Source: a virus
Taxonomy: Duplodnaviria; Heunggongvirae; Uroviricota; Caudoviricetes; Demerecviridae
Direction: 5' to 3' (one strand)
Virus record (IMG/VR): IMGVR_UViG_2974604416_000001
Span: 1-64,000 of that record
Length of the DNA stretch: 64,000 bases
Shown: positions 1-64,000 of the stretch, one piece after another
Layout of the letters: the number at the start of each line of letters is the position of its first letter
How positions within the stretch are numbered: position 1 is the stretch's first letter
The notes under the pieces: generated by a model
The model's input: only the letters and a program-made list of their open reading frames with translations
What the model was told of the DNA's origin: nothing
Database searches by the model: none
Program-made: the position numbers and the translations under genes

Positions 1-53
1 TTCGTTAAATATTTATCAAACATAGTTTTTCTCCTTACCTAGATATAATACCT

Positions 54-95
54 CGGATTGCAAAAATTTGCAATCCGATTTTATTTTTCCGATAA
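54..95 (+). terminator. rho-independent terminator (plus strand, for a gene upstream of the window)
   Basis: 10-bp inverted repeat cggattgcaa/ttgcaatccg with a 4-nt loop, followed by a T-run (attttattttt). Confidence 0.5.
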
Positions 96-100
96 ATAGA

Positions 101-140
101 AAAACCCTTGAAACAGCAAAGTTTCAAGGGTTCCAAAAAC
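101..140 (-). terminator. rho-independent terminator downstream of NAMPT gene
   Basis: inverted repeat cccttgaaac/gtttcaaggg; the minus-strand reading gives a hairpin followed by tttttctattt. Confidence 0.55.
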
Positions 141-199
141 TACCCTGCGCCGCGAGCCTATTACTATATAAGCGCAGAGCTGGGATTACGTGTCATTAA

Positions 200-1798
200 T
201 TAAAGATAGGTCTCCAATTTAGCACGAATCTTGGCAAGAGAGGTTTCACGCAACAGCTTACCGTTTTTAAATACTGGAGTCAGCATGGACTGGGACTCAC
301 GATCACGAGTAACATTAGCTTCCAAGTACAAGCGGCCATCTTCACCCATACCAACATACAGGAAGCCTTTAGCAGACTTCTTCTTGCTGTCAGTTTTCGG
401 GTCTTTAAAGATAGGAGTCCAATCACCCTCTTTCTTCACAGCAGTGGCTTTCATGGCAGAGCCATGAGTGTCACGGGTGACATACTGGTAGGTGAAGCTA
501 CCAATACCCAGAACTACAGAAGGTACGAAACCTTTCTTCATCAGCTTTTCGTGAATCTTACGCTGACGTTCCAAAGTGATAGAATCACCATAGATAGCCC
601 CAATATGGGAGTCCAACAGCTTGTAGGTTCTCTTGAAGTACTCGTCGCCGTTGGGAGCCCACTCAACGAAAGTACCCCCAAAGATATTCCACAGGCTTTC
701 GATAAGGCCCCATACTTCGTACTGGGAGATATCCTCAAACTCCATCAGGCCATGCTCGTTGACCTTGGTGACTTTAATGAACTTGTGCTGGTCTTGGAGG
801 AAGTAGATGCCTTCTTCCATGATTTCTTGGATACTGTATGCATCAGAGTAATTCAGACCACACAGAATGTCCACAGGATCACCAGAGTCAGGACGAATAA
901 CCAGAGTACCATCACGAGCCATAATCTCGTCTTTCAGAGCAGGCAGATACTCACTTACCAGTTTCCAGAAGTCCCAGGTATCAGACACAACAGACAGGAT
1001 GCCAGTCGGAGTAACGTTGGTCATCAGGTGACGCAGAGACTCCATCTCACCCTCGTTACCATAGGAGCACATTACAGAGTGCTCGGTAGCATCTACAGAT
1101 GCCATAACCAGCTCTTTCTCAACGTCTGCGTTGTAATACTCTTCCGTGAACTCCGCAGCAGGATAGGTATCACTGCCATAGAAGCTGCACAGATGGCCAA
1201 AGCCACTCATTGCAGCAGCTTGGGTACCAAACATGCCACGGTAGGAGAAGTCGTGGCCCATGAACTTAACCATTTCCTTGGAAATAGGAGTTCTCTCAAA
1301 CTGGCGACGGTACGCGAATGCTGTAGTAGCTGAAGTACAGATACCCCACAATTCAGCAGACATTACAGTTTCCAGCATACCAGGAACCCAATGGAAGCCA
1401 TCAACAGTGCTTTCAATGGTCAGGCTCGGAACACCGTAGGGAACCAGAGTACCTTCTTCAACTGCTTTGATTTCAATAGGCAGATAGCCCAAGTCCCAGA
1501 GTGCCTCCATGTGTGCAGTAGGGATTTTCTTGCCCAAGACAGCGTTGGTCATACGGTTCCAACGTTTGATTGCCTTTTTCTTCTCTACACAGAAGAAAGT
1601 CTCATTCCAGCGTTTAATCAGCACTTCTTTAATGAAATACTGGAGACCAACAAAGGCAACTTCGGCATTGTCCGGGATGTTTGCCAGTTTACCGCTGCGG
1701 TTAGTGAAGTTCTCATACGCAGACTGGGACAGCGGGTGGTAGGCAAACGGGTGATAGGTTTTGTAAACATCAGACATAAGAGCAGCGGTAAATTGCAT
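200..1798 (-). CDS. nadV: nicotinamide phosphoribosyltransferase (NAMPT)
   Basis: 532-aa intact ORF with NAMPT-like N-terminus (DVYKTYHP...) and a length typical of the family; TAA stop; no in-frame TAG. Confidence 0.8.
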   Translation of the reverse strand: MQFTAALMSDVYKTYHPFAYHPLSQSAYENFTNRSGKLANIPDNAEVAFVGLQYFIKEVLIKRWNETFFCVEKKKAIKRWNRMTNAVLGKKIPTAHMEALWDLGYLPIEIKAVEEGTLVPYGVPSLTIESTVDGFHWVPGMLETVMSAELWGICTSATTAFAYRRQFERTPISKEMVKFMGHDFSYRGMFGTQAAAMSGFGHLCSFYGSDTYPAAEFTEEYYNADVEKELVMASVDATEHSVMCSYGNEGEMESLRHLMTNVTPTGILSVVSDTWDFWKLVSEYLPALKDEIMARDGTLVIRPDSGDPVDILCGLNYSDAYSIQEIMEEGIYFLQDQHKFIKVTKVNEHGLMEFEDISQYEVWGLIESLWNIFGGTFVEWAPNGDEYFKRTYKLLDSHIGAIYGDSITLERQRKIHEKLMKKGFVPSVVLGIGSFTYQYVTRDTHGSAMKATAVKKEGDWTPIFKDPKTDSKKKSAKGFLYVGMGEDGRLYLEANVTRDRESQSMLTPVFKNGKLLRETSLAKIRAKLETYL

Positions 1799-1808
1799 AT
1801 GGGTATCC

Positions 1809-2039
1809 TTAAATTGAGTATGGAATAAGTAGGTATTCGTCTTTGGTTAGCGGTACAATTACCGTGCGAGCAACTTCACCATTGCAAGGCTCCGCATCTT
1901 CTAATCGGAAAGTTTCCCCTACCACTTGAATTACCTTAAAGACGTGATTTCTGGTATATGTACCTTCCGGTATAGTCAGTTCTTTAAGAACTATTATCCT
2001 GCGTCCTTCTACTGGGTTAGCTCCTTTAGATATAAACAT
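1809..2039 (-). CDS. hypothetical protein
   Basis: 76-aa ORF, TAA stop, tightly packed between prs and nadV. Confidence 0.35.
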   Translation of the reverse strand: MFISKGANPVEGRRIIVLKELTIPEGTYTRNHVFKVIQVVGETFRLEDAEPCNGEVARTVIVPLTKDEYLLIPYSI

Positions 2040-2833
2040 TATTTAGTCCAGTCATAGGTTGCGGTAACATGGTATCCAGCTTCTTGGAGACGTTCTTTAG
2101 CTCCGTAACTGAAAATGCCATGAGTGACATGCAAGTAAAGGTTATTAGCTCCAGCTTCTTTCAGTGCTTTAGCCAACTGCAAGAAGGTACGGCCCCCGTC
2201 ACAAATGTCATCCATAACCAGCAGGTCTTTACCTTGGACATTACCAAACACTACTGGGTCACTAAGCTCACCTGTCTTAGTATCCCGCATCTTACCTGCT
2301 TGAATAACTTCTGAGATATTGTAGGCTTTAGCTGCTTTTTGTACCTTCTTGGTTGCACCGAAGTCTGGAGCTACCAGAGCATCAACAACAGGCACGAACT
2401 CTGGCATTTCCCACGGCACATTAAACACCTTGTCAATCAACGCAGAACCTACGTCACTGTGACAATCGTTAATAACGATAATGTCTACTGGGAGAGTATT
2501 CAACAGCTTAGTGAATACTTTCAGAGAGAATGCTTGACCTGGCTCTGTCACACGGTCTTGTCGTGCATAGGGTAGATATGGAAGATGCAGCACAAGATGG
2601 ACATTACCCAACAGCTCACGAACAGCATCTACAACCAAGGCCAGCAACATAATCTCACCGTTGCGAATATGTGCTTCGATAGTAACTTCTTCTTCAAAGT
2701 CCCACATCTTGGCATCAGCGTAATCCAGTACCACATCGTACTCGCCACCGGCGTACTGCTTAATGTTAATAGGCATTTCGGTGCCACGGGCACCGACAAC
2801 TTTAAACTTGTTCATCATAGGTAAGTCTCCCAC
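2039..2833 (-). CDS. prs: ribose-phosphate pyrophosphokinase (PRPP synthetase)
   Basis: motifs LPYLPYARQDR (Prs PYxxYxRQDR) and PRPP-binding loop LLVMDDICDGGRT; TAA stop. Confidence 0.75.
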   Translation of the reverse strand: MGDLPMMNKFKVVGARGTEMPINIKQYAGGEYDVVLDYADAKMWDFEEEVTIEAHIRNGEIMLLALVVDAVRELLGNVHLVLHLPYLPYARQDRVTEPGQAFSLKVFTKLLNTLPVDIIVINDCHSDVGSALIDKVFNVPWEMPEFVPVVDALVAPDFGATKKVQKAAKAYNISEVIQAGKMRDTKTGELSDPVVFGNVQGKDLLVMDDICDGGRTFLQLAKALKEAGANNLYLHVTHGIFSYGAKERLQEAGYHVTATYDWTK

Positions 2834-3102
2834 TTGTTGGCCTTGGAGTTTACCAAGGAATCGTAGTTGTTGGCAATTTCTTCTTCGCTATGGCCAAACT
2901 CCCTCAAGCGTTTATAGATGAAATCCTGGAGTGCAATGATAGCATCTGCGGCTTCGGAAATATCAGGCTCGTCACAGCGATATGGCTGGTTAATGGCCTT
3001 AGCCAGTTCGCCCATTTCCTCTACAGCCTTGAGGAAGGCAAATTCAGTAGAGGTGTCGCTACGGCGAGACAGTTCTTGAAGGCGATGGTTTATATTCTTC
3101 AT
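2815..3102 (-). CDS. MazG-like nucleotide pyrophosphohydrolase domain protein
   Basis: 95-aa ORF with EEMGELAKAI motif resembling the MazG EExGE motif. Confidence 0.4.
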   Translation of the reverse strand: MKNINHRLQELSRRSDTSTEFAFLKAVEEMGELAKAINQPYRCDEPDISEAADAIIALQDFIYKRLREFGHSEEEIANNYDSLVNSKANKWETYL

Positions 3103-3646
3103 TAGCTTTTCTCCAAAATTGCTTTAATTGCTTTAAGTTTGGTATCTTCGTCCCAATCTAGCTTAACTATGTCAGTTATCTTCTTGATGGGGCTTTCTGG
3201 TACAATCTCTGTACGGGCGATGATTCGCCCATTCTTAGCTAACCATGCTGCTACATTCAGCAGGGACTGGGAGCTATCTGTGCTATTACGGCAATTAACA
3301 CACAGACCGTATTCATCAATTTCGGGCTTACCACACTTGCATATGTAGGTTTTCAGTGGGGGCACAAAAGGTTGCTTAAACTCTCTATACCTATCATAAG
3401 CTCTCTGCAACCTATTAAACTCGTTATTCGCACGATGTTCAGGGTAGTTACGGATGGTGACAGGTATTTGGTACAGCCCTAAAGAATCCCACAACTTGAA
3501 GTAATCCTTAAACAGAGCACTGTACCAAGGCTTTTGTCTGTAGATGTTGAAACCTTCAGGGAACTTAATGCTTAAACGTTTCTTATAGGCAATAACTGGC
3601 AGTGCTTTTTGCGGCAAGCTATTACCGCTAAGATCAATATAAGACA
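3102..3646 (-). CDS. zinc-ribbon protein, function unknown
   Basis: ORF with a CKCG...CVNC cysteine cluster; the likely start is the internal ATG (MSYIDLSG), which has a GGAGGAACC RBS; the upstream part of the tracked ORF overlaps the promoter cassette. Confidence 0.45.
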
Positions 3647-3650
3647 TTGA

Positions 3651-3690
3651 GGTTCCTCCCGATTTATGCAATTATTATATCAAATATCGA
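3651..3690 (-). promoter_or_regulatory. conserved promoter-RBS cassette (extended -10 TGnTATAAT + ATTTATATAAATTGAGAGG)
   Basis: plus strand reads ...gatttatgcaattattatatcaaat...; the reverse complement gives the TATAAT element plus a GAGGA RBS immediately 5' of the gene start. Confidence 0.5.
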
Positions 3691-3715
3691 CGTTTCGGGC
3701 CAGAAATACAATAAT

Positions 3716-4027
3716 TTACCAAACGCCTTCTGAGTATAATTCCTGTCCTGACCCACCGTTACGCTCAATATCAAAGGGTTGGCCACTTGCTAGTACTACC
3801 TGCATAGCCTCTTCCCGATCCATGAATACTCTCCATTGATCAAGGAAGCCCTGCTCTTCTTTGGCGATCACAGACCTACCCGATTCTTTAAGACCAATCC
3901 AATCTGCTTGTTCTCGCATAAGTGGATCCCAGTGGCGTACACCCACCAGAATAAAAACACGGCCATCCTTGAAGGTAATACGGTTAGCGGCACAAACAAC
4001 TTTACGCGGGAACGAGTGCATACTCAA
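3716..4027 (-). CDS. hypothetical protein
   Basis: 103-aa ORF. Confidence 0.35.
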   Translation of the reverse strand: MSMHSFPRKVVCAANRITFKDGRVFILVGVRHWDPLMREQADWIGLKESGRSVIAKEEQGFLDQWRVFMDREEAMQVVLASGQPFDIERNGGSGQELYSEGVW

Positions 4028-4262
4028 TAGCCTCCATCAGGTTGTCATAGATTTCACCTTCTTCATCACTTTCAGCGTAACCACAGTCTGCTTGGAGAGC
4101 CATAAGTACAACTGCTGCTTCTGCTTTGGTTAGGGCCAGAACAATAGGGCGATTTTCCAGAGTAGAGCGCAGCGCGTACATTTCACAGGTTTCTTTTGGC
4201 ATGGCTGGATGATCAGTTGCGTAGTCCAGTGCATTTACTATCAGGTCTTTATCAATAATCAT
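4002..4262 (-). CDS. hypothetical protein
   Basis: 86-aa ORF overlapping its neighbours by a few nt (operon-like packing). Confidence 0.35.
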   Translation of the reverse strand: MIIDKDLIVNALDYATDHPAMPKETCEMYALRSTLENRPIVLALTKAEAAVVLMALQADCGYAESDEEGEIYDNLMEAIEYALVPA

Positions 4263-4570
4263 TCGTTTAGCTCCTTGATAAGGTTTTGGATAACTTCATA
4301 TTGCACGTCGTCATCACTTTCAATAAACTCACTTGCGAGCTGTACCCAGTGTTTAAGATTATCTTTCTCAACCTGAGTAAATCGAGGGGCTGGAATGTGG
4401 AATACGCTGGTGAGGATAATTGATGTTGGGGCAACTCCCTGAATTTCCCCCAACTTCTCTGTAACCGCTTTTGTGTCCCAGTAACTCATTTCTAGGTCGG
4501 TGTGGCCATGAACTATCTCCATCGAGTTAGCTCTAAACATATAAGATACAAGTACTTTCATCAGATGCAA
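4259..4570 (-). CDS. hypothetical protein
   Basis: 103-aa ORF. Confidence 0.35.
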   Translation of the reverse strand: MHLMKVLVSYMFRANSMEIVHGHTDLEMSYWDTKAVTEKLGEIQGVAPTSIILTSVFHIPAPRFTQVEKDNLKHWVQLASEFIESDDDVQYEVIQNLIKELNE

Positions 4571-4752
4571 TCCTTTTCAAAGTCGTCAAGCTTAATTACT
4601 GGGTAAATGTCCTGGGAGTCTCGGAAGGTGCTCCAAAGCTCGTCTGCGTCACTACCAAATTCGTGGCACACAAAGACACCATCAACAAACACCGAACCCA
4701 TAACACCACCGTTGAGTTCATCATCACGAACATGTTTGAGTTCAATTGCCAT
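4561..4752 (-). CDS. hypothetical protein
   Basis: 63-aa ORF. Confidence 0.3.
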   Translation of the reverse strand: MAIELKHVRDDELNGGVMGSVFVDGVFVCHEFGSDADELWSTFRDSQDIYPVIKLDDFEKDCI

Positions 4753-5026
4753 TTTTCAGTACCTCGACATATTTAGAAAGAATCTCGTTGCAGGCTTTCA
4801 TATCTTCTACCTTAGGTGGATTGATGATCTTCTCATCCATAGCCCACGCTCTGGTAATGCCATATAGACCATCTTCAAACTTGGAGGTTAATTCCTTAAA
4901 CTGTTCAACCGACTCTACCGCTTTAATCTTAGCGCAGGCCTCAACCTGCTTAGTAAACTCAGTACTATCGTACTCGGCCTGAACCACTCCAGACACTAGG
5001 GCCAACATTACAAGAAACTTTTTCAT
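4742..5026 (-). CDS. small secreted protein
   Basis: N-terminal signal peptide MKKFLVMLALVSGVVQA; the promoter cassette lies immediately upstream. Confidence 0.45.
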   Translation of the reverse strand: MKKFLVMLALVSGVVQAEYDSTEFTKQVEACAKIKAVESVEQFKELTSKFEDGLYGITRAWAMDEKIINPPKVEDMKACNEILSKYVEVLKNGN

Positions 5027-5029
5027 TTG

Positions 5030-5060
5030 CTATTCTCCTCAATTTATATAGCTATTATAG
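5030..5060 (-). promoter_or_regulatory. conserved promoter-RBS cassette
   Basis: the reverse complement reads ttttttGCTATAATagctatataaattGAGGAG directly before the ATG at 5026. Confidence 0.55.
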
Positions 5061-5095
5061 CAAAAAACGGGCACGATGGCCCGTCTTATTTTACC
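5061..5095 (-). terminator. rho-independent terminator
   Basis: hairpin acgggc-acgat-ggcccgt flanked by an A-run/T-run, sitting between the gene ending at 5091 and the promoter cassette. Confidence 0.5.
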
Positions 5096-5516
5096 ATTTC
5101 CCGCCAGTCAACGGGATATCAAAGATTGTTTCCATCCCAGGGCTCAGGTACAGTCGCTTACCGAACTTCATACCATTGTGATGTTTCTCAAAGCACAGGT
5201 ACGGATTACCCTCTACGTCTCGCTTAACTACATTGGTGTCGTAGCTAAGGTCTCGCATAAAGCGGTTTACGGAGGAGTAAATGTGGATAATCTGTTCGTG
5301 GGAAACAAAGAACCACTTAATTTTTCCACCGTCACTATACCTCCCAAAAAACCCTTGTGCTTGGTCTGGGCTTACTGGGCTAAGGTCTAGTACAAGGCTG
5401 GCAAACATTTGTACAGCGTGTCTAGCAGCACCTACAGAAATTTCTTCTTTATTAAACATGGTCAATCCTCTTAATGTGAAATTTGGTGTCTTCGGTAATG
5501 AAGAAGTGGGAGACAA
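5091..5516 (-). CDS. hypothetical protein
   Basis: 141-aa ORF. Confidence 0.4.
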   Translation of the reverse strand: MSPTSSLPKTPNFTLRGLTMFNKEEISVGAARHAVQMFASLVLDLSPVSPDQAQGFFGRYSDGGKIKWFFVSHEQIIHIYSSVNRFMRDLSYDTNVVKRDVEGNPYLCFEKHHNGMKFGKRLYLSPGMETIFDIPLTGGKW

Positions 5517-5766
5517 AGCCGTCTAGACTATTGAGTGTGCCCAGGAAGAAAGGGGCTTTACCCAATTCTTCTAGCTCAAAACCCTCACCAGTCATGATGC
5601 CACGTACAGTTACTTTACGCTTGTTTGTGTCACCCTCATCAACTACGCAGTACAACATAGATTGACCATTCGGGTGTAGAGTTAAACTAAGAACCTGTGC
5701 TGACTTTGGCAAATCTAGCTCAGTATCCCCAATAAATCTAAGAGGGAAGCGATGGATAGTTTTCAT
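5452..5766 (-). CDS. hypothetical protein
   Basis: 104-aa ORF. Confidence 0.35.
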   Translation of the reverse strand: MKTIHRFPLRFIGDTELDLPKSAQVLSLTLHPNGQSMLYCVVDEGDTNKRKVTVRGIMTGEGFELEELGKAPFFLGTLNSLDGFVSHFFITEDTKFHIKRIDHV

Positions 5767-6215
5767 TTACTAAGCTCCAGAACAATGTTGTTAGCTTGGT
5801 CAACCAGCTTACGTTTGCGGTTAGAGTACACCACCCCTTTGTATCCTCCCAGAAGTTCCCCAAGCAGCTTGGGGCTGCAAGACACACAGTAGCTAAGAAT
5901 CTCCAGCAATTCAGAGAGTCTGATATAGGCTGCTGGGTTACCTTTACCGGCCAAAGTATTTGGGACTTTGGTATCAGGATGTACACCAAAGCTGACCAGA
6001 AATACTGTCAGGGACAGTAGCTTTTGGGCATCCTCAAAAGATACAGCTACTTTGGTCTTATAGTTGTAGAAACCTTTCAGGCCATCAAGCCAATAGATGA
6101 TACCTTCACTATTGGTTCCACGCATGGTCTCAACTGACTGGAACCCCAACTCTTCCATAAAGAGGTTAATCAGTTCGATTTTACGATACAGTTTTACGCC
6201 TTGTGCTTCGCTCAT
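5763..6215 (-). CDS. hypothetical protein
   Basis: 150-aa ORF. Confidence 0.4.
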   Translation of the reverse strand: MSEAQGVKLYRKIELINLFMEELGFQSVETMRGTNSEGIIYWLDGLKGFYNYKTKVAVSFEDAQKLLSLTVFLVSFGVHPDTKVPNTLAGKGNPAAYIRLSELLEILSYCVSCSPKLLGELLGGYKGVVYSNRKRKLVDQANNIVLELSK

Positions 6216-6451
6216 TTTAGCCTCCGTAAAGTTTTAGCCAATTCTCGACATACTTCTATTCGTTGTTTGGTAGTCAACTTTTTCCACTGTGGGGAAGTTT
6301 TAGACTCATAAACCATAGCCTTCTTTATAACCTCTCGCTCCGCAGAAGTTATCAAGGGATACGTTGAACAGTCTTTTAGTATGGCGTGTGCTGGAGTACC
6401 CACCAAAATAAGAAGTAGTACTATATACTTAATCACAACGTTACTCCACAA
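6212..6451 (-). CDS. small secreted protein
   Basis: signal-peptide-like N-terminus (LLLILVGTPAHA). Confidence 0.4.
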   Translation of the reverse strand: MWSNVVIKYIVLLLILVGTPAHAILKDCSTYPLITSAEREVIKKAMVYESKTSPQWKKLTTKQRIEVCRELAKTLRRLK

Positions 6452-6998
6452 TAATTTTGTGATGGTCGGCTACTTCAATCTCTTTAGAACCCAAACGGTC
6501 GATCACTTCTTCAAGAAGAAGATACCGACCCCAAGCATCCCAGCCTACATCCATGCTACGACCGAAGCCTTCCAAGTTGCCATGAGAGTGGCCATAGATA
6601 TGCAGGCTGCCGCGACCTTGGTCTTGCCAAGCTCGGATAGCATAATGGCACATCACAATCTTTGTTCCATCAAATTTACGGCAGTACAGATCATGAACAT
6701 TAGCTACGCCTACGTCAAGAAGCTGTTCCTCTGTAACGTTATCCAACCATTCATCATGGTTCCCACGGATGATAATCTTGTTACCGGTCATGGCCCTAAG
6801 CACATCCAGAGTAAATCCAGCTTTTCCAAAACTAAAATCGCCCAAGATGTATAGGGTATCAGTCTCTCGTACAATATCATTGTGATATTCAATGAGAGCC
6901 TCTGTCATTGCTTCACGAGATTCCCAAGGACGATGTTCAGGACACACATTAAGGATGTTGCGGTGTCTATGATGAAGATCACTTGTAAAATACACCAA
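6441..6998 (-). CDS. calcineurin-like Ser/Thr protein phosphatase (metallophosphoesterase)
   Basis: motifs SDLHH, GDFSFG and GNHD characteristic of PPP-family metallophosphatases. Confidence 0.65.
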   Translation of the reverse strand: MVYFTSDLHHRHRNILNVCPEHRPWESREAMTEALIEYHNDIVRETDTLYILGDFSFGKAGFTLDVLRAMTGNKIIIRGNHDEWLDNVTEEQLLDVGVANVHDLYCRKFDGTKIVMCHYAIRAWQDQGRGSLHIYGHSHGNLEGFGRSMDVGWDAWGRYLLLEEVIDRLGSKEIEVADHHKIIVE

Positions 6999-7164
6999 TT
7001 TAACTCACTCCTCTTCTTCTTCTTTAAGTCTGTTAATTAGATGTTCTATTTGTTCTTGAGATAAACTAAAGAACTCCGAATTGCCACTAGCCTACTGTAA
7101 ATTAGTTTTTCTGAACTGACTAAATTCACTATGTAAGGATTGTTCTAAAATTCATAGGCGTCCA

Positions 7165-7398
7165 TTACTTCTCCCTAGAGGAATAGATGGCTATCATAAT
7201 AAAGATAGCCACAGAGGACAGGATAATCGCTGCTTGTCTGCTAAGTTCAAACTGAGGAAACTCCAGTAGACGTGCCCACATAAATATCAGTGGAGCTGTG
7301 TCAAACATCAGTAAACTGGCAAAACTAAAAAATATGAAAGGCATTGCCAGCAAAACAAAAACCGTAGCAGCCAATGCTTTAAGCAGTAGTTTAATCAT
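7165..7398 (-). CDS. small membrane protein
   Basis: 77-aa hydrophobic ORF. Confidence 0.4.
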   Translation of the reverse strand: MIKLLLKALAATVFVLLAMPFIFFSFASLLMFDTAPLIFMWARLLEFPQFELSRQAAIILSSVAIFIMIAIYSSREK

Positions 7399-7400
7399 AA

Positions 7401-7691
7401 TTAAAACCTCAAAGTCATCTCTAAGGATACACCCATATCGTTAGTTCTGCAACCTGTTACGAACTCACTAACAAGGTTAGCAGCAGGCATTCCTTCTAAG
7501 TCTATGCCTAGCTTTACACTAAATACTCTACGGTCACCGTAGTCAGCTACGTAACCTATTTGTGGCTTACCCATGAGCCCGTCAAAATATAGCTCCATTA
7601 AGTCTCTAATCCCGAATCGGCAGGTACGCGGGACAGTGATGGTGCCTTCTATATGTGTCCAAACGCTCATGTAATCTCTCCTCTCATTCAA
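7401..7691 (-). CDS. hypothetical protein
   Basis: 96-aa ORF preceded by a promoter cassette at 7685-7720. Confidence 0.4.
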   Translation of the reverse strand: MNERRDYMSVWTHIEGTITVPRTCRFGIRDLMELYFDGLMGKPQIGYVADYGDRRVFSVKLGIDLEGMPAANLVSEFVTGCRTNDMGVSLEMTLRF

Positions 7692-7744
7692 TATAAATAT
7701 TATATCAAATAAGTGGCTTGTTAGCTACAGATATTATATAAAAG

Positions 7745-7776
7745 AAAAGCCCGTCAAGGGACGGGCTTTAGACATT
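7745..7776. terminator. rho-independent terminator (bidirectional-looking)
   Basis: aaaagcccgtc-aagg-gacgggcttt hairpin flanked by A-run and T-run. Confidence 0.5.
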
Positions 7777-7965
7777 ACGGACGAGGGGTTAGTACCGCAC
7801 CACCAGTAAACATAGGTAGTACTATGGATACTAGGATGGCTACAATAGCTACTACAACAATTAGCTCAATCAGGGTGAATCCTTTCATATTATGCCCCCA
7901 TAATGGTAGAAACGATAGCATATACAGCGATTACTACACCAATCATAGGTACGATGACAACAAGA

Positions 7966-8355
7966 TTACTTTTCTTGAACATTTTTAACAGCCTTATCCA
8001 CAAGTGGAGTTTCTGGTTGAGAGTTAATTACGTCTTTTGGCTTAGCCTGTAGTGTCTTGTTTTCCAGCTCTGTTGGCATTTCTACCTCCACCTCAGCAAC
8101 TGGACGCTGCAACCTTGGTGCCACCTCATTAATTGGTCGCATAATTGGAGAGGTCAGAGATTTAAACACAAGATACACCAGCGTTAAGATGGTCATCACT
8201 AGACAGCCATAACCGAACACGGAATATTTGTTATTGAACTCTTTTACTTTGGGGTGTCTATTAACACCCCAGATAAACACACCCCATACCAGCATACTAA
8301 ACAGCATTACTGCTACGGGAATCCAGACAATAATCTCTAGGTTAGCGAATGTCAT
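7966..8355 (-). CDS. membrane protein
   Basis: 129-aa ORF with hydrophobic N-terminal segments. Confidence 0.4.
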   Translation of the reverse strand: MTFANLEIIVWIPVAVMLFSMLVWGVFIWGVNRHPKVKEFNNKYSVFGYGCLVMTILTLVYLVFKSLTSPIMRPINEVAPRLQRPVAEVEVEMPTELENKTLQAKPKDVINSQPETPLVDKAVKNVQEK

Positions 8356-9215
8356 TATTTAGCCACCATGTTTTGAACAGCAATAGAGTCCAGCATTTCA
8401 GTAGGTACGAATACCTTGTTTTCAGACTGGGCCAGTTTTTCAAGAACTTCGAGTTGACGAAGTTTCAGGTAGTTTTGACTGAACATCTTATCAGCAACCA
8501 TCGCGGTGGTAGATGCTTTCATCATTTCCAGTTCACGACGCTGGGTTTCAACCTCTTTGTCGGTTTGGATTTGCAGCAAGTCAAGGTTACGCTGAGCCAG
8601 TACTTGGTCTTCGTTTTCCTTGCGCTTTGCGGCGTTTTCTTGAGCATCAGTGATGATTTTCGGGTAATCAACATTAGTCAGGCCAGCAACCTTAACAATG
8701 AAAGGAGTACCTTTCAGCTTCTTTTGCAGCTCAGACTGTACGAACTCGTTAACACGGTCTCGGTTGGATGCAATCTCCGCAATAGTGAACTTAGTCAGAA
8801 TTTGCGGCATCAAGGTGTTAATCTTGGTAGATGCTGTACGGTCATACACATCAGCCAATCGAATAACTGCCAGTTGGTCTGCTTGGCTCTGGGCTGGGAT
8901 GATACTAAAGATTTGGTCGTACTCTTTAGGGTCAATGGCCAGAGTCATGGATACCCCATAGGTAAGATTCAACTTATCTTTAGGCATAAAGGTCTTAAAC
9001 TCTCGGTTAAAGACTTGGTCAGAAGCCTCCAACAGTACCAGTTTATCACAGTAAGTCCAGCAGTGGTCTAAGCGAAACTTAGACGGTTGGATAACCCCAT
9101 CCTGGAAGCCTTTAGTGGTCTGAACCTTACCAACATAGGAGGTAGGAACTTCTACAGCGGTACCGCAACCAGACAGACCAATAACAGCAGCCAACATCAA
9201 CAGATATTTTTTCAT
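8355..9215 (-). CDS. lipoprotein
   Basis: signal peptide with lipobox LSGC, 286 aa; a promoter cassette lies upstream at 9236-9270. Confidence 0.5.
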   Translation of the reverse strand: MKKYLLMLAAVIGLSGCGTAVEVPTSYVGKVQTTKGFQDGVIQPSKFRLDHCWTYCDKLVLLEASDQVFNREFKTFMPKDKLNLTYGVSMTLAIDPKEYDQIFSIIPAQSQADQLAVIRLADVYDRTASTKINTLMPQILTKFTIAEIASNRDRVNEFVQSELQKKLKGTPFIVKVAGLTNVDYPKIITDAQENAAKRKENEDQVLAQRNLDLLQIQTDKEVETQRRELEMMKASTTAMVADKMFSQNYLKLRQLEVLEKLAQSENKVFVPTEMLDSIAVQNMVAK

Positions 9216-9552
9216 TTATTTCTCCACTTGGTTTATCAATTTATGTGAATATTATATCAAAGAACGGGGTTTCTAGCAAAAATTATCGCATAAGAGCGAA
9301 GGGCCAGGTAATTGCAATATAAATGGCAGATACTACGGCAATTACTGTCATTCTAGCTGCGGCATTAGCTCTTGGGAGCATCATAAGTTTTACGCGAACT
9401 TTCGCAACTTTCTGTCTATGTCTTTCTGGCAGTTTTTCAAGCGGGACGTACCCCCATATACATTCTGGTCAGCATCACCGCTGAACCGATACCCAGAAGT
9501 ACAGAAATAGAGGTGTAAACTACTAGAAAGTAGTGTAAAAACATGTCAGTAA

Positions 9553-10464
9553 TTAAAAAGCTCCCTCATTTACAAAGAAATCTTCTATCACGGCTCTACG
9601 ACCTTGGTCATCAAGGCTATCCCATTCTTTTTTGGAGTAGTTATCCCGAATAACCTCTATTACCCCATAGAACTCTTCATCGAAATGTTCTTTAGGGTTG
9701 TTACCAAATATCTGGTCAGAGGCTTTGGAACTACGCATCAAGAATTTCTTAGTAAGGTAGTGGTTAGTTTTGAGCTTAAAGAGTAGCTCACCATTGGTGG
9801 AGTATACCATCCAGCCTTCATGTTCTGCTGTTTTTGCGGCTCCCAGAGCCCAGCCAAGGGTTGTTGCTACTACTTTGTGGTGCAGCAAGCCCATATCTCT
9901 TGCAAGAGCATTACGCTCTTCAAAAGAAAACACCTTCTCAGGGGTTTTTACTCTCAAAAGGTGCAACCCAAAAGTTTCATTAACAATATGCGGGTCGCTG
10001 GGGTCTACTACCTCAAAAGTAAGGGTAGTAAGCTCCGGAAACTTCACCAGCTCCTGTACCTTACTATGTGGGATAGAGTTAAAGAACCTAGTAATACCTA
10101 GAGCCACAAAATCGGAGTCTAGCGACCCAGTAGTAGAGAATAACAGACGATGCATACCCAGCTCTTCTACCACTGTAACATTCAGCATAAATCCATTAAC
10201 TTTATAGTCAAGAATTACCTCCGTATCAATAGGTAGACCTACTCCAGTGTTACGTTCCCCGAAGTTGTATACTTTAACCATTGGCTCTACGACTAATTGT
10301 TCACCACGGAACACCGTGCCACGAAACAGTTCCAACTCTGGGGTCCACAGGTTCTTGTAGAACACTTTGCGAGCATATTTGTAGATGGTGTATTCACCAC
10401 ATTCGGTGGCCTTCACTAAGCCCTCGGCAACAAGTCGTTGGGCCATTTCATAAGTAGCTTTCAT
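9553..10464 (-). CDS. ATP-dependent RNA ligase (Rnl-like)
   Basis: nucleotidyltransferase motif I KVNGFM (KxNG, the RNA-ligase-type lysine adenylation motif); 303 aa. Confidence 0.55.
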   Translation of the reverse strand: MKATYEMAQRLVAEGLVKATECGEYTIYKYARKVFYKNLWTPELELFRGTVFRGEQLVVEPMVKVYNFGERNTGVGLPIDTEVILDYKVNGFMLNVTVVEELGMHRLLFSTTGSLDSDFVALGITRFFNSIPHSKVQELVKFPELTTLTFEVVDPSDPHIVNETFGLHLLRVKTPEKVFSFEERNALARDMGLLHHKVVATTLGWALGAAKTAEHEGWMVYSTNGELLFKLKTNHYLTKKFLMRSSKASDQIFGNNPKEHFDEEFYGVIEVIRDNYSKKEWDSLDDQGRRAVIEDFFVNEGAF

Positions 10465-10472
10465 AACATTCC

Positions 10473-10868
10473 TTAAATAAGTTTGATAGATGCACGAAGT
10501 TTACGCTCTTGACCTTCACGTACTTCTTGAGGTACACCATGAACAGAGTCGTTACCATGACGGTTTTCTACAACAATAGAGACAAAGCGAGCCCCATGTT
10601 GTTTAGCGATGTCTTGGTAGATTGCTACATCTTTTTCTGTAGTAGCTGTGTTATGTACAACTACGCTGGTACCATCCTCTAAAAGCTGACGAACAGTTAA
10701 CTGACACCAGTGGTGGGCTAGGTGGATTTTACTGATATCAAAGTCGTAGTTAGGCCCCCAGTAGTCATCTGCGGCTACTGTAGTGAAATTCAAACCTTCA
10801 AACATCTCTGCCAGGGTAGATTTACCAGCCCCCGAAACTCCACGGATAAGGATAAGTGTCTTTTCCAT
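10473..10868 (-). CDS. pnk: polynucleotide 5'-kinase (P-loop kinase domain)
   Basis: Walker A GVSGAGKST at the N-terminus, similar to the T4 Pnk kinase domain; adjacent to the RNA ligase. Confidence 0.55.
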   Translation of the reverse strand: MEKTLILIRGVSGAGKSTLAEMFEGLNFTTVAADDYWGPNYDFDISKIHLAHHWCQLTVRQLLEDGTSVVVHNTATTEKDVAIYQDIAKQHGARFVSIVVENRHGNDSVHGVPQEVREGQERKLRASIKLI

Positions 10869-10869
10869 T

Positions 10870-11070
10870 TTAGAACCCCAAAAATTTAAGAATACCTGAA
10901 ATAGCTATTACAGCTAGTCCAGCGTATACCATAGGATTAGTTATTTTCCAATATTTCCAGTATTTTGGTTTATCATAGAAATAGCCACCTACCAAGGTTA
11001 GGCCCCAACCAAAAATAAACAGGCTCAAAATTGGAAATTCGCGGATAAACTCGATCATTTGTTTCTCCAT
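10870..11070 (-). CDS. small membrane protein
   Basis: 66-aa hydrophobic ORF; a promoter cassette lies at 11071-11105. Confidence 0.4.
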   Translation of the reverse strand: MEKQMIEFIREFPILSLFIFGWGLTLVGGYFYDKPKYWKYWKITNPMVYAGLAVIAISGILKFLGF

Positions 11071-11308
11071 TCAATTTATACGAATATTATAACAAAAAAG
11101 TGGTTATTAGCCACCTTTATCTTGCAATAAGCAACCACTCAGGGCTGCTTCCAGTTGGTCAATATAAGCTTTCTATTTTAGTCTATCAACCAGCAAACCT
11201 CGGGCTCTCTCTACCCTAGAATCTGGTACTTTGTCTAAGATAAACACGGGTTTTTCTGGCATTTTGCTGGCGCAAGGAACGAAAACCTCTTTGTTTACAT
11301 AAACTATT

Positions 11309-11654
11309 TCAGTCTTTACTATAGGTTTTTGCTAGCAGCCTGTTAACATCAATCCAAGGAGTCCAGCAACCCAAATACTTGCTCGCATACTGTGCCCTCC
11401 TGCTTTTTGGCCATAAGAGCCCTAATTTTCTCTTCATAAGTCTTAGCCTGCTAATCTGCTTGAGCCTGCTAAAGTTTACCTTGCGCCCGCAGGCTTTCCT
11501 AAGCCTAAGCCGCAAGTTGTACGCGCTGGTTATTGTCTTCAATGACTTGTTTTAGGGATTTTACACTAGAGTCTAACTACTCTGACCTGCGTTCTTCTTG
11601 GCTAAACTTTTCTTTGTACTCCTAGACCTCTTTGGTTAATGAAGCTATCTCCAT
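11309..11654 (-). CDS. coiled-coil protein(s) containing several in-frame TAG codons
   Basis: minus-strand translation from the ATG at 11654 reads MEIASLTKEV-TAG-EYKEKFSQEERRSE-TAG-LDSSVKSLKQVIEDNNQRV...; boundaries are uncertain. Confidence 0.3.
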
Positions 11655-11751
11655 TTCCTGTCTGACAAAGAAAACCTAGAGCTAAGCGACCAGCAATAGT
11701 AACTAACCAATTGCTACCTTAAATTTAAGTGGTATCATCTTATACTCCAAA

Positions 11752-11781
11752 AGCGGGCACAAGGCCCGCTTAATGTTATTT
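11752..11781 (-). terminator. rho-independent terminator
   Basis: agcgggc-acaa-ggcccgct hairpin with a flanking A-run (T-run on the minus strand). Confidence 0.5.
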
Positions 11782-12336
11782 AATGCTAATTGTTTCAGCC
11801 AGTCCGGTATCGAATGCTCGGTTGGTTTGAACATCACTAACAACTTGACACATCTTATCCAGATCAACTTTCGGGTAGCCCGCCAGATTCATCCAGAAAC
11901 CAGACCAAACGTACTCAAGGTTGCTTTTGTAAGTAGCACATGCTTCCAGTTTACGGTCTTGCGAGAGCTGGAACTCTTTACGACCACCCTGCATAGCAGC
12001 TTGGATATTCAGATAAACTTTTTGGTCAACAACCTGACCCTTCTCCTGAATCCACTGCATCATAGCCTTGGAGCCACCCTCCCCATAACGGGAACTCATT
12101 TCAGCCTCCACATACTTAGTCAGGTCGTTGATAAGCATATCTGGAATCTGTGCCATGTCCTTAACGGTCATGGTCAACGCGCTCAAGGTATTGCGTGAGT
12201 TTTCGTTATACTTGTTAATGGTCTGTTCTTGTCGTACAGCTTCGTTTTTATATGTGATGTAAGTCGTGAAACCCACACCGGCAGAAACGAAAACCAGAGC
12301 AAGTACAATAGCCAGAGCAATAAGTGCTGCTTTCAT
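11776..12336 (-). CDS. membrane-anchored protein
   Basis: start MKAALIALAIVLALVFVSAG with a GAGGAG RBS; the start ATG overlaps the upstream stop (TAATG). Confidence 0.45.
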   Translation of the reverse strand: MKAALIALAIVLALVFVSAGVGFTTYITYKNEAVRQEQTINKYNENSRNTLSALTMTVKDMAQIPDMLINDLTKYVEAEMSSRYGEGGSKAMMQWIQEKGQVVDQKVYLNIQAAMQGGRKEFQLSQDRKLEACATYKSNLEYVWSGFWMNLAGYPKVDLDKMCQVVSDVQTNRAFDTGLAETISIK

Positions 12337-13391
12337 TAAAACATCTCCTCTTGATGAAATTTGCGGCCGATAAAGGCCATGCCTACAATTTGTAATACAA
12401 CCAGAACAAAGATAACCCAAGGGTTCGCTTTCACAGAACTATCGAACAAGTCTTTAAACTCTTTATTGCTTACCCTTACGAAGTGTTTCTCAACCAAAGC
12501 CATCTGGTTTTTCAGCATGTCTAGGTTAAGTACATCACCCAAAGCTGCCTGACGAAGCTGAGTAATGAGTACTGCGTTATTCATGCCCATTGCGAAAGTG
12601 TGTGCCCTGAACCAGTTTACCTTGCCCTCAGCACCTACACCATAAATCATAATGAGCGCGTTTTTGTCTCCACCCTTTACCTGATACAACACGCTATCTG
12701 CGTATGCCTCAGTTGGGTAGTCTGTTACAATCACCCAAGGTGCTACTTGCTTTTTAGCACCATTTTCCTTCAACCACTCTCTTAGGTATTCGTTGAATCC
12801 TTGTACTGAAACCTTGCTGTTATTATCTACCAAACTCACTCTGTAGTAGTCAAACGTGGAGGGCTCTTTTACATTGGAAATAATCTCACTCTTGGGCGGA
12901 AGGAGAACTGTATCCTCCATAGCCTTCAAGAAATTATTAGTTGTGGTGGTGAGCGTTGCAGGCTCCCCAACTACAACTTTAGACCAGCGAGGAGGCTCGT
13001 GGCTACCACGACGGTCAATACGGTCGATGGTAAAGTTTCCTACGCTAGACCTAACTACCCAATCCCAGTCGTTAGTATGTTCATCACAGTAGATAGGTGT
13101 ACACGTCCTATTACCTTTACTATCGCTGGAGCATGACTCTCCACACTTGTATTGGTGCTCGCAGGAAGTGTACTGCTTCTCCTTTCCAGTGATCTTACCA
13201 TGTAGCAAGTTGGTTTCCAACGTACCTGACCACATGGACATTACAGTAAACATGGTTCCCAGTAGTGCTGCTACGACTCCAGCACCGAAATGCGCTAACA
13301 CTTCTTTGGGACTAATGCTTTTACCGTAATACAACCTGCTGCCAATGACCACAAAAACTGTGGCCATAAAGAACCATGCAAAGTAAATCAT
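12336..13391 (-). CDS. integral membrane protein
   Basis: 351-aa ORF with N- and C-terminal transmembrane segments. Confidence 0.5.
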   Translation of the reverse strand: MIYFAWFFMATVFVVIGSRLYYGKSISPKEVLAHFGAGVVAALLGTMFTVMSMWSGTLETNLLHGKITGKEKQYTSCEHQYKCGESCSSDSKGNRTCTPIYCDEHTNDWDWVVRSSVGNFTIDRIDRRGSHEPPRWSKVVVGEPATLTTTTNNFLKAMEDTVLLPPKSEIISNVKEPSTFDYYRVSLVDNNSKVSVQGFNEYLREWLKENGAKKQVAPWVIVTDYPTEAYADSVLYQVKGGDKNALIMIYGVGAEGKVNWFRAHTFAMGMNNAVLITQLRQAALGDVLNLDMLKNQMALVEKHFVRVSNKEFKDLFDSSVKANPWVIFVLVVLQIVGMAFIGRKFHQEEMF

Positions 13392-13762
13392 TTACTTAAT
13401 TCCTTTTCATACTTAGAGATAGCTGCTTCTACCAAGTTCAGGGAGTTAGCTGCGATGCGCTTAGCCTGCTCATTCTCATAAACAGTAGTTGCAAAGGTCT
13501 GAATACCATAAGCACCAAGCATAGTGTATGCTGTCTTTTGGGATGGCGTAATCATGAATAACACCAGCAGAACCCCAGATACATAAATTACGGTTCTGAG
13601 CGGTAGTTTGGCTAGATTACCAAACTCTTTTGGGTCAATTCTGCTAAGTATAGTTGCTACTATAGATAGCACAAAGAAAATACCTAGTAGGAAAGCATAC
13701 CCACTTTCCCCTTCCTTGGTACAGATAGTTTCAGCCAAATAAATAAAAAGTGCAAGTTCCAT
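13388..13762 (-). CDS. membrane protein
   Basis: 124-aa hydrophobic ORF. Confidence 0.4.
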   Translation of the reverse strand: MELALFIYLAETICTKEGESGYAFLLGIFFVLSIVATILSRIDPKEFGNLAKLPLRTVIYVSGVLLVLFMITPSQKTAYTMLGAYGIQTFATTVYENEQAKRIAANSLNLVEAAISKYEKELSK

Positions 13763-14361
13763 TAACGTTTTCCTCTAAATGAAGTCTTATTGTCGAAGCC
13801 ATGCTTTTCCAGTTTATCTTTATCACTCAACTGAACCATCTCTGGCTCGCTCGCATGACGGCCAAACCAAGCGTTGATTTCAGTAAACAGAAGTTGTGGG
13901 TCAACGTTCTGGAATACTCGAAGTTCTGGGTGGAATTTTGCAACTTCTCCACCGATATTAAGCTGTGGGTTGGTGAATACACCAGTGTCATAGTACCCTT
14001 TCTCGTTTACATAGGTACCTACAAGAACCATTGGTGCATTATACTTATCGGTGTACTCTTTCAAGGTGTCCAGATACTCCATAGCGTAATCTCTTGACCA
14101 GTGAGACCAACGTCTGGTTTTTAGGTCTGGCAGCACAACCCCTTTCTCATCTACGTACACAATCAGTACGGTTTGGTTAACAATCAGCACTTGCCCTTTA
14201 AACCAACGTCCATCTTCCAGATGACCTGACAAGGTTCTGTGCTTAGCTGGAAGTGCCTTCTCTACTTGCTGGGTCTTTCTGTCCCAGACGATTTTCGGGT
14301 CTTGACCATACATATAGAAGATATGGTCATACACGTCCTTAAACCGTTGAATAATCTTCAT
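13762..14361 (-). CDS. hypothetical protein
   Basis: 199-aa ORF; a promoter cassette lies at 14375-14410. Confidence 0.4.
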   Translation of the reverse strand: MKIIQRFKDVYDHIFYMYGQDPKIVWDRKTQQVEKALPAKHRTLSGHLEDGRWFKGQVLIVNQTVLIVYVDEKGVVLPDLKTRRWSHWSRDYAMEYLDTLKEYTDKYNAPMVLVGTYVNEKGYYDTGVFTNPQLNIGGEVAKFHPELRVFQNVDPQLLFTEINAWFGRHASEPEMVQLSDKDKLEKHGFDNKTSFRGKR

Positions 14362-14417
14362 AAGCTCTCCTCATTCAATATAAATATTATATCAAATAAC
14401 GTCCTTGTTAGCTACGA

Positions 14418-15164
14418 TTATTCCGCTATGATGAAGGTCTCACCTTTGGTGAAAACTCGGTCTGCGTACCGGTCTCTAAAATGGGCTACCAAGTTACCTT
14501 CTGGAGTAATTTCTATCAGACATAACAATCTTTTAAAGACGTACCCCAGATCCAGGTATACACGGTTATTCACGATAGTAGGCCTATCTACTACCGTATG
14601 TCCATGAAATACGTACTTCACATCTGGCAGAGCATCGCACTGTTGTCCATAGATAATATCTCTACCCCACATTGCTTCTCTTTCCAGAACACCACTGGTA
14701 TCAGCGTCAACTGCGCTGGTAAAGTCTCCCCAGGTCTTGAAACGGGCTGGTACTTCTGCGTGGACAAAGGCGTAGCGATTTCCGTGAAAGTCTACACTAA
14801 GATGCACTGGCAGTTTTAATACATCTTCTGCATAGGTCTTTAAAACATGGCGCTCTTCGTTGAGAGCCCAGACTCCCCCGTTAAAATACACCCAGTTACC
14901 AGAGGGTTCATCTTTGTGGGCAAAATCTGCCAGAAACTGGTCATGATTACCTCTTACTGTGAGGTAAGCACCCGTCTGATCATATAGGAAGAATTTCAGT
15001 GTATCTGCGGAGTCAGGCCCTCTATCAACCAAATCACCACAGTTAACCAGCAGGTCTTGAGTTACATCAAATCCTACTTTATTTAGCATTTTGTGTAAAG
15101 TACGAATGTTTCCATGCAGGTCGGTGCATACAAACAGTCTACCAGAATTTTTTACCACTTGCAT
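14418..15164 (-). CDS. calcineurin-like metallophosphoesterase
   Basis: motifs CTDLHGN, GDLVDRG and GNHD. Confidence 0.6.
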   Translation of the reverse strand: MQVVKNSGRLFVCTDLHGNIRTLHKMLNKVGFDVTQDLLVNCGDLVDRGPDSADTLKFFLYDQTGAYLTVRGNHDQFLADFAHKDEPSGNWVYFNGGVWALNEERHVLKTYAEDVLKLPVHLSVDFHGNRYAFVHAEVPARFKTWGDFTSAVDADTSGVLEREAMWGRDIIYGQQCDALPDVKYVFHGHTVVDRPTIVNNRVYLDLGYVFKRLLCLIEITPEGNLVAHFRDRYADRVFTKGETFIIAE

Positions 15165-15180
15165 AGAAGCTCCTTATACG

Positions 15181-15206
15181 AAAAAAGCTGGCCGAAGCCA
15201 GCTCAT
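15181..15206 (-). terminator. rho-independent terminator
   Basis: aaaaaa-gctggc-cgaa-gccagc hairpin with the T-run on the minus strand. Confidence 0.5.
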
Positions 15207-15880
15207 AGATTACGGTTCCAATGTAAGAAACCATAGGCACATATCGCAAGTATTGGTAGAAACTACCAACTATGCAACGAACCTATAATACACACCCCCA
15301 ACCACTATACCCAGCTACTACTTAATCCATTAGCCATGAGTACAGAAGCCACCTATATACCGCCTAAATATTGTAGCTCTACCGCTGTGTAAGGTATGTC
15401 ATGCTAAGACATGAACATGCCTAAACTTAGGAGTCCAAGGGTTAGGTAGCAAATGTACCCTGCTAAGTAGATCCAGCCGTACCCTTGTAAGTTTCTAGGA
15501 ACGTAATCCCTGGTTGCCTATATCTAGCAGCAGGAACCAAATACTATGTTCTATATGGACTACGGAAGAGACGCGGAGTACTACTACTAAACCACACCCT
15601 AAACCTACCCAATGAAGAAACCCAGCTTATTAAGCCTCTAAATGAGAAACATTATAGCTGCAAAAGGCAGTAGGGTTATATACTGGAGGCCCTCCTATAG
15701 TATCTAGGTAGTGATAAGCTAAACTACTAAGAACTAAAGTTCTTTTATAGTTATTTGTTGCAGAAAGGCAGTCATACGTCCTCCCTGATTAGCACGCTGA
15801 TTTCTCAGCCAAATTTGTAAACCCCATGTTTACAGCACTATTATAGCTCTTATTGCGGCATAAGTCAAGCTATTTTTTAT
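15199..15880 (-). CDS. TAG-containing coding region, product unknown
   Basis: minus-strand frame is open except for multiple TAG codons and ends in TAA near 15199 (...MCLWFLTLEP-TAA); boundaries are approximate. Confidence 0.3.
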
Positions 15881-16377
15881 TTCGCCCCATCAAGGAGTGC
15901 GATCTCTAGTGTCGCTAACGCATCTGTTAGGGGGTTATGCCAATCATTCAGTCTTTTTCTGCCTAAGAGCATGTACATGCTCTCTAGCTTAGTTGGCTTC
16001 TCAAACATTTTTTGGCTATCGACTAGCTTATCTACCATTCTTTTGCATCTAATATCATGTTCCATACCGGCATGAAAAATTAGGGATGCTAGGAGTTTGG
16101 TTTCTTTGCCCCAAGAGTATATGATATCACAGTCTTTTGTGGCCTCCAGAAGGGATAGTACAGCATCTTTACAGGTGTGCTTACCCTGCCACAACTCTTC
16201 TTGGACTACTACGTGATTTTTTACGTAGTGGTTTATCTTCTTTCCTTTCTGAGAAATAGTAAATAGTAGAGAATCGGTTACTACCAGATTATCCCCATCC
16301 TGGTAGCCTTTTGCTAGAGCTACTGCTAGAGGGAATGTTCCGTTCATCTCTAGGTCTAGCGCACAAAACTGCTTCAT
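15877..16377 (-). CDS. DEDDh 3'-5' exonuclease (DnaQ-like)
   Basis: Exo I motif ALDLEMNG and Exo III motif HNPLTDALAT. Confidence 0.6.
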   Translation of the reverse strand: MKQFCALDLEMNGTFPLAVALAKGYQDGDNLVVTDSLLFTISQKGKKINHYVKNHVVVQEELWQGKHTCKDAVLSLLEATKDCDIIYSWGKETKLLASLIFHAGMEHDIRCKRMVDKLVDSQKMFEKPTKLESMYMLLGRKRLNDWHNPLTDALATLEIALLDGAK

Positions 16378-16655
16378 TTGATATCCTATAGGTTACAAGG
16401 GCTTTCCCCCCACCAATGGGTGCTAGGTCAAGCACCTCAAAGGGGATTTTTTCGTAAAACTTCTGGTAATTAGATACTACGAACTCTCGGATTAGATTAC
16501 CTTCAAGGTCAGGGATAAGTATATCAGTTAGGAGTCTACGATACTCTTTAACTATCTCATGGATAAAGATATCCTCCTAACTACAGGAGCCATCCCAGAT
16601 CCTGGGCTACACCTCGGTTTCGTAGTAGACTAACAGATTTACCAACGTACCAAGA

Positions 16656-17279
16656 TTAGTTAACGGCTATAAAATAGAACTCATGCCACTGGACTAGGGC
16701 ATCGTACTCTGCGTCATGCAAGGTTCCTTCTGGTTTTAGTCTAGAGGCCGCCTCTTCCGCATACTCTCTTGCAGCATCTAGCAGCTCTTTAGGGCGAGAC
16801 ATTTTGAAAGAGCGTAAGTCTCTGCGGCAGTTGTACCCAAACAGGCTTTCAAAGAAGCCTAAACCACCACTGGATGTGCCCACCAGCTCAAAGTCGCAAT
16901 TTTGCTCCAGTAAGTACTCGATCTTGGGCAGGTCATGTGTAATTCCTTTTGACATGAGGACAACCTGTTCTGCCTTGAGCTGTCGGGCCCTGCCGCTCAG
17001 GGCGTGAATTTCACTTACCAAGTCTCGTGCAACCCATTGTAGTGGTTGGGTATTGCCCAAGTACCTGCCTAGCTGTGCTGGATTATGTTCTACCCAGAAT
17101 TTCAGAGTACTTGGTTGTACAACCCCGTCCTCTTGCCACATAGGTTTGTAGGTTAAGCGTCGGAGGTTCTCGGGGGAAGTACCATAACAGATACCAATAT
17201 CCAGTAGCTGACCATTGGGCTCGTCTTTGCTGAGGTACTCTAGGTCAATCATAACTAGAAGAATGTCTAACTCTTTCAT
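16656..17279 (-). CDS. DEDD-family exonuclease-like protein
   Basis: motifs IDLEYL and HDAEYDA. Confidence 0.45.
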   Translation of the reverse strand: MKELDILLVMIDLEYLSKDEPNGQLLDIGICYGTSPENLRRLTYKPMWQEDGVVQPSTLKFWVEHNPAQLGRYLGNTQPLQWVARDLVSEIHALSGRARQLKAEQVVLMSKGITHDLPKIEYLLEQNCDFELVGTSSGGLGFFESLFGYNCRRDLRSFKMSRPKELLDAAREYAEEAASRLKPEGTLHDAEYDALVQWHEFYFIAVN

Positions 17280-17317
17280 AAATGCTCCTAAGAGAAAGGG
17301 GCATATTGCCCCTATGA

Positions 17318-18250
17318 TTACTTGGAAATCTTGACCAGCTTATCAGACAGGTCTTGAATTACCCGTTGAATCGGGAAGGCTTCCACTGCCTTAAAGGTGG
17401 CGTAACGAAGTGCGTTGTCGGCTACTTCCATTACGGAATCATTTACGGTGAGACGACCATTACTGGATTTCAGAATGGTGTGAACCACGGTTACGATACC
17501 CAGGGTAACAAACGGGTTGTCTTTAACCCAGGAGTTGGCACCCATCAGTCGTCCTACAAAGCCAACCTTAACCGGCATGATGGAGAACGCGATTTGCTTG
17601 ATGACCTCCACAGCAGCCATACCAGTGGCTACGTCGATAGCGTCGTTTACCACGGTCTTGGAGGTGTTAGCGATGTTTTGGGTAGCGGCTTGTACAAAAG
17701 TTTGTTCGGACATTTCTTTTTCCTTAGCGTAGGCGATATTTACAGTTTCATCAAGGGTTTTACGTGCGTATGCTGGGTCACCACTATACTTCGAGTACCC
17801 CAGTGTATCTTTGCCTACTGCGGTATCTTTACCTACGCAATAGGTTTCTTCAATAATAAATGCGGTATCAGGGCCAGCAATCTCTACAGACATGATACGC
17901 CTTTTGTCTTTCATGGCCTCTACAAACTGAACCATGTTTTCGATGACGCGGGTTTGAACGGGGGCTGCACTCTCCAGATCTTCAAAGGTTTCAGTAAAGT
18001 AGACCAGTGTGATGCACATCTTGTCACTACGAGACACTCTCAATACGTTTAGCGGAACGGCTCGCGCTGTCATCATATCAGTAAGTGTACAGTACACCAT
18101 TCCACGGCCTTTATTGCCCCGATGCTCTTTAGCGTAAATACCGGGAGCGTCTACCATGAAATGGTTTGCGTAGTCTGCGCTCCGGTTTACTAGGGTTTCA
18201 AATACTTTAAGGCCGATATATTCATGCTTAAATCGCAGCTTTACCATCAT
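17318..18250 (-). CDS. hypothetical protein
   Basis: 310-aa ORF. Confidence 0.45.
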   Translation of the reverse strand: MMVKLRFKHEYIGLKVFETLVNRSADYANHFMVDAPGIYAKEHRGNKGRGMVYCTLTDMMTARAVPLNVLRVSRSDKMCITLVYFTETFEDLESAAPVQTRVIENMVQFVEAMKDKRRIMSVEIAGPDTAFIIEETYCVGKDTAVGKDTLGYSKYSGDPAYARKTLDETVNIAYAKEKEMSEQTFVQAATQNIANTSKTVVNDAIDVATGMAAVEVIKQIAFSIMPVKVGFVGRLMGANSWVKDNPFVTLGIVTVVHTILKSSNGRLTVNDSVMEVADNALRYATFKAVEAFPIQRVIQDLSDKLVKISK

Positions 18251-18440
18251 TTACTTCCTTAATCTTGGCCATAGTTCGAGAAAGCACGGCTTCGGCTTCT
18301 TCCGCAGTCATACCGTCTTGTGTGGCTTTTTGCAGGTCTTGAATGTTGAAGGATAGCAAATCCAACAGCATCTTGTTCTGGACTGCCATTTCATATACAC
18401 GGGCTTTCAGTTGTCGTTCAGTTTTGTACTTAGGTGGCAT
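18228..18440 (-). CDS. hypothetical protein
   Basis: 70-aa ORF; a promoter cassette lies at 18455-18485. Confidence 0.35.
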   Translation of the reverse strand: MPPKYKTERQLKARVYEMAVQNKMLLDLLSFNIQDLQKATQDGMTAEEAEAVLSRTMAKIKEVNDGKAAI

Positions 18441-18808
18441 ATCTCTCTCCTCACTTTCTAATAAATATTATATCAACAAATCAGGTTGGAAACAACCTTT
18501 ATTGTATTTCGTTGTCGGTCTTTACTGATACGATGTATCCTTTTACCAGAGTTTCTAGGTTTAGAATTTTTAGCATCGTATACGTTTGATAATCTGGGTA
18601 CTCGGTTTGCAGTTTTTGGAGATACTTCTACGGATTTACCGTGCTATGCTCAATTACCTCACCCGAGCTTAAGGTTATAACTAGATGAGAGCGTTTCACA
18701 CTATTCCCTCCAACTCAATTTACCTTTTCCTGCTTGGATTAGAATCTACCACTCCCGTCTGGAGATAGAAAATCCTAGCTTGCGCAGGAAAAGTCTATTG
18801 GGCTCAGT

Positions 18809-18850
18809 AAACAAAAAAGAGTCCCACAGTGCCCGTGCTTGGGACTCATT
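18809..18850 (-). terminator. rho-independent terminator
   Basis: 8-bp stem gagtccca/tgggactc with the A-run on the plus strand (T-run on the minus strand). Confidence 0.5.
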
Positions 18851-19658
18851 AATTCTTAATTTTTTCATAGCTCAAAGTTGCCAGGATCTGCCTGCCGTTT
18901 CTCCTGCGCCTCGGGGGTGTTTGACACCTACTCCTAGAGGTACGGGAAACCGCTAGGGAGAACTTCTAGTTGTACATCAGCAGAGCCAGATACTATGGGC
19001 ATAAGATTCAGACCAATTAGTGGGCTAAAACCTTCAAGGGTAATTTTTTCAGTAAGTGGCTTTGTATTTTTATGCTCCAGCAGTATGTTCTACTGCCGGG
19101 CCTACTCGCAAATTAGGTCGGGGGATACACAAAGGTTATCTTCCCTCTACCTCAGATAGGCAAAGTATGGGTTAAATACTGATTGGATCGTAAAGCTTGG
19201 CAGCTTGGAAAGCCCCTAAAGTCTAATAACAATCGTAGTATCAGTAGGTTTCACATACTTTTTAACTAACTCAATCTAGCTTCTAAAAGACTTGAAGTCG
19301 CTAGACATAAACACAGCTTTCTTATCTGGAAAGACTGGAGCGGCCAAACAGAGCTTAAAGTCTTTGATAACGTCCCAGCTATAAGGGTCATAGCCCAACT
19401 ATGCCAACAATAGCTAAGGTCTGCTATGAAACTACGGGGCTCCAAAAACTTCTCTGGTTACTGCGTAGCGGTCTACGTTATCCCAGATTGGGCCAGAAAA
19501 CAGAATCTAGCCAGAGCCATCGTACTACTCAAAAGGATAGCCAAACTAGGATACAGCTTCTAGTTGCTAAAAGATATTCCCTACTTGGGGGATTTCTGTC
19601 CCAAGTAGGGTATTGCTTTTAAGTAGTGTGCTTAGAGAAACAAGCAACTACTCACTCA

Positions 19659-19946
19659 TTAGACCTCCCGATTAATAAGCACGTCAGCTCTCAAGGCGTT
19701 GAGGGCGCTACTAAAGTCGGGGCCAGCACCTGTATGGATGGTACCGTATAGCTCCAATACTACTGTGCTAGTACCGATACAGTAGTAACCAACGTCACCC
19801 TCACCAGCTTCTGGTAGAGGTACTACAGGGTAACGTACATTACCAATCTTGAAAAACTCGGGAGCATCAAGGCGTGCACTGTAATCGCGATCACTCATTA
19901 GTAGAGTCCTCTGTGGTAGGAGCTGCTTCTTCTTTAGCAGGCTCAT
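19659..19946 (-). CDS. hypothetical protein
   Basis: 95-aa ORF. Confidence 0.35.
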   Translation of the reverse strand: MSLLKKKQLLPQRTLLMSDRDYSARLDAPEFFKIGNVRYPVVPLPEAGEGDVGYYCIGTSTVVLELYGTIHTGAGPDFSSALNALRADVLINREV

Positions 19947-20118
19947 TGATAGTAATCGGTTGCAGACTGGTCAGGGGCTGAATAACTTGGGTGATAATAG
20001 CCTGGGCTCCACGCAAAGAAATACCCTCAGCTTTAACAACCGCATCCAGATTGTCGATAATGTTATTGATTTGGGTGTTGGAGATAGCGAATACTTGCTC
20101 GTTTACTTGCTGGGTCAT
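19891..20118 (-). CDS. hypothetical protein
   Basis: 75-aa ORF. Confidence 0.3.
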   Translation of the reverse strand: MTQQVNEQVFAISNTQINNIIDNLDAVVKAEGISLRGAQAIITQVIQPLTSLQPITINEPAKEEAAPTTEDSTNE

Positions 20119-20128
20119 ATCTAATACC

Positions 20129-20977
20129 TTATACAGCCATTTTAGCTGTTAAACTCCCTTGTGGGAAATAGTCAATCATTTCAAAATCCTCTAAGCCAAT
20201 CATATGGAAGGCATCCACACCAAACATTTTGAATAGCTCTTTAGCTTTTTTGCTCAGTACCAATTCTGGTCTGTTTTCAGCAGGGGTTCTTGTTAGCTGA
20301 GTCTTAACTTGTTCTACCTGATTTGAGTAGACATGCGAGTTTACTGAGATATGGGAGTAGATGCCGGGAGTCAGCCCCAGAATCTCGGAAAAGCATAACA
20401 GTAATGCCCCATAAAACACGTAATTAAAGGGTGCCCCTAAGAAGAGGTCATTAGAGCGCATAACCACGGTGAGGTTGAGCAGCTTTTCTACACCTATGTC
20501 TTTTACATTAAAGACAGAAGTATAGTGGCATGGCGGTAGTGCCATTTGGTCTAGCTCTGCTGGGTTCCACATGCTGATCACAGCCCTACGAGAATACGGG
20601 TCTGCTTTTAGCAGCTCTTCTACGTATTTTAGCTGGTTAACTCCATTGAAGTCAACTAACTGCTTTCCGTATACAGGCCCCAGTTCACCATCTGTGTAGC
20701 CTAACGCTACAGCTTGGGCGTCATAGTTAGGAGTCCAGAAGTTGGGTTTGTCAGGGTCTCCATACAAAATCTGGGAAAGCTCCCTGACATTAGTACTCCC
20801 ACGACACATCCAGATAAGCTCAGCTATTGCCCCTTTCCAAAATACCTTCTTGGTAGTAAGACAAGAAAAGCCCCACCACATATCCCAGTCAATCTGGTAT
20901 GGTACTACTCTCTGTATGGAGCCCACACCAGTCCTATCCTCTACATGCTCACCGTATCTGAGCACTTCTTCAAGCAT
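20129..20977 (-). CDS. thyA: thymidylate synthase
   Basis: motifs DRTGVGS, WNP..LDQMALPPCH and RSNDLFLG; 282 aa; TAA stop; no TAG. Confidence 0.8.
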   Translation of the reverse strand: MLEEVLRYGEHVEDRTGVGSIQRVVPYQIDWDMWWGFSCLTTKKVFWKGAIAELIWMCRGSTNVRELSQILYGDPDKPNFWTPNYDAQAVALGYTDGELGPVYGKQLVDFNGVNQLKYVEELLKADPYSRRAVISMWNPAELDQMALPPCHYTSVFNVKDIGVEKLLNLTVVMRSNDLFLGAPFNYVFYGALLLCFSEILGLTPGIYSHISVNSHVYSNQVEQVKTQLTRTPAENRPELVLSKKAKELFKMFGVDAFHMIGLEDFEMIDYFPQGSLTAKMAV

Positions 20978-20993
20978 GGTCAGATAACCTTCT

Positions 20994-21236
20994 TCACCAT
21001 AAAGCTACATCAATAAAATTCTCCACTTTGAAACTTCGCCAAGCTAAAGCCTCTAAATCAAAATACCGGATAACGTCCTCAGCCTCTTCATACCCACCGC
21101 CCTTAGGCTGCCAATACTCTGAAATTACTGAGGGGTCTAGAGTGGCGTAGGCTTCTCGAACTGTGCCATCTTTTTTGTAGAAGAAGAATCTAAACTCCCC
21201 AGTTTTAGGGAGCTTCTCAAGAATTTCCTGCTTCAT
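20994..21236 (-). CDS. hypothetical protein
   Basis: 80-aa ORF. Confidence 0.35.
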   Translation of the reverse strand: MKQEILEKLPKTGEFRFFFYKKDGTVREAYATLDPSVISEYWQPKGGGYEEAEDVIRYFDLEALAWRSFKVENFIDVALW

Positions 21237-21588
21237 TATTAATAAACCTCACGAAGTCTCTTAGCCCTTGAATTGTGAAGAGCTTAAGGAGGGTTGGGTC
21301 AGTAAAGGAGCTACTGTCGGCAATAGCGTCCATGTAGGGCTGCTTTTTATTGACAATAGGCATAGACCCTGGAGCTGCTGTAACTACAAATTTTTCAGAC
21401 TTGAGCCACTCTACCACTTCCAGCAGGTTAGCCAGGTTAGTAGTGTTAGCAAAAGTTTTGGGGCCGATAAATGGGAGTACTTTCTTGATTTCGTCTACTA
21501 CTGCTGCTTTAGTAGGTTTGTTCTTGAAAGTACCCAACTTGAAATCAGATACAGAAAGACCTTGCTGCATGTAGAATCTGTCGCCCAT
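21217..21588 (-). CDS. hypothetical protein
   Basis: 123-aa ORF. Confidence 0.35.
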   Translation of the reverse strand: MGDRFYMQQGLSVSDFKLGTFKNKPTKAAVVDEIKKVLPFIGPKTFANTTNLANLLEVVEWLKSEKFVVTAAPGSMPIVNKKQPYMDAIADSSSFTDPTLLKLFTIQGLRDFVRFINNEAGNS

Positions 21589-21762
21589 TTTACTCTCCTG
21601 CTTCGATAATCTTTTTCAGCTTCTCTTTACGCTCACGGATAAGTTTCAGCTCACGTAGCAACTCCAGCTCTTCATCACCGATTACATCCAGAACTTTTTT
21701 CGCTTTGTCCACGCTACCGGTGAAGTTACCATTAATATCCCAAAGGCTCATACTGCGTCTCC

Positions 21763-22038
21763 TTAGTGCTTAGTTTCAGTTGCGGATTCCATCGTTGCAA
21801 TGCCAACTTCGATATAGCTGTCAACTGCACGTACCAACCATTCCATCGTGTCTGCCAGGGCATAGGTATGGCATGACCGGTTGATATCTGGTTCCTTGGT
21901 ATCGTAACCAGCTTCTTCCATCTGGTTTTTGCGCTCATTTTTGGCGCTCATGTACACTTCGTCAATAGACGATCTTAGCGCAATAAGGAGGTCAACTTCA
22001 GCCTTATCACGAATCAACTTGAAAGTAATTTCGTCCAT
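21763..22038 (-). CDS. hypothetical protein
   Basis: 91-aa ORF. Confidence 0.35.
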   Translation of the reverse strand: MDEITFKLIRDKAEVDLLIALRSSIDEVYMSAKNERKNQMEEAGYDTKEPDINRSCHTYALADTMEWLVRAVDSYIEVGIATMESATETKH

Positions 22039-22382
22039 ACTCTACCTTATCTGGTCGCATTTTTGATACCCAGTCAAACAGTGTTGCTCGACTTAGGCGC
22101 TTACCCATAGCAGCAGCAGTTAGAATGTAAGAACGTACTGGAGTACCGAACTCGTACATTTCTAAAAACTCTTCCTTGGTAAGAGCTTCTGCTTCTTCTG
22201 TGAGGCTTGGCTGGGGCCAAGAACTATACCCAGCTTCTTGAACCTACTCTTGAAACATTGTTTTTGACTTAGCAGGCCATATCAAATGAAGTGCATTCAT
22301 GCTGATGCTGCCATCGTTATTTTTAAAGAACTGGTCTTGGGCCCAGAACTCCAAACTATTAGGGTTTCTGCTAAGTTTCATA

Positions 22383-22664
22383 TCAATTACCTTTCATACG
22401 ACGCAGAGCATTAGTAGCTCGCTTCAATTTGCGGTTAAGAACGGCAATCTCGGCTTCTTGCTCGATAATCCGAGTACGCTGCTCCGCCTCTTTGGTGGCA
22501 AGCTCATTAGTACGCATACCGTTCTGGATATTGCCGTAGTACAGACGCTCAAGGAATGCCACGGAGCATTTACCAAATTCAGAAGTACCCGCCTTGAACG
22601 AATACATAATTTCCAGAGCCCATACCAGTTCGTCTTTGTTAAATACTTTAGTGGTATCAGTCAT
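22383..22664 (-). CDS. hypothetical protein
   Basis: 93-aa ORF. Confidence 0.35.
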   Translation of the reverse strand: MTDTTKVFNKDELVWALEIMYSFKAGTSEFGKCSVAFLERLYYGNIQNGMRTNELATKEAEQRTRIIEQEAEIAVLNRKLKRATNALRRMKGN

Positions 22665-22835
22665 TAGTTTGCTCCTTTTTAAATACTACGAGGTTTTTAT
22701 GCTTTTCTTTAAGAGTTTTCAAATGTGCTTCCGTTACTCCGGTAAGCACACGTAGTGGGTTAAGCGGTTTGCTTGGTGGAATCATAACTACGTAGTTAGA
22801 CTCCAGTGCTTGTTTTCTATTACAGAATACATCCA

Positions 22836-23222
22836 TTAATCTTCTCCGCTCTCTTCTTCACAATCTGTACAGGTCTGCTCTGCGCTATTATTACTGCGCT
22901 CTTCGCCCCAGCACCACCAGCCACAGGTTTCGCACTGGAAGTACTCTAAACGGATAGTTTCGTCAACAACTGCCTGCTCAAATCGCTCGTAGAGTGCTTC
23001 CATACGATTGTCAAATTTCGGTTGGTTAACACTACCCTCACAAAGATACTTAGAGCATAGTTCTGTTAGCTGTTCTTGGAACACACCACGAAGCTCAAAC
23101 AAAGCATTGCAAGAACCGATTAAGTATTCAGCCCCTTCGCTTACCAGCTTTTTAAACTCAGTCTCGTAGGCTGTAAGTTCTTTGCTTTGGCACATATCAA
23201 GTTCTCCTCTCAATTTATGCAA
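22836..23222 (-). CDS. zinc-binding protein
   Basis: C-terminal cysteine cluster CETCGWWCWG...CTDC; promoter cassette at 23206-23240. Confidence 0.4.
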   Translation of the reverse strand: MHKLRGELDMCQSKELTAYETEFKKLVSEGAEYLIGSCNALFELRGVFQEQLTELCSKYLCEGSVNQPKFDNRMEALYERFEQAVVDETIRLEYFQCETCGWWCWGEERSNNSAEQTCTDCEEESGED

Positions 23223-23269
23223 TAATTATATCAAAAATTTGAGTAGTCGGCTAGTAATATTTTGGAATG

Positions 23270-23298
23270 AAAAAAGCCTTACCCGCTAAGGTAAGGCC
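23270..23298 (-). terminator. rho-independent terminator
   Basis: gccttacc-cgctaa-ggtaaggc hairpin preceded on the plus strand by gaaaaaa. Confidence 0.5.
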
Positions 23299-23303
23299 TA
23301 AAC

Positions 23304-23510
23304 TTATGCTTTCTTGATGAACTGAACAATCTCTGCTGGAGTACGCAAGACGGTACCGTCTTCCTTGATAAGAGCAGGAGCACTGCGAATGCCGTACTGT
23401 CTAGCAACCTCAATATCAGTTTCAATATTGAAATCAATATTCTTACTGACTAGCTCATTATGAAGTGCTACACAGGCTTTGCAATTTTCAGTCTTAAACA
23501 ATGTGATCAT
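23304..23510 (-). CDS. nrdH: glutaredoxin-like protein (NrdH-like)
   Basis: 68 aa with an N-terminal CKAC redox motif; lies in the RNR neighbourhood. Confidence 0.5.
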   Translation of the reverse strand: MITLFKTENCKACVALHNELVSKNIDFNIETDIEVARQYGIRSAPALIKEDGTVLRTPAEIVQFIKKA

Positions 23511-24309
23511 TTCTACCTCTCAAGTGACCTTCTGGACTACTAAATACGTGAATTAAAGTACTAAACTAACTCTGAACCCTTTAACTGCTGGGCTATTTTT
23601 GGTGCCTGTTGCCACAAAACAAGAATTACCCCAGAATAAACCCCACTTAGGTCATATAGTGGTGCCTAGTAAAAGTAGGCCTAACCAGCAGCTTCAAAGT
23701 ACTGGGTAGGTACTGGTAGGGGCTGCTAACTTAGATCATCAACTACTGAGAAGGCACCCTATAGGGACTTATCCTGCAAGTGGTTTATATATGTTACAGA
23801 GCTTTTATCGACACTGTAGTTGTTTAGTTGGTCTATTTTTACTGGCAACACCCCTTCTGAGGCTCTAATAGCTATAAAGTTATTAAGGAATTGTGGCTCA
23901 TATTCCCAAATTATAACCTGGTTCTAGTTTAGCTAGGTTAGCACACTAATGGCCTCCTAGCGCTACTAGGCAGGGAACTATCTCTCCCTTAGCTGCTCCT
24001 GCTTCTACATAACGGTTTCCGTACTTAGATTTTTAAATCCTTCCAGAATCTCCGTCTGGTAGGCTACTACCCAGTAACTAAGTACACCAAGCAGAATAGT
24101 ACCGGCACGAAGAGCTAGAGTTTTAGGGTCTTTTATATCCTGTAAAAGAAGCTCTATCATAGCTAGGATAGAGCTTTTTGGTGGCTGCTACGACACGGTA
24201 GTTTTCTCCGTAGGACGAACTCTCTCAATACTTAGTATATGATATAGCGCCACCAAAGTAAATAAGTTTTTAGGATAAAGACGAAAGCCTCGCATTGCGA
24301 GGCTCTTTA

Positions 24310-25137
24310 TTACTCCAGAGATTGTAGATAATCTAGGGGATTATCATACTCGCCAAACAGGCCATGCTTGGCCATGACGGCGTAAATGTGTTCTGCCTCT
24401 TCGTCTTCCAGGTCTACAGACAGAACCATTTCCTTGACGGTATCAATATGTACCAGCTCACAGTTTTCATATGCCCCAGCTTGCACAAACTGGATCCACA
24501 CACCATACGCTTCTTCTTTAAGAGCACCAATAACTGCACGAGCCCACATGGTGGTGAAGATACGGTTATTAATATCTTGCTCGTCTGGCAGCCAGATAGT
24601 GGCATTAGTGCTAAAGATTTGAGAAATTTCTTCCTTACTTAGGAAGGGCAGTTGATATTCCTCAAACAGTGCATAACACCAATCCAGTGAAGCCTGAACA
24701 TGCTTGATAGGCTCTTCGCCAGAACCCACGGAACCCATTGACATGTTATGTGACATGATAATGGTATTACGCACTGGTAGAATGACATCACCGCACAGCA
24801 TAGTCAGTGTGTGTGCTGAGCTAGCTCGACCATATGCTTCGGTGATTACTACAGCCTGACTGCGGGCAATAGCCGAAGATAGGTGGGATGCTGTGGTTAC
24901 GTAGCCACCATCACCATTTAGTACAATAGAGACTGTATCTTGGCTACCCGCAGCATACAGGGTATCCAGAAGGGGTACCAAAGGCTGATAATCTTCCAGA
25001 GCTGAAGGCATATACGCTCGATAGTTAGTTACACCCACACGTTGAGGGTCTTGGCTGGCTGTGATAATTACTGACGGGATAGTCTCAGGGCTTACCAGTG
25101 CATATTGCTGTTGGTCGTTGTTCAGTTTCTTCATCAC
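24310..25137 (-). CDS. ClpP/S49-like serine peptidase-like protein
   Basis: 275-aa ORF with a LNGDGGYV segment; weak assignment. Confidence 0.3.
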   Translation of the reverse strand: MMKKLNNDQQQYALVSPETIPSVIITASQDPQRVGVTNYRAYMPSALEDYQPLVPLLDTLYAAGSQDTVSIVLNGDGGYVTTASHLSSAIARSQAVVITEAYGRASSAHTLTMLCGDVILPVRNTIIMSHNMSMGSVGSGEEPIKHVQASLDWCYALFEEYQLPFLSKEEISQIFSTNATIWLPDEQDINNRIFTTMWARAVIGALKEEAYGVWIQFVQAGAYENCELVHIDTVKEMVLSVDLEDEEAEHIYAVMAKHGLFGEYDNPLDYLQSLE

Positions 25138-25802
25138 AGGTTATTCTCCACAAAGTTAACAATATTCTCTTTACCAAGAGACTTATCGTTTATAAAGGTA
25201 AGGTCAAAACTAACCCCATTCAGAGAGTTTTCTGAAATATGGTTATCTTTTACGGCTTCTTCTGGGTTTATGATATTCAACATGACAAAACCCATTGACT
25301 TTAGAAGTCGAAATTCGTCTGGGAATCTTGTGTCGTCTACAACAATGGTACAGCCTTCATTGTCTATAATAGACTACTGCATTAGGTCTACCCAAAATGT
25401 ATCCCTGATCCTCTGGCGAAAGAACTCTGTGCCCACTTTTTGCAGTAGCTCTCTACCCCTTATGGAGTCTACTATAAGTCCGGATTCCTGAGCCCAGGAT
25501 ACAAACTTATTTGTAGTCTAATCGACCTTAAGAGCCCCTAGCAGTTCTATCATAGCATACTCTACCTCTTGTCGAGAGATGCCCTTGGTCTTGACATAGG
25601 TGTTATCCTTGTCCCCATAAAGTGCTTCATGCACTACTTCTGGTTCGTTTACCTATGACAGGATTTCAGTTAGAAATATTTTCAGAGGCTAAGCAAAGCT
25701 GAGAATAACTGGGTCAGTCTCTGGATACTTATACAGGAACTACTTTGCTACGGCACTTTTGCCACAGCCCTTACTGCCAGATAGGCTAATTTTATTTGCC
25801 AT
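25135..25802 (-). CDS. deoxynucleoside monophosphate kinase (contains about 5 in-frame TAG)
   Basis: minus-strand frame MANKISLSGSKGCGKSAVAK-TAG-FLYKYPE...; P-loop and overall similarity to T4 gp1 dNMP kinase; boundaries approximate. Confidence 0.45.
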
Positions 25803-25829
25803 AATAATGGGCTCCAGTTCTTAAAGTTA

Positions 25830-26230
25830 CTTGCTTCATGTACTTCATCCTATGTTTCCCAAAGTAAACCTACCCGTTGGTTGGGTCGTCTACTTCGTCA
25901 TTTAACACCAAAGAAGCTATACGCAGTGACTCTTCCCACGCTGCCTTATTCTTTGGTGTTAGATTACTGTAGGAATCTCTTGTCCATGTAAACTAATGTC
26001 TTTTGTATACAACTTTGGTTAGGTCATTGGAAAATTCTGGATGGTCAACTCTATTCAATGCCACAAACGCAGTAGCAATCTTGTCTATTTTGGTTGCCCC
26101 CCTTGCTTCATAGTAAACAACGCAAGATAGAGCTTTGAGTTCGGAACGCGCATACTTACACGACCCTGCCTAGTTACCTCCAAAGCTGAGCATAAGCCCA
26201 AGCACTAAAATTAAATGTTTCATATTGGAT
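25830..26230 (-). CDS. secreted SleB-type cell-wall-hydrolase-like protein (TAG-containing)
   Basis: minus-strand frame MKHLILVLGLMLSFGGN-TAG-AGS... with an ALNRV motif; boundaries approximate. Confidence 0.25.
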
Positions 26231-26539
26231 TACCTCCGGTAAAGGTCTACCCTTACTGGAGGCTCATCATCAATATCCCATGCTAGTTTGTTATTTTTAC
26301 GTGAGTATTTGGTTCTATCAGAAAACACAGCACATCGGTTATACTTATGAGCATGTTTCGCAACGAAGTTTTTCATTTTCTATCTCCTTTTTTACTTCTT
26401 GTTTAAATCGTGCTTTTGACGGGGGTATAATACCCTCCCACCAACCTCTAAGGTGTTTACCCTTTTCTTTTGGCTTCCACTTACAATCACCTAGGTAGTA
26501 CTTTCTTCCCAATGGTTTCATCGTACACTCCTTAAAGAA

Positions 26540-26568
26540 AAGGCGGGACTATGCCCGCCTAATTCAAT
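26540..26568 (-). terminator. rho-independent terminator
   Basis: aggcggg-actat-cccgcct hairpin with A-run/T-run. Confidence 0.5.
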
Positions 26569-27038
26569 TACTTCTGGCCGCGAGGTTTACGCTGTTTGCG
26601 GGACTGGGCCAGGTACTCAGCCCATGCTTCCACTGCCAGTGGGTTCAGTGCCAGACCTGGGCGACCATTCTTACCTACAGTTTCTACCAGAATCGGCTCG
26701 CGGGAGCCAAAGGTCAGAACGGTGCCTTCCTTAAACTTGGCACTTACAAAACCGGAACCGTTCTTGGTGATCGGCTTACCGGTCTTGCGGTCCTTCTTAC
26801 CGGTAGCACGCGGCAGGCATTCTACAATGCGAACCACTGCTTTAGGGAAGGAGCCCTTGTTTTTAGGGGTTTTACGCGCAGGCTTTTCTTTGCCCACAGC
26901 TGCCTCAGCCACCGCATCATTCGGATGCTTTTTCAGGTGACGAGCCAGACGTGCTTCCCGATTCTTGATGGTTTTTTCACGCTTCGGGTCAGCTTTAGTT
27001 ACGGTTTGTGCTACTTGGGCAGGTTTCTTCTTAGCCAT
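26568..27038 (-). CDS. lysine/alanine-rich basic protein in a GC-rich island
   Basis: 156-aa ORF; local GC content is clearly higher than in the flanking DNA. Confidence 0.45.
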   Translation of the reverse strand: MAKKKPAQVAQTVTKADPKREKTIKNREARLARHLKKHPNDAVAEAAVGKEKPARKTPKNKGSFPKAVVRIVECLPRATGKKDRKTGKPITKNGSGFVSAKFKEGTVLTFGSREPILVETVGKNGRPGLALNPLAVEAWAEYLAQSRKQRKPRGQK

Positions 27039-27102
27039 TACATTTTTCCTCTTTTTTAGTTTATTTGATAATTATACAGAAAGTTAAGGTGAAGATCAAC
27101 GA

Positions 27103-27576
27103 TTATTTCATTTCATTCAAGGACTTATTGCAAAGTTCATCTGCTCGCTCATTGCCAACATTACCCGAGTGCCCTGCTACTTTAGCCAGTTGAAGATTGC
27201 CAACTTCTTGTCCGACTGAGTGCCACAGTGCCCAGATATTCTTGATAATCTCAAGATTCTTGATGGGGCCAGGGGTTTTCTTCTGCCAGCCACGAGACTG
27301 CCATCCATCCATCCATTGAGTTACCACGCTGACACAGAAGGCAGAGTCAGTAAAGATAGTGACGCCACCATTCATACGATAACGCTGGGCGTTTTTCTGT
27401 ACGTGGGCTAAGGCTTCTTTAATAGCTTGAAGCTCCATAGCGTTGTTGGTGTCATTACCGTGGGCTTTAGTCTTAAAGCCCAGTTCTACGCCATCCTGAT
27501 ATACCACAAAAGCCCAAGAAGCGGGGCCAGGATTACCACGACTAGCTCCATCGGTGTAAATCTCGTACATCATCAT
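27103..27576 (-). CDS. rnhA: ribonuclease H
   Basis: motifs TDGASRGNPG and AGHSGNVGNERAD. Confidence 0.75.
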   Translation of the reverse strand: MMMYEIYTDGASRGNPGPASWAFVVYQDGVELGFKTKAHGNDTNNAMELQAIKEALAHVQKNAQRYRMNGGVTIFTDSAFCVSVVTQWMDGWQSRGWQKKTPGPIKNLEIIKNIWALWHSVGQEVGNLQLAKVAGHSGNVGNERADELCNKSLNEMK

Positions 27577-27845
27577 TCCTCACATTCGCAACATACTTGA
27601 TAGGTTTCATCCCAACTGGCCATAATAACACCACAGCAGGCACAAGGGGTCACATCCCCCTGAAGACGCTTGATAAGCTCTACCAGAGATTCATCAGTAT
27701 CGTCTGACACAAGGTGGCCGTACCCATCAAATACTTCACCTTTGTAGAATACAGAACCGGTACAACCCTTCTCCCAGTAAACAATACAGTTAGCAAGACT
27801 TTTTGGCAGAGTATCTACATCGCGGTTAAAAATATGAAGTTCCAT
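27573..27845 (-). CDS. zinc-binding small protein
   Basis: cysteine cluster CACCG...CCECEE; promoter cassette at 27851-27890. Confidence 0.4.
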   Translation of the reverse strand: MELHIFNRDVDTLPKSLANCIVYWEKGCTGSVFYKGEVFDGYGHLVSDDTDESLVELIKRLQGDVTPCACCGVIMASWDETYQVCCECEE

Positions 27846-27912
27846 AATTTCTTCCCTCTCTCAATTTATATAAATATTATAGCAAATAATCGGGTTATTA
27901 GCTAGTTTTATT

Positions 27913-28428
27913 TTAATCTTTGCTAAGTACATAAGCCTGACGGAGGTATGGAACTCCTTTAACCACTTCGTAGCCTCCAATATTAAAATAGAAGCAGGTG
28001 GATTTTTGCTCAAAATCTGACAGCTTAGCTACTGTTTCATCCCGCAAATAGATAAAACTATCTTTATGCTCTACATTACCAATCTCAGAAATCATAATAT
28101 GATCTGCGGCTGGAATACAGGAGTCAATCAACTTACGGCCACCTAAAACCACCACTTCGGTAAGATCCATATCTGCTGCTTCCAGCATTTCAGCTAGGCG
28201 ATTATAATCCTCTACGACAACCAAAGGTTTAAGGCGTTTACGTGCAGCTTCCGGCAAGGTTACATAGGTAGAACGTGAACATGCAAAGATACGACCACTG
28301 GCAACTTCGGTCATATCCATGAAGTGCTTCATATCTTCCTTAATATGTCCCCAAGGCAACTTACCAGAAGTATCTCCAAAAAGCAGTTTATTACCAATCT
28401 TTGCAGTAGCCATAATAATTGTCAGCAT
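27913..28428 (-). CDS. frd: dihydrofolate reductase
   Basis: DHFR-like N-terminus (MLTIIMATAKIGN...TSGKLPW) and GGRKL segment; GAGGAG RBS; promoter cassette at 28441-28475. Confidence 0.65.
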   Translation of the reverse strand: MLTIIMATAKIGNKLLFGDTSGKLPWGHIKEDMKHFMDMTEVASGRIFACSRSTYVTLPEAARKRLKPLVVVEDYNRLAEMLEAADMDLTEVVVLGGRKLIDSCIPAADHIMISEIGNVEHKDSFIYLRDETVAKLSDFEQKSTCFYFNIGGYEVVKGVPYLRQAYVLSKD

Positions 28429-28481
28429 AAGAAATCTCCTCAATTTATGTAAATATTATAGCAAATTACTGGCTCTTGGGC

Positions 28482-28512
28482 AAGAAAAACCGCCCAACAA
28501 AGTGGGCGGTTA
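28482..28512 (-). terminator. rho-independent terminator
   Basis: accgccca-acaaag-tgggcggt hairpin with the A-run on the plus strand. Confidence 0.5.
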
Positions 28513-28516
28513 AGGG

Positions 28517-29638
28517 TTAAAGCCATTTATTTACGGCGTCTGCCAGTTCTTCTTCGGAGTCCATTCCAGCGGAAGCTACCCTATAAGTAAGAATCTGAGT
28601 TTCTTGCGGGGCAACTTGCAACTTACTAAGGTCTATGAACTTCTCTACCCAAGGAATTGGGTTAGACTTAGGTGTGTTAGCCAGAGCTTCTAGTTGAATT
28701 CCCAGAGGGGCTAAGGCGTTTTTGGTGACGTAAGAGCTATAGCGTTTTAGTATGTCTGCGCTTAAACCAACCAATGTAGTACCTTCTGGTAGTACATAGT
28801 CAGCCCAGTCATTTTCTATTTCCTTAATCTGAGTAAACAACTCAATTACGTACCCAGAATTTACTACTTCAGCGTATTCATCAGGCCACTCTTCTTTCAG
28901 AATTGCTAGAATTGCTAAATCTGCTTGTGCGTGTAAGAACTCATCTTTGATAATGAGAGTAAGTATATTAGCAATACCAGGGAGAATATCTTGGTTTGCC
29001 AAACCAAAGTTACATGCAAAAGAGGTGTAGAATAGAACCTACTCAAGAGCGTATAGCGCGAAATATGCTTTTACAAGCAAGATTCGCAGATAGTACTCTA
29101 CCTCTTTTAGTTTCGGGAGGCTGTATGTTTCTTTGTTTTGCAGGTAGCTCAGTCCAAGACCGTACAATTCATCAAACACAGAGGAAACCTAGCTAACCCT
29201 ACGAGCCACAAAAGGATTATTGCGAATCTCGTTCTTGATAGCCTAATCAGCATCTGGCATTACTGACTTTATAATGTGAGTGTACGAGCGAGAGTGTAAA
29301 CTCTCAAAGTACCCAATCTGGATTAGCAAACCCTCCAGTTCTTCATTGGAGCACAGGGCCAGCAATACCATCCCAGGGATTCGTCCAGCAAGAGAATCCC
29401 CCAACACTTGGAACGCCAGATTTTTGATACACAGCTGCCTATTCTACTCGGAAAGTGTGGGCCACTGGGCAATATCCTTGTGAAGTGGTATTTCAGTTTC
29501 TAGCCAAAACTGGGAACGCTGCTTTAGGGCAAAGTCCTCAAGACTTTTATACTTTACTGTGGTATAGTCTTGGAGTCCCAGCTGCTCCCCAAGGAATAGA
29601 AAATCTTTTCCGTCTTTTTCTAGGTTTAGTAGATTCAT
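28517..29638 (-). CDS. nrdB: ribonucleotide reductase small subunit (contains in-frame TAG codons)
   Basis: N-terminal NrdB-like segment (ORF 29444-29638) and C-terminal segment (28517-29002) in one gene interrupted only by TAG; GGAGAAC RBS. Confidence 0.55.
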
Positions 29639-29995
29639 TTAGTTCTCCAAGTAATTATCTGTAAACGCCAGAGAAGAAAGGGTACTGAACCATGTCAGCA
29701 CCCCATTTCTCAAACTGCTCTTTATGTCGTTCATCAATCTCTACGACGTACCCGTACTTCCATACACCAGTCACTTTGGCAATCCAAGAGTACCCAAATA
29801 CTACCTAGTGAACTTGTCTGCCAATCATGTCTGTCATAGAGTGCAGCCCCCACCAGAACAGGATTCTTCCTTCATTGAAGAAGAAACAGAGCCTGTATCA
29901 GTGTTGCAGTAGTACATGGTCTTCAAACCGTAATGACGCGCCATCTACCAAAGACCCAGAAGAACCTTCATAGGAATCTTCTCGTCTGGGTAGTC

Positions 29996-32086
29996 CTAGT
30001 ACCTGTGATACTCGTTGGTACTGATTGCTTGAGTCATCCAACGCTGTACTACAGCCATAGCTTTAATATACTCGAACTGGTCAATATCATAAGCTACCTG
30101 ATAGCTAGACAGAGAAGTGAACTCTGTAGCTTTAGGGGCTACTGTCACAATAACGTTTCCACCAGAACGTTTGGTAGTTACGATAGAGCGAATGGGTTCA
30201 ACACCATTAGTTGCTCCTAGCAGCACTGAGGAGGATTCCCCAGGCATACAGGCCGTGAATGTAGAGTTACGAACACCGTAGAGCTTCATTTCCTTTCGCA
30301 GAGCTTCCCAGTCTAACTTAGTTGGGGTAGTTACTAGAGAATCTGAGTTTTTGTTAATCAAGTCAACTGGCAGAATGCCATCACTCATTTTAGTACGGTG
30401 ATATAGCTCACAAGCCCCACGCTCTTTAGCCAGTCGGATAGAAGCCTTAACAATACTGTAAAGCATTTGTTCGCCCTACTCATTGATAAGGTCACGAGCT
30501 TCTTGCCCTTCGTATGACAGACCATTTTCTGCCAAGTATCCCGCTAAGTTAATAAAGCCAATAGCTATGTTTCTACGTTGCTTAGCCAGCTACTTAATGG
30601 CTGGGAATGGGATATCCTGTAGATCAATGATAGTATCAATGAACTTCACTAGAAGGTACATAGACTTATCCCAGTCAGTGATTCTACCAAGCACTGCGCC
30701 ACCGAGGTTACACAGACTTACTTCCCCATTTTTCGGGTCTGGGCTAGTTTCATACAGGCCCAGAGGACTGTTGAAAGGTTTGGTAGGTTGTACTATTTCC
30801 ATACACAGGTTAGACTGGCATACAGGGTCTTTAAAAAGCGACTAGGCATTGGTGTTATAAACATCCTGCCAGTACATCCTACCACTCTCCAGACGACGTT
30901 GCATATAGGTATGTACCAGTTCCGTTGCTGGGATATAGCCAGACTATTTAGCCTCGCTGTAAAGTTTACGGAATAGCTCCAAGTCGTCGCTATAGAAAGC
31001 TGCGTACATATCCTCATGTCCGTACAAGGACACTAATTTTACGTTTTCACCCTTCGCGTAGAGTTCGTGTAGGATTCTATTATCCTGTAGTGCGTAGTCT
31101 AAGAACTCAATACGCTTGTCTTCGGACACCCTTTGAGACTTTAGGTTCAACAAGTCTGCAATTTCTGGGTCAAAGAATGGGTAAAACACAGTAGCGGAGC
31201 CGCCCCTAGCTTGTTGAGTAAGGGACTTAGTAAGCCTGTCTACAGCCCTGTAGAACGGTAATTTTCCTGTGTGCTAGAAGCTACCGTCACGAACAGGATC
31301 TCCCACACTTCTAGTGGTACCAATCCAACCAATACCAGCCCTAGCAGCCGTCATCTTAAAGATAACAGAGTTTGCCACATCTAAGCTGTTGATAGAGTCT
31401 CCCGCCTGAATTAGGCAGCAAGAAGCGAATCCTCGGTCATGAGTTCTCAAGCCTAACAGAGGGGGGGTAGGTACGTTTACCTTTTGTAGGGAAAACTCAT
31501 CGTACAAGTCTAGTAGCTCTTGGATAGTCCAGTCATTACGTCTACCTTTAGCGTCTACCCCAGTAGCCATACACATACCCATATACATGAATTGTGGTGT
31601 TTCCAGGATAGATTGGGTGTTAATGTCCTTTAACAGGTACTTGTCTGCACACTGCTTTAGTCCACCGTAGGTAAACAACTCATCCCTAGAATGGTCAATA
31701 TGGGCTGCGAAGGCACACATCTCGTCTAGGGAATACATGGTTGAGAAGTGCTGCCATTTGTTAGTGGACTCCATATGTTTAACGAAAGCTAACAAATTAG
31801 GTGGATTATATTGCCCATGCACTGCTTTACGCAGTTGAGCTAGGTAGAGCTTTTTAGCTGGCACATCATAGGAGTATTCTTCACTGATTAGGGACTCTGC
31901 GGCGTTTATCAGACTCTTTTGCAGCTGCTCTGAGGTACACTCTTCTGGCAGATTACCAATTGCAATCCCAGCGATTGCTGCCCAAGAGGCTTCTTCACCC
32001 TAGCAGGCCCATTCAGCCCATTGATTTAACTTGATAGGGTCAAAGGCTTCTTTTGTTCCGTCTCTTTTTACGATTGTCTTGATCAT
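29996..32086 (-). CDS. nrdA: class Ia ribonucleotide reductase large subunit, 696 codons including 6 in-frame TAG
   Basis: ATP-cone N-terminus MIKTIVKRDG; QSNLCMEIVQPTKP matches E. coli NrdA QSNLCLEIALPTKP; NSTFTACMPGESSS and TNGVEP motifs; all ORF pieces share one frame separated only by TAG at 32000-32002, 31274-31276, 30944-30946, 30842-30844, 30590-30592 and 30476-30478. Confidence 0.7.
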
Positions 32087-32857
32087 TTAAGTATCCAACT
32101 GATTTGGGGCTGGTAAAGATATCCCACTTCCCAAACAAAAATAGCATAATTAACAGCGGAGGAAGCACCGTCATCAATATCGTCTTTTAGACACTTGATT
32201 CGGTATGAGAATATATCAACATGCTTTAGCTGGCCTACAGTAGAGAAGAATTTACCTCTGGCTTGGGAGGTTAAAAAGTCTAGGCGTAGTAGCATGATAA
32301 CTTTTCCACCCTTAGTGCCCCTAAGCAAATGTAGAGCATGCTCTACGTATTTCTGTGCCTGCTTATATGGAGGGTTTGTTATAATGGTTGTTACTGGTTC
32401 ACCGTAGTACATAAAGGGTAGTTTTTCTGTATTAAAGAAGTCTACTACCTCTGTAGGGAAGCCTCTGCTGTTTATATAGCCATAGTCGTAGATGTCTGAG
32501 GAGTATACTGAGAAACCCTATTCCTCCAGTGGGGTAGAAACTTTTCCCGTACCAACTGAGGGCTCCCAGAGTATCTCTCCAGTATTTAGGTACTTTAAAG
32601 CATGTTGTACGAAATCTGGTGGAGAAGTGTAGAAGTCTAGTGCCTACACATCACTTCTACGGATAGTATTAGCACTGGCCATGGGTGCCTGCCTTGCGAA
32701 TTTCAAATCCGTGTTTTACTAACTCACTAGTGACTGCTTCTAGGGGTAGATGATATGCTACTGGGCCTATGTACTCTTCTGCTATTTCTCGGATTTCCTT
32801 AGCAGACACAAATTCTCCGTTTAGTGTATAATGAATCATGACTCTGGATCCTCTCAA
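32083..32857 (-). CDS. DNA amino-methyltransferase (TAG-containing)
   Basis: motif IV ITNPPY in the downstream piece; N-terminal piece 32669-32857 lies upstream. Confidence 0.45.
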
Positions 32858-32904
32858 ATTTTAAGTAAATAAAATCCCCCAACTGACGCTGGGGGATTTT
32901 TGTA

Positions 32905-33702
32905 TTAATCCCAGAAATCAACAAAGAACTCTGCGGTCTCTGAGCGCACGGACTTAAGCAGTTCTATTACAGCTACTGGCTTACGTTCGTATGTTTCAAG
33001 CTTTTCAAGCAGCTCTACCAGAGGAGAGTCACCGGGAAGGTCACACTGCTTCTAGTCACCAGTAAGCACTAGCTTACCAGAAGAACCTAGACGCTGAGTT
33101 AAGCACTTTAGTGCCTCCCTAGACAGGTTCTGCGCTTCGTCCGCTAAAACAACAGTAGGGATATGACCACCCAGAGTTCTACCGCGCATGTGCTCTACGG
33201 CCAGAACTTCAATAGCCTCTGTTTCTACTAGTTCCTTTAGTTTGTTAGGGTTTACGTAATAACTGAACCCATCAAAGTATGGAGCAATCCAGGGCTTCAT
33301 CTTCTCGTAGAGGGAGCCTGGTAGAGAACCTAGACTCGGGCCAAGCGGTACGTTAGGACGAATTAGGATAATTTTTCCGATCTTACCTTCTAGGAGCTGT
33401 TGGATGTAGTACGCAGATGGCAGGAAAGTTTTACCTGTACCAGCTGGGCCAATACCTACAACCACTGAAAAGTTTTTCAGGGTATTCAAATACTTACGCT
33501 GCTCGTCATTCTTGGGAGTAAGTTCGCGTGGCGCTCTTACATCCTGTTTCTTACTACCATAGCTGGCAGGGAAAGAAGTGACGTTATTATGGCTACTATG
33601 GGCCGGGCCTGCCTACTCGTCTGTATTCAGAGCTCCTTGGCGTGCAAGACGACGAAGCTCTTTACGAGAAAGACGTTGGGGTTCCGCAGCTGGTTTTGTC
33701 AT
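32905..33702 (-). CDS. phoH: PhoH-like ATPase (one in-frame TAG at 33052-33054)
   Basis: Walker A GPAGTGKT; conserved motif reads VLTGD-TAG-KQCDLPG (the GDxxQxDLP PhoH motif), continuing to a TAA at 32905. Confidence 0.65.
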
Positions 33703-33749
33703 ACGATGTATCTCCGAGGCAAAGGTGGATTAGAAGTTAGTTTTCTCTC

Positions 33750-33790
33750 TCACCTATATAGTATAGCAAAAATGGAGGTATGCTGCAACT
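33750..33790 (-). promoter_or_regulatory. conserved promoter-RBS cassette upstream of phoH
   Basis: atatagtatagcaaaaatggaggtatg (reverse complement gives the TATACT/TATAAT-type element plus RBS). Confidence 0.4.
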
Positions 33791-34355
33791 ATTATTTTAA
33801 ATCCGGTAGGGCATCTACTAGTTGCTCTATGGAATCAAAATACTTCATAGGGAATTTCTTATCCCTATACACTTTAGCTCTAGTCTCCTAATGCCGGTAC
33901 CCAGTTCCACCAGATAAAGCTAGGTCTATAGCAATAGGTGTGCGCTTACCCCTCATAAGTCTTTGTATGCGTCCAATTAGCTGGGCTATTAGTGACTAGT
34001 TATCACTACTAGAAGTGAGTATTAGACAAGACAGTATACTTAGTGATAGACCTTCCGAGAATATAGAAGTAGTGGATACCACCCCCTAGTACTTACCTTC
34101 TTGCACTTGCTCCAAGATGGCAGCCCGGTTCTTTTCCTCTGAAATAATTAGTGCCCACTTCTTTCCAGTTACTTCTTCCAGCACACTGGCAAGTGTTCGA
34201 GAGAAGTCTACTCGGTCTGAGGTGATAAGAGGTATGTGCCCGCTAAAATGGGCCTAAGCCTACAAGCAAACTATTTCCTTTAGGTAAACATCCTGACTAT
34301 ATAAATCTGTCACCTAGTTAGCCCAACCACCAGGCTGTGCTGTTAGGTTAAATTT

Positions 34356-35220
34356 CTACTTGGAGTAGGTTCTGAGAACTATTGGAATCATCACGTTCTC
34401 TTCTTTCGGGATTACAACATTCTTGCTGAACCACCCTGGGAATAAAACATGCTTACCGTCTTTACGGATTAGTGTACCACTAAGACCTAGCTTAATACCA
34501 GCGAAACTATGTACTAGTACTTTTTCAAAGGTGGACGCTGGGCAATGATGTACTTCATCCATAATCAGTAAACCAAACTCTCTACATAAGGATTGGGCAT
34601 GCTTCTGTACGGTTTGTATGTTACCAATTACTATAGGGGTAGAGGTATCTACCTGACCACCCCCGATTATAGAAGGTGTAAAGCCAAAATGTTTCCTAAC
34701 TTCTTGCACCCACATATCTCGAATATCCGTAGTCGTGGTGACTACCAGCGTCTTTAGCTGCAATTTGTGGGCTATAGCCAGCTAAGTAATAGTTTTACCA
34801 AACCCAGGTATTGCGTTAATAATCCCATTTAGCTAAAATCCCCCTATTTTAGGGTAACTAAGGAACTATTCCATAGCCATATCCTGAGATTCCCTCAACA
34901 CAAATAGAGGGTCTGGTATTTTCTACGGAACCTTAGAAGTTCTGTCTACAAACTCAAACTGACAACCCTAACCTGTTACCCGTTTGCACATACCAATGAT
35001 GGTATCTATGTGTCCCGAAGGGAAGGAATAGGCCTGTTTAGCTGTTGATATAGTCTTAATCTGGAGCTAGATTGGTTGAAACTTCTGATTAGGGCTTTGT
35101 TTAGGTAAAATAAACGTAAGAAGCTCTACCTATTGCTGGTGTTCTTCTGGCGTAAGCCGCATATATACTTGGTCTGATATAACCACCTTTCGTGGCTAGC
35201 TTAAAGCTTCTTTCTACGTG
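34356..35220 (-). CDS. SF2 (DExH) helicase, with at least 4 in-frame TAG in the N-terminal region
   Basis: Walker A IPGFGKTIT and DEVHH (DExH) motif; frame continues upstream through TAG at 34782-34784, 34833-34835, 34866-34868 and 34923-34925; 5' boundary uncertain. Confidence 0.5.
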
Positions 35221-35227
35221 AACAATT

Positions 35228-35482
35228 CTACGTGTCTCCAAAATCTAAAGGCATGTAACACATTGCCCCTAGTTTAACTAGGTAAACATATAAGTAGCCC
35301 CTAGAAGCAACTACACGTTCTAGGCCTCCCTCTGGGAGTTTGTACCACATTTCTACCCTGCTATCTTCTAGTTGGTTTGCCTTTATAATTTTAGCTGGCA
35401 CTACATCATAGTAGGTACTTTTTACCCACTTAAACACCCTGCCTTGGTTATTTATAAAGTTTAGCGTTCCACTATTAGCCAA
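35228..35482 (-). CDS. hypothetical protein
   Basis: 84-aa ORF. Confidence 0.35.
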   Translation of the reverse strand: MANSGTLNFINNQGRVFKWVKSTYYDVVPAKIIKANQLEDSRVEMWYKLPEGGLERVVASRGYLYVYLVKLGAMCYMPLDFGDT

Positions 35483-35715
35483 CTCCTACAAAGTATTGCA
35501 TATCTTGTGCAATGGGTACAGCCTATAGGGTGTCTTGTTGTTTACCTACAACCAGAGACGCCTTTCGGTATAGGTCTATCCTGGGGCGTTCTAGTCATCT
35601 AGTAAGTATTTCTCCATAGCTGAGGTTATGTACGTTTTTGGGCCGTCCTTCTCTATGCTTACATACTACCTTAAAGGAAATAGGGGCAAATTTGCCCCTA
35701 TAAAGTTCTTCAAGC

Positions 35716-38124
35716 TCATAGTGCAGCTACGGTTGGGTACTGCTTCTGCAACTTACCACAAGAGTAGTCGAAGGAACCACCGTCCTCGGAGTCAGAATCA
35801 ACGCCCATAGGCGCCCCAGGGATCATTAGTCCACGGTCTTTCTGAATGTTACGTACAACAAGCTCCAAATACTCTTCCACACATGACTCATGAACTTCTG
35901 CTACTACCGAGTCATGAACCATACAAAGGATTTGAGCGTCGAGCTTACGTGCATTAATCTCTGCTTCTGCGTCAATAGCCCCCAGCAGCAGGATATCAGA
36001 AGATGCCCCTTGGATGATGGCATTAAACCCAGAACGCAGCTCTTCACCGATAACACCACGGTCACTAGAGGTGATGTTACGTAGGCGACGCTTACGGCCA
36101 AAGTGGCTGTAAATGAAGCCGTGGTTCAGAATCTGATTGTGGCACTCAGTAATCCACTGCTTCAAACGAGGGAATCGCTTGAAGTACACAGCGATGTATT
36201 CTTCTGCCTTTTCCTTGGTGCAAGGAACAAATGGTTCACCAGTTTTCAGGCTTTGTTCCAGAAGCGCTTCGTTAACTGCCTGCGCAACTTTAGCAGGGCC
36301 AGAACCGTACAAGATACCGAAGGTGATCGCTTTAGCGGCTTGACGCAGTGCTGGGAACAGCTTCTTAACTTCCTGTGGCTCACAGGACAAACCAAACACC
36401 ATGTGCGCGATGTTACTGTGGAAGTCAGGATACTTAGCTGGGTCTCTGGTCATGTTGATAAAGACTTGTTGTAGGCCCTTATCTCCAGACAGGGCAGCAG
36501 CCACCCAAACTTCCGCAGTGGTCATATCCACCGCTACGATTCTGTACCCTTCTCTTGCCTTAATACAGCCCTTGACGAGTGCGTCATCACGAGGAAGCTG
36601 TTGCAGGTTCAACGTACCACTGGAGGATAGACGACCAGAGGTTGTGGTGTGCAAGTGGAAGCCAGTACGTAGACGACCATCGAGGTCTACGTGATCCAGT
36701 GCTTTCTCGATGTAGGTGTTTAGCAGCTTAGAGAACTTACGGTACTCTAGGATTGCTTTAGCAATACTGGAATCTTGGTCTGATGCCAGTTTTTCCAAAG
36801 CTTCTGCGTTGGTTGAGTCTTGCTTGGTATCAGTCATGATACCAGTCGGTGTCAACCCTTCGTAATCAAACAGCAGTGTGCGCAGTTGAACAGGAGAGGC
36901 TGGGTTAAACGCTGAACCTTTGTCAAGTTCGTATCTGTTTACACTGTCGAACTGGTAGATTCGTTCTTGTGCTTCACGAATTTTTTCTGATACTACGGCA
37001 CTTGCTTCTTTAAGTCGAGAAACGCTGAAAGGTACACCACGAGATTCGATGCGCTGCAAGAAGCGGTTGCCTGGAATCAAGATGTTGGTGTAAAGAGAGT
37101 TTAGCTGTGGATTTTTACGAATAAGCGGCAAGAACTTATTGTGCAGACGCAGAGTAGCATCAGGGTCTTTTGCCGCGTAGACCTTAAGGATGTCCCAAGG
37201 GATGAGGTCGTAAGTAAAATCCTCTTTCTTGACATTATGCAGTGTGCAGTACGACTTTTTAAATTCTTCCAGCTCTAGGTCATAGTCACCCAAGTCAGTG
37301 TAGTCGATGGCCAAAGACTTCAAACCATGCGTACCAGTACGTTCGTCAAGGGTATAATGCTGCAACATGGTATCATGCATACGGTTTTCATCGTATGCCT
37401 TGTTAAAGTCGATACCGAAATGGTACTCAAACCAGTGTTGGTCAAACTTCAAGTTATGAAACACAATGTCCGCCGGAGAGTCAAAAATTTGCTGCACCAG
37501 ACCAATAAGCTTGGTATCAAACAAATCCGCATGGATATACCGGCCATAGCCCGGAGTGTCACAGAAGCACAAGCCTAGTGGGTAGCCTTTGCGGGCATAC
37601 AATGCTGTGGTTTCCGAGTCCATACCAACTGCCGGACTTTTACCGGACATGACATTTTGCACAACTTGACTAAGGTAGCTTTCCGCTTCCTTGTAGTCAG
37701 TGATACCTTCCCAGCTGCCTTCTGCTTTTGTTTGGCCAGAAACCAACAACTGACGGATCTTGGAAATGGTTTTTTCCATTACCGGTTTGTTCTCTGGTCG
37801 GAAAGAGAGAACAGCCGGAGAAATAGACGCAATAAACTTTGCGTTAGCCCAGGCGTCCTTGGGAGGGGCAATAAGTCCAGTGTAATCTGTTACCGAGGTA
37901 ACTCGGCTATACTCTTTCAAAGCCTCAGAACCTACCAGAATAGTGAAATCGTACTCCATTGGGTTAAACTGGATGTCAATGTTCTTCTTGGTCGGCTTCT
38001 TAATAGAAGGGTCAGAACATAGATGGTAAACATCTACTGGGATAGTCCCATTGAAGTAAATGTTAGAATAGTTCTGTCGGTTGGGGCTTTTATCTACTAC
38101 GGCAATTTTAGGTACTTTGGTCAT
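35716..38124 (-). CDS. pol: DNA polymerase I family with 3'-5' exonuclease domain
   Basis: about 800-aa intact ORF; exo motifs (GMDSETT...) and PolA palm motifs (VHDSVVAEV, ITFGILYGSG); TGA stop; zero in-frame TAG. Confidence 0.85.
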   Translation of the reverse strand: MTKVPKIAVVDKSPNRQNYSNIYFNGTIPVDVYHLCSDPSIKKPTKKNIDIQFNPMEYDFTILVGSEALKEYSRVTSVTDYTGLIAPPKDAWANAKFIASISPAVLSFRPENKPVMEKTISKIRQLLVSGQTKAEGSWEGITDYKEAESYLSQVVQNVMSGKSPAVGMDSETTALYARKGYPLGLCFCDTPGYGRYIHADLFDTKLIGLVQQIFDSPADIVFHNLKFDQHWFEYHFGIDFNKAYDENRMHDTMLQHYTLDERTGTHGLKSLAIDYTDLGDYDLELEEFKKSYCTLHNVKKEDFTYDLIPWDILKVYAAKDPDATLRLHNKFLPLIRKNPQLNSLYTNILIPGNRFLQRIESRGVPFSVSRLKEASAVVSEKIREAQERIYQFDSVNRYELDKGSAFNPASPVQLRTLLFDYEGLTPTGIMTDTKQDSTNAEALEKLASDQDSSIAKAILEYRKFSKLLNTYIEKALDHVDLDGRLRTGFHLHTTTSGRLSSSGTLNLQQLPRDDALVKGCIKAREGYRIVAVDMTTAEVWVAAALSGDKGLQQVFINMTRDPAKYPDFHSNIAHMVFGLSCEPQEVKKLFPALRQAAKAITFGILYGSGPAKVAQAVNEALLEQSLKTGEPFVPCTKEKAEEYIAVYFKRFPRLKQWITECHNQILNHGFIYSHFGRKRRLRNITSSDRGVIGEELRSGFNAIIQGASSDILLLGAIDAEAEINARKLDAQILCMVHDSVVAEVHESCVEEYLELVVRNIQKDRGLMIPGAPMGVDSDSEDGGSFDYSCGKLQKQYPTVAAL

Positions 38125-38169
38125 ATACTCAGGTCTCCTTAAACCTCTGTCCAATCAATCTCATCAATA

Positions 38170-39002
38170 AACTTCTTCAAGTAGTCTACCTCAGGCTTAC
38201 TAAGTCCGCCTGGGTCTCCGCCTTGTGGTAGTATATGGTTCTACACATATACTCTAAAGTGCTTAGATAGCACTTTTGATAGGTTCTGAGCAGCAGCATT
38301 ACCTGCGTCATCATTATCCATCAATATCACTACTTTTTTCGTATCTGCCGCAACTAAAGGTAGGCACTTTTGGTCAACTGTTCTATGTGTAACAGTTGAG
38401 GCACCAAATACCTAAGTCACGTTAGACACCCCCTTGTCCATAAGGTTGGCAACGTCAAATATGCCTTCCACTAGAATAGTTACTCCATTACTCTGCACAG
38501 CAGGGTAGAAGGGTATTTTTGCACCATCTGGGTAGGCTAAATACTTCGGCTTTAAGTCACTATACATAGAACGCTAGATTACTGCGCATAGGTTGCCTGT
38601 TACCAAGTCTGTAATTGGGAAACATAGGCGCCCCTCCCAGTTAGAGTGGGTGAACGCTTCTAATTTCTTGTAGGTATCCTACGATATATCTCTGTAGGTC
38701 TACGCAAAAGGCTCAATGGACGGTGGCAGGGTTATGCCCACGGAGAAAATGTTGAGCTCTTGTAATTTTCTCTTGAACTGTCGTATCTTTGGGGAAACTT
38801 TTGGTAGTTCCACACCCAAGTATTCATGAATAGACTTACCTTTGAAACCACACGCATAACAGTGGTATACTCCTAGCTCTTTGTCAATGTACATTGATGG
38901 TGAAGAGTCTTCGTGTTCTGGATTTAAGCACAGCACTAGGTAGTCCTTACCTTTTTCCTTAAAAGGAATGCCACGCTGCTCTAGTAGCTCTTTTACATTC
39001 AT
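38170..39002 (-). CDS. DnaG-like DNA primase (TAG-containing)
   Basis: N-terminal CHC2 zinc finger CLNPEHEDSSPSM...YHCYACG; frame continues through TAG at 38700-38702, 38679-38681 and 38574-38576; 3' boundary approximate. Confidence 0.55.
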
Positions 39003-39267
39003 ATTACCTCACTTTCCAATATTATACACCTAAAAAGGCCTGTGATCAAGATTTATAACAAAAAAGGAGATGATTTTACTCATCTCCTTGTTCTTCTTGC
39101 GGCACTTTGACTATGCTTTGCGGGATAATTTTCATGTAGTCCCACGACATATGGGTCACGAAGTTGATACCTGCTGGGAGGTTACGCAACTTAGCTACTG
39201 TAAGTGTCAGAACTGAGCCAGATTTATTAATGGTGAACTACATATCCACCTAGTCTAACAAACCTTT

Positions 39268-40434
39268 CTACATACGAGTGGCTCCGTTTTCATCTACTTG
39301 ATACGGTGAAATAACCAGAACTTTCTGCTTCCTGGCTATTGTGTTCTTAAGCATAGTTGCTAACTGTGTTTGAACTTTCCAATCCAGCCTATCCAGAGTT
39401 TTTACGCCCTCAAGTATAAGCTGGTTTACATAGTCAACAATTACCGTGGTTACTAGTCCAGGGTATTTTGCCTTTAGTGTCGTTAGTACTAAATCAATGG
39501 TGGAGATTTTTAGGTTCCTATCATCAATTACTACTATCGGTAAAATCTGTTTTAGGTGTTGCTTGAAATACGTTTCGTGGCTTTGGAATAGGTCTCTCGT
39601 AGGAGGCTCTTCTAGTGCTTTTAGTTGATCCATTAAGTAATCAAAACCACCTTCGTACTGTGCGGCTTGGGAAAGCTACAACTGTACTTGTTCAAAGTGG
39701 TTCATAGTACCATTACGTAGTGCAGAGAATCTGACACCACTGGCAGTCTACCAAAATCTCTGGTATGTTTCCTCAGCAGTCATTTCGATAGTACAGTACG
39801 GGGCTATTTTACCAACCATCCAATGGTGGGCACAGATGTTAATACAAAGTGCTGATTTACCAACTCCTCGATATCCACCTAGAAGAATAAGCTCTTCTTC
39901 CTTACCTCCCAGAAACTCCATATCCCAGCGCTCTGATAACCCAAGGGTTGAGAACTAGGTTTGGGTTTCTTCCTCCGCACGAAACATTGAAATTTCGTTA
40001 CCGTAGAATACTTTGTCAGAACTGTCTATCTCCTCTTCCACTAGCATCTAAATAGCCTAGAGTTCTTCCACTATCTCCTGTGGCCCTAACAAGGGTAAGT
40101 TGTCTGCAAACTTGTCTAACTTCTCGATAGCGATATGCTGGATGTGCTCGGCTTCTAGTTGCTCCAACTATAGTGAGATTGGTACGTCCGGTAGCTCCAC
40201 CTTTTCAAGTGCTAGTACCTAATGCAGGACGGAAGAGTTTCTGGAGTTAAACAGCTTTAACTCTTCAAAAGATGGGACTCTGGCATGTGCTTCGTAGAAG
40301 TTATTTACTGATCGATATACGCTGGAGAATAGGCCCGAGAAGTACTACGATTTCAGCTTTTCCATCTAAGCTAGCTTTTGCTCCTAGTCTGTAGACTATA
40401 GCAAAAGCCCTAGAGTTGTGCTTTGTAGTGACAT
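39268..40434 (-). CDS. DnaB-like replicative helicase (about 11 in-frame TAG)
   Basis: Walker A GYRGVGKSALCI and H3-like VIVDYVNQLIL; start ATG at 40434 with an AAGGAGC RBS. Confidence 0.55.
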
Positions 40435-40460
40435 CTAAGCTCCTTGAGTAATAAAACAAA

Positions 40461-40497
40461 ACAAAAAAGGAGGCACTTAGGCCTCCTTCTTTATAGC
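40461..40497 (-). terminator. rho-independent terminator
   Basis: aggaggc-actta-gcctcct hairpin followed on the minus strand by ttttttgttttgtttt. Confidence 0.6.
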
Positions 40498-40515
40498 TCT
40501 GAAGCCAGAACTTTA

Positions 40516-41253
40516 TTACTCAGCAGCTTCTTTAGCCTTCTTGGCGTCAGCAGCAGCCTTTTTAGCTGCTCCATCATAGTCAACAGCGCTCAGGCCACGA
40601 CGGGTCAGCATGGACTTAACGGAACGCTCGCCCTTGCCAGTTGCTTCAACCAGTTGTGCAACGGTCATTTCAGCAACGTCCAAACCTTCGAACTAATCGG
40701 CAGAAGCCTTACGTGCGCTAGCTTCCTGCTTCGGAATAGCAGCGATGCGACCTTCGCGGTGCAGGGACAGAGCCTTACCACGAATCTGCGGCAGGGTACG
40801 ACCCAGAGCAGCAGCAACTGCGTCAATAGAAGCGCCTTCGTTGGCCATTTCTACGAACACTGCTTCTTCTTGTTCGGTATAAGTACGAACTACTTCCTTC
40901 TTCGGAGTAGCCTTAACCAGAGAGGTCAGTTCCTCAGACAGAACCTTACCTTGTACGGTACGGGCATTAACTTCGAAGGACAGTTGACCAGCCAGTTCAG
41001 CGTAGGTAAACACACCCGGATTAGCGTTCAGGACGCTATGCAGTTCAGCAGTCTGCTCAGGAGACCATGCGGTCTTTTGGGCTGACAGAGACTCAACAGT
41101 ATAACCAGCCTTACGCAGCTTAGCTGCTACAGAGCGAGAAGTAGTGTCCAGCTTCTCAGCCAGGTCAACAACAACTTCTTTGCTTACGCTTGCCATACCG
41201 TCAACAGTGCTGAACAGGGTATTGGTCATTTCTTCGTTCCACTTCTTAGCCAT
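40516..41253 (-). CDS. alanine-rich protein in a GC-rich island (one in-frame TAG at 40693-40695)
   Basis: start MAKKWNEEMT with a GGAGAGA RBS; frame passes the TAG and ends in TAA at 40516; local GC about 55 percent. Confidence 0.45.
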
Positions 41254-42025
41254 TTGTATTTCTCTCCACAAGCTCTTTAATAGAGCCAATAGTTATTCCT
41301 AGTCCTACAGCTTTCTTATAGGAGCTGGATGTTGTTTTAGATTCATCTTCGCATACGAGGAAGTTAGTTGCCTTAGTTACTGTATCTTTTACAGTGTAAC
41401 CTAAAGAGGTTAAGTAGGTTTTCGCTTCGTCGCGGTTTTTAAAGTCATTCAAAGAACCAGTAATTACTATGACTAAGCCGTTATTAATAGGTGTTACATT
41501 GATTGGGGCTTTAGTACTAGGAACTACTCGGTCTTCTAGGTCGAACACCCAAGGATTCTCAATAGCAAATTCTTGGAGTAAACCGGTCAACCTAGGGGTT
41601 ACTACGTCCTTCATAGTGAAGGCTTGTTCCAAAGAACTGGCTTGTGCTGCTAAAGTTTTTGAAGCAGTAGCACCAAAGCCAGTAATGGCTAAGCCTTCTA
41701 GGAACTTGTCCATTGGAATCTTGGTCGTCTTGTCTACCAACTCTTTGTGTAGCTTATTAGCCATGAGGTCTGAAAAACCTGCATTTATAAAGTCTTCGAC
41801 AGTCAAACCAAGAAATTCAGGTATCGTTGATACCGAAATCTTTTCCAATGTTGCTGGGCCAAATCCTTTTACGGATAGAGCTTTGCAAAACTTTTCTAGT
41901 CGCTTGCCAGTCTGAGCTGCGCAACCAGCTTTGTTCGGGCATTTCAGTGTGACCGCAATCGGTGACACTACCCGTTCCAACAGTGTACCACAGCTTGGAC
42001 ACTGTGTTGGCGGAATAATCTTCAT
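41246..42025 (-). CDS. ligB: NAD-dependent DNA ligase, C-terminal subunit (Zn finger, HhH, BRCT)
   Basis: CPSCG...CPN zinc finger, HhH region and BRCT-like tail; own RBS GAAGGAGC; separate frame from ligA. Confidence 0.7.
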   Translation of the reverse strand: MKIIPPTQCPSCGTLLERVVSPIAVTLKCPNKAGCAAQTGKRLEKFCKALSVKGFGPATLEKISVSTIPEFLGLTVEDFINAGFSDLMANKLHKELVDKTTKIPMDKFLEGLAITGFGATASKTLAAQASSLEQAFTMKDVVTPRLTGLLQEFAIENPWVFDLEDRVVPSTKAPINVTPINNGLVIVITGSLNDFKNRDEAKTYLTSLGYTVKDTVTKATNFLVCEDESKTTSSSYKKAVGLGITIGSIKELVERNTNG

Positions 42026-42040
42026 TGAAGCTCCTTCACA

Positions 42041-42071
42041 CTTTGTACATACAGTATATCAAGTTTTGGGG
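42041..42071 (-). promoter_or_regulatory. conserved promoter-RBS cassette upstream of ligB
   Basis: reverse complement reads TTGATATACTgtatgtacaaagtgtGAAGGAGc; an additional TTGACG-17-TATACT promoter lies at about 42120-42150. Confidence 0.45.
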
Positions 42072-42203
42072 AAGTGAGCAATAACTATTTCACATTGAGG
42101 AGAACCCAATCCTCTAAGGTGGTGCTCTCCAAAGCAGATAAACAGTATAGCCCTAAAGAACGTCCACGTCAACCGCAGTTTAAAATGCTAACGGTAGTGT
42201 GGG

Positions 42204-43169
42204 TTAATCCGCTCTTCCAACAATAGTTGGGATAATGTCCCCAGCTCGAATAACCGCTACCTTACACCCAATTTCCAGACCTAGGGTCTCGATATACGTG
42301 ATGTTGTTCAAAGTAGCCCGGCTAATTGAAGTTCCCTTGATATCTACAGGTTCCAAAATGGCTACTGGAGTGACTCTGCCAGAAGAACCTACTTGCCACA
42401 CTACGTCCAGTAAGGTTGTCTCTACAGGCGGTTCGTCCTCTTTCACAGCATAAGCTCCGCGTGGGAACTTAGATGTGTAACCCAGTTCTGCAAACACCTT
42501 GTTATCATCTACTCGATAGACGACACCATCCTGTGGTGCGGTGTCAGCGTAGGGTCTATGGAGGGCTACATCAAATCCTTGGGCGTCTAGAATTTGCATA
42601 TCAGCGCTGTAGCTGTCTGTCATTGCTGGTACTAAGCCGTAAGCAATGAAAACAACACCATACTCTTCAAATACTCTCTTGGCTTCATTAAGGTCTTTTT
42701 CAGTAACTAGCTTACCAGAAACAATGTTTCTTGAGTTGGCAGAGGCTTTGGTAGCTACCACTTCCCCAGGTACTTGGACAATACCTTTCGCACCAAAAAA
42801 TCTATGAGGGATTTGGAGCAATTTGAGTTTATCAGTTACGTCCTGACCCTTCTCCCCGTCACCACGAGTGGTAGCACGAGCTAGGTGCCCGTCGAGGTAA
42901 ACCAGCTCAACAGCATTACCATCATACTTTGGGGAATCAACTAGCTGCTTGCCTGCGCAAGAGGTAGGAATCTTGTCGCCCCGCTTCGGATATACTTTTT
43001 GCAGAGAATACATCGGGTATGCCAGTGGGATGTCACCAGTAGGCCCAATACTTTTTTCTGCATTGTAGTACATAACCAAAGCATCATACTGCTCGTCAGA
43101 CAACTCTGGGGTGCCTTTGGCGTACAGCTCCTGATGGTGCTTAATTAGCTTTTCGATTTCTAAATTCAT
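42204..43169 (-). CDS. ligA: NAD-dependent DNA ligase, N-terminal adenylation subunit
   Basis: KxDG adenylation motif in SPKYDGNAVELVY; ends in TAA, 180 nt and one frame shift away from ligB (two-gene arrangement as in T5). Confidence 0.75.
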   Translation of the reverse strand: MNLEIEKLIKHHQELYAKGTPELSDEQYDALVMYYNAEKSIGPTGDIPLAYPMYSLQKVYPKRGDKIPTSCAGKQLVDSPKYDGNAVELVYLDGHLARATTRGDGEKGQDVTDKLKLLQIPHRFFGAKGIVQVPGEVVATKASANSRNIVSGKLVTEKDLNEAKRVFEEYGVVFIAYGLVPAMTDSYSADMQILDAQGFDVALHRPYADTAPQDGVVYRVDDNKVFAELGYTSKFPRGAYAVKEDEPPVETTLLDVVWQVGSSGRVTPVAILEPVDIKGTSISRATLNNITYIETLGLEIGCKVAVIRAGDIIPTIVGRAD

Positions 43170-43353
43170 AAAGTAGCTTTAACTCCTCATTCGAGAGGAT
43201 ATTAGCAAAAGCTGCTAATAGCCCATCTATGGTCTCGTCATTGTAGGGTAGGGTAATGCCATCTTTGGTGGGGAAATACTCCTCATCCCAAGTTGACCAA
43301 AACCACCTTCGGATACTGAGATATAGTTTTCCATTAAACTCGGACACTACCAT
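43141..43353 (-). CDS. hypothetical protein
   Basis: 70-aa ORF. Confidence 0.35.
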   Translation of the reverse strand: MVVSEFNGKLYLSIRRWFWSTWDEEYFPTKDGITLPYNDETIDGLLAAFANILSNEELKLLYEFRNRKAN

Positions 43354-43451
43354 TCTTATGGTATCCTGTGTGTCTTTGTATTGGCAGATATCAATGGAAA
43401 AGCATTCAGTAGAATCGGGGCCCAGTTCTGGCCCCGCCTAGGGAAGAGACA

Positions 43452-43718
43452 TTAGAACACTGAATTAAGCGGCTGAATGCTATTCACGAAACGCGGTTGC
43501 ACAGCAAAAATACGCTCATTAGTGCGGTCATAGATGACCAGATGGGGTTTACCGCCCAGAGCTTCTGCCAGCTGTGTACGGTGTTTATCGGTGATTTGGG
43601 GTTCCCACTTGCCAGGAGTTACAGTGGCTTGAATGAATTGGCGCTTACCGCCAACATACATTTCAAGGAAAAATTCATCCAGCTCTACAGCTTTAGCTTT
43701 CAGTACGGAAAATTGCAT
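43452..43718 (-). CDS. hypothetical protein
   Basis: 88-aa ORF. Confidence 0.35.
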   Translation of the reverse strand: MQFSVLKAKAVELDEFFLEMYVGGKRQFIQATVTPGKWEPQITDKHRTQLAEALGGKPHLVIYDRTNERIFAVQPRFVNSIQPLNSVF

Positions 43719-43738
43719 GTATTCTCTCCTAGTTATTA

Positions 43739-44137
43739 TTACTTGTTGAAGTTGCCGTTTTGAATGGCAGTGGCAAGGTATTGAGCTGCTTTGCCGGTCA
43801 GCTTACCAACGATTTCTTGGTCTACATCTTCTACACCGATAGCTTCCAGAGCTGCGGTTAGGGCTTTGTGGGCGCTGTCTTTGTTGACACGACCACCACC
43901 GGTTCCGGCACCAGCGGATGCTGCCTTCGGTTCAACTTTTTTCAGGACATACACACCAGCGTTGGTCAGGATAACACGGGCACTGTTCGGAGTAAGACCG
44001 AACTCAGTAGCGATGTTATTCACGATTTCCATCGTGACCTTAGGACGTTCTTCCTCGGGATACGCACTGATATCCTCTTTGTAGGTCTCGATTACTTGCT
44101 GTTTCAGTTCATCGGTGATAGGTACTGGCTTAGACAT
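43739..44137 (-). CDS. hypothetical protein
   Basis: 132-aa ORF; promoter cassette at 44160-44195. Confidence 0.4.
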   Translation of the reverse strand: MSKPVPITDELKQQVIETYKEDISAYPEEERPKVTMEIVNNIATEFGLTPNSARVILTNAGVYVLKKVEPKAASAGAGTGGGRVNKDSAHKALTAALEAIGVEDVDQEIVGKLTGKAAQYLATAIQNGNFNK

Positions 44138-44223
44138 TTACTTTCCTCGTTTTGTTGTTAAAGAGTTTTTCTCAATTCATGCAGATATTATAACGTGAAT
44201 CGGTGTTTCTAGCAATTTTTATT

Positions 44224-44574
44224 TTACAATGGAGTTTGGTACAGAACAACTTCTTGTAGATTCCCTATACGGACATTGGCTAGATTTCCGTCTCTAGGTG
44301 CCAGTGCTTTCTGGGCATGTAATGTGCGACCACGCATAATCCAGACAATCAGAGCTATAGACACACGCTGCCCATAAATGAAAAGGAACGGGTTGCCTAA
44401 CTTGTCATGCTTCCCCGCGGCCCCTGTAGCACCATATTCGTTACCATCCTTCCAACGCAGGCATGTGCTAGAAGTTTCATCATATACAAAGAGTTCATCT
44501 AACTCTTCTTTGGTAAGTTTCACCATTGTCTCACCCGTAAAAATTAAGAGGGCGTCTTTGCCCACAGGTTGCAC
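44224..44574 (-). CDS. hypothetical protein
   Basis: 116-aa ORF. Confidence 0.35.
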   Translation of the reverse strand: MQPVGKDALLIFTGETMVKLTKEELDELFVYDETSSTCLRWKDGNEYGATGAAGKHDKLGNPFLFIYGQRVSIALIVWIMRGRTLHAQKALAPRDGNLANVRIGNLQEVVLYQTPL

Positions 44575-44712
44575 CTTCTCTACAGGCGGTACAACAGTAG
44601 CCTACCCGCCTCGTAGTACCCCACTTATCAGTGTGTTGTATCGGACTACCCTCATACGCTGCTATTAACCTGCTACAGTAGTAGCAGCGTGCAAACACGC
44701 TGCCGTACATAA

Positions 44713-45414
44713 TTAGTCTCTCCGGTTGGCAGCCATGCGCGCTTTTCGCATAGTCTCATAGAGAATTTCCTTGATCTCGTCAGAGGACATGCTGGTAGTA
44801 AGCGACTTGAGGTTTACGCCCAAGGCTTCCAGATGCTTCAAGGAACCCAGATCCCACCAGTGATAGTTAACGTTGCGGTGTCTTTCGCTGTCAAGAAGGT
44901 ATACGCGGTATTGACCTTCTCCATGGTACTTACGAACTTCACCAATGCAACCATAACCGGAAACCCACACAAGCTCACCCATATCGAAGGTATCTTCTGG
45001 GCCTTGCTTGTAGCACTGGTCAGGCATTTGAGCAGGCCACAGAGGGTTCGGGGTTTCCGTTGTGCGAAGCAGCGCACCACTACGCCATAGAGCCATACGA
45101 AGTGCTTCTGTCGGGCGGCACAGACGCTTAGACAAGTCTGCCAGCGACACACCGTTTAGATAGCCTTCAATCAGACTTTCTAGCTCAACGCCTTCAATGG
45201 GGGTGCCACGCTTTAGCTTACGTCGAGCAGTATCACGTTCCTTATCTTCGTTATACTTCTCGATAATATCGGCCAATCGCTTGGTGTTGTAGGCGATGCC
45301 TAGGGTTTCACACGCCAGCTTTTTAGTTGCCCCATCCTCAAGCATTTTGATAACTTGGGGGATAAGAGCCTCATTATAATCCTGTTTTGGGCCACGGGCC
45401 ATAGTAACCTCCAC
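44713..45414 (-). CDS. hypothetical protein
   Basis: 233-aa ORF; promoter cassette at 45416-45450. Confidence 0.4.
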   Translation of the reverse strand: MEVTMARGPKQDYNEALIPQVIKMLEDGATKKLACETLGIAYNTKRLADIIEKYNEDKERDTARRKLKRGTPIEGVELESLIEGYLNGVSLADLSKRLCRPTEALRMALWRSGALLRTTETPNPLWPAQMPDQCYKQGPEDTFDMGELVWVSGYGCIGEVRKYHGEGQYRVYLLDSERHRNVNYHWWDLGSLKHLEALGVNLKSLTTSMSSDEIKEILYETMRKARMAANRRD

Positions 45415-45470
45415 TTTCCAATTTATGGAATAATTATATCAAAAATACAGGGTTTGAGGCAACGCTTATT

Positions 45471-45848
45471 TTACATTACCAATCCGGTTGAAATAAATGC
45501 GTCGAACTTACTTGCAGTATGCATGTCAGTTAACGGAGTCACTCGACCCTCAAAGCGGTTGAACCAGCTATGAGCTACCCCACATTCATCCATCCACTCC
45601 TTATCTCGGTCGGTGAAGGCTTCTTCTGGGTAGTGTAGGAACTGGATAGCAAAATTCCACTTGCATAGAGCTTGACTAACAGCATCTTTTTGATCGGAGG
45701 TGCTATAACTACCCAGGTAATGAGCATGTGCTGGTTTCAGTTCAGCAAACTCTTCTGGAGTCATGTCGATCAGCATAACACACGCGGTTTCTGGGACTTC
45801 TTCAAACAGTACGAGTACTTTCATTTTATTCTCCATATCCAACTGCAA
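45471..45848 (-). CDS. hypothetical protein
   Basis: 125-aa ORF. Confidence 0.35.
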   Translation of the reverse strand: MQLDMENKMKVLVLFEEVPETACVMLIDMTPEEFAELKPAHAHYLGSYSTSDQKDAVSQALCKWNFAIQFLHYPEEAFTDRDKEWMDECGVAHSWFNRFEGRVTPLTDMHTASKFDAFISTGLVM

Positions 45849-46058
45849 AAGTGTCGGGTGCTTGAGTGGGCCGAATCATTGCTGCCCACTCCAAATCTAC
45901 CAGGGCATTAGTTACTTTACGGGAACGGCCTGCAACATTGGACTGCCTACGGGAAGGCTTACAGCTACCCCAGAAAAGCTCTTCCTTGTCCAGATCCATT
46001 ATGTGCTGAAACTGACGAGCTACGAGATCATGCAGATAAGTTACTTTTGCCATTTTAA

Positions 46059-46520
46059 TCACCAGTCGTAAGTGAAGCCAGAATAACCACCATGAAGGAT
46101 TTCCCACATGAGGGTTTCGATTTTTTCTCGGGTCATTTCAGTGTACTCTGCAATCTCTGCATCGGAAGCACCGTTAACAACCATATGTACGGGTTCTTCC
46201 ATAAGAGTAACAAAGTCGCAGAAAGTATGACGCTCTTGGTCAAAGCAAGAATCTTTGCCTATGAACTTCCGAAACTCGGGGTAGCGTTCACGAGACGGAA
46301 CCCAGTCCAGCTTTGGCAGTACCTCAGCCAGTTCACTGAAAACTTCCCAAGCCAGTTTTAGGTCTCGGGTCTGGGTAGCTTCCTCAAGCAGTGCAACTGC
46401 CCCACTTTGGATTTGTCGGTGGCATTGCACCAGATTTTTAGCAGATACCAGCATATTAGATTCCCCATGCTTTGTGATGAATGTCCAGAAGAGCCATAAC
46501 CACTCGGTTAGCTCGACCAC
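46059..46520 (-). CDS. hypothetical protein
   Basis: 153-aa ORF. Confidence 0.35.
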   Translation of the reverse strand: MVELTEWLWLFWTFITKHGESNMLVSAKNLVQCHRQIQSGAVALLEEATQTRDLKLAWEVFSELAEVLPKLDWVPSRERYPEFRKFIGKDSCFDQERHTFCDFVTLMEEPVHMVVNGASDAEIAEYTEMTREKIETLMWEILHGGYSGFTYDW

Positions 46521-46641
46521 CTACTCTACGCATTTTCTTGGAAATATGGGTAGTCTTTTGGGCCAGTTGGGACTTGGCAATGTGGTCAAGTTCGTCCCAA
46601 CGACGGTCGAGCAGGTCATACAAATCGGTGCTTCGTTTCAT
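46456..46641 (-). CDS. hypothetical protein
   Basis: 61-aa ORF; promoter cassette at 46655-46690. Confidence 0.3.
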   Translation of the reverse strand: MKRSTDLYDLLDRRWDELDHIAKSQLAQKTTHISKKMRRVGGRANRVVMALLDIHHKAWGI

Positions 46642-46837
46642 TGCTAAGTTCCTCGTTTCAATTTATGCAATAATTATAGCAATTATTCAGGTCGTGGGCA
46701 ATAGATATTTTAAATCGGGATAACGCCTGATTAGTTGCTCCAGATTTTTACGTAAGTTTGGCTCATAGGGCTCCAACAACGCTGGAGCCGCAAAGAAAGC
46801 CACACTGAAAGGGTACACTTTACACATCATCCATTAG

Positions 46838-47026
46838 TTACCTCGGCCAGAACCTATTGTGCTGCCTCTCAATGGCACGCAACTTCCTATAGGTCTTGTT
46901 AAAGAGACCTTTATTATTGCGCTGCTTACGGGAGTAGCACCAAGGGTTTAAATCATTGTATGCCCTGAGATATTGTGACATGTAGATTTCATGCAGTTCA
47001 GATAGGTAGGTCACGTGCTTAGACAT
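46838..47026 (-). CDS. hypothetical protein
   Basis: 62-aa ORF. Confidence 0.3.
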   Translation of the reverse strand: MSKHVTYLSELHEIYMSQYLRAYNDLNPWCYSRKQRNNKGLFNKTYRKLRAIERQHNRFWPR

Positions 47027-47039
47027 TTTATATCCTCAA

Positions 47040-49967
47040 TTATAGCTCTAACATCTCAGAGTAGTCTACAGGAGACTCTTCCTTAAGTGCAGAAGGAAGC
47101 GGTAGACTATTAAAGGAGCAATACTTCTCTACGTTAAATAGGGCGTTTGCTGGTTCCCATACCCAATGTTTAGCATCCAAAGGAATACCTAGCATACTGA
47201 ACAATAGTGTAGGGATTTTGTTGTTATAATGTACACCGGCTCTAAACAGCTTTGGTAGGTTTACAAGACACAAGTCAATAAACTTGGCCTTCTTCCAACC
47301 CGCTTCTAGCTGTGCATCCATGATTTGACACAGCTCGTCCCATAACCCTGGAATCATCATGAATCGGTACGCTTTCTCAGCCTTCTTCAAGGTGTTATCC
47401 TCTAGGAAGTCGATAATCATATCCACAGTGATATCCTCTACTCCAGAGAAGTGTTGGACAGCTTTGTAGATCATCTGAGCATTATTTATCCTTCGTGTGT
47501 TAGGGATATTTTTACTCATGTAGATTTTAGTAGCGTACAAATTCAAGTGCTCCTCTGAATACATAGCCAAAGCTTTGTACTCAAGCAAGTTTTCTTCACA
47601 CGGAGGAAGAATAGTTACCTTGCTGGTTTTCTTGAGCATATTGTAGCGGACGTAGAACTGGTACTTGTTATGCTCCCGCATCTTCCGTAAAAAGAAGATG
47701 GTTTGCAAATCACCAACCATACCCTTATCAAAAGATGACAAGCACTTAGCTGGGGTAGACACCCCACCGTTAGCATCACCAGAAGTCCAGTAATGGACGT
47801 AAATCGGGTGACGCTCTCGACAGATAGCTTGAATGCGAATTGCTGGACTGTTTAAGCCAGATGACGTAATACAATACACATGGGTAAAGTACTTCTGGAA
47901 GTCAACACCAGAGGTCATACTTGGGCTTGTAATACAGATATCCACACATAGCTCTTTGAGGGCTTTTGTTGGTACAGCAGCGTCCATAATCATACGTACG
48001 TCTTCGTCATCCCGACTTTCTGCGTGAATCTCCACAATAGTAGGGACGCGCACTCCGTTAGCAATACAATGCTGTTGGATGCCGTAAGACAACTCGTCAA
48101 TCTGCTTAGGGCCGTAATCGGTTACTACTAGGATACGCATTGGTAGACCAGAGCTAGCGTTTGTTAGCATATGACCAACAATATCAGGCTCAGTCTTGTG
48201 CTCGTACACTTTGGCATCTAGGTGAGTAGGAACCTCAGACTGGTAGGTAATGGTTGGTTTTGTGTGCCCGACCAAAGCTGAGTAGGCTTCCACAGTCTCG
48301 CTAGAGGTATCACCGTCTGCCAAGATCACGTAATCACACTGAATCATTAGTAGATACAGTGCGTTAAGGATTCGGTCTCGGCGTTCAGAGTCAATGATAG
48401 CACTATCGAGGAGTTCTTGAATGGTGCTGTCAGACTCATCAATAAACAAAGTTTTGGTACCGGGGATACCAGTGAACCTTTCCGCAACTTTGTGCAAGCT
48501 GTGGATAGTGGTAGCGATACCGTTCTTGTTTATTTCGAAACCTAGCTTGGTGTACACGTCCAAATCCATCGCAGAAGCGATGGATTCTACCAGAGTAACA
48601 CGGTTGGTGACAGCTAGGATAGAACCCAACTTACCACGCTTCTGTAGCTCACGAACAGAATAGGTTTTACCCATACCCAGGGATGCTTTCAGAAAACTGA
48701 GCTTACCACGTTCAGGGAACGAGTCAGGTAGCACAAGCTTGCCCATAGGAGAAGGCTCACAATCGTGAATTTGGTGCTTCCACTTATTCTCCTTAGGAAA
48801 GGAAACACTACGAGCAACGTCGGCAATAGACCTAGCCATAGCGAAGCGGAAACCGTTATGTAGGTAATCTTTGACCTTTTTCGTGCTGCCATGACGTTTT
48901 GAGTAGCTCCGTAGAATGGGTGTAAGAATATTGCGCTCAAAGTCTTTAATGTCCAGACCTTCCTGTAGCGCATCAAAGTAAAGGGTGTGTACAGTTTTAA
49001 TGTACATGTTATCACTTACTTTACCGGTCATGATATCATTACACTTTCTCTGCAAGTTTGCTGGTAGCTGTGCTACGGCTTTATCAATCTCTGGATTAGC
49101 TAAAACAGGAATACCATCTAGTTTAGCCATGATTTCCAGGTGGTGCTTATTCAGCTCCTCGTATTCTGTTGCCTCAATAGCCGACTCCAGAGCTTTTGGG
49201 ATAGTAGCACTACAGCCAAAAGTGTAATACAGCCTATCTGTATTGTGGAAAGGGTCAGCCAGCCCCTCAAGAGTTGGGGGAGCCGTAATCAGAATACGTG
49301 CAGGAGAGTAGGTGGTATTGTCAAGGAATCCTTGCAGCTTCTGGTTAATTTGGTCAATCAGAAAACGGATTTGACCACCAGTAAGCTCGTGCTCATTCAC
49401 AAAGTAGAAGTGCGCACGAATACCGGAACTGATACCTGCCGAAGAGGATGCCAGAACAATGTGACCCATAGTCTCAGGGAAAAATTCTGGGAACTCTTGG
49501 TGTAGTAGGCCCACAATGTACTTACCAACTTCTGGCAAGTCAATTGGGTTAGGCGCAGACATATCGACCCAAGAGTCAATGTCAAACGCGATTAGCTTGA
49601 AGGGTGCATTGTGACTATCGAATGCTACCTTAGTACGTGGAACAAGGGTATCTTGTCCCACTTTCTTTTTACCCACTACCATCAGCAGGTTAGGGTTATT
49701 TTGGGATTTGCGTAGGAATTTTACAGCACTCTTAATGCTATCAGGATTTGCTTCCTGTACTACTTCGTAGTAAAACTTCTTCCTTAGATCGCCGGATTCT
49801 GCTTTTAGCAGAAACGGCACAGGCATACCATCTTCCAGCTTGAAGGTAGACGTTATGCTTTTAGTAAAGCTGGGGGTGTGAGTCAAAGGTACATACTCTT
49901 CCCTCATGCTATTATCTGAGGTTCGGATGTACCTACGCACCAATCTTGGAGCTAGGATAGAGAACAT
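47040..49967 (-). CDS. primase-polymerase (AEP-like DxD) / SF3-type helicase fusion-like replication protein
   Basis: 975-aa intact ORF; LIAFDIDS (hhhDhD) near the N-terminus and Walker A KASLGMGKTYS centrally; zero in-frame TAG. Confidence 0.45.
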   Translation of the reverse strand: MFSILAPRLVRRYIRTSDNSMREEYVPLTHTPSFTKSITSTFKLEDGMPVPFLLKAESGDLRKKFYYEVVQEANPDSIKSAVKFLRKSQNNPNLLMVVGKKKVGQDTLVPRTKVAFDSHNAPFKLIAFDIDSWVDMSAPNPIDLPEVGKYIVGLLHQEFPEFFPETMGHIVLASSSAGISSGIRAHFYFVNEHELTGGQIRFLIDQINQKLQGFLDNTTYSPARILITAPPTLEGLADPFHNTDRLYYTFGCSATIPKALESAIEATEYEELNKHHLEIMAKLDGIPVLANPEIDKAVAQLPANLQRKCNDIMTGKVSDNMYIKTVHTLYFDALQEGLDIKDFERNILTPILRSYSKRHGSTKKVKDYLHNGFRFAMARSIADVARSVSFPKENKWKHQIHDCEPSPMGKLVLPDSFPERGKLSFLKASLGMGKTYSVRELQKRGKLGSILAVTNRVTLVESIASAMDLDVYTKLGFEINKNGIATTIHSLHKVAERFTGIPGTKTLFIDESDSTIQELLDSAIIDSERRDRILNALYLLMIQCDYVILADGDTSSETVEAYSALVGHTKPTITYQSEVPTHLDAKVYEHKTEPDIVGHMLTNASSGLPMRILVVTDYGPKQIDELSYGIQQHCIANGVRVPTIVEIHAESRDDEDVRMIMDAAVPTKALKELCVDICITSPSMTSGVDFQKYFTHVYCITSSGLNSPAIRIQAICRERHPIYVHYWTSGDANGGVSTPAKCLSSFDKGMVGDLQTIFFLRKMREHNKYQFYVRYNMLKKTSKVTILPPCEENLLEYKALAMYSEEHLNLYATKIYMSKNIPNTRRINNAQMIYKAVQHFSGVEDITVDMIIDFLEDNTLKKAEKAYRFMMIPGLWDELCQIMDAQLEAGWKKAKFIDLCLVNLPKLFRAGVHYNNKIPTLLFSMLGIPLDAKHWVWEPANALFNVEKYCSFNSLPLPSALKEESPVDYSEMLEL

Positions 49968-51552
49968 GAATTGACAACCTCTTAATTATAACTTAGGCTC
50001 ACATAAAATCCGTCCAAAGTACGTATTTCAGTGGCACTTTTTTAAGGGTGTGAAAAAGCCTAGCCCTTCGAGCGTCGATATGGACGTGGACTAGGCAGTT
50101 TCAGAAATAAACCCCAATATACAACACCAGGCAGGAGCTCTAAAGAGCTTTTTGTACCCAAAACCAAACCCTTCTTTCGAAGGTAAACAAAGACTATACT
50201 AAAACCTATTCGACCGTACACTGGTGTGGTTAAGTCTTCCAGCATTACTAGCTGTTCCCCAACATCTAGTAACACTTTCTCTCTATATAATACCAGATTA
50301 CTTGATAGAGTCCCACCTCACACAATACATCTGAACCACTCTTATCACGTCGTAACTCTATTGTTTGGAACAATGGGTTCCAGAAGGCTATACGGTGCTA
50401 GTGGTTCGCACTAGCTGCCACCTCCCACTCAAGTTATGTAACGGAAGCGCTTTGGCATAGGTCAGTTAGCATACTGCCTATTATTACCTGTAATTTAATA
50501 CAAGAGACCAACTATTGTCGAATACTTTTCAGTATTTGTTACCACCCTACTACAAGGAAGTAACAAATACTGCTTCGGGGGAAGCAGTATTCGGGTTTAC
50601 TCAGACTCTCCAGTGATCCTGTGGCGTCCACTGGCATCTATTCAGTTTTCCATCTGTTACGTTTTCACTTCTGCGACCACATCCATAGACACACGTAAAA
50701 CATGTCCAGCCTTGCCAGCTTTTGGGATGTACCATTTTGCTTTGTTTTCGGTCTGGGGCAGGGAAATTGTCGCCAACCTGCCTGGTGTTGCATATTATAC
50801 TGCTTTAACCGTAAGCAGTACCCAATCTGTTTCAAGCAACCTCTTTCGAGGTGGGATTCTCCCGCTAAAGAGATTCCCGTCTAAGGAGGAAAACCGCGCT
50901 GGCTTCCTCGAATTCCCTAAAGTATGTGAGCTTCTGGCCTTTGAGCGACCATTGGCGTTACGTCGGAGCTGGGTGTGATCCCACAACTGAATCTACCTCC
51001 ATAGACCAGTCTCACAGCTTTACCTCTACTACTACAAAGATTCTCTGCCTGTCTTTTCACAGGTTTCACCTGCGGCAAGGCTGTCAAAGAATAGGAGGCT
51101 GCTTCATAATCTCGGTACCAAATAGGCCGCTAAACCTAAAAGGATACTGACCGGCAGCAGAGGACTCGTAACCCGCATCCATTACTGGATATTCCTCACC
51201 AACGCTTTCAGGAGGTAGACAATGTCACGTACTAACATTGCCTAGTACTTACGGCGCTGACCACGAACGTGGCTAGCTAGGGAAACCCCTAGTAATACCG
51301 ACTTTTCGGGAAAACCTTGTTCACAGACCTGAGAGGGTTTATTTCTCAGTTCATGCATATAGTATATCAAAAAACATGGTGAGGAGCAAGAACTGTTTCA
51401 AAGTGCCCAATCCCCAGCAGTTTTTCTATTTGTATAGTTTATCAAATACGGTGGCAGAAGGCAATATTTGCGTCAGCAAAATTTAACCCTGCGCCGCAGC
51501 CCTCATTTCGGAATACGCCAACGGGTTACGCGTAAACATGTTAATCTAAGTC

Positions 51553-51581
51553 TTGACATTTTGGCTTGTTTTTGATATACT
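51553..51581 (+). promoter_or_regulatory. sigma70 consensus promoter for nrdD
   Basis: TTGACA, 17-nt spacer, TATACT; followed by a GGAGG RBS and the ATG at 51609. Confidence 0.65.
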
Positions 51582-51608
51582 GTGTAAATTAAATGACGGA
51601 GGTAAAAT

Positions 51609-53609
51609 ATGTTAAAATAGGGTTCACTTCAAAAGAGTAATGGCCGCCTTGAGCAGTGGGATGATTCCAAGCTGATTAAGGCAGTTAATAAAGCTGCGGC
51701 AAGGGCTGGGGAGACTATTGACTTCGATAAGCTAATTCCGCTGGTAAATAAGAGCACTTCTGTTAGTGAGTTGTACCATAAACTGATGGTTGCCTTGCAG
51801 CTATTGGGATATGAAAAAACCGCAGAAAGCTACTCGCAGTACCGCTCCTACAAGAAGGAGTTTGGTGGACTGCTAATGGAAGTCTGGGAAAAGACACAGA
51901 AAGCACTGGCATATGGGGACAAGAGCAATGCGAACGTTGATTCGCTAATTATCAGCTCTAAGCAGTCCTTGGTGCGTGGGTACGTGAGTAAGGAGCTGTA
52001 TAAGCACAACTTCCTGACCGTAGATGAACAAGAAGCCATTCAGGACGGGTATATTTACATTCACGACCTAGACCAGTTGCTTTACCCGCAAATTAATTGC
52101 TGCTTGTTCGACATAGGCGCTGTAATGCGTGGTGGCTTTGAAATGGCCAATACGAAGTACACAGAACCTCAGTCACTGAGGACTGCCCTACAGCTTATCT
52201 CGGATATTATCCTGTGTGCTAGCTCACAGCAGTTTGGTGGATTTACTGTGCCGGAGCTGGATAAAATACTAGTTCCGTACTACGAAAGGTCTCTGGACAA
52301 GCACTTAGTTGATGCCTATACCTGGAACATCCAAGACGCCTACTCCTATGCAGTAGAGAAAACTGAGGACGAATTAAAGCAAGGTTTGCAGGCTCTTAGC
52401 TTGAAAACTAACACAATCCCGTCCTCTCGTGGTGACTTCGCGTTTACTACAGTAACTTTTGGGTTGCTTGACGACCCAGAAACTGCGGGAACTCAAAAGA
52501 ATATTGCCAAGGCCATCCTCAGAGACAGAATGTCTTATGATACTCCACCTGTTTTCCCTAAGCTGGTGTATCTATACAACGAAGAGACTGACCAAGAAGA
52601 TTTGTTTGACCTAGCTATTGAGTGTTCGTGCCGATGCCTATATCCTGACTTCCTAAGCTTGAGTGGTGAAGGTTATGTACCGGATATGTACCGTAAGCAT
52701 GGTAAAGCTATCAGCCCAATGGGTTGTCGTGCTTTCCTATCCGAAGGTTGTGGTAGCTTTGTTGGTCGCGCTAATATCGGTGCAGTATCACTTAACTTGC
52801 CGATGATTTACATGAAAGAAGGGGATTTCTGGGAGAACCTTCGTTTCTACATGGAAATGATTAGAACTCTTCACAAGAAGCGCTATGAGTACCTGGCCAA
52901 GGCCCCCTGTTCCACAAACCCGCTGGCATTCACTCAAGGTGGTTTGATGGGTGGCACAAAGCAGCCAGACGAACCTATTGGTGACATTGTGAAAAATTTC
53001 ACAGCGAGCTTTGGTATCACAGCTCTCAACGAACTAAATATGTTGAAAGAAGGGAAACCTCTACACGAATCAGAGGGCAGCTTTGTTAATGAGGTGCTAG
53101 GTTTTATCAATAATCTAATTACCGAGTACAAAGAAGCAGATGAAAATCTCTACGCGCTGTATGCTACCCCAGCTGAGAGCTTGTGTGGGACTCAAGTACA
53201 ACAGTTTAGGAACAAGTATGGTATTATTGCTGGGGTTTCTGATAGAGAGTACTTTTCTAATAGTTTCCACATGCACGTATCTGCTGAAATCAGTCCGTTC
53301 CGTAAGCAGGATTTAGAGTACCAGTTCTTCCACCAAGTAACGGGTGGCCGGATTCAATATACTCGTCTAGACACGGATAAGCCAAACGTTGTTAAAGGGG
53401 TTATCCTACGTGGCATGATGCTAGGATTCTATTCCGGTGTAAATGGAAACAAGTGCTTCTGCCAAGACTGCGCCCACAACGCTAATTACGAAATGCTAGA
53501 GTGTGACAAGTGTGGTAGCACTAACATTGCCCAAATTGACCGGGTATGTGGCTACCTGGGATTTACCAGAGTATCTGGGGACACACGCATGAATAAAGCA
53601 AAACTTTAG
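51609..53609 (+). CDS. nrdD: anaerobic ribonucleoside-triphosphate reductase (in-frame TAG at codon 4)
   Basis: ATP-cone N-terminus; glycyl-radical motif RVCGYLGF; C-terminal zinc ribbon CDKCGS; frame from the ATG at 51609 reads M-L-K-TAG-G-S-L-Q... then the 612-aa tracked ORF. Confidence 0.75.
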
Positions 53610-53635
53610 GAGATTAAAGATAGGAGAAGTATGTA

Positions 53636-53960
53636 ATGTTGTTATAGAAACAGCCAATCGGATATTTTGAGGATGGTATGATTACCATCCTATTATTTGC
53701 GGGAGAAGGTAGGCCCCCCAGGTCTTATGCTCCTTTATCTAGGGAGGAAGTCTAGAGACTACTTGAATTCCCTAAAACTACGTCATTGCATTTGTACAAC
53801 GTAACAGAGACAAACATAGAGGAGGTGATAGCCTTGCTTCGTTTTATAAAATCTCTTTACAACACACCCATTTTTTGTTATCATGATTATGAACTATCAG
53901 AGGGCTCTAGATTGACGTTGGATGCCCTAGCCAATAAGTTAATTATGACAGGAGCAATAA
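53636..53960 (+). CDS. hypothetical protein (TAG-containing)
   Basis: plus-strand frame MLL-TAG-KQPIGYFEDGMITILLFAGEG... ending in TGA at about 53958; lacks an NrdG-type cysteine cluster. Confidence 0.25.
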
Positions 53961-53961
53961 A

Positions 53962-54441
53962 ATGAAATCAATCGTACTTCTTTTAGGACTAATCTCAGCT
54001 TCAGCTTTTGCTAGCCCAGTAGGTTTAGTTTATTACCCACAACAGCAAGGTGTACAAGCAATCTATGACAACTTCTACGTCGGGTATGCTGGCAAGGGCC
54101 GTGATGACACCACAGTAATCGTAAAAGAAAACTATGGCGTCACACAAGACCAAACCTATATCTCTACTGAACGTGAGTGGTTTGACTACAATGTTCAAGT
54201 AGGTATGGTTGGGTATACAGATTATAAGGTGTACCCATTCGCAGGTCTTACCTATAGCAATGACCGTAGTAATGAGGTAATCACCATTGATTCCCAGCAC
54301 TACGCAACCTATGACCATAGTGACCACACTGTTGGGTTTGAAGCAGGTTTGCTTTACGAGTTCTACCCACACGCATTGGCGGGTTTGAAATTCTCCACCC
54401 AGTATGAGACGGTGCATTTCGGACTTGGGGTTAAGTTTTAA
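53962..54441 (+). CDS. Lom/Ail/OmpX-family outer membrane beta-barrel protein
   Basis: signal peptide MKSIVLLLGLISASAFA, alternating aromatic beta-strand pattern and C-terminal ...GVKF; strong RBS. Confidence 0.6.
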   Translation: MKSIVLLLGLISASAFASPVGLVYYPQQQGVQAIYDNFYVGYAGKGRDDTTVIVKENYGVTQDQTYISTEREWFDYNVQVGMVGYTDYKVYPFAGLTYSNDRSNEVITIDSQHYATYDHSDHTVGFEAGLLYEFYPHALAGLKFSTQYETVHFGLGVKF

Positions 54442-54444
54442 TCA

Positions 54445-54476
54445 AGGGAGCCTCAGGGCTCCCTTTGTTTTTGGAG
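54445..54476 (+). terminator. rho-independent terminator
   Basis: agggagcc-tca-gggctccct followed by ttgttttt. Confidence 0.6.
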
Positions 54477-54483
54477 AGAATAT

Positions 54484-56652
54484 ATGCCTATTTATGTTGG
54501 CAACACTGGGGCCTAGAAAATATTAGGTCTAACAAAAACCTCCCAGGATTAGTGGAACGTAAAGCCAGATACTATATTCCACTCCTCCCTGCCGTATGTA
54601 GAAGTAATCGAGCATTATATGCCTGTTGCGTATAAACACTAGGCTGCACCTTATGACTATTTAGTAAAAGATTATAACCCAGACTACTGGGGGACAGTAA
54701 CAGTATATGACTGGTTCAATTACTACAATTACGCACCAATAAATGGAAATAAATATCATAATATTCATTACTATGAATAGGTGCTTACCGATTAGGTAAA
54801 ATCATTCCTTAGGTACACAAATAATTAGTACATACTAATTTATCACTTGAGCAACGGTGCCCAAGTGATGATGCCATAGCATAATTCTGATATAAAGACC
54901 ACCCATAAAGGGGACTTGCAATACCTAGACTAGACAGAAGGTAACATATAGACCCCCAACTAGGGGTATAGGTCTAGAATGGATCAACTCAAAGCTATTG
55001 ATAGTCCGTGGGACTTAACTGGGTACCAAGACGTATATTGGTTTCAGTACGCCTTTGTACAGCCTTCTGCAAGCGGAGTTGTTACAACCACTAATGGTAT
55101 AGTAAGCACTCTTGATATCACTGTTACTGGTATTACTATCCTGCAGTTAGTAGGTCTTAACCTAGTCTAGGCAACTCCAGGAGCTAACCCGCTGTCTACG
55201 TAGCCACTGAACCCTTAGCAGCAAGGGGCCGTTCTTATATCAAGAGATTCCTTGAACATTTAGGGAGTTGAGTATAAGAACAAAAAGTTTCTGCAAGTGC
55301 TTACTAACCCCATTACTACTACAGGTAGTTAGGCTGTAAACGTCTCTACTTAGAACTTATAGGTTACAAATCTGTACGCCTCTTCTCCCAGCTTCCAATG
55401 GGGGACTAGACTAGACTATCTAGCTAAATATCGTGACGGGGGCTTCATGAACGTAGATATAACCTAGGGTTCTTCACAGTACACCTTAATAAACTATCCT
55501 CTGGGGCAGGAGTGGTACTCTAATGTCCCTGCTGTAGGTGCTTGGGGCGTGCTGCCAGGCAATAATATGACAACATATAGTGGGGCTGTGCCAGGGTACT
55601 GGCCTTATAGTTTTTATGGTGGTGCGTCAGTTGGGGTTAATTCTTGGAAAGGTAGTATTAGGAAACCCAAAGAGCTTATTTAGCAGTCTTGGTAGCACAC
55701 CTTTACTAGACTTAGCTAGACCGATACCTGGACTCTAGGTCAGTACTTTAACCAAGGGCTAGCAAATCGCCTTGGTTCTGAGGTTCAATACTTCTAGGGC
55801 GTGTAGATTACCTCTCTAAGTAAGTAGTAGGGTATTGCGTTTGATAGTTCACACCCTAGCATCAATTAGGGTGCCCAATATAAGATGTTCTCGCCAGATT
55901 CGCAAATGGTTGCAAGAATTGGTAAAACATACGCAGCAGCTATCCCACAAGATACCTTTAGCGGGTCACCCTACTATTCTGGGACACGGAATTTTCCGTA
56001 GTACGAAGATGATATTCTTGTATCAATAATTGATTTGGGGTAGGAAGAGCAGTAGACCAACAACTTCTTCCTAACATCCTACATTCAAGACCAAGATTTA
56101 ATTAACCTGTCCTATGCTAATACCTTGAGGTTTATTGTATCGGGTGGCGTTATCTCATACCAAGAGAATAACTTTAACCCAAGCTACAACATACCTAAGT
56201 AGTGCTTATTCTATAGATAGCCGTATGATGGGGTTGGTGGGCAATGGTACAAGTCTGTGCAAGCCAATAATGGTTCCCCTGTATAGTTTGGTTATCCAAA
56301 TTGGTACTACAGCAACTACGACTTACCTACAGATATGATAGGATTCCCTTTCCAATCAAACCATATACGTAATAGGTAGGTTTCTGTGGTAAGCTTGCCA
56401 GTAGGTGCACAATATATCTTGAAAGAAGAGCTGAATCCACAGTCAAGCTACGCGTGGAACGGGCCAGACCAAGTTAGGGGGGTACGAAGCTCTATCTAGT
56501 ATCTTCGTAGAATCTCATAGTCCAGAATTGAGGTGCGCCTCAACGTACATAAGACACAGTAGCACAGTAGGTTCTCTAATGGTGGGTATCTTGGTTTCGG
56601 TACTTTTGGGTCTAGCGTAGTTCAAAACTTCTAGATATGCCCTATACTGTAA
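54484..56652 (+). CDS. large Tyr/Gly/Asn-rich protein, 723 codons with about 50 in-frame TAG (fiber/OMP-like?)
   Basis: the frame from the ATG at 54484 to the TAA at 56650 contains no TAA or TGA but many TAG; the tracked 63-aa ORF 54979-55170 is an internal TAG-free piece of this same frame. Confidence 0.4.
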
Positions 56653-56730
56653 TTTTAAAACATTTTATTGATTTCCTCCGAACCGTTTATTTGCTATAAT
56701 TGTCTTATAAATTGGAACGGAGGAATAAAA

Positions 56731-56937
56731 ATGTTAGTTGGACTTGATAGTATCGTTGACATTACTGAGCTGCAGGTGGTTCCGAGCGAAGCACATCCAG
56801 AGTACATGGAATTGACCTATAAATACAAGATTGCCCACTATGGTGAAATGGATCAAACTTTCAGCACTGATCTGGGCGCGGCTATTACTAACCGTCTGCA
56901 AGTGTTCTTGCAGGAAGGCATTGAAAGCGAGGAATAA
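56731..56937 (+). CDS. hypothetical protein
   Basis: ATG with an AACGGAGGAAT RBS. Confidence 0.35.
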   Translation: MLVGLDSIVDITELQVVPSEAHPEYMELTYKYKIAHYGEMDQTFSTDLGAAITNRLQVFLQEGIESEE

Positions 56938-56939
56938 AA

Positions 56940-57209
56940 ATGGAACAAGATATTGAACAACTGAGTGTACCGGTAACTGTAGGCAAAAACAGCGTAGTAG
57001 TTATCGCCCCCAACTTTGACCGTTTGGAAGATGAGGGCATTATCGGTCTTGATTGTACCTTATATCTAAACGTACTGGGAAACGTGGAGCAAGATGAAGA
57101 TTCTGAACAATGCACTGAGGCTCTTTTGGAAGAAGCCTCCGCTTTCTTCCACAAAGCCCTTGAAGATTTCGCAGCATACGCTCTCTCTACACAGAAGCCC
57201 GAAGTCTAA
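56940..57209 (+). CDS. hypothetical acidic protein
   Basis: 89-aa ORF. Confidence 0.4.
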   Translation: MEQDIEQLSVPVTVGKNSVVVIAPNFDRLEDEGIIGLDCTLYLNVLGNVEQDEDSEQCTEALLEEASAFFHKALEDFAAYALSTQKPEV

Positions 57210-57229
57210 TATATTTGGTGAAACCCCAA

Positions 57230-57501
57230 GTTTCACCATTACAGACTACAGGTTTTTCGGCTGCCCCAAGTGCGGTGCAAAGCACCGATTTGGGCACTTA
57301 GCGGGGTATCGTGACTGCTATCGCTGTTGGTACGAGTTCAATCCCGAAACACATGACACTTGCAAACCTTTAAGATTGTATACAGAGTATTTGTATGAAC
57401 CTCTTCCAGAGGAATATGAAGCTCGGTACTACGAAATCAAGGCGCGAGCAAAGTGTTGGTATCCAAAAAACTGGAGGCCCGGATGGAAACCCACGTTGTA
57501 A
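57230..57501 (+). CDS. zinc-ribbon small protein, start unclear
   Basis: CPKCG...CYRC cluster; no clean ATG near the frame start. Confidence 0.25.
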
Positions 57502-57550
57502 TTGAGCTAACTTAGGATGAAGCAGATTCTCTTCTATGTAAGTTGCGATA

Positions 57551-57597
57551 AAATAAGTTTTGCATAACAGCCAATTATTTGAGATAATAATCACATA
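57551..57597 (+). repeat. 47-bp direct repeat copy 1 (contains promoter TTGCAT-17-GATAAT)
   Basis: identical to 58003-58049. Confidence 0.8.
57561..57589 (+). promoter_or_regulatory. sigma70-type promoter
   Basis: TTGCAT, 17 nt, GATAAT. Confidence 0.55.
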
Positions 57598-57616
57598 AAT
57601 TAATGAAGGAGCTTTT

Positions 57617-58003
57617 ATGCTTATCAAGCTAGTGATGGGTGATCCATCCAACGATGGTCACGGAATCTCGGAAACTGTGCTTTTATCCACAGAATATACT
57701 GCAAAGCAAATTCAGGGTTTTGTAGAATCCGCAGAACGTGCCTTGGGTCTCAAAATGGAGGATATTGCTCACGAATACGAAGAGCCCTACATCTCCGGTG
57801 AACATAGAGAAGCTCTTATGCTGGCTGGCGTAGTAGGCCCCGAGGACTTTGAAGCCTGGGACGGTAATTTCTGGGTAACATCGGAAGATTATCTGCATAT
57901 TTACCTTTCTCTTGCAGAAATGGGTAATGGAGGTAAGTCCGTTGGTGAAGTTCTGGAAGTAGAGCAGTTAGATATTGGTGGCTATGGGCTCTACCAACAT
58001 TAA
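57617..58003 (+). CDS. hypothetical protein
   Basis: 128-aa ORF with an AGGAG RBS; flanked by the 47-bp direct repeats. Confidence 0.45.
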   Translation: MLIKLVMGDPSNDGHGISETVLLSTEYTAKQIQGFVESAERALGLKMEDIAHEYEEPYISGEHREALMLAGVVGPEDFEAWDGNFWVTSEDYLHIYLSLAEMGNGGKSVGEVLEVEQLDIGGYGLYQH

Positions 58004-58049
58004 AATAAGTTTTGCATAACAGCCAATTATTTGAGATAATAATCACATG
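58003..58049 (+). repeat. 47-bp direct repeat copy 2 (promoter)
   Basis: identical to 57551-57597; -35 at 58012-58017 and -10 at 58035-58040. Confidence 0.8.
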
Positions 58050-58427
58050 AAATCGGGAACGTTAAGTTGCTTGTTTCATGAAGTGGCGTAACGCAGAGCG
58101 GTGCACCGACTCATACGTGTGACATAGCTTCCTTTAATTAGTGAAGCACCACGAGGGCAGACCAAGCTCCTCAGAAAACAATCTTGGAAATTCTAGTTAA
58201 GTCCACAGCGGAGTAGACAGTAACTAATATCTGCTAGAGGGTGCCGATCTTGTGTGTTGAAGGCTACTAGGGCTACCACACAATACTTACGCAATGCCAG
58301 CTTAGTAAGCGATTAGCTGTAAGTCCCTGACACTGGAAAACCATCGGAAAACTTCTGGGTTAGATACCAGACTGGAAGTGAGTTACATAGCCCGAGTGCT
58401 TCAGACTTCCACACTTTAAAATAAAAG

Positions 58428-58456
58428 TTGCTATTCACTCTGATTCTTGTTACAAT
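58428..58456 (+). promoter_or_regulatory. sigma70-type promoter
   Basis: TTGCTA, 17 nt, TACAAT. Confidence 0.5.
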
Positions 58457-58519
58457 ATTAGAATCAAAGAACGAAAAGAAACTTGGTTGGTGAGCAGTGA
58501 AAGCGTTGTAAAATACTTC

Positions 58520-58548
58520 TTGCCCAATACTGAAAAGTTTGTTATAAT
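58520..58548 (+). promoter_or_regulatory. sigma70-type promoter
   Basis: TTGCCC, 17 nt, TATAAT. Confidence 0.5.
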
Positions 58549-58759
58549 AATCGTACAAAATCAAAAAGGCGTTGGCTTCTCCTCGACGGGTGCCAAAAAA
58601 TTACCGCCCACAAATTAGTCGCCAAGAGAGTGACTATAGCTGGGAAGAAGCTGGAATCGTCAACCAGCACTCTGTTGGCGCAGAGTTAGTATATTGTAGG
58701 TCGGGGCCACGCCAAAGTGCAATTAGGCCCTAGGAGCTAACGACCTTTTTGATTTTAAT

Positions 58760-58848
58760 GGATGTTTTGAGCAGTATGGTGAGCTTCAGCGGGCTGTAAC
58801 CCCGTGGTCTCTAGGGGCCTGTAGGTTCGAATCCTACAACATCCACCA
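58760..58848 (+). tRNA. tRNA-Tyr(GUA), class II
   Basis: acceptor GGATGTT/AACATCC, anticodon loop CUGUAAC, T-arm GTAGGTTCGAATCCTAC, encoded CCA. Confidence 0.6.
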
Positions 58849-58854
58849 ATTTCT

Positions 58855-58940
58855 GGAGGTTTTGAGCAGTATGGTGAGCTCAGGTGGCTGTAACCCACTA
58901 ACTTCTACGTTTATAGGTTCGAATCCTATAACCTCCACCA
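58855..58940 (+). tRNA. tRNA-Tyr(GUA) second copy, class II
   Basis: acceptor GGAGGTT/AACCTCC, loop CUGUAAC, encoded CCA. Confidence 0.55.
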
Positions 58941-58945
58941 ATTTC

Positions 58946-59062
58946 TGGACTTGTAGCGACAACGGCTCGATAGGCGTACCCTGTGTGCGGAGTAATCTGT
59001 AATCACTATCAGGTAAAATCCCTATGGAGCGGTGACTGGTTGGAATCCAGTATAGTCCACCA
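58946..59062 (+). ncRNA. 117-nt tRNA-like element (T-arm + acceptor + CCA, no resolvable cloverleaf)
   Basis: 3' end ACTGG-TTGGAAT-CCAGT ATAGTCC A CCA and 5' GGACTTG; the interior does not fold as a standard D/anticodon arm. Confidence 0.3.
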
Positions 59063-59069
59063 ACTTAAT

Positions 59070-59144
59070 ATTGGCGTGTTCTAACGGTAAGATGCAGGTC
59101 TCCAAAACCTTGCGATGAGGGTTCGAATCCTTCCGCCTTTGCCA
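59070..59144 (+). tRNA. tRNA-Trp(CCA) with two U:U mismatches in the acceptor stem
   Basis: anticodon loop CUCCAAA identical to E. coli tRNA-Trp; discriminator G; CCA encoded. Confidence 0.5.
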
Positions 59145-59152
59145 ATTTTTAT

Positions 59153-59228
59153 AGACCGCTAACTTAATGGTTAGAGTACCCGCCTCTTAAGCGGAAGGTT
59201 CTGAGTTCGAGTCTCAGGCGGTCTACCA
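59153..59228 (+). tRNA. tRNA-Lys(CUU)
   Basis: acceptor AGACCGC/GCGGTCT; loop CUCUUAA. Confidence 0.55.
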
Positions 59229-59235
59229 ATTTAAT

Positions 59236-59309
59236 GCTCGGTTATTTTAACGGGAGAATCCTTCCCTTACAAGGAAGAGGAGTTGGTTCGATTCCAACAC
59301 CGAGTACCA
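59236..59309 (+). tRNA. tRNA-Val(UAC)
   Basis: anticodon stem CTTCC/GGAAG; loop CUUACAA. Confidence 0.6.
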
Positions 59310-59315
59310 GTTAGT

Positions 59316-59391
59316 TGAGACGTTGTGTAATTGGTTAGCACATGTGACTTTGACTCACATAGTTAGGGTTCGAGCCCCTACGTCTCTGCCA
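59316..59391 (+). tRNA. tRNA-Gln(UUG)
   Basis: anticodon stem TGTGA/TCACA; loop CUUUGAC; 1:72 U:U mismatch. Confidence 0.55.
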
Positions 59392-59397
59392 ATTTAA

Positions 59398-59472
59398 GGT
59401 CAGGTAGACTAAGTTAAGTCACTAGGGATCATGCACCTAGGAATGCTGGTTAAAGTCCAGTCATGACCACCA
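59398..59472 (+). tRNA. aberrant tRNA with a 9-nt anticodon loop (GAUCAUGCA; CAU core) and a TTAAAGT T-loop
   Basis: normal acceptor, D-stem GACT/AGTC and anticodon stem CTAGG/CCTAG, but the loop is 9 nt. Confidence 0.4.
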
Positions 59473-59477
59473 ATTTT

Positions 59478-59553
59478 GGATAGTAAGCACATGAGGATGT
59501 GCGGTAGGCCGTTAACCTACAGGTAGAAGGTTCGAATCCTTCACTATCCGCCA
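59478..59553 (+). tRNA. tRNA-Asn(GUU)-like (loop CCGUUAA, C33)
   Basis: acceptor GGATAGT/ACTATCC; anticodon stem GTAGG/CCTAC. Confidence 0.5.
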
Positions 59554-59558
59554 ATTTT

Positions 59559-59635
59559 GGGTTAGAAGCACATATGGTATGTGCGGTCGCCTGTTAAGCG
59601 AATGGTAGAAGGTTCGAATCCTTCCTGGCCCGCCA
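59559..59635 (+). tRNA. tRNA-Asn(GUU)
   Basis: loop CUGUUAA; paralog of the previous tRNA with a different acceptor stem. Confidence 0.55.
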
Positions 59636-59649
59636 AATTAAAATAAATA

Positions 59650-59678
59650 TTGCTATCAAGCCAATAACTTGATATAAT
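59650..59678 (+). promoter_or_regulatory. sigma70-type promoter
   Basis: TTGCTA, 17 nt, TATAAT. Confidence 0.55.
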
Positions 59679-59703
59679 ATTCACAGAAATTGAGGAAAAG
59701 CTA

Positions 59704-59883
59704 ATGAGCAAAGTTTGCAGGTTAGGTGAGAGTAAGGCTCTCAACGTGGCTAAGCGACGTAATCTACGTAAGAAGATGCGTGAGCTAATTAACCAGCACG
59801 TTCAGCCAGAAATGCAAGCAGAGTTTCACACGGCCTTCAATAAAGTATGTGAGGCTTACTGCCTAAGTTTAATGCGTCACTAA
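59704..59883 (+). CDS. small basic protein (59 aa)
   Basis: GAGGAAAAG RBS plus ATG; the 3' end overlaps the 5' acceptor strand of the next tRNA. Confidence 0.3.
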   Translation: MSKVCRLGESKALNVAKRRNLRKKMRELINQHVQPEMQAEFHTAFNKVCEAYCLSLMRH

Positions 59884-59951
59884 TTCAATTGGTTTAGAAT
59901 ATCCGGCTTTTAACCGGAAGGTTGTAGGTTCGAGTCCTACGTGGCGTACCA
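59874..59951 (+). tRNA. tRNA-Lys(UUU)
   Basis: anticodon stem TCCGG/CCGGA; loop CUUUUAA. Confidence 0.6.
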
Positions 59952-60007
59952 TTTAACAAACTGTGAAGGTAGTACAGGACTTAATGTCGGGAATCCTTCT
60001 GGTTTAT

Positions 60008-60082
60008 GCTCCTATCGACTAGCGGTTAGGTCACTACCCTTTCAAGGTAGTAACATGGGTTCGAATCCCATTAGGAGTACCA
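60008..60082 (+). tRNA. tRNA-Glu(UUC)
   Basis: anticodon stem CTACC/GGTAG; loop CUUUCAA. Confidence 0.6.
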
Positions 60083-60169
60083 AACTCTCCCTTGCAGTCT
60101 ACGGACGCTATGGGTTTTTGGAGCACGCAAGGCTCTGCCCAATGTAAAGTCGCCTTGCAACAATTCTAC

Positions 60170-60244
60170 GCTCTGTTAGTTTAATGGAAAGAACACTTCG
60201 CTACGGACGAAGAGATCTGGGTTCGATTCCTAGACGGAGTACCA
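60170..60244 (+). tRNA. tRNA-Arg(ACG)
   Basis: anticodon stem CTTCG/CGAAG; loop CUACGGA. Confidence 0.6.
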
Positions 60245-60549
60245 CTTTTGCCTTGGCCGGCAATAAGTCTAGCTAGTAGACTATAACAGCAAGCACGGTT
60301 ATGGGCCGTATAGCTCATGCGTCCAGCAACTCGACGTAAAATAGGAGCCCTCTTGTTGATTATTGGTATAATCATCCGGAAATAGCCTAACCGTTAGAAA
60401 GGCTGGCCTGTTCCCTCTGACAATGTCAGGTGGAAGTATCTCTTAGATGTCCAGAGCGGATCCCGTTGGGTTGATGCGTGTGTCGGTCTAATTCATACAA
60501 GCCATCAGGATTAGCCATCCATAGAGGGGTTTTTAAAGCGTTTTCTGGC
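60245..60549 (+). ncRNA. 305-nt non-coding spacer inside the tRNA operon (candidate structured RNA)
   Basis: no ORF, no tRNA fold; lies between tRNA-Arg and tRNA-His. Confidence 0.2.
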
Positions 60550-60626
60550 GTGGGCATAGGTTATGTCAGGTTAAACTCCACGTTGTGACCGTGGGAAAAT
60601 GGGTTCAAATCCCATTGCTCACCCCA
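60550..60626 (+). tRNA. tRNA-His(GUG)
   Basis: anticodon stem CCACG/CGTGG; loop UUGUGAC; discriminator C73; T-arm ATGGGTTCAAATCCCAT. Confidence 0.6.
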
Positions 60627-60647
60627 GAGAACGTTTTAAAATAATGA

Positions 60648-60676
60648 TTGCTGTCAAGTCAATAACTTGATATAAT
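60648..60676 (+). promoter_or_regulatory. sigma70-type promoter immediately upstream of the suppressor tRNA
   Basis: TTGCTG, 17 nt, TATAAT; near-identical to the 59650 promoter. Confidence 0.55.
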
Positions 60677-60690
60677 ATTTACATAAATTC

Positions 60691-60765
60691 GGGGATGTAG
60701 CTCAATGGGAGAGCAGCGGACTCTAAATTCGCCGGTTGTGGGTTCGAGTCCCATCATCTCCACCA
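60691..60765 (+). tRNA. amber suppressor tRNA, anticodon CUA, with alanine identity elements (G3:U70, A73)
   Basis: GGGGATG-TA-GCTC-AATGGGA-GAGC-A-GCGGA-CUCUAAA-TTCGC-CGGTT-GTGGG-TTCGAGT-CCCAT-CATCTCC-A-CCA; anticodon C60723 U60724 A60725; the acceptor closely resembles the adjacent tRNA-Ala. Confidence 0.75.
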
Positions 60766-60771
60766 AATTTA

Positions 60772-60845
60772 GGGGAATTAGTGATAATGGTAGCACTTCT
60801 GCCTTGCACGCAGAAAGCGAGGGTTCGATTCCCTCATTCTCCACC
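60772..60845 (+). tRNA. tRNA-Ala(UGC)
   Basis: acceptor GGGGAAT/ATTCTCC with G3:U70; loop CUUGCAC; A73. Confidence 0.65.
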
Positions 60846-60854
60846 AATTTCATT

Positions 60855-60929
60855 CTCTGGGTAGGCAAGTGGTATGTCGTCTGGTTTGGGGCCAGAAAGT
60901 CGAGTGTTCGATTCACTCTCCAGAGACCA
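60855..60929 (+). tRNA. tRNA-Pro(UGG)
   Basis: anticodon stem TCTGG/CCAGA; loop UUUGGGG. Confidence 0.55.
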
Positions 60930-60953
60930 ATCTTCTTAGTAAGGATTCTTAGT

Positions 60954-61154
60954 ATGAGAAATAAAACTAAGATGTTTATTACAAAACATCGAGGTGAACA
61001 GTATATTCAGAAAACTGGAACCTTAAATTTTATATCTCTAAAAGACGGAAGTATGATTCCTGGGGACGTAGCCGAAGAATTGGATAGACTGAATAAGTTT
61101 AAACGTGATTTCGGGTCAGAAACTGGATGGAAGTTCATCTTTACTATACCTTAA
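60954..61154 (+). CDS. small protein (66 aa) inside the tRNA array
   Basis: TAAGGA RBS plus ATG. Confidence 0.35.
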   Translation: MRNKTKMFITKHRGEQYIQKTGTLNFISLKDGSMIPGDVAEELDRLNKFKRDFGSETGWKFIFTIP

Positions 61155-61157
61155 TTG

Positions 61158-61233
61158 ACGCGCTTGGGAGGTAAGGTATCTCACTGGTCTCATAAGCCAG
61201 TAGAAGTGGGTTCGATTCCCACTTGCGCAACCA
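61158..61233 (+). tRNA. tRNA-Met/Ile2-like (CAU) with a poorly paired acceptor stem
   Basis: anticodon stem CTGGT/GCCAG; loop CUCAUAA; standard T-arm and CCA. Confidence 0.4.
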
Positions 61234-61420
61234 AATTAGTGCCTTGTACTTTTCCTGCTTGGCATTAGTAACCTTGAGCTTACAAGGTAAAAGAAAGCCT
61301 GTTCAGGCAATCCACTTTCCCTGTTAAATAAGGTGGATATTGGTAGTAGAAATGTGTGAGACCGTCAGAGGGCACTACCCTTCCTCTGTCCCCGTATTAA
61401 GGTAAGCGGGCCAAATTAAT
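61234..61420 (+). ncRNA. 187-nt non-coding spacer (candidate structured RNA)
   Basis: several inverted repeats (for example ccttgta...tacaagg); no ORF and no tRNA fold. Confidence 0.2.
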
Positions 61421-61497
61421 GCTCTCGTGATGGAATTGGCATACATACTACGCTTAGAACGTAGGTTCTGTGGGTTCGAGTCCCACCGAGAGTACCA
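61421..61497 (+). tRNA. tRNA with Leu anticodon UAG but a class I (short) variable arm
   Basis: anticodon stem CTACG/CGTAG; loop CUUAGAA; 5-nt variable loop. Confidence 0.5.
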
Positions 61498-61503
61498 AAT
61501 TAT

Positions 61504-61581
61504 AGAGGGGTAGCTCCAAGTGGTTAGAGCATTCGTTTCATACGCGAACGCGTGTCGGTTCGATTCCGACTCCCTCTACCA
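61504..61581 (+). tRNA. tRNA with a compressed anticodon arm (stem TTCG/CGAA, loop UUUCAUA or 5-nt UUCAU)
   Basis: normal acceptor, D and T arms; the anticodon arm is 2 nt short; anticodon ambiguous (CAU or UCA). Confidence 0.35.
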
Positions 61582-61597
61582 AATTATGTATTGAGTA

Positions 61598-61669
61598 GTT
61601 GCTGTAGTTCAGTAGGTAGAACAGCCCTCTCATCGGGGTACGTCGAAGGTTCGAATCCTTCCAGCAGAT
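61598..61669 (+). tRNA. tRNA-like gene, irregular anticodon arm, no encoded CCA
   Basis: D-arm TAGTTCAGTAGGTAGAAC and T-arm GAAGGTTCGAATCCTTC present. Confidence 0.3.
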
Positions 61670-61963
61670 AATCTCAATATGTGATAACACAACTGAATGT
61701 GGGTTCGACTCCCATCTCTGGCAATCCCAGGGTAGCCTTAATGGTAAAGGCAGAGGTTGTGGTGCCAAAGTCGGGCACAGAAAAACAGACTAATAAATAC
61801 AGAGTTGGCCGCTGCCACTGCCCTGTCACGTCAGGGACTACTAAAAACGTAGAACCCTTCAGCAAGGTTCCCTCTCTGTATAACGCGCGCAATACTTGAG
61901 CCTTGCAAGTATAAAGAAAGGCAGCTAATAAGTGCTTTCCAAAGAGAGTATTTATTAGTTAAT

Positions 61964-62040
61964 GGGGAAATGACGGAACTGGCATACGTGTCATCTTCAA
62001 ACGGTGAATTTTCTGGGTTCGACTCCCAGTTTCCCTACCA
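61964..62040 (+). tRNA. tRNA with Leu anticodon CAA but a class I variable arm
   Basis: anticodon stem TCATC/GGTGA; loop UUCAAAC; acceptor GGGGAAA/TTTCCCT. Confidence 0.5.
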
Positions 62041-62124
62041 AAATTAGTACTACCTTGGGAGAATGCGTTTCGGTACCGAGGCAAAATTCAAGAGTGGGAT
62101 TAAAGGCCCTTTTGGTAGTACTTT

Positions 62125-62199
62125 GGAGCTGTAGCTGAAATGGATTAGTACGTGGTTGAAACCCACGGGATGTTGGATCGTTACCAACCGGCTCCACCA
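62125..62199 (+). tRNA. tRNA-Phe(GAA)
   Basis: anticodon stem CGTGG/CCACG; loop UUGAAAC. Confidence 0.55.
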
Positions 62200-62206
62200 A
62201 ATTAAT

Positions 62207-62281
62207 GCGGCTATAGTGTTAATGGTAACACGAGACCTTGCCAAGGTTTAATTATCGGTTCGAGTCCGATTAGTCGCTCCA
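62207..62281 (+). tRNA. tRNA-Gly(GCC)
   Basis: loop UUGCCAA; discriminator U. Confidence 0.6.
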
Positions 62282-62286
62282 ATTAC

Positions 62287-62360
62287 GCAGTTAAGCACGA
62301 GGTGTGTCGCCGGCCTTCCAAGCCGCGCAGAGTAGGGTTCGATTCCCTCTAGCTGCTCCA
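62287..62360 (+). tRNA. tRNA-Gly(UCC)
   Basis: loop CUUCCAA; discriminator U. Confidence 0.5.
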
Positions 62361-62440
62361 ATTTGGTTCCCTCGAAGCTGGGACGTAAGCACAAGATTAA
62401 ATCGGAAGCCTTTAACGTCTTGTGGCCAAAAACTAATTAT

Positions 62441-62515
62441 GGGGCTATAGTATAATGGCTATTATCGGTCACTGTCTATGACAAGATGAGGGTTCGATTC
62501 CCTCTAGTCCCGCCA
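62441..62515 (+). tRNA. tRNA-Asp(GUC)-like
   Basis: loop CUGUCUA. Confidence 0.45.
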
Positions 62516-62521
62516 AATTCC

Positions 62522-62597
62522 GGTTCCATCGTTTATGTGGATAAGATACCTCCCTGTCACGGAGGAGTACAGGGTTCGAACCCCTGTGGAACCGCCA
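62522..62597 (+). tRNA. tRNA-Asp(GUC)
   Basis: anticodon stem CCTCC/GGAGG; loop CUGUCAC. Confidence 0.6.
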
Positions 62598-62604
62598 AAT
62601 TAAT

Positions 62605-62680
62605 GCTTCCATCGACTAAGCGGTTAGGTCGTCAGACTTTCAATCTGAAAATGCGAGTTCGATCCTCGCTGGAAGTACCA
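62605..62680 (+). tRNA. tRNA-Glu(UUC) second copy
   Basis: anticodon stem TCAGA/TCTGA; loop CUUUCAA. Confidence 0.55.
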
Positions 62681-62923
62681 AATTCAGAGCGCAGGCAATA
62701 GGGACTCCGGTGCGGTGGTTGCCAATAGTTACGCAGCGACGAGTGAGACCTCTGAATAAAAAGCAACCTGGCCCTCTCCCAGCAATGGTGATGGAGCTTC
62801 CTTTCCTGTAACAAGGTTCCAGTCCGCGACGGGTAAAAGGTTACATACAGACAATATAAGACCTGAGCTTACAGGTGAAAGGGAGATTGGGTTTGTCTTT
62901 CAACCGTACCTCCCAAGTATTTT
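62681..62923 (+). ncRNA. 243-nt non-coding spacer (candidate structured RNA)
   Basis: inverted repeats ttcagag...ctctgaa; no tRNA fold. Confidence 0.2.
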
Positions 62924-62999
62924 GCTAGGTTCGTACAGCAGGTTAGTACAGACGGCTGATAACCGTCAGACACAGGTTCGAGTCCTGTACCTAGTACCA
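62924..62999 (+). tRNA. tRNA-Ile(GAU)
   Basis: anticodon stem GACGG/CCGTC; loop CUGAUAA. Confidence 0.6.
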
Positions 63000-63005
63000 A
63001 TTTAT

Positions 63006-63081
63006 AGTGTGTTAGCTCAGTAGGTAGAGCAGGCTCTTGATAAGGGTCAGGTCACTGGTTCAAATCCAGTACGCACTACCA
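63006..63081 (+). tRNA. tRNA-Ile(GAU) second copy
   Basis: loop UUGAUAA. Confidence 0.55.
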
Positions 63082-63085
63082 ATTT

Positions 63086-63160
63086 GTTTGGTTAGTTTAA
63101 TAGGCAAAACACCGCCTTGGTAAGGCGGAATCGCAGGTTCGACTCCTGCACTGAACACCA
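63086..63160 (+). tRNA. tRNA-Thr(GGU)
   Basis: anticodon stem CCGCC/GGCGG; loop UUGGUAA. Confidence 0.6.
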
Positions 63161-63332
63161 GAAGTGCATTCAAGCCTATGAGAGTTATATGCTTGTAAAT
63201 ATCTCTTGTAACTCCCAGTTAGAAAGAGTACCCTAGCTGGTAAAACTAGAAGGTATCCCGCTGCGCGTACTAACCGCCAAGTTGTAAGAACTAAGTAGTT
63301 AGTAGGGTTGAAAGGGCAACCCACTCATTTTT

Positions 63333-63407
63333 GCTCCTAAAGCATTGCTGGCGATGCAGTTGCCTTGTAAGCATCTGAACTAGGTTCGATTCCTAGTGGG
63401 AGCACCA
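63333..63407 (+). tRNA. tRNA-Thr(UGU)
   Basis: loop CUUGUAA. Confidence 0.55.
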
Positions 63408-63413
63408 ATTTAC

Positions 63414-63504
63414 GGAAGATTAGTCTAATGGTAAGGCAGCTGTTTGCTAAACAGTCGGACACCTAAGTAGGGTCTTACAGGTTCGAGTCCTGTATCTTCC
63501 ACCA
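63414..63504 (+). tRNA. tRNA-Ser(GCU), class II
   Basis: loop UUGCUAA; long variable arm. Confidence 0.6.
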
Positions 63505-63519
63505 ATTTCTGGAGTGTTG

Positions 63520-63750
63520 ATGAACTACGCCAAGAAAATTGCTAAAAAGCAAGAAAAGATTAGCAAACTCCAGCTAGAACTAGCGCAGCTAGTTATGGAG
63601 TTTCAAGATTCCTGTACACATACATATGTTCCAGTAAGGCACTGGGATGACGATGATGGGTACTCTAAGCGTCTTTGCACTCACTACACTGAGTTTAGAT
63701 GTGTTCATTGTAAGCACACAACCGTAGAGGCTAAGACCTTTAATAGTTAA
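63520..63750 (+). CDS. small zinc-ribbon protein (76 aa)
   Basis: GGAG RBS plus ATG; CTH...CVHCKH cluster. Confidence 0.4.
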   Translation: MNYAKKIAKKQEKISKLQLELAQLVMEFQDSCTHTYVPVRHWDDDDGYSKRLCTHYTEFRCVHCKHTTVEAKTFNS

Positions 63751-63751
63751 T

Positions 63752-63841
63752 AGAAGGTTCGCATAATGGTATTGCAGCAGCTTGGAAAGCTGTAGACACC
63801 TAAGTAGGGTCTTGTGGGTTCGAGTCCCACACCTTCTGCCA
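63752..63841 (+). tRNA. tRNA-Ser(GGA), class II
   Basis: anticodon stem GCAGC/GCTGT; loop UUGGAAA; long variable arm shared with tRNA-Ser(GCU). Confidence 0.55.
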
Positions 63842-63844
63842 ATT

Positions 63845-63932
63845 ATGGGCAACGTAGGCAAATGGTAAAGCTGGTCTCTTGTAGCTTTGGCGAACGAGAC
63901 GTTTGTGGGTTCGAGTCCCACCGTATACCCAC
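63845..63932 (+). tRNA. tRNA-like gene, unresolved (possibly an 8-nt anticodon loop)
   Basis: T-arm GTGGGTTCGAGTCCCAC; internal hairpin AAAGCTG-GTCTCTTG-TAGCTTT. Confidence 0.3.
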
Positions 63933-63936
63933 TTCT

Positions 63937-64000
63937 TTTGGAAGGTCAATCCGACAGCAGGCGACGGAACTTGTCTTGAAAACAAGCGAGGTTTAATAGA
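63937..64000 (+). tRNA. tRNA-Ser(UGA), 5' part (truncated by the window end)
   Basis: anticodon stem CTTGT/ACAAG; loop CUUGAAA. Confidence 0.4.

Follow-up and report, generated by a model that had tools for sequence, protein, structure and literature searches.

Stop-codon-recoded phages using code 15 (TAG to Gln) include crAss-like phages (Crassvirales) and Lak megaphages (Ivanova 2014; Yutin 2021; Borges 2022; Peters 2022, with proteomic validation). In these, in-frame TAG codons are found in conserved genes of a phage whose host uses the standard code, a tRNA(CUA) is encoded by the phage, and TAG is enriched in late structural and lysis genes and absent from the earliest genes. Assignment of UAG to alanine has been described for the mitochondria of some chlorophycean green algae (Hayashi-Ishimaru 1996), a small organellar genome with its own translation system and no competing RF1-type factor for UAG. 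Alanine-inserting amber suppressors, tRNA-Ala(CUA), are reported to have been made in the laboratory (Hou & Schimmel 1988; McClain & Foss 1988; Normanly et al. 1990) on the logic that AlaRS ignores the anticodon, so that changing the anticodon of a tRNA-Ala suffices, and the T5 record notes that T5 tRNA-Ala with a CUA anticodon is an effective amber suppressor. A phage-derived tRNA, tRNA_CUA-151, with G3:U70 and A73 was shown to insert Ala at UAG in E. coli extract (Seki et al. 2025 preprint, 10.1101/2025.10.30.685624); it comes from a metagenomic scaffold and has an atypical D and T arm, no genome-level evidence was given, and its authors state that its biological relevance is unclear.

The DNA analyzed here, a window of 64,000 nucleotides, is 100% identical to bases 1-64000 of Aeromonas phage AhSzw-1 (MG676225; Demerecviridae, Shenzhenvirus). 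As in the code 15 phages, conserved genes are interrupted by in-frame TAG, a tRNA(CUA) is present, and the apparent coding density under code 11 is low, rising from 55.8% to 82.7% for this genome once TAG is read as sense. It differs from them in that the amino acid is inferred to be Ala rather than Gln, the tRNA has AlaRS rather than GlnRS identity elements, many replication (early) genes are also recoded, no release-factor gene is present, and the lineage is a cultured T5-like siphovirus of a gamma-proteobacterium rather than an uncultured gut phage. It differs from the algal case in that a virus would impose the code inside a standard-code bacterium, and from the laboratory suppressors in that its tRNA is natural, fixed and, in this view, essential for hundreds of codons, with an anticodon loop that has additionally been adapted (A37-A38). 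The tRNA is unrelated in sequence to tRNA_CUA-151, and here the whole genome, its relatives and the codon statistics show the reassignment in use. The genome organization is that of bacteriophage T5, with homology and synteny for 52 genes, a large tRNA cluster, a pre-early dmp/A1/A2 block, a split NAD-ligase, and nrdA, nrdB and nrdD, but T5 uses the standard code and has no tRNA(CUA). The assemblies carry no terminal repeat, and two-step DNA injection is assumed by analogy with T5. The features of the window are collected in the table below.

Features of the AhSzw-1 window, with coordinates on the 64,000-nucleotide stretch
Position	Strand	Feature	Codons	In-frame TAG	Remarks
15203..15775	-	Multi-pass membrane protein ORF	190	18 (9.5%)	Hydrophobic segments survive if TAG is Ala and collapse if TAG is Gln
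18865..19659	-	Conserved ORF of unknown function	264	15	TS3 ortholog has 14 TAG, 8 of them shared
23507..24295	-	T-type holin	262	16 (6.1%)	PF11031 positions 10-233 of 233, E=6e-23; PHROG 860 holin
25134..25802	-	dNMP kinase	222	5	
28517..29638	-	nrdB	373	4	TAG200 lies in LYALE-x-VLFYT, where TS3 and T5 both have Ala
29834..32086	-	nrdA, class Ia ribonucleotide reductase large subunit	750	8	TAG at codons 29, 271, 381, 415, 499, 537, 697, 714; stop TGA
32083..32706	-	DNA methyltransferase-like gene	207	2	
32905..33702	-	phoH	265	2	VLTGD-TAG-KQCDLPG; stop TAA
33792..35261	-	D10-like SF2 helicase	489	16	GFGKTIT-TAG-LAIA
35716..38154	-	DNA polymerase	812	0	TAG-free early class
38139..39002	-	DNA primase	287	5	
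39076..40476	-	DnaB-like replicative helicase (T5 D6 ortholog)		15	
41246..43169	-	NAD-dependent DNA ligase subunits B and A (41246-42025 and 42204-43169)		0	TAG-free class
47040..49967	-	Origin-binding/helicase protein	975	0	TAG-free class
51609..53636	+	nrdD	675	2	TAG at codons 4 and 667
54484..56652	+	ORF of unknown function	722	37 (5.1%)	Most TAG-rich long gene in the window; no Pfam or PHROG match
58760..63841	+	Cluster of 31 tRNA genes			Contains the tRNA(CUA)
60691..60765	+	tRNA with anticodon CUA (amber decoder)			Anticodon loop CUCUAAA
60772..60846	+	Standard phage tRNA-Ala(UGC)			6 nt downstream of tRNA(CUA); also G3:U70 and A73
61597..61670		tRNA-like gene			Anticodon loop of 6 nt

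The observation that prompted this work, made in a sequence-only reading, was that nrdA and other essential genes run straight through in-frame amber codons, and it was confirmed. The minus-strand frame from 32086 reads as NrdA, and the six internal stops up to codon 696 are all TAG (32000-02, 31274-76, 30944-46, 30842-44, 30590-92, and 30476-78). However, codon 697 (29996-98), which had been taken as the end of a 697-codon gene, is itself TAG, and the frame continues through an eighth TAG (29945-47) to TGA at 29834-36. Chance was excluded, as TAA and TGA together occur at about 4% of codons in minus-strand frames, so that 750 codons without one has a P of about 5e-14. E. coli NrdA aligned from residue 5 to 749 (E=2.7e-137), a span that includes the QSNLCMEIVQPTKP block. 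The N-x-C-x-E catalytic motif, the redox Cys pair, the YY dyad and the C-terminal Cys pair of R1 were represented by SNLCMEI, FASCCLI, SLCNL, KTMYY and CSGGGC, all aligned with the E. coli blocks; the last two lie downstream of TAG697, so read-through is required for function. TS3 NrdA (749 amino acids, no TAG) aligned end to end at 77% identity over 750 amino acids.

The other genes named in the sequence-only reading (phoH, the SF2 helicase, primase, DnaB-like helicase, dNMP kinase, nrdB, methyltransferase and codon 4 of nrdD) were all verified as interrupted by TAG, although the DnaB-like helicase has more TAG codons than the approximately 11 claimed. Since greedy longest-ORF calling selected some antisense ORFs, a homology-supported set of 152 genes was used for genome-wide counts; these contain 601 TAG and end in TAA (112) or TGA (40). 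Of these genes, 90 lie in the window, with 199 TAG in 42 of them and stops of TAA (66) or TGA (24). Homology spans up to these stops, although the ORFs were defined by TAA and TGA and the result is therefore partly by construction. In-frame TAA or TGA at comparable frequency had been named beforehand as an outcome that would count against recoding, and this was examined in orthologs of relatives, where TAG outnumbered TAA/TGA by 453 to 16 in TS3 and 409 to 14 in Mru1. All of the TAA/TGA cases lie in N-terminal over-extensions of the ORF calls, in the last codons, or in dubious short ORFs. Nucleotide-level codon pairing had suggested in-frame TAA in TS3 TerL and SbcC, but protein-level alignment showed this to be alignment misregister. 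The term genome-wide, used in the sequence-only reading, overstates the pattern, as 48 of the 90 window genes have no TAG.

Fragmentary annotation in the deposited records might suggest that the TAGs are not translated and represent sequencing or assembly artefacts, pseudogenes of a defective phage, or sites bypassed by another recoding event. This is effectively refuted by the comparative data. Five independently isolated and sequenced phages from China, Korea, India and elsewhere share hundreds of TAG positions, and 188 of 398 aligned TAG sites are shared with TS3 although the two genomes are only about 70% identical in DNA. Furthermore, the interruptions are exclusively TAG, homology is uninterrupted in one frame, a dedicated and perfectly conserved tRNA(CUA) is present, and the phages are viable lytic isolates that plate and lyse normally. 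That TAG is sense in this exact genome was already predicted automatically (Cook et al. 2024, Table S1), where MG676225 is listed under table 15, a call made with a gene finder that offers only codes 4, 11 and 15. What appears to be unreported is the meaning of the codon: a literature search, which covered few subscription journals, found no description of genome-wide TAG=Ala in a phage.

The identity of the amino acid was deduced first from aligned orthologs. In an empirical-matrix likelihood analysis against T5 (267 sites), Ala was best, with Ser at -66 and Gln at -118 log-likelihood units; against TS3 (224 sites), Ala was again best, with Ser at -19.5 and Gln at -87, and the ranking was the same using window genes only. 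The probability of Ala in T5 opposite TAG was 0.26, compared to 0.39 opposite GCN codons and 0.044 opposite Gln codons. Gln was 5% (T5) and 9% (TS3) of the residues opposite TAG. In TerL, TAG sits at columns that are Ala in 110/110, 101/110, 98/110, 95/110 and 89/110 standard-code homologs, and no TAG sits in a Gln column. The DnaB-like helicase shows the same pattern, its TAG columns being Ala in 20/22, 18/22, 15/22, 13/22 and 12/22 distant homologs. The membrane protein ORF with 18 TAG supports the same conclusion, since it keeps its hydrophobic segments only with Ala-like residues and Gln would place many polar residues in predicted membrane helices; flanking hydropathy of TAG sites genome-wide was uninformative. 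The Ala deficit relative to T5 orthologs tracked TAG density best of all 20 amino acids (r=0.41, p=0.005), but this signal is modest and confounded by the GC difference and is treated as supporting only. In nrdA itself the TAG sites are variable positions (E, S, T, G, I, T, S and A in TS3) and say little about identity.

Glutamine, as assigned to this genome in the automated call, is therefore very unlikely, although some data are consistent with it. Between close relatives the commonest TAG substitution is CAG (11 and 10 of about 27-31 changes), and TAG<->CAG is the most frequent single-step exchange between AhSzw-1 and Mru1; this is expected for a single C/T transition but is also what a synonymous TAG=Gln would give. 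In addition, 28 of 29 phage tRNA(CUA) tested in E. coli extract gave Gln, and GlnRS recognizes CUA anticodons. Serine is also very unlikely. It is the second most frequent residue opposite TAG (12-17%), is only 19.5 units behind Ala against TS3 and 6.7 using window genes only, and TCG is one mutation away from TAG. However, conserved columns at TAG are Ala with Ser only as a minority, and the Ser excess is what the mutational path GCN -> TCN/TCG -> TAG and Ala/Ser exchangeability would produce.

The tRNA data bear on both alternatives. The tRNA(CUA), which the sequence-only reading did not link to the finding, was detected with ARAGORN and was the best-scoring tRNA of the cluster (Rfam, 69.5 bits). 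It has the alanine identity elements G1-C72, G2-C71, G3:U70, G4-C69 and A73, as opposed to the GlnRS set (a weak U1-A72 pair, G73, and G2-C71/G3-C70), and the G3:U70, A73 and G2-C71 elements are also present in the neighboring tRNA-Ala(UGC). It is a 75-nt class I tRNA without the long variable arm that bacterial SerRS requires. It is 100% identical in five Shenzhenvirus genomes, and its nearest other phage tRNAs are mostly annotated tRNA-Ala. BLAST against E. coli genomes gave only weak hits to plasmid or phage tRNA-Arg and tRNA-Asn, which was uninformative. The second odd tRNA-like gene of the cluster is not an opal suppressor, as TGA is never in frame and its anticodon loop has 6 nt.

TAG use is graded by gene class. 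It is absent from pre-early dmp/A1/A2, early genes fall into two discrete classes, one of which is TAG-free, and TAG is densest in late structural and lysis genes, as in the code 15 phages, making up 31% of Ala codons in late genes if TAG is counted as Ala. A few short ORFs in the FST-equivalent region do contain TAG. nrdA and nrdB are atypical, lineage-specific TAG users (0 TAG in TS3). Evolutionary rate did not explain per-gene TAG density (rho -0.07), and Pfam and PHROG searches gave nothing for several TAG-rich ORFs. The most abundant virion proteins avoid TAG (MCP, 2; major tail protein, 3), while other late genes have 3.5-5.6%. This last pattern, together with a modest +4 purine bias at sense TAGs, could suggest mixed or leaky decoding, in which UAG is read mostly as Ala but with substantial RF1 termination or near-cognate or mischarged insertion (Gln, Lys, Tyr), so that TAG-rich genes yield heterogeneous or deliberately attenuated products and TAG acts as a throttle. 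The host has RF1, and a search for a phage release-factor homolog using E. coli RF1, with PrmC as a side probe, found nothing below E=0.1; no RF1-neutralizing factor was found. Only about a quarter of TAG sites align with Ala in T5, and a best-fit mixture leaves 16-34% non-Ala-like signal, so some ambiguity in decoding cannot be excluded. As a full account, however, leaky decoding is very unlikely, as genes with 37-84 TAGs, including essential tail, terminase and helicase genes, would give essentially no full-length product unless read-through exceeded about 95% per codon, and TAGs at catalytic-motif alanines (the Walker B region of TerL) need a defined small residue.

Taken together, we propose, with a probability of roughly 0.87, that AhSzw-1 and its genus use a variant code in which UAG is a sense codon for alanine and UAA and UGA remain the only terminators. 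The interpretation in the sequence-only reading was thus partly supported: TAG is sense, the fragmented genes fuse into full-length NrdA, NrdB, PhoH, DnaB-like, primase and other proteins, and TAA and TGA alone terminate, but its suggested tables 15 (Gln) and 16 (Leu) give the wrong amino acid and the recoding is not uniform. The analysis demonstrates directly the presence of the tRNA(CUA) in the early-region cluster, the use of TAA or TGA, both read by RF2, at the ends of the supported genes, so that the phage does not need host RF1, and the gradation by gene class; the correspondence of TAG with Ala is demonstrated statistically. Charging of the tRNA by host AlaRS, which does not read the anticodon, and insertion of Ala at UAG are inferred from sequence and identity rules, with indirect support from tRNA_CUA-151. 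It is likewise inferred that the A36-A37-A38 loop fits the MiaA modification motif of efficient U-starting-codon readers, and that RF1 must be outcompeted or neutralized during infection by an unidentified agent, since genes with 37-84 TAGs need more than about 94-97% read-through per codon. The purpose of the gradation is also inferred: in T5 the pre-early genes are expressed before the tRNA genes enter the cell, and the likely reading is that full expression of TAG-rich genes is tied to availability of the phage tRNA. This timing model does not explain why the DnaB-like helicase and primase are TAG-rich while DNA polymerase is TAG-free.

Evidence of generality was obtained from a partial metagenome/MAG scan, which gave at least 97 Ala-type tRNA(CUA) genes with at least 52 distinct sequences. 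Contigs carrying them gain ORF coverage specifically when TAG is read as sense, TAG-rich ORFs recur in unrelated contigs, and TAG falls at signature alanines, at PhoH DE-A-QNT and at GG-A-GTFSDGKL, in two unrelated lineages. A 24-TAG ORF encoded a low-complexity protein and was unusable for residue inference, and an actin-like ORF had no PDB hit. A wider reading, which remains tentative, is that TAG to Ala is a distinct, recurrent and so far unrecognized phage code, silently mistranslated as Gln by current pipelines, that arises easily because AlaRS ignores the anticodon and is present in the cultured Shenzhenvirus genus and in many unrelated uncultivated phages. In this view its depth in these T5-like phages (up to 31% of Ala codons in late genes and 84 TAGs in one gene) would require an undiscovered way of neutralizing host RF1, and the discrete TAG-free and TAG-using gene classes would form a translational switch tied to arrival and expression of the phage tRNA after two-step DNA injection.

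The finding would add a natural code (UAG = Ala) for viruses of bacteria that, to our knowledge, is not among the NCBI translation tables. Every deposited record of this genus examined here is fragmented under code 11, including a 2025 entry, and public protein databases contain these proteins with Gln where, on this reading, Ala belongs, which affects annotation, structure prediction and phylogeny. These phages are proposed for aquaculture therapy, and correct gene content matters for safety assessment. A naturally efficient Ala-tRNA(CUA) and any anti-RF1 factor would be useful parts for genetic code engineering. Whereas the phage codes validated so far belong to gut phages that are hard to culture, these are easy-to-grow lytic isolates on Aeromonas hydrophila, so that how a phage overrides host RF1, whether recoding times late and lysis gene expression, and what it costs become directly testable. 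Finally, the case illustrates the easiest evolutionary route to stop codon capture, through a synthetase that ignores the anticodon.

The sequence was 100% identical, and in the same orientation, to bases 1-64000 of Aeromonas phage AhSzw-1 (MG676225 / NC_047950; Demerecviridae, genus Shenzhenvirus). The relatives found in the phage collection were AhSzq-1 (98% over nrdA), AhP_Mru1 (92%), and vB_AdhS_TS3 and Akh-2 (about 70%). All deposited records annotate the replication and structural genes as short fragments under code 11, and this includes the 2025 Mru1 record, which has 377 features.

The sequence-only reading had described nrdA (29996-32086) as a single frame with six TAG codons as its only interruptions. 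Translation from 32086 to 29996 on the minus strand gave an NrdA-like frame with six internal stops, all TAG, and the observation was confirmed. However, the codon taken as the terminator, codon 697, was itself found to be TAG, and the frame continues through an eighth TAG to a TGA, for a total of 750 codons. Escherichia coli NrdA aligned from residue 5 to residue 749 (E=2.7e-137). The stretch after codon 697 contains the KT(M/L)YY dyad and the C-terminal Cys pair of class Ia RNR, so a protein stopped at codon 697 would lack them. TS3 NrdA has no TAG at all and aligned end to end at 77% identity. With TAA and TGA together at about 4% of codons in these frames, a 750-codon frame free of both has a chance probability of about 5e-14. 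The other interrupted genes that had been named (phoH, an SF2 helicase, a DnaG-like primase, a DnaB-like helicase, dNMP kinase, nrdB, a methyltransferase and nrdD) were all verified.

Within the window, 90 homology-supported genes were found to contain 199 TAGs in 42 genes, and all 90 end in TAA (66) or TGA (24). Genome-wide, there were 601 TAGs in 152 genes. In the orthologs of TS3 and Mru1, the in-frame stops were TAG in 453 and 409 cases, respectively, against TAA/TGA in 16 and 14. The latter all lie in N-terminal overextensions of the ORF calls, in the last codons, or in dubious short ORFs.

That TAG is sense in this genome had been predicted previously. Cook et al. 2024 (PMC11210395) list MG676225 and MG676224 among the INPHARED genomes predicted by prodigal-gv to use table 15, with coding capacity rising from 55.8% to 82.7%, while the main text mentions only that recoding "appears sporadically" in Demerecviridae. 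Since that tool can choose only among codes 4, 11, and 15, the Gln assignment is a default and not an inference. The paper on the isolation of Akh-2 does not mention stop codons or suppression. No description of a phage genome using TAG as Ala was found in literature searches that did not cover the original AhSzq-1/AhSzw-1 paper (Arch Virol 2018). The nearest item was a 2025 preprint in which one of 29 phage tRNA(CUA) tested in E. coli extract inserted Ala, with its biological relevance described as unclear; the precedents cited there are chlorophycean mitochondria and allo-tRNAs.

To deduce which amino acid is encoded, all TAG-as-sense ORFs were translated with X at TAG and aligned to T5, which uses the standard code, and to TS3. 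Opposite 267 TAG sites, T5 has Ala 69 times, Ser 32 times, Lys 18 times, and Gln 14 times. Using substitution probabilities taken from the same alignments, Ala was the maximum-likelihood identity, with Ser 66 log units worse and Gln 118 log units worse. Against TS3 (224 sites where TS3 is not TAG), Ala was again the best, with Ser at -19.5 and Gln at -87. This ranking was also obtained with the window-only subsets. The probability of Ala in T5 opposite TAG was 0.26, compared to 0.39 opposite GCN-Ala codons and 0.044 opposite Gln codons. Where T5 and TS3 agree on a residue, Ala was the mode (9 of 24).

The assignment of alanine was further supported by conserved columns. The large terminase (TerL; 15 TAG), which lies outside the window, was aligned with 110 standard-code homologs, and five TAG sites fell in columns that are Ala in 110, 101, 98, 95, and 89 of the 110 sequences. 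One further site fell in an Ala/Gly column, one in a Lys column, and none in a Gln column. For the DnaB-like helicase inside the window, TAG columns are Ala in 20, 18, 15, 13, and 12 of 22 distant homologs, and TAG200 of NrdB is a conserved Ala. Two other results were deemed supporting evidence only. Ala showed the strongest composition deficit relative to T5 as TAG density rises (r=0.41, p=0.005), and a membrane ORF with 18 TAGs keeps its hydrophobic segments with Ala but not with Gln. In nrdA itself the TAGs sit at variable positions (E, S, T, G, I, T, S, and A in TS3); they are recent, lineage-specific acquisitions and are uninformative about identity. Both nrdA and nrdB, which carry 8 and 4 TAGs, respectively, in AhSzw-1 and are fragmented in Mru1, have none in TS3, and they are among only 5 of 89 orthologs that have TAG in AhSzw-1 and not in TS3. 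The gene on which the sequence-only reading was centered is therefore an atypical, recently recoded one.

Database proteins closely related to the TerL and DnaB-like helicase of AhSzw-1 carry Gln exactly at these Ala columns. There are 3 to 7 such Gln residues per TerL sequence, against 1 among 438 Gln in the conserved columns of standard-code homologs, and these proteins are therefore very probably table-15 mistranslations. They include near-identical TerL and DnaB-like proteins from Logan/ENA assemblies in the public protein collection (P0001-P0010 and P0121-P0128), with Gln at positions that are TAG in AhSzw-1 and invariant Ala in standard-code homologs. An environmental clade of related phages (contigs up to 121,920 bp) is thus probably stored mistranslated.

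The putative decoder is a tRNA with anticodon CUA within a cluster of 31 tRNA genes, and it is the best-scoring tRNA of the cluster under the Rfam model. Its acceptor stem is G1-C72, G2-C71, G3:U70, and G4-C69 with discriminator A73, exactly as in the adjacent tRNA-Ala(UGC). G3:U70 is the major AlaRS determinant, and AlaRS does not read the anticodon. The tRNA lacks both the long variable arm needed by SerRS and the U1-A72/G73 features used by GlnRS. Its loop, CUCUAAA, has the A36-A37-A38 motif of MiaA substrates, from which modification is inferred only. The gene is 100% identical in all five Shenzhenvirus genomes although those genomes differ by up to about 30% in DNA, and its nearest other phage tRNAs (76-79% identity) are mostly annotated tRNA-Ala. 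A deposited CDS, HOT04_gp089 ("hypothetical protein"), lies directly over the tRNA(CUA), tRNA-Ala, and tRNA-Pro genes and is almost certainly a spurious call; several other long ORFs in the cluster also overlap tRNA genes. A tRNA-like gene with a 6-nt anticodon loop (CUCAUC) and an imperfect acceptor stem was read by ARAGORN as (ca), (tca), or (tcgg) in AhSzw-1, Mru1, and TS3 and is called a "suppressor tRNA" in the Mru1 record. Since TGA is never in frame in supported genes, it is unlikely to be an opal suppressor. One Rfam tRNA match (41 bits, above the gathering score) was not called by ARAGORN and may be a degenerate tRNA or one of the tRNA-like stable RNAs known from T5.

The TAG density was found to vary with gene class. 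It was 0 in the orthologs of the T5 pre-early genes dmp, A1, and A2 (949 codons; also 0 in TS3), 12 per 1000 codons in early genes (56 of 117 genes), and 37 per 1000 in late genes (22 of 22), where TAG makes up 31% of all Ala codons. Short ORFs outside the window, in the region equivalent to T5 first-step-transfer DNA, contain 1 to 3 TAGs each and, if they are real pre-early genes, which is uncertain, would conflict with the idea that everything expressed before tRNA entry is TAG-free. The early genes split into two classes, as 37 of 69 are TAG-free against 10.4 expected under a uniform rate. The TAG-free class includes DNA polymerase (812 codons), the 975-codon origin-binding helicase, both ligase subunits, and the NAD-salvage enzymes, whereas the DnaB-like helicase, primase, D10 helicase, SbcCD, and the holin carry 2-6% TAG. 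One long block of genes is almost entirely TAG-free and includes an NAD+ salvage set; NMN adenylyltransferase and PnuC, elsewhere in the genome, are also TAG-free. By contrast, an ORF of 722 codons with 37 TAGs (5.1% of codons) sits among early genes next to the tRNA cluster. It is rich in Asn/Tyr/Gly/Ser and conserved in TS3, and it gave no Pfam or PHROG match.

Per-gene density was conserved in TS3 (Spearman 0.85, p=4e-26), although only 47% of sites are shared, and density did not correlate with protein divergence (rho -0.07). The most abundant virion proteins are TAG-poor (major capsid, 2; major tail, 3), while the tail fibre has 84 TAGs in 1676 codons. Sense TAGs are followed by a purine in 66% of cases, against 55% for other NNG codons (p=2e-7), and true stops are followed by T in about 49%. 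No release-factor homolog was found to be encoded.

To examine the distribution beyond this genus, a pattern for Ala-type tRNA(CUA) (GGGG ... YUCUAA ... GGUUCRA ... CUCCA) was searched. It found 3 genuine cases in IMG/VR and, in a partial metagenome scan together with a scan of bacterial genomes and MAGs, at least 97 tRNA(CUA) genes with at least 52 distinct sequences, most having the canonical tRNA-Ala D arm and some being in tandem. Many of the contigs carrying these genes gain ORF coverage specifically when TAG is read as sense. For the metagenome contigs L082 and L084, coverage rose from 0.19 to 0.88 and from 0.22 to 0.89, respectively, while TGA as sense gave 0.35 and 0.33; their ORFs hold 20 to 58 TAGs. 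These two contigs and three others (L122, L126, and L070), of 24-28% GC and with coverage rising from about 0.2 to about 0.9, carry two Ala-type tRNA(CUA) genes in tandem that differ in acceptor-stem sequence. In two lineages unrelated to T5-like phages, TAG coincided with signature alanines, namely, PhoH DE-A-QNT, L-A-YMRGR, and LAMAKA in one and GG-A-GTFSDGKL, L-A-VGHS, and LS-A-GI of an FAD protein in the other. An IMG/VR contig of 135 kb and 29% GC (L021; IMGVR_UViG_3300002494_000025), a phage with a very different base composition, carries a tRNA(CUA) clearly homologous to that of AhSzw-1 (same D arm and variable region), also next to a tRNA-Ala(UGC), and nearby a 1431-codon ORF with 24 in-frame TAGs. 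Two short contigs (L147 and L165) binned into a Bacteroidota MAG ("MAG: Phocaeicola sp. WFFMC_MAG_101") carry a tRNA(CUA) identical to that of AhSzw-1 and are probably misbinned Shenzhenvirus-like phage DNA. Four IMG/VR contigs have tRNA genes with anticodon UCU (Arg, AGA) but with a GGGG...CUCCA acceptor stem, i.e., G3:U70 and A73, which could be alanine-accepting AGA decoders, or the pattern match may be misleading.

Coordinates of the features discussed in the text (window positions unless another sequence is named)
Feature	Sequence	Position	Strand
nrdA	window	29834-32086	-
nrdA codon 697 (in-frame TAG)	window	29996-98	-
nrdA terminator (TGA)	window	29834-36	-
nrdA and nrdB	window	28517-32086	-
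nrdA and nrdB of TS3	L005 (TS3)	39101-42660	
DnaB-like helicase	window	39076-40476	
Almost entirely TAG-free block	window	200-14361	-
Nicotinamide phosphoribosyltransferase	window	200-1798	-
PRPP synthetase	window	2039-2833	-
MazG-like	window	2815-3102	-
722-codon ORF with 37 TAGs	window	54484-56652	+
Cluster of 31 tRNA genes	window	58760-63841	
Rfam tRNA match not called by ARAGORN	window	59398-59469	+
tRNA(CUA)	window	60691-60765	
HOT04_gp089, almost certainly spurious CDS	window	60705-61154	+
tRNA-like gene with 6-nt anticodon loop	window	61597-61670	+
Several other long ORFs overlapping tRNA genes	window	61757-63287	
Short ORFs equivalent to T5 first-step-transfer region	genome (L002), outside the window	109,549-110,700	
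tRNA(CUA) in Phocaeicola MAG contig	L147	334-405	
tRNA(CUA) in Phocaeicola MAG contig	L165	334-405	
tRNA with anticodon UCU	L013	112-182	
tRNA with anticodon UCU	L014	4744-4817	
tRNA with anticodon UCU	L016	10305-10376	
tRNA with anticodon UCU	L018	4636-4709	
tRNA(CUA)	L021	7073-7148	
1431-codon ORF with 24 TAGs	L021	770-5065	

The sequence analysis is considered to have shown that TAG is read through in hundreds of places, that the statistics indicate Ala, that a dedicated and perfectly conserved Ala-type tRNA(CUA) is present, and that all terminators are TAA or TGA, which RF2 alone can read. It is inferred, in the absence of protein-level confirmation, that host AlaRS charges the tRNA. It is also inferred that RF1 must be outcompeted or inactivated, by an agent as yet unidentified, because 37 to 84 TAGs per gene require more than about 94-97% read-through per codon for even 10% full-length product. 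The pattern of gene classes is inferred to reflect dependence on tRNA availability, as pre-early genes would precede entry of the tRNA genes if injection works as in T5, together with avoidance of a costly codon in the most highly expressed proteins; this does not account for the two early classes. The change of conserved GCN alanines to TAG, for which no route was deduced, needs at least two nucleotide changes.

The interpretation given in the sequence-only reading was thus partly supported, being right about the reassignment of TAG but wrong in proposing translation tables 15 or 16, and TAG as sense is not new for this genome. What sets this case apart from the recoding already predicted is the alanine identity deduced from sequence, the Ala-type suppressor tRNA, the discrete gene classes, and the apparent spread of the same solution in uncultivated phages, and it comes with a tractable culture system.

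What the first reader, a model, noticed from the sequence alone, without database searches (positions are those of the whole stretch)
35716..49967. Bimodal TAG usage: some genes have zero TAG, others 1 to 8 percent, even for similar functions
The DNA polymerase (812 aa), the PrimPol/SF3-helicase-like protein (975 aa), NAMPT, PRPP synthetase, thyA, both ligase subunits and RNase H contain no TAG at all. The neighbouring primase, DnaB-like helicase, SF2 helicase, nrdA/nrdB, dNMP kinase and the 723-codon ORF are TAG-rich, and usage is patchy even within nrdA. This suggests two gene populations. Either the TAG-free genes must be expressed before the suppressor tRNA accumulates, making the tRNA a temporal switch, or they were acquired recently from non-recoded genomes. 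The phage also carries two alternative priming/helicase systems: a TAG-rich DnaG+DnaB pair and a TAG-free PrimPol-SF3 helicase.
Basis: partly seen in the sequence, partly recalled or inferred. Interest (0 to 1): 0.8.

Follow-up and report, generated by a model that had tools for sequence, protein, structure and literature searches.

The report
Phage reads TAG as alanine, gene-selectively
This cultured T5-like Aeromonas phage reads the stop codon TAG as alanine through its own alanine-type suppressor tRNA, and it keeps TAG strictly out of about half of its genes while packing it into lysis, tail, helicase and nuclease genes; the gene-by-gene pattern is a known idea, but the alanine meaning appears to be new for a phage.

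Summary
The window is the first 64 kb of Aeromonas phage AhSzw-1 (MG676225, Shenzhenvirus, T5-like).

**Observation: confirmed.** 40 of 62 genes of at least 90 aa have no TAG, against 9.4 expected. The others carry 0.3-8.6% TAG.

**The pattern is a conserved gene property.**
- TAG density per gene correlates at rho 0.90 with phage TS3, and at 0.82 using lineage-specific TAGs only.
- It is independent of protein conservation (rho -0.07).
- TAG-free genes are core T5 orthologs, so recent acquisition is rejected.

**Whole-genome distribution.**
- Pre-early homologs: 0 TAG.
- Holin, spanin, tail, terminase, DnaB, primase, D10 helicase and SbcCD: 2-9%.
- Major capsid and tail tube: under 1%.
- This fits the published model in which early genes are standard-code compatible and late or lysis genes are recoded, plus an abundance effect. 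The timing itself is untested.

**New result: TAG means alanine, not glutamine.**
- The CUA tRNA has G3:U70, A73 and G2:C71, and it is 100% identical in five phages.
- T5 residues opposite 238 TAGs are mostly Ala (logL A -635, S -695, Q -732).
- In terminase, 6 of 15 TAGs sit in Ala-majority columns, one of them invariant.
- TAG evolves like a single-codon amino acid.

A 2024 survey already listed this genome as translation table 15. GenBank still annotates it with the standard code.

The parts
60691..60765 (+). Amber suppressor tRNA (anticodon CUA) with an alanine identity set: G1-C72, G2-C71, G3:U70, A73, short variable loop, encoded CCA.
   Evidence: ARAGORN. Best Rfam tRNA score in the array, 69.5 bits. 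Acceptor stem read from the sequence. 100% identical in AhSzq-1, Akh-2, TS3 and AhP_Mru1, and the next best full-length phage hits are annotated tRNA-Ala.
60772..60846 (+). Ordinary tRNA-Ala(UGC), immediately downstream of the suppressor, with the same G3:U70 and A73.
35716..38154 (-). Family A DNA polymerase (T5 D7-D9 ortholog), 0 TAG in 812 codons. Its start overlaps the stop of the primase gene.
   Evidence: Pfam PF00476 and PF01612. No TAG in L002 or L003; one TAG in the TS3 alignment, not located. 58% identity to T5.
47040..49967 (-). 975-aa replication origin binding / helicase protein, ortholog of the T5 gene at 60222-63011. 0 TAG.
   Evidence: phrog_3712, E = 0. CyRepA1-like region 421-730, below the curated cut-off. 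No Pfam or PDB match. 0 TAG in TS3 as well.
42204..43169 (-). NAD-dependent DNA ligase subunit A, 0 TAG in 321 codons.
   Evidence: Pfam. Counts.
41246..42025 (-). NAD-dependent DNA ligase subunit B, 0 TAG in 259 codons.
   Evidence: Pfam BRCT and ZBD domains..
40516..41289 (-). T5 D5 DNA-binding protein ortholog, 1 TAG in 257 codons. The TAG position is shared with TS3, L002 and L003.
39076..40434 (-). DnaB-like replicative helicase, 14 TAG in 452 codons. The start was revised to the ATG behind an AAGGAG ribosome-binding site.
   Evidence: 10-11 TAG positions are shared with TS3, L002 and L003.
38139..39002 (-). DnaG-type primase, 5 TAG in 287 codons.
   Evidence: Toprim and Zn-ribbon Pfam hits on the ortholog. 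Counts.
33792..35261 (-). SF2 helicase (T5 D10 ortholog), 16 TAG in 489 codons.
29834..32086 (-). Class Ia ribonucleotide reductase alpha subunit (nrdA), 8 TAG in 750 codons. All are lineage-specific: 0 in TS3 and L003, 1 in L002.
28517..29638 (-). Ribonucleotide reductase beta subunit (nrdB), 4 TAG in 373 codons.
25134..25802 (-). dNMP kinase, 5 TAG in 222 codons.
23507..24295 (-). Holin (T5 holin ortholog), 16 TAG in 262 codons (6.1%).
   Evidence: phrog_860, E = 9e-34. T5 hit. 9-11 TAG positions are shared with relatives.
11349..11867 (-). Rz-like spanin, 9 TAG in 172 codons.
   Evidence: PHROG lysis families.
15203..15775 (-). Multi-pass membrane protein of unknown function, 18 TAG in 190 codons (the densest gene). 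With TAG read as Ala the helices read naturally, for example GAVAGVVAAAYSASLPASIA.
   Evidence: 10 TAG positions are shared with TS3.
18865..19659 (-). Protein of unknown function, 15 TAG in 264 codons.
54484..56652 (+). 722-codon ORF of unknown function, 37 TAG (5.1%). It is conserved only within the clade.
51609..53636 (+). Anaerobic ribonucleotide reductase (nrdD), 2 TAG. The C-terminal TAG aligns with Ala in TS3 and is followed by conserved residues.
200..1798 (-). NAMPT-like phosphoribosyltransferase, 0 TAG. It is the leftmost gene of a run of 19 TAG-free genes (200-11070).
   Evidence: Pfam PF04095. Counts.
2039..2833 (-). PRPP synthetase, 0 TAG in 264 codons.
   Evidence: NCBIfam TIGR01251.
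27103..27576 (-). RNase H, 0 TAG in 157 codons.
20129..20977 (-). Thymidylate synthase, 0 TAG from the annotated start.

Best explanation
**What it is.** AhSzw-1 and its relatives (genus Shenzhenvirus) have reassigned UAG from stop to alanine.

**How it works.**
1. Shown by sequence: the phage carries a tRNA with anticodon CUA and the alanine acceptor-stem identity set (G3:U70, A73, G2:C71).
2. Inferred from established tRNA-identity rules: the host alanyl-tRNA synthetase does not read the anticodon, so it should charge this tRNA without any phage-encoded synthetase.
3. Shown: every phage gene called here with TAA/TGA as the only stops carries no in-frame TAG just before its stop, and residues after the one checked late TAG (nrdD) are conserved. 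Inferred: release factor 2 alone can finish them, and the phage can tolerate or even benefit from loss of RF1 activity.
4. Shown: TAG is excluded gene by gene. It is absent from the homologs of the T5 pre-early genes, from a long block of auxiliary metabolic genes, and from pol, ligase, the origin-binding protein, D2, D3, D11 and RNase H. It is rare in the most abundant proteins (major capsid, tail tube, D5). It is the commonest alanine codon in holin, spanin, tail, terminase, DnaB, primase, D10 helicase, SbcCD and HNH genes.
5. Shown: this exclusion is actively maintained. Lineage-specific TAGs keep arising in the same permissive genes and almost never in the TAG-free ones.
6. Inferred, not shown: TAG-free genes can be translated by the unmodified host machinery. 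In a T5-like two-step DNA injection this is unavoidable for pre-early genes, because the tRNA gene has not yet entered the cell. TAG-containing genes yield full-length protein only once the suppressor has accumulated.
7. On this reading TAG works as a translational gate on lysis, structural and some replication or recombination genes, even where they are co-transcribed with TAG-free genes. A milder cost keeps TAG low in very abundant proteins.
For: **Identity and relatives.**
- The window is MG676225, positions 1-64000.

**Recoding.**
- Conserved genes are intact only if TAG is read as sense.
- The gene set called with TAA/TGA as the only stops ends 84 with TAA and 34 with TGA.

**TAG means alanine.**
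- Acceptor stem GGGGAUG/CAUCUCC plus A73.
- The tRNA is 100% identical in five phages whose proteins differ by 15-35%, and the nearest other tRNAs are annotated tRNA-Ala.
- T5 residues opposite 238 TAGs: A 62, S 26, Q 16. LogL: A -635, S -695, Q -732. Ala also ranks first against TS3 and against L002/L003.
- Of the TAGs shared by AhSzw-1 and TS3, 38 of 110 face Ala in T5, the same rate as GCN-coded Ala.
- Terminase: 6 of 15 TAGs lie in columns where 110 distant homologs mostly have Ala, and position 158 is Ala in 110 of 110. LogL: A -32.6, S -52.4.
- nrdD C-terminus: KLXEIKDRRSM against KLAEIKDRVSM in TS3.
- Against the 98%-identical phage AhP_Mru1, 19.6% of codons changed synonymously but 70 of 73 TAGs are unchanged. 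That matches Met and Trp. Gln codons changed synonymously in 15.4% of cases (P = 5e-4 for TAG behaving like a Gln codon).

**Gene-specific exclusion.**
- Overdispersion statistics.
- rho 0.90 with TS3, and 0.82 using lineage-specific TAGs only. TS3 has 2 TAGs in the 8,995 codons that are TAG-free in AhSzw-1, against 412 in the other 13,643 codons. There is no link to sequence conservation.

**Functional pattern.**
- Holin, spanin and HNH endonuclease are TAG-rich.
- Whole-genome map.
- Virion copy number against TAG density: rho -0.64, P = 0.036 (copy numbers from PMC11313276).
- GC3 of TAG-rich early-region genes is 0.405, close to late genes at 0.412, and below TAG-free genes at 0.448.

**Published model.** Borges et al..
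Against: - There are no expression, tRNA-abundance or proteomic data for this phage, so the timing step is inference.
- By what is known of T5 (my own knowledge), pol, DnaB, primase and D10 are all 'early'. No independent temporal subdivision is known that would match the TAG split.
- The abundance correlation rests on nine proteins and on T5 copy numbers.
- TAG positions are somewhat less conserved than GCN-Ala positions: 41% against 29% changed to another amino acid versus TS3. Gln and Ser are over-represented among their partners. This fits an origin from one-step neighbours (CAG, TCG), but a minor share of Gln insertion by mischarging is not excluded.
- The tail-fibre gene has 84 TAGs, so decoding must be about 98-99% efficient or better. 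How RF1 is outcompeted is unknown.
Confidence: 0.6

Rival explanations
1. TAG encodes glutamine (translation table 15), as assumed by prodigal-gv-based pipelines and by the survey that flagged this genome. The gene pattern is then ordinary code-15 behaviour.
For: - Cook et al. 2024 list MG676225 under table 15.
- Logan-derived database proteins of the clade show Q at TAG positions.
- Gln is the third most frequent partner residue.
- CUA-anticodon tRNAs are often mischarged by GlnRS (my own knowledge).
Against: - The tRNA lacks the Gln identity set that the phage's own tRNA-Gln(UUG) shows (U1-U72 mismatch, G73) and carries G3:U70 and A73 instead.
- The likelihood for Gln is 97 log units worse than for Ala against T5, and 92 worse against TS3.
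- Gln is not among the top six amino acids for the terminase columns, one of which is invariant Ala.
- TAG hardly ever exchanges with CAG or CAA at a distance where 15% of Gln codons have changed synonymously.
- In the window's TAG-rich genes GCN-coded alanine is depleted (5.3% against 7.2%) while glutamine is higher than in TAG-free genes; over the whole genome their GCN content is about 7.4%, close to TAG-free genes. Reading TAG as Gln would give 8-12% Gln.
- Gln would place runs of Q inside transmembrane helices.
Confidence: 0.03
2. [quoted passage not shown] This is the first reader's second option.
For: Some TAG-free genes in the left block (NAMPT, PRPP synthetase and small ORFs) have no T5 ortholog.
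Against: - The large TAG-free genes are syntenic T5 core orthologs.
- All have orthologs in TS3 at the same divergence as TAG-rich genes, and they are TAG-free there too: 35 genes are TAG-free in both phages and only 2 are discordant in that direction.
- NAMPT and PRPP synthetase are also shared with TS3, at 82-88% identity.
Confidence: 0.03
3. There is no timing function. TAG is simply a costly or slow alanine codon because of competition with RF1, so selection removes it in proportion to expression level, as happens with rare codons. The bimodality then reflects expression level only.
For: - Major capsid (0.4%), tail tube (0.8%), protease (0.9%) and D5 (0.4%) are low, while low-copy tail and head-completion proteins are at 3.5-5.7%.
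- rho = -0.64 with virion copy number.
Against: - Complete absence from about 9,000 codons, including many small accessory genes that are unlikely to be highly expressed, is more extreme than a graded cost would predict. Those same codons carry only 2 TAGs in TS3.
- The catalytic polymerase and ligase are not expected to be more abundant than DnaB or primase.
- TAG is the preferred Ala codon in permissive genes (37%), which a purely deleterious codon would not become.
- Pre-early genes must be TAG-free for a physical reason under T5-type two-step injection (inference).
Confidence: 0.25
4. The pattern is neutral. TAG can arise only by amino-acid-changing mutations, so it accumulates in weakly constrained genes and is absent from constrained ones.
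For: - TAG has no synonymous one-step neighbour.
- TAG positions are less conserved than GCN-Ala positions.
- Partner residues are enriched for one-step neighbours such as Q, S, E and K.
Against: - TAG density is uncorrelated with protein conservation (rho -0.07). TAG-free genes average 70% identity to TS3 and TAG-rich genes 68%.
- Terminase (87% identical to TS3, 15 TAG) and the baseplate hub (82%, 34 TAG) are conserved yet TAG-rich. The ClpP-like gene at 24310-25137 is only 59% identical yet TAG-free in all four genomes.
Confidence: 0.05
5. The pattern is an artefact of gene delimitation. TAG-rich ORFs would be non-coding or wrongly framed, and usage would become uniform once genes are called correctly.
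For: A few TAGs do fall in wrongly extended 5' ends: one upstream of the DnaB start and three upstream of the thyA start.
Against: - TAG-rich ORFs align over their full length to T5-family proteins and to relatives.
- TAG positions are shared between genomes.
- Heterogeneity remains extreme after correction.
Confidence: 0.01

Closest known systems
Stop-codon-recoded phages with suppressor tRNAs (crAss-like, Lak and others; Ivanova 2014; Yutin 2021; Borges et al. 2022; Peters et al. 2022)
   Same: - In-frame TAG in conserved genes.
- A phage-encoded tRNA with anticodon CUA.
- A host that uses the standard code.
- TAG absent from early genes and concentrated in structural and lysis genes, with holin and homing endonuclease strongly recoded.
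- The proposed role is a translational gate on late functions.
   Different: - Here TAG reads as alanine, through an AlaRS-type identity set, and not as glutamine. Borges et al. state that they observed only TAG to Gln and TGA to Trp in phages whose code differs from the host's.
- The phage is a cultured T5-like virus of a gammaproteobacterium, not an uncultured gut phage.
- TAG has no synonymous one-step neighbour in this code, so it evolves like a single-codon amino acid.
- The split cuts through the replication module, and even through an apparent operon.
Cook et al. [quoted passage not shown]
   Same: The survey lists this very genome (MG676225), together with MG676224 and MK318083, as stop-codon reassigned. 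It notes sporadic cases in Demerecviridae.
   Different: - It is only a supplementary table entry produced by prodigal-gv, which can only call table 15 (TAG as Gln).
- It gives no amino-acid inference, no tRNA analysis and no per-gene distribution. The word 'alanine' does not occur in the paper.
UAG to Ala reassignment in green-algal mitochondria (Sphaeropleales, Pedinophyceae)
   Same: The same codon takes the same new meaning (papers found: PMC6551751, PMC6821328, PMC12574857).
   Different: - Those are organellar genomes with tiny gene sets and their own translation systems.
- They show no gene-selective use and no virus-host code conflict.
Laboratory tRNA-Ala(CUA) amber suppressors and G3:U70 identity transplants (Hou and Schimmel 1988; McClain and Foss 1988; Normanly et al. 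1990; cited from my own knowledge)
   Same: A CUA anticodon on a G3:U70 / A73 acceptor stem inserts alanine at UAG in E. coli, because AlaRS ignores the anticodon.
   Different: - Those are engineered tRNAs.
- This one is natural, fixed in a phage lineage, and serves about 500 codons per genome.
Bacteriophage T5 and other Demerecviridae
   Same: - Synteny and orthology of the pre-early, replication, nucleotide-metabolism, tRNA-array and structural modules.
- T5 has the same DnaB, primase, D10 helicase and large origin-binding helicase.
   Different: - T5 has no in-frame TAG in any ortholog.
- No CUA tRNA appears in the T5 tRNA list.

Membership tests
Stop-codon-recoded phage (alternative coding with a suppressor tRNA) | In-frame stop codons inside conserved genes that are intact only if the stop is read as sense | tested here: met
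   nrdA, nrdB, DnaB, primase, D10, terminase, portal and tail genes align at full length to T5-family proteins only with TAG read through. GenBank standard-code annotations are fragmented.
Stop-codon-recoded phage (alternative coding with a suppressor tRNA) | A phage-encoded tRNA whose anticodon pairs with the recoded stop | tested here: met
   tRNA(CUA) at 60691-60765. It is conserved at 100% identity in five phages.
Stop-codon-recoded phage (alternative coding with a suppressor tRNA) | Recoded codon absent from early genes and enriched in late and lysis genes | tested here: met
   Pre-early homologs have 0 TAG. Holin is at 6.1%, spanin 5.2%, and tail and terminase genes 3.5-5.7%. Temporal classes are inferred from T5 orthology only.
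Genetic code 15 (TAG = Gln) | TAG positions align with glutamine in homologs, and the tRNA has glutamine identity | tested here: not met
   Ala is the best fit. Gln is 92-97 log-likelihood units worse and is absent from the top six for terminase. The tRNA has G3:U70 and A73. TAG does not exchange with CAR codons.
tRNA-Ala identity class | G3:U70 wobble pair in the acceptor stem | tested here: met
   5' GGGGAUG pairs with 3' CAUCUCC, so position 3 is G and position 70 is U. The phage tRNA-Ala(UGC) and the T5 tRNA-Ala have the same pair.
tRNA-Ala identity class | A73 discriminator, G2:C71, and a short variable loop (not a type II tRNA) | tested here: met
   Read from the sequence. The tRNA is 75 nt with a 5-nt variable loop.
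tRNA-Ala identity class | Aminoacylation with alanine by AlaRS | not testable with these tools
   This needs an in vitro charging assay or mass spectrometry.
Demerecviridae (T5-like phages) | Conserved gene content and order: pre-early A1/A2/dmp, split NAD-dependent ligase, D-genes, tRNA array, pb1-pb11 structural module | tested here: met
   Orthologs and synteny with T5_ev219. The GenBank taxonomy is Shenzhenvirus.
   No Pfam hit at E < 0.01 and no PDB hit at E < 1. There is only a sub-threshold CyRepA1-like stretch and phrog_3712, 'replication origin binding'.

The most novel reading that the evidence does not exclude
A cultured, genetically tractable phage lineage uses a natural genetic code not previously described for any virus or bacterium: UAG = alanine. 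It is implemented simply by putting a CUA anticodon on a G3:U70 acceptor stem, so that the host's anticodon-blind AlaRS does the charging. The phage has made TAG the commonest alanine codon of its lysis, tail and some replisome genes, while purging it completely from genes that must work before the tRNA is present. That would make TAG a translational timer that subdivides even co-transcribed replication genes.
Probability: 0.55. Interest if true: 0.85.

Novelty: new variant of a known kind. Interest (0 to 1): 0.7.

Why it matters
1. **It broadens the rule for virus-driven code change.** Phage stop-codon recoding was thought to go only to Gln (TAG) or Trp (TGA), supposedly because GlnRS and TrpRS are easy to hijack. 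An Ala assignment shows a third and mechanistically simpler route, through a synthetase that ignores the anticodon.

2. **The system is testable.** These are plaque-forming phages of Aeromonas hydrophila with T5-like biology, including defined temporal classes and probably two-step DNA injection. The 'recoding times lysis and late genes' hypothesis, so far argued only from metagenomes, becomes directly testable. Experiments could mutate the tRNA, recode single genes, and follow protein appearance.

3. **Public records are wrong.** All five GenBank records use the standard code, which leaves about 56% coding capacity and fragments the capsid, tail, helicase and RNR genes. Databases that apply table 15 put Gln at about 500 alanine positions per genome.

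4. **It offers a clean evolutionary case.** TAG = Ala has no synonymous one-step neighbour, so this is a natural example of a 'trapped' codon for studying how a reassigned codon spreads.

Tried and rejected
- **IMG/VR scan with the DNA polymerase** found no relatives. Relatives came instead from the protein database, the Logan and JGI contigs, and the GenBank phage collection.
- **Suppressor tRNA against E. coli genomes** gave only plasmid tRNA-Arg and tRNA-Asn hits and no chromosomal tRNA. It was uninformative.
- **Pfam and PDB searches of the 975-aa protein** gave nothing.
- **Promoter and terminator consensus scan of 33-52 kb** gave counts no higher than in shuffles (29 against 28.4 promoters). 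I used it only as a hint that primase and pol share a transcript.
- **Literature search for a T5 time-course transcriptome**, to assign orthologs to temporal subclasses, found nothing usable.
- **Nucleotide after TAG** shows only a mild excess of G (0.39 against 0.33) and no strong suppression context.
- **Amino-acid composition alone** was suggestive but not decisive in the window (GCN-Ala 5.3% in TAG-rich genes against 7.2%).
- **The 722-aa ORF** has homologs only within the recoded clade, so it could not help to infer the amino acid.
- **Serine was considered for TAG.** It is second best in every likelihood test. I rejected it because the tRNA has no long variable arm and because it scores 20-60 log units worse.
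- **A first call to PHROGs failed** because a query contained TAG stops.
- **One script timed out**.

Full report
**What the window is**

tblastn of the polymerase gene gives a 99.9% match at the same coordinates in Aeromonas phage AhSzw-1. That record is MG676225 / NC_047950: 115,739 bp, Demerecviridae, genus Shenzhenvirus, host Aeromonas hydrophila. Window bases 15000-64000 are identical to the record. Genes run on the minus strand up to about 50 kb and on the plus strand after that. A 31-tRNA array lies at 58.7-63.8 kb.

The GenBank annotation uses the standard code and is badly fragmented:
- nrdA is in three pieces, and nrdB and DnaB are in two each.
- Terminase, portal and tail genes survive only as scraps.
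- The 722-codon ORF appears as a 63-aa piece.

The same is true of TS3 and of a record deposited in 2025, AhP_Mru1.

**Checking the observation**

I called ORFs with TAA and TGA as the only stops and counted in-frame TAG.

TAG-free genes:
- pol, 0/812
- the 975-aa protein, 0/975
- NAMPT, 0/532
- PRPP synthetase, 0/264
- ligase A and ligase B, 0
- RNase H, 0
- thyA, 0 from its annotated start

TAG-containing genes:
- primase, 5/287
- DnaB-like helicase, 14/452
- D10-like SF2 helicase, 16/489
- nrdA, 8/750
- nrdB, 4/373
- dNMP kinase, 5/222
- the 722-codon ORF, 37

I tested the heterogeneity against a binomial model with one TAG rate for all genes:
- The 62 window genes of at least 90 aa give chi2 = 513 on 61 df. 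The largest value in 20,000 simulations was 142.
- 40 genes are TAG-free, against 9.4 expected.
- The result is the same per alanine codon, over the whole genome, and within 35716-49967 alone.

Two details of the finding do not hold:
- The eight TAGs of nrdA are not clustered (P = 0.39).
- The 975-aa protein cannot be shown to be a PrimPol. It is the ortholog of the T5 'replication origin binding / helicase' gene (phrog_3712).

T5 also has the DnaB, primase and D10 genes, so two 'alternative systems' are not a peculiarity of this phage.

**The pattern is a maintained property of each gene**

I fetched these genomes and loci:
- two metagenomic relatives, L002 and L003
- the whole genome of phage TS3, whose polymerase is 86% identical
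- T5
- 34 kb of AhP_Mru1, about 98% identical

All Shenzhenvirus-clade genomes are recoded, and the same genes are TAG-free or TAG-rich in each. Examples, as AhSzw-1 / L002 / L003 / TS3:
- pol: no TAG in AhSzw-1, L002 or L003 (the TS3 alignment contains one TAG, not located)
- DnaB: 15 / 16 / 18 / 17
- D10: 16 / 20 / 22 / 23
- holin: 16 / 14 / 17 / 19

Comparison with TS3 over 76 ortholog pairs:
- TAG density correlates at rho = 0.90.
- Using only TAGs that are not shared, which are independent gains or losses, rho is still 0.82.
- The 8,995 aligned codons of genes that are TAG-free in AhSzw-1 carry 2 TAGs in TS3. The other 13,643 codons carry 412, of which 229 are not shared.
- TAG density is unrelated to protein conservation (rho = -0.07). 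Mean identity to TS3 is 70% for TAG-free genes and 68% for TAG-rich genes.

The TAG-free genes are syntenic core orthologs of T5 genes. These results reject three readings: recent acquisition, relaxed constraint, and annotation artefact.

**Which amino acid TAG encodes**

The tRNA:
- The CUA tRNA at 60691-60765 has the best tRNA score of the array.
- Its acceptor stem is GGGGAUG/CAUCUCC with discriminator A73. That gives G1-C72, G2-C71 and G3:U70, which is the alanine identity set.
- It has a short variable loop.
- The ordinary tRNA-Ala(UGC) sits 7 nt downstream and has the same features.
- The phage's tRNA-Gln(UUG) has the glutamine-type U1-U72 mismatch and G73 instead.
- The suppressor is 100% identical in AhSzq-1, Akh-2, TS3 and AhP_Mru1. 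The next best full-length matches among 50,697 phage records are annotated tRNA-Ala.

Comparative evidence agrees:
- Opposite 238 AhSzw-1 TAGs, T5 has A 62, S 26, Q 16, K 14 and V 13. Using substitution frequencies taken from the same alignments, the log-likelihoods are A -635, S -695, T -718 and Q -732. Alanine also ranks first against TS3 and against L002/L003.
- For TAGs shared by AhSzw-1 and TS3, T5 has Ala at 38 of 110. That 35% compares with 39% for ordinary GCN alanines.
- In the large terminase, I compared 15 TAG positions with 110 distant, non-recoded homologs. Six fall in Ala-majority columns: position 158 is Ala in 110 of 110, and positions 49, 359, 349, 182 and 76 have Ala in 101, 98, 95, 89 and 61. 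The log-likelihoods are A -32.6 and S -52.4.
- Within the clade, the database proteins alternate between 'Q' and genuine 'A' at these columns. The 'Q' is TAG translated with table 15.
- At the C-terminus of nrdD, KLXEIKDRRSM* aligns with KLAEIKDRVSM* in TS3.
- With TAG read as Ala, the membrane protein at 15203-15775 reads GAVAGVVAAAYSASLPASIA.

Codon turnover gives independent support:
- Between AhSzw-1 and AhP_Mru1, 19.6% of 7,783 codons differ synonymously. Yet 70 of 73 TAGs are unchanged (96%). The comparable figures are Met 97%, Trp 100%, Gln codons 83% and Ala GCN codons 76%.
- If TAG were a glutamine codon, two or fewer exchanges with CAR would have P = 5e-4.
- Against TS3, TAG is retained in 45% of cases, becomes GCN in 13%, and becomes another residue in 41%.
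- This is what is expected of a codon that has no synonymous one-step neighbour.

**Whole-genome distribution**

I joined the window to the rest of the record and counted about 507 in-frame TAGs.

| Group | TAG |
|---|---|
| Homologs of T5 pre-early genes (dmp, A1, A2) | 0 |
| 19-gene block at 200-11070 | 0 |
| NMNAT / nicotinamide riboside transporter, D11, D2, D3, pol, ligase, origin-binding protein, RNase H, DHFR | 0 |
| D5, flap endonuclease, nrdD, nrdA/B, PhoH, major capsid (2/466), tail tube (3/379), protease, portal | 0.3-1.7% |
| Holin | 6.1% |
| Rz-like spanin | 5.2% |
| Multi-pass membrane protein | 8.6% in the 209-codon ORF (18 of 190 codons, 9.5%, from the revised start) |
| HNH endonuclease | 5.6% |
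| SbcC | 3.8% |
| DnaB, D10, primase | 1.7-3.3% |
| Terminase | 3.5% |
| Tail proteins (tail fibre 84/1676, tape measure 66/1285) | 3.5-5.7% |

Further points:
- In the TAG-rich group, TAG is the single most used alanine codon: 472, against 338 for GCT.
- The gene set, called with TAA/TGA as the only stops, ends 84 with TAA and 34 with TGA; no gene carries an in-frame TAG just before its stop that would suggest TAG termination.
- Among nine structural proteins, TAG density falls with the T5 virion copy number. rho = -0.64, permutation P = 0.036, with copy numbers from PMC11313276.
- TAG-rich genes located in the early region have GC3 = 0.405, like late genes at 0.412. TAG-free genes have 0.448. 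The TAG-rich genes are therefore further from the codon usage of the 61% G+C host (PMC7157608).

**How it most likely works**

Shown:
- the reassignment
- the alanine-type tRNA
- the gene-specific and evolutionarily maintained exclusion
- the functional pattern

Inferred from established identity rules: host AlaRS, which recognises G3:U70 and not the anticodon, charges the tRNA. No phage synthetase is then needed.

Inferred by homology with T5: pre-early genes must be TAG-free, because the tRNA gene at about 60.7 kb lies on the DNA that enters only in the second transfer step.

Inferred: TAG-free early genes are translated at once, whereas TAG-containing genes give full-length product only when the suppressor is abundant. 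Lysis, structural and some replisome or recombination functions are therefore gated at the level of translation.

The gate cannot be transcriptional for at least one pair. The primase (5 TAG) stops at 38139, overlapping the start of the polymerase (0 TAG). The only promoter-like site lies upstream of primase and the only terminator-like site downstream of pol (that scan is weak).

The abundance trend suggests a second, graded cost of TAG decoding. A gene with 84 TAGs implies near-complete suppression late in infection, and how RF1 is outcompeted is unknown.

**Relation to what is known**

- The early/late split is the model of Borges et al.. The heavy recoding of holin and homing endonuclease mirrors their results.
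- This genome is already listed as 'translation table 15' in Supplementary Table S1 of Cook et al. 2024. That paper mentions sporadic cases in Demerecviridae.
- None of the papers citing AhSzw-1 that I found mentions recoding.
- Borges et al. state that they saw only TAG to Gln and TGA to Trp in phages whose code differs from the host's.
- In the searchable library, UAG to Ala appears only for green-algal mitochondria.

So recoding in this phage is known, and selective use is known in principle. The alanine meaning, its simple tRNA basis, the 'trapped codon' dynamics and the split inside a replication operon appear to be new. The library is not exhaustive, so an unindexed report cannot be excluded.

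**Verdict**

Two populations exist. Acquisition is rejected. A temporal gate is plausible but untested, and an abundance effect is added.
- This is a new variant of a known kind.

Noticed in passing
whole window, and GenBank records MG676225, MG676224, MK318083, OP820700, PV190393: At least four of the five deposited genomes of this genus (MG676225, MK318083, OP820700, PV190393) are annotated with the standard code; MG676224's feature table was not read. Conserved genes are split or missing: nrdA is in 3-5 pieces, and terminase appears as a 68-aa scrap. The 2025 record has 377 features. Database proteins derived with table 15 carry Gln at positions that are alanine.
   Followed up: yes
window 61597-61670 (+) and 59398-59469 (+): There are two irregular tRNA-like genes. 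ARAGORN calls one 'tRNA-???' with a two-base anticodon; it ends in GATA instead of CCA. Only Rfam finds the other (41 bits), directly after tRNA-Gln(UUG). T5 has a second tRNA-Gln(CUG) at the corresponding place.
   Followed up: no
window 60691-60765 against T5_ev219 (L006) 30544-30619: The suppressor shares acceptor-stem positions 2-7 with T5 tRNA-Gln(CUG): GGGAUG/CAUCUC against GGGAUG/CAUCCC, with 71% identity overall. It differs at exactly 1:72, 70 and 73. Descent from a supE-like tRNA-Gln(CUA) followed by an identity switch to Ala is therefore conceivable. Overall it is slightly closer to tRNA-Ala sequences.
   Followed up: partly
all TAG-containing genes (window and L005): TAGs are somewhat enriched near 5' ends. 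The first TAG lies at mean relative position 0.109, against 0.184 expected (P = 0.0004), and 30 of 44 genes have a TAG within the first 30 codons. This would suit a gate that aborts translation early. The result is sensitive to start-codon choice, and GCN alanines show a similar though weaker 5' trend.
   Followed up: partly
window 29834-32086 and 28517-29638: The TAGs of nrdA (8) and nrdB (4) are almost all specific to the AhSzw-1 lineage: one of the eight nrdA TAGs is shared with L002. Total TAGs in the relatives: TS3 0 and 0, L003 0 and 1, L002 1 and 1. TAGs are therefore still being gained in 'permissive' genes.
   Followed up: partly
window 200-2833, and L005 4729-6464 (genome 68729-70464): The phage carries a full NAD+ salvage set: NAMPT, PRPP synthetase, NMNAT and a nicotinamide riboside transporter. 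All four genes are TAG-free.
   Followed up: no
L005 12905-13387 (genome 76905-77387): An HNH homing endonuclease sits between D14 and the flap endonuclease and is strongly recoded (9 TAG in 160 codons). Its neighbours have 3 and 1. TS3 has no counterpart at this place.
   Followed up: no
window 54484-56652 (+): This 722-codon, Asn/Gly/Ser/Tyr-rich ORF with 37 TAGs lies just upstream of the tRNA array. It has homologs only in the recoded clade (93%, 32% and 28% identity) and no Pfam or PHROG family. TS3 lacks a recognisable ortholog.
   Followed up: partly
window 24310-25137 (-): A ClpP-like protease gene sits between the holin (16 TAG) and dNMP kinase (5 TAG). It is TAG-free in all four genomes although it is only 59-62% conserved. 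This is the clearest case showing that TAG exclusion is not a matter of sequence constraint.
   Followed up: partly
window 40461-40494, 39064-39089, 35680-35701 (-): Strong hairpin plus T-run terminator-like sites bracket the DnaB gene and follow the polymerase gene. This suggests that DnaB is a separate transcription unit from D5 and from primase-pol.
   Followed up: no

What the first reader, a model, noticed from the sequence alone, without database searches (positions are those of the whole stretch)
54484..56652. 723-codon plus-strand ORF with about 50 in-frame TAG codons
The frame from ATG 54484 to TAA 56650 contains no TAA or TGA. About 7 percent of its codons are TAG, so amber here is as frequent as a common amino acid. 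GCN-encoded Ala is only about 4 percent in this protein, against 7 to 8 percent in TAG-free genes such as the polymerase and NAMPT. Counting TAG as Ala restores a normal Ala content, whereas counting it as Leu, Ser or Gln would give implausible excesses. The product is Tyr/Gly/Asn/Trp-rich (fiber or outer-membrane-like) and follows a Lom/Ail-like OMP gene.
Basis: seen in the sequence. Interest (0 to 1): 0.8.

Follow-up and report, generated by a model that had tools for sequence, protein, structure and literature searches.

The report
Phage gene reading TAG as alanine
A tail receptor-binding gene of a cultured T5-like Aeromonas phage carries 37 in-frame TAG "stop" codons that the phage almost certainly reads as alanine using its own tRNA, and I found no earlier description of a stop-to-alanine code change in phages.

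Summary
The window is nt 1-64000 of Aeromonas phage AhSzw-1 (Demerecviridae, Shenzhenvirus). The ORF at 54484-56652 is real. It has 722 sense codons, no TAA or TGA before the final TAA, and 37 in-frame TAG (5.1%), not the ~50 (7%) reported.

TAG is a sense codon across the genome: 579 in-frame TAG in nt 1-114000. GenBank/RefSeq annotate with code 11, so many genes are fragmented. Cook et al. 2024 list the genome only as predicted "table 15" (TAG=Gln).

Three lines of evidence point to alanine instead:
- In alignments to the non-recoded phages T5 and pVp-1, Ala is the top residue under TAG. It holds 39 of the 75 TAG columns where both references agree, against Gln 3. The log-likelihood gap is 47-59 nats over Ser and 81-108 over Gln.
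- The phage tRNA(CUA) at 60691-60765 has G3:U70, A73 and a G1-G4 acceptor stem. It is 100% identical in three phages of the genus.
- GCN-coded Ala is the only amino acid depleted in TAG-rich genes.

TAG is absent from pre-early genes and the polymerase. It is dense in tail, terminase and lysis genes.

This is a new variant (TAG to Ala) of known phage stop-codon recoding. Proteomic confirmation is lacking.

The parts
54484..56652 (+). Gene for a pb5-type receptor-binding tail protein. It has 722 sense codons and 37 in-frame TAG, ends in TAA, and 55% of its inferred Ala codons are TAG.

Orthologues:
- They occur in TS3, Akh-2 and metagenomic loci L014-L018.
- All carry 20-43 in-frame TAG and no TAA or TGA.

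Link to T5 pb5:
- Foldseek also ranks pb5 first.
- hhalign matches the N-terminal 46 residues to T5 pb5 at E 4e-5.
54444..54472 (+). Intrinsic-terminator-like hairpin (9 bp, 6 G-C pairs) plus a T tract, between the upstream OMP-like gene and the target ORF.
   Evidence: Found by the terminator scan and visible in the sequence.
54473..54478 (+). GGAGAG Shine-Dalgarno sequence, 5 nt upstream of ATG 54484.
   Evidence: Read from the sequence. Orthologues start at the same MP(I/V/F)(Y/F)xG.
53962..54441 (+). TAG-free gene of 159 aa with a signal peptide and a C-terminal ...GLGVKF, resembling a small outer-membrane beta-barrel. It sits immediately upstream of the RBP gene in every relative.
   Evidence: Translations are and synteny. 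The L014 homologue hits PF13505 OMP_b-brl at E 3e-4, below the cut-off.
60691..60765 (+). Suppressor tRNA with anticodon CUA and alanine identity elements (G1:C72, G2:C71, G3:U70, G4:C69, A73, G20). It has a 5-nt variable loop and an encoded CCA end.
   Evidence: ARAGORN calls it 'Pyl' from the anticodon only. It has the best Rfam tRNA score in the array, 69.5 bits.

The sequence is 100% identical in AhSzw-1, TS3 and Akh-2. A divergent copy in L014 keeps G3:U70 and A73.
60772..60846 (+). Ordinary tRNA-Ala(UGC), 6 nt downstream of the suppressor tRNA.
58760..63841 (+). Array of 31 tRNA genes that contains the suppressor.
51609..53636 (+). NrdD gene. The in-frame TAG at 53607-53609 aligns with Ala in a relative, and GenBank wrongly ends the CDS at that TAG.
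   Evidence: AhSzw-1 reads ...NKAKL[TAG]EIKDRRSM* and L014 reads ...NKAKLAEIKDRRSM*.
33792..35273 (-). D10-type helicase gene with 16 in-frame TAG. One follows the Walker A motif: GKTIT[TAG]LAIAH, against GKTILALALA in both T5 and pVp-1.
29834..32086 (-). NrdA gene with 8 in-frame TAG. GenBank annotates it as three fragments.
   Evidence: The TS3 orthologue has no TAG.
39076..40434 (-). D6 DnaB-like helicase gene with 14 in-frame TAG.
23507..24340 (-). Holin gene with 16 in-frame TAG (5.8% of codons).
   Evidence: It hits phrog_860 (holin) at E 8.9e-34 when TAG is translated as Ala, and it has a T5 holin homologue.
11349..11834 (-). Rz-like spanin gene with 9 in-frame TAG.
   Evidence: It hits phrog_739 and phrog_89.
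15203..15829 (-). ORF with the highest TAG density in the window (18 in 208 codons). With TAG read as Ala it is a multi-pass membrane protein.
   Evidence: It matches no family.

Best explanation
The ORF is the receptor-binding tail protein (pb5 type) of Aeromonas phage AhSzw-1, a T5-like phage whose genus has reassigned the amber codon UAG to alanine.

Proposed mechanism:
1. The phage encodes, inside its early tRNA array, a tRNA with anticodon CUA whose acceptor stem carries the universal alanine identity mark G3:U70, plus A73.
2. Alanyl-tRNA synthetase does not read the anticodon, so the host enzyme charges this tRNA with Ala. This step is inferred.
3. The charged tRNA inserts Ala at UAG. 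TAA and TGA remain the only stops.

UAG supplies about 20% of all alanine codons. It is absent from pre-early genes and several early genes (A1, dmp, polymerase, ligase, origin helicase, NAMPT). It is rare in the most abundant virion proteins. It is dense in tail, terminase and lysis genes. Full-length products of those genes can therefore be made only once the suppressor tRNA has accumulated. Whether this acts as a timing or safety device, and how host RF1 is outcompeted, are both inferred or unknown.
For: TAG is read as sense:
- The ORF has 37 TAG and no TAA or TGA in 722 codons, a run with probability about 8e-11 by chance.
- There are 579 in-frame TAG over nt 1-114000, spread evenly along the ORFs.
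- Code-11 annotation fragments NrdA, portal, terminase and the tape-measure gene.
- Sequence downstream of a TAG is conserved.
- Orthologues of the ORF in 7 other phages or contigs all carry TAG but no TAA or TGA.

TAG is Ala:
- Residues aligned to TAG in T5 are 65/252 Ala, and in pVp-1 64/248 Ala, a 3.6-fold enrichment.
- A self-calibrated log-likelihood puts Ala 47-59 nats ahead of Ser and 81-108 ahead of Gln.
- In columns where T5 and pVp-1 agree, TAG columns split Ala 39, Ser 11, Gln 3 out of 75. Genuine GCN codons give 219/365 Ala.
- Motif examples: GKTIT[TAG]L against GKTILAL; RLLFT[TAG]DWH against RLLFSADWH; KMNSK[TAG]LFIST against KPNSKALFIST; NrdD KAKL[TAG]EIKDRRSM against KAKLAEIKDRRSM.
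- Within the genus, GCT, which differs from TAG at all 3 bases, is the commonest codon exchanged with TAG in both directions.
- In TAG-rich genes GCN-Ala is 6.0% against 7.4% in homologues, while Gln and Ser are already at par.

The tRNA:
- It has G1:C72, G2:C71, G3:U70, G4:C69, A73 and G20, with no long variable arm.
- It is identical in three phages whose tRNA-Ala(UGC) genes differ from one another.
- A divergent copy in L014 keeps G3:U70 and A73.
- The T5 record notes that T5 tRNA-Ala given an amber anticodon is an effective suppressor.

Function of the product:
- The N-terminal domain is shared with pb5.
- Precomputed Pfam PF26860 Phage_T5_RBP5 hits, marked weak or faint, occur on two orthologues.
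Against: - No proteomic or aminoacylation data exist. Charging by AlaRS is inferred from identity elements established in E. coli.
- Ser is over-represented under TAG: 11/75 conserved columns, against 22/365 for GCN.
- Gln exchanges with TAG within the genus more often than it does with GCN. Single-step mutational neighbours TCG and CAG can explain both, but some mischarging or mixed decoding is not excluded.
- Inside this particular ORF, columns are too variable to show a clean Ala signal.
- Substituting 8 different residues at the 15 TAG of TerL changed PHROG scores by only a few bits. Ala was best on phrog_2 (145.6 against 142.7 for Gln) but not on two smaller families.
- With 37-84 TAG per gene, near-complete suppression is required, and nothing in the annotation explains how host RF1 is neutralised.
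Confidence: 0.85

Rival explanations
1. TAG is read as glutamine (NCBI table 15), as in crAss-like and other recoded phages. This is what Prodigal-gv and public protein databases assumed for this clade.
For: - Every previously described phage TAG reassignment is to Gln (Borges preprint; PMC9523058 abstract).
- Cook et al. list the genome as table 15.
- Database proteins P0001-P0008 carry Q at the TAG positions.
- TAG exchanges with CAG/CAA moderately often within the genus: 18 and 30 cases.
- Amber-anticodon tRNAs can be recognised by GlnRS (general knowledge).
Against: - Gln holds only 3 of 75 conserved TAG columns, and the Gln model is 81-108 nats worse than Ala.
- Gln content already equals that of homologues without TAG. 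Adding TAG would double it to 7.5%.
- The tRNA has G1:C72, G3:U70 and A73, rather than the GlnRS acceptor determinants U1:A72, G3:C70 and G73 (determinants from general knowledge).
- Table 15 is one of only two alternative codes named in that paper's results (4 and 15), and no TAG=Ala table exists to predict. The label is therefore not evidence about the amino acid.
Confidence: 0.04
2. TAG is decoded ambiguously or as another small residue (mainly Ser), or as a mixture of Ala with Gln or Ser because the suppressor is mischarged.
For: - Ser is the second residue in every tally: 29/252, 25/248 and 11/75.
- Ser is enriched 1.7-fold under TAG.
- GCN+TAG slightly overshoots the Ala content of homologues, 9.6% against 7.4%.
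Against: - The tRNA has a 5-nt variable loop, so it lacks the long arm that SerRS, LeuRS and bacterial TyrRS require (requirement from general knowledge).
- TCG (Ser) is a one-step neighbour of both GCG and TAG, so a Ser excess is expected on the mutational path.
- Ser content is already at par with homologues.
- The Ser model is 47-59 nats worse than Ala.
Confidence: 0.08
3. The TAGs are genuine stops. The region would then be a decayed pseudogene, a set of small genes, or an assembly artefact, as the GenBank annotation implies with one 63-aa CDS at 54979-55170.
For: GenBank/RefSeq annotate only fragments here. The host uses the standard code.
Against: - The frame has no TAA or TGA in 736 codons, p about 8e-11.
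- The full-length frame, its start and its C-terminal ...CPIL are conserved in independently sequenced phages and metagenomes.
- The fold matches pb5 along about 300 residues spanning many TAGs.
- The same pattern affects essential genes such as terminase, portal and the helicases.
Confidence: 0.01

Closest known systems
TAG-recoded phages using 'code 15' (crAss-like, Lak and other gut phage clades; Borges et al., Peters et al. 2022)
   Same: - In-frame TAG occurs in many genes of a phage whose host uses the standard code.
- The phage encodes its own tRNA(CUA).
- Recoding is concentrated in late, structural and lysis genes and absent from the earliest genes.
- Standard-code annotation gives low coding density: 55.8% rising to 82.7% with recoding-aware gene calling, in the Cook et al. 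supplement.
   Different: - The inferred amino acid is Ala, not Gln. Borges et al. state that they observed only TAG to Gln and TGA to Trp in phages whose code differs from their host's.
- The proposed charging enzyme is AlaRS, recognising G3:U70, rather than GlnRS.
- The phage is a cultured, lytic T5-like siphovirus of a gammaproteobacterium, not an uncultured gut phage.
Alanine amber-suppressor tRNAs (engineered E. coli tRNA-Ala(CUA); T5 tRNA-Ala with an amber anticodon)
   Same: G3:U70 and A73 are in the acceptor stem and the anticodon is CUA. AlaRS ignores the anticodon, so such tRNAs insert Ala at UAG. The T5 record notes its tRNA-Ala becomes an effective amber suppressor. The E. coli tRNA-Ala sequence used for comparison was verified.
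   Different: Those tRNAs are laboratory constructs. This one is natural and under strong purifying selection: it is identical in three phages. It serves about 580 codons per genome. Overall similarity to tRNA-Ala genes is only 68-76%, barely above that to other tRNAs, so descent from tRNA-Ala is not proven.
Sense-codon reassignments to alanine through tRNAs that acquired G3:U70 (CUG to Ala in Pachysolen, from general knowledge; putative CGG to Ala in Clostridia, bioRxiv 10.64898/2026.04.02.715157)
   Same: The route is the same: a tRNA with a non-alanine anticodon carries G3:U70 and is captured by AlaRS.
   Different: Those cases reassign sense codons in cellular genomes. This case reassigns a stop codon in a virus whose host keeps UAG as a stop.
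UAG to Ala in some chlorophycean mitochondria (recalled from memory; not checked here)
   Same: The codon and the amino acid are the same.
   Different: That is an organellar code shared by the whole translation system. Here the code applies only to phage genes in an infected standard-code cell.
T5 receptor-binding protein pb5 (oad) with its adjacent receptor-blocking gene llp
   Same: - The N-terminal about 45 residues are conserved.
- The sizes are similar, 722 against 640 aa.
- A small secreted envelope protein gene lies next to it.
   Different: - Sequence identity is about 12% outside the N-terminus.
- The gene lies after nrdD, not beside the terminase genes.
- The neighbour is an OMP-barrel-like protein, not a lipoprotein.
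- The receptor is unknown.

Membership tests
Stop-codon-recoded phage (TAG sense) | Many in-frame TAG in conserved, essential genes; reading TAG as sense restores full-length ORFs | tested here: met
   There are 579 in-frame TAG. TerL, portal, NrdA, the helicases and tail genes are restored to T5-like lengths.
Stop-codon-recoded phage (TAG sense) | Phage-encoded suppressor tRNA with anticodon CUA | tested here: met
   The tRNA is at 60691-60765. It is also present in TS3, Akh-2 and L014.
Stop-codon-recoded phage (TAG sense) | Recoded codon enriched in late or lysis genes and avoided in the earliest genes | tested here: met
   A1, dmp, pol, ligase and NAMPT have 0 TAG. Holin has 5.8%, spanin 5.6%, tail proteins 3.6-5.2% and this ORF 5.1%. 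Temporal classes are inferred from T5 orthology.
NCBI translation table 15 (TAG = Gln) | TAG positions correspond to glutamine | tested here: not met
   Gln holds 3 of 75 conserved columns. Ala holds 39 of 75 and is favoured by 81-108 nats.
tRNA-Ala (substrate of AlaRS) | G3:U70 wobble pair in the acceptor stem | tested here: met
   The acceptor stem reads GGGGAUG/CAUCUCC, giving G3:U70.
tRNA-Ala (substrate of AlaRS) | Supporting elements A73, G2:C71, G4:C69 and G20 | tested here: met
   All are present by position. The element list is the E. coli one, from general knowledge.
tRNA-Ala (substrate of AlaRS) | Actual aminoacylation with alanine | not testable with these tools
   This needs in vitro charging or tRNA mass spectrometry.
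tRNA-Pyl (the ARAGORN label) | Atypical pylT architecture (no G18G19 or T-Psi-C motif, 3-nt variable loop) together with pylS/pylBCD genes | tested here: not met
   The tRNA is a canonical cloverleaf with GG in the D loop, GGTTCGAGTCC in the T arm and a 5-nt variable loop. It has the best Rfam tRNA score in the array. No pyl genes are annotated, but I did not search for them specifically.
T5 pb5 receptor-binding protein (PF26860) | pb5 fold | tested here: met
   [not shown]
T5 pb5 receptor-binding protein (PF26860) | Sequence match to the family profile | tested here: inconclusive
   Only the N-terminal 46 residues align to T5 pb5 (hhalign E 4e-5, probability 70%). Precomputed PF26860 hits on orthologues are weak or faint. 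The local Pfam copy gave no hit even for T5 pb5 itself.
T5 pb5 receptor-binding protein (PF26860) | Binds the host outer-membrane receptor at the tail tip | not testable with these tools
   This needs adsorption or binding assays.
Demerecviridae (T5-like phages) | Shared core gene set with T5 | tested here: met
   48 genes have T5 homologues, including pre-early A1 and dmp, the D-series replication genes and pb2/pb3/pb4. The record taxonomy agrees.

The most novel reading that the evidence does not exclude
Shenzhenvirus phages (AhSzw-1, AhSzq-1, AhP_Mru1, TS3, Akh-2 and metagenomic relatives) use a genetic code not previously described for any virus or bacterium: UAG = alanine. The code is implemented by a phage tRNA that hijacks the host AlaRS through G3:U70. 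Because these phages are cultured and lytic on a tractable host, this would be the first experimentally accessible system in which a phage imposes a stop-to-alanine code on a standard-code cell. It should also reveal how RF1 is overcome at 40-80 consecutive UAGs per gene.
Probability: 0.65. Interest if true: 0.85.

Novelty: new variant of a known kind. Interest (0 to 1): 0.75.

Why it matters
**Annotation.** Every public annotation of this phage genus is wrong.
- GenBank and RefSeq fragment roughly a third of the genes.
- Recoding-aware pipelines and protein databases put Gln at about 580 positions per genome where Ala is expected.
- Because AhSzw-1 and Akh-2 are proposed aquaculture therapeutics, their receptor-binding protein, holin and tail genes have effectively never been annotated.

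**Code evolution.** Phage stop-codon recoding would not be limited to the Gln and Trp routes. Borges et al. argued that only GlnRS and TrpRS were susceptible to this kind of hijack. AlaRS, which is blind to the anticodon, is an obvious third route and here appears to be used.

**Experimental access.** The system is cultured. The amino acid identity, the timing model for recoded late and lysis genes, and the unsolved question of how RF1 is outcompeted can all be tested directly.

**Synthetic biology.** A natural, highly efficient Ala amber suppressor, and whatever anti-RF1 function accompanies it, would be of interest.

Tried and rejected
- **Pfam and PHROGs on the ORF (TAG as Ala).** No hits.
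- **PDB sequence search with the family profile.** Nothing relevant.
- **First AF2 model from a 4-sequence alignment.** Unusable, pLDDT 32.
- **pVp-1_0034 as a positional homologue.** Rejected: it is NrdD. pVp-1_0137 shows no convincing profile match.
- **Column analysis inside the RBP family alone.** The family is too divergent. Unanimous non-TAG columns split A/Y/T/G/P one each.
- **PHROG bit-score test with 8 residues substituted at the 15 TAG of TerL.**
  - The first run used too strict a threshold and returned nothing.
  - The rerun had low power. On phrog_2 Ala was best (145.6 bits, against Gln 142.7 and Lys 142.2).
  - On phrog_5653 and phrog_10250 Lys and Gln were slightly better.
  - I treat the result as inconclusive.
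- **Overall tRNA similarity as evidence of descent from tRNA-Ala.** Only weakly discriminating: 76% to pVp-1 tRNA-Ala against 74% to a tRNA-Arg.
- **Scan of viral contigs for the suppressor tRNA pattern.** No matches.
- **The genome-wide composition argument on its own.** Weak: GCN is 7.2% in TAG-rich genes and 7.5% in TAG-free genes. It becomes informative only when normalised to homologues.
- **Literature searches for TAG or UAG to alanine in phages.** Nothing found. Papers on Aeromonas phages do not mention recoding.
Full report
**Identity of the window**

Megablast of 47040-56652 matches Aeromonas phage AhSzw-1 (MG676225 / NC_047950) at 100% identity and at the same coordinates. The fetched record pieces are identical to the window. 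AhSzw-1 is a cultured T5-like siphovirus of 115,739 bp (Demerecviridae, Shenzhenvirus) that infects Aeromonas hydrophila.

**The observation**

- Translation of 54484-56652 gives 722 sense codons and a terminal TAA.
- There are 37 in-frame TAG, 0 TGA and no other TAA.
- With TAA and TGA as the only stops, the frame opens at 54442.
- TAA+TGA make up 3.1% of codons in the plus-strand frames, so a 736-codon run without either has probability about 8e-11.
- A terminator-like hairpin (54444-54465) with a T tract, and a GGAGAG ribosome-binding site, precede ATG 54484.

**TAG is a sense codon throughout the genome**

- Calling ORFs with only TAA and TGA as stops over nt 1-114000 gives T5-sized genes and 579 in-frame TAG. 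These are spread roughly evenly along the ORFs.
This follows from the calling rule.
- The GenBank/RefSeq annotation uses code 11. It splits NrdA into three pieces, portal and the tape-measure gene into two each, and reduces TerL to 69 aa. In the target region it annotates only a 63-aa fragment.
- All relatives fetched or seen (TS3, Akh-2, the metagenomic contig L014) carry a tRNA(CUA) and show the same fragmentation.
- Cook et al. 2024 (PMC11210395) list MG676224 and MG676225 in a supplementary table as predicted "table 15". Coding capacity there rises from 55.8% to 82.7%. The recoding has therefore been flagged computationally, but only as table 15, which assumes Gln.

**Which amino acid: alignments to non-recoded phages**

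I aligned all AhSzw-1 ORFs, with TAG written as X, to six-frame ORFs of two non-recoded Demerecviridae: T5 (L008-L010) and Vibrio phage pVp-1 (L011-L013).

| Tally (true genes only) | Ala | Ser | Gln |
|---|---|---|---|
| T5 residues opposite TAG (n = 252) | 65 | 29 | 14 (of 267 in the unrestricted tally) |
| pVp-1 residues opposite TAG (n = 248) | 64 | 25 | 13 |
| TAG columns where T5 and pVp-1 agree (n = 75) | 39 | 11 | 3 |

- Ala is enriched 3.6-fold under TAG.
- I built a self-calibrated likelihood from P(homologue residue | AhSzw-1 residue), estimated on the same alignments. It puts Ala ahead of Ser by 47-59 nats and ahead of Gln by 81-108 nats.
- As controls for the agreement columns, genuine GCN codons give 219/365 Ala, Gln codons 79/153 Gln and Ser codons 182/324 Ser.
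- Examples in conserved motifs:
  - D10 helicase: GKTIT[TAG]LAIAH against GKTILALALA.
  - SbcD: RLLFT[TAG]DWHIK against RLLFSADWHIK.
  - TerL: KMNSK[TAG]LFIST against KPNSKALFIST.
  - Portal: VP[TAG]NI[TAG]GSGTG against IPANVAGSATG.
- In the window, NrdD ends ...NKAKL[TAG]EIKDRRSM*, while the relative L014 has ...NKAKLAEIKDRRSM*. GenBank stops NrdD at that TAG.

**Which amino acid: comparison within the genus**

Comparing AhSzw-1 with TS3 gives 164 shared TAG. Otherwise Ala is the top partner in both directions (41 and 61). The single commonest exchanged codon is GCT, which differs from TAG at all three bases.

**Which amino acid: composition**

- In TAG-rich genes GCN-Ala is 6.0%, against 7.3-7.5% Ala in the homologues. 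In TAG-free genes AhSzw-1 has more Ala than its homologues (7.9-8.4% against 6.8-7.2%).
- Gln and Ser already match the homologues without TAG.

**The tRNA**

- The tRNA at 60691-60765 is GGGGAUGUAGCUCAAUGGGAGAGCAGCGGACUCUAAAUUCGCCGGUUGUGGGUUCGAGUCCCAUCAUCUCCACCA.
- The acceptor stem pairs G1:C72, G2:C71, G3:U70, G4:C69, A5:U68, U6:A67 and G7:C66. The discriminator is A73, CCA is encoded, G20 is present and the variable loop is 5 nt.
- This is the full E. coli AlaRS identity set (general knowledge).
- It lacks the long arm needed by SerRS, LeuRS and TyrRS, and the U1:A72, G3:C70 and G73 used by GlnRS.
- ARAGORN's "Pyl" label reflects only the anticodon. The tRNA has the best Rfam tRNA score in the array, 69.5 bits.
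- It is 100% identical in AhSzw-1, TS3 and Akh-2, while the adjacent tRNA-Ala(UGC) genes differ among them.
- The divergent suppressor in L014 changes pairs 5-7 of the acceptor stem but keeps G1-G4, G3:U70 and A73.
- The T5 record notes that T5 tRNA-Ala with an amber anticodon is an effective suppressor.
- Overall similarity to tRNA-Ala genes (68-76%) is not much above similarity to other tRNAs. The argument therefore rests on identity elements, not on ancestry.

**What the ORF encodes**

- Homologues are few: P0001-P0008. All are code-15 translations, Gln-rich and Ala-poor, of recoded relatives.
- Their loci show conserved synteny: nrdD, then a small OMP-like gene, then this gene.
- The N-terminal 46 residues align to T5 pb5 (hhalign E 4e-5).
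- Two non-recoded proteins, P0010 and P0011, share only that N-terminal domain with the family, and match the T5 pb5 N-terminus by BLASTP at about 1e-5.
- No pb5 homologue sits beside the terminase genes as it does in T5.
- I conclude that the ORF is the receptor-binding protein, relocated relative to T5.
- The upstream 159-aa protein has a signal peptide and a C-terminal Phe, typical of outer-membrane barrels. By analogy with T5 llp next to oad, it may mask the receptor. This is speculation.

**Distribution of TAG and likely logic**

| Gene class | TAG content |
|---|---|
| A1, dmp (pre-early in T5), DNA polymerase, both ligase subunits, origin helicase, NAMPT | 0 |
| Major capsid protein | 0.4% |
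| Tail tube | 0.8% |
| NrdA, NrdB, primase | 1-2% |
| Helicases, SbcC, terminase, pb3, pb4 | 3-4% |
| Tape measure, tail fibre, holin, spanin, this RBP | 5-6% |

- This ORF has the highest TAG share of inferred Ala codons, 55%.
- The pattern matches the model proposed for code-15 phages: late and lysis genes are untranslatable until the phage suppressor is expressed. Avoidance of TAG in the most abundant proteins suggests suppression has a cost.
- How RF1 is outcompeted over 37-84 TAG per gene is unknown. No release factor or aaRS is annotated.

**Caveats**

- There are no protein-level data.
- Ser is over-represented under TAG, and Gln is over-represented in within-genus exchanges. TCG and CAG are one-step neighbours of TAG, which can explain this, but mixed decoding is not excluded.
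- Inside this ORF the columns are too variable for a clean signal. Only motif columns show TAG aligned to GCN, for example SLSK[TAG][TAG]GIAF against SLSKAAG, plus the columns numbered 22, 126, 508-509, 522, 588 and 764 in the alignment.
- The PHROG substitution test was inconclusive.

**Novelty**

- Borges et al. state that they saw only TAG to Gln and TGA to Trp in phages whose code differs from their host's.
- Full-text searches for TAG or UAG to alanine in phages found nothing.
- A 2026 preprint reports a putative CGG to Ala reassignment through a G3:U70 tRNA in bacteria, which is the same capture mechanism applied to a sense codon.
- Papers on these Aeromonas phages, including a 2026 review, do not mention recoding.
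- I rate this a new variant (UAG to Ala) of a known phenomenon, in a cultured and testable system.

Noticed in passing
window 53962-54441 (+); homologues at L014 9517-9981, L015 316-828, L017 3480-3989 and L018 38-550: A TAG-free gene of 159 aa encodes a protein with a signal peptide that ends in ...GLGVKF, like a small outer-membrane beta-barrel. It always lies immediately upstream of the RBP gene and is separated from it by a terminator. It may be a receptor-masking or superinfection-exclusion partner, analogous to T5 llp beside oad.
   Followed up: partly
window 23507-24340 (-) and 11349-11834 (-): The lysis genes are among the most TAG-dense genes. The holin has 16 TAG in 277 codons and the Rz-like spanin has 9 in 161. 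Neither is annotated in GenBank.
   Followed up: partly
window 15203-15829 (-): This unannotated ORF has the highest TAG density in the window, 18 in 208 codons. With TAG read as Ala it is a multi-pass membrane protein with Ala-rich hydrophobic segments. It matches no family.
   Followed up: partly
window 61597-61670 (+): A tRNA-like gene with an 8-bp acceptor stem and a 6-nt anticodon loop. ARAGORN labels it 'tRNA-?(SeC|Met)(ca)', and Rfam scores it 43.6 bits as a tRNA. L014 has a comparable odd tRNA, '(Stop|Val)(ta)', at 17703-17777.
   Followed up: partly
window 59398-59469 (+): Rfam reports a tRNA hit (41.1 bits) that ARAGORN does not call, even when the region is scanned alone.
   Followed up: partly
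L005 18298-18372 (TS3), L007 12328-12402 (Akh-2), L014 15459-15532: By a simple acceptor-stem parse, the phage tRNA-Trp(CCA) genes of these relatives also show G3:U70, here with G73. So does the TS3 tRNA-Cys. Whether AlaRS mischarges them is unknown.
   Followed up: no
window 29834-32086 (-) compared with TS3 40411-42660 in L004: NrdA has 8 TAG and NrdB 4 TAG in AhSzw-1, but both are TAG-free in TS3. Most of these TAG positions align with variable residues in TS3 (E, S, T, G, I, R, P), and one in each gene aligns with Ala. TAG therefore appears to be still spreading into early genes along different lineages.
   Followed up: partly
window 9553-10464 (-) and 10473-10868 (-): An annotated RNA ligase sits next to an AAA_33 kinase-like protein. 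Together they could form a tRNA-repair pair.
   Followed up: no
public protein databases: P0001-P0008: Metagenome and Logan gene calls for this phage clade are stored as code-15 translations. They carry Gln at every TAG, giving 7.6-10% Gln in most of them (5.6% in P0002) and 3-6% Ala. These are probably systematic mistranslations.
   Followed up: yes
window 8355-9215 (-): A TAG-free 286-aa protein carries an SPFH/Band 7 domain (E 3e-13). GenBank annotates it as hypothetical.
   Followed up: no
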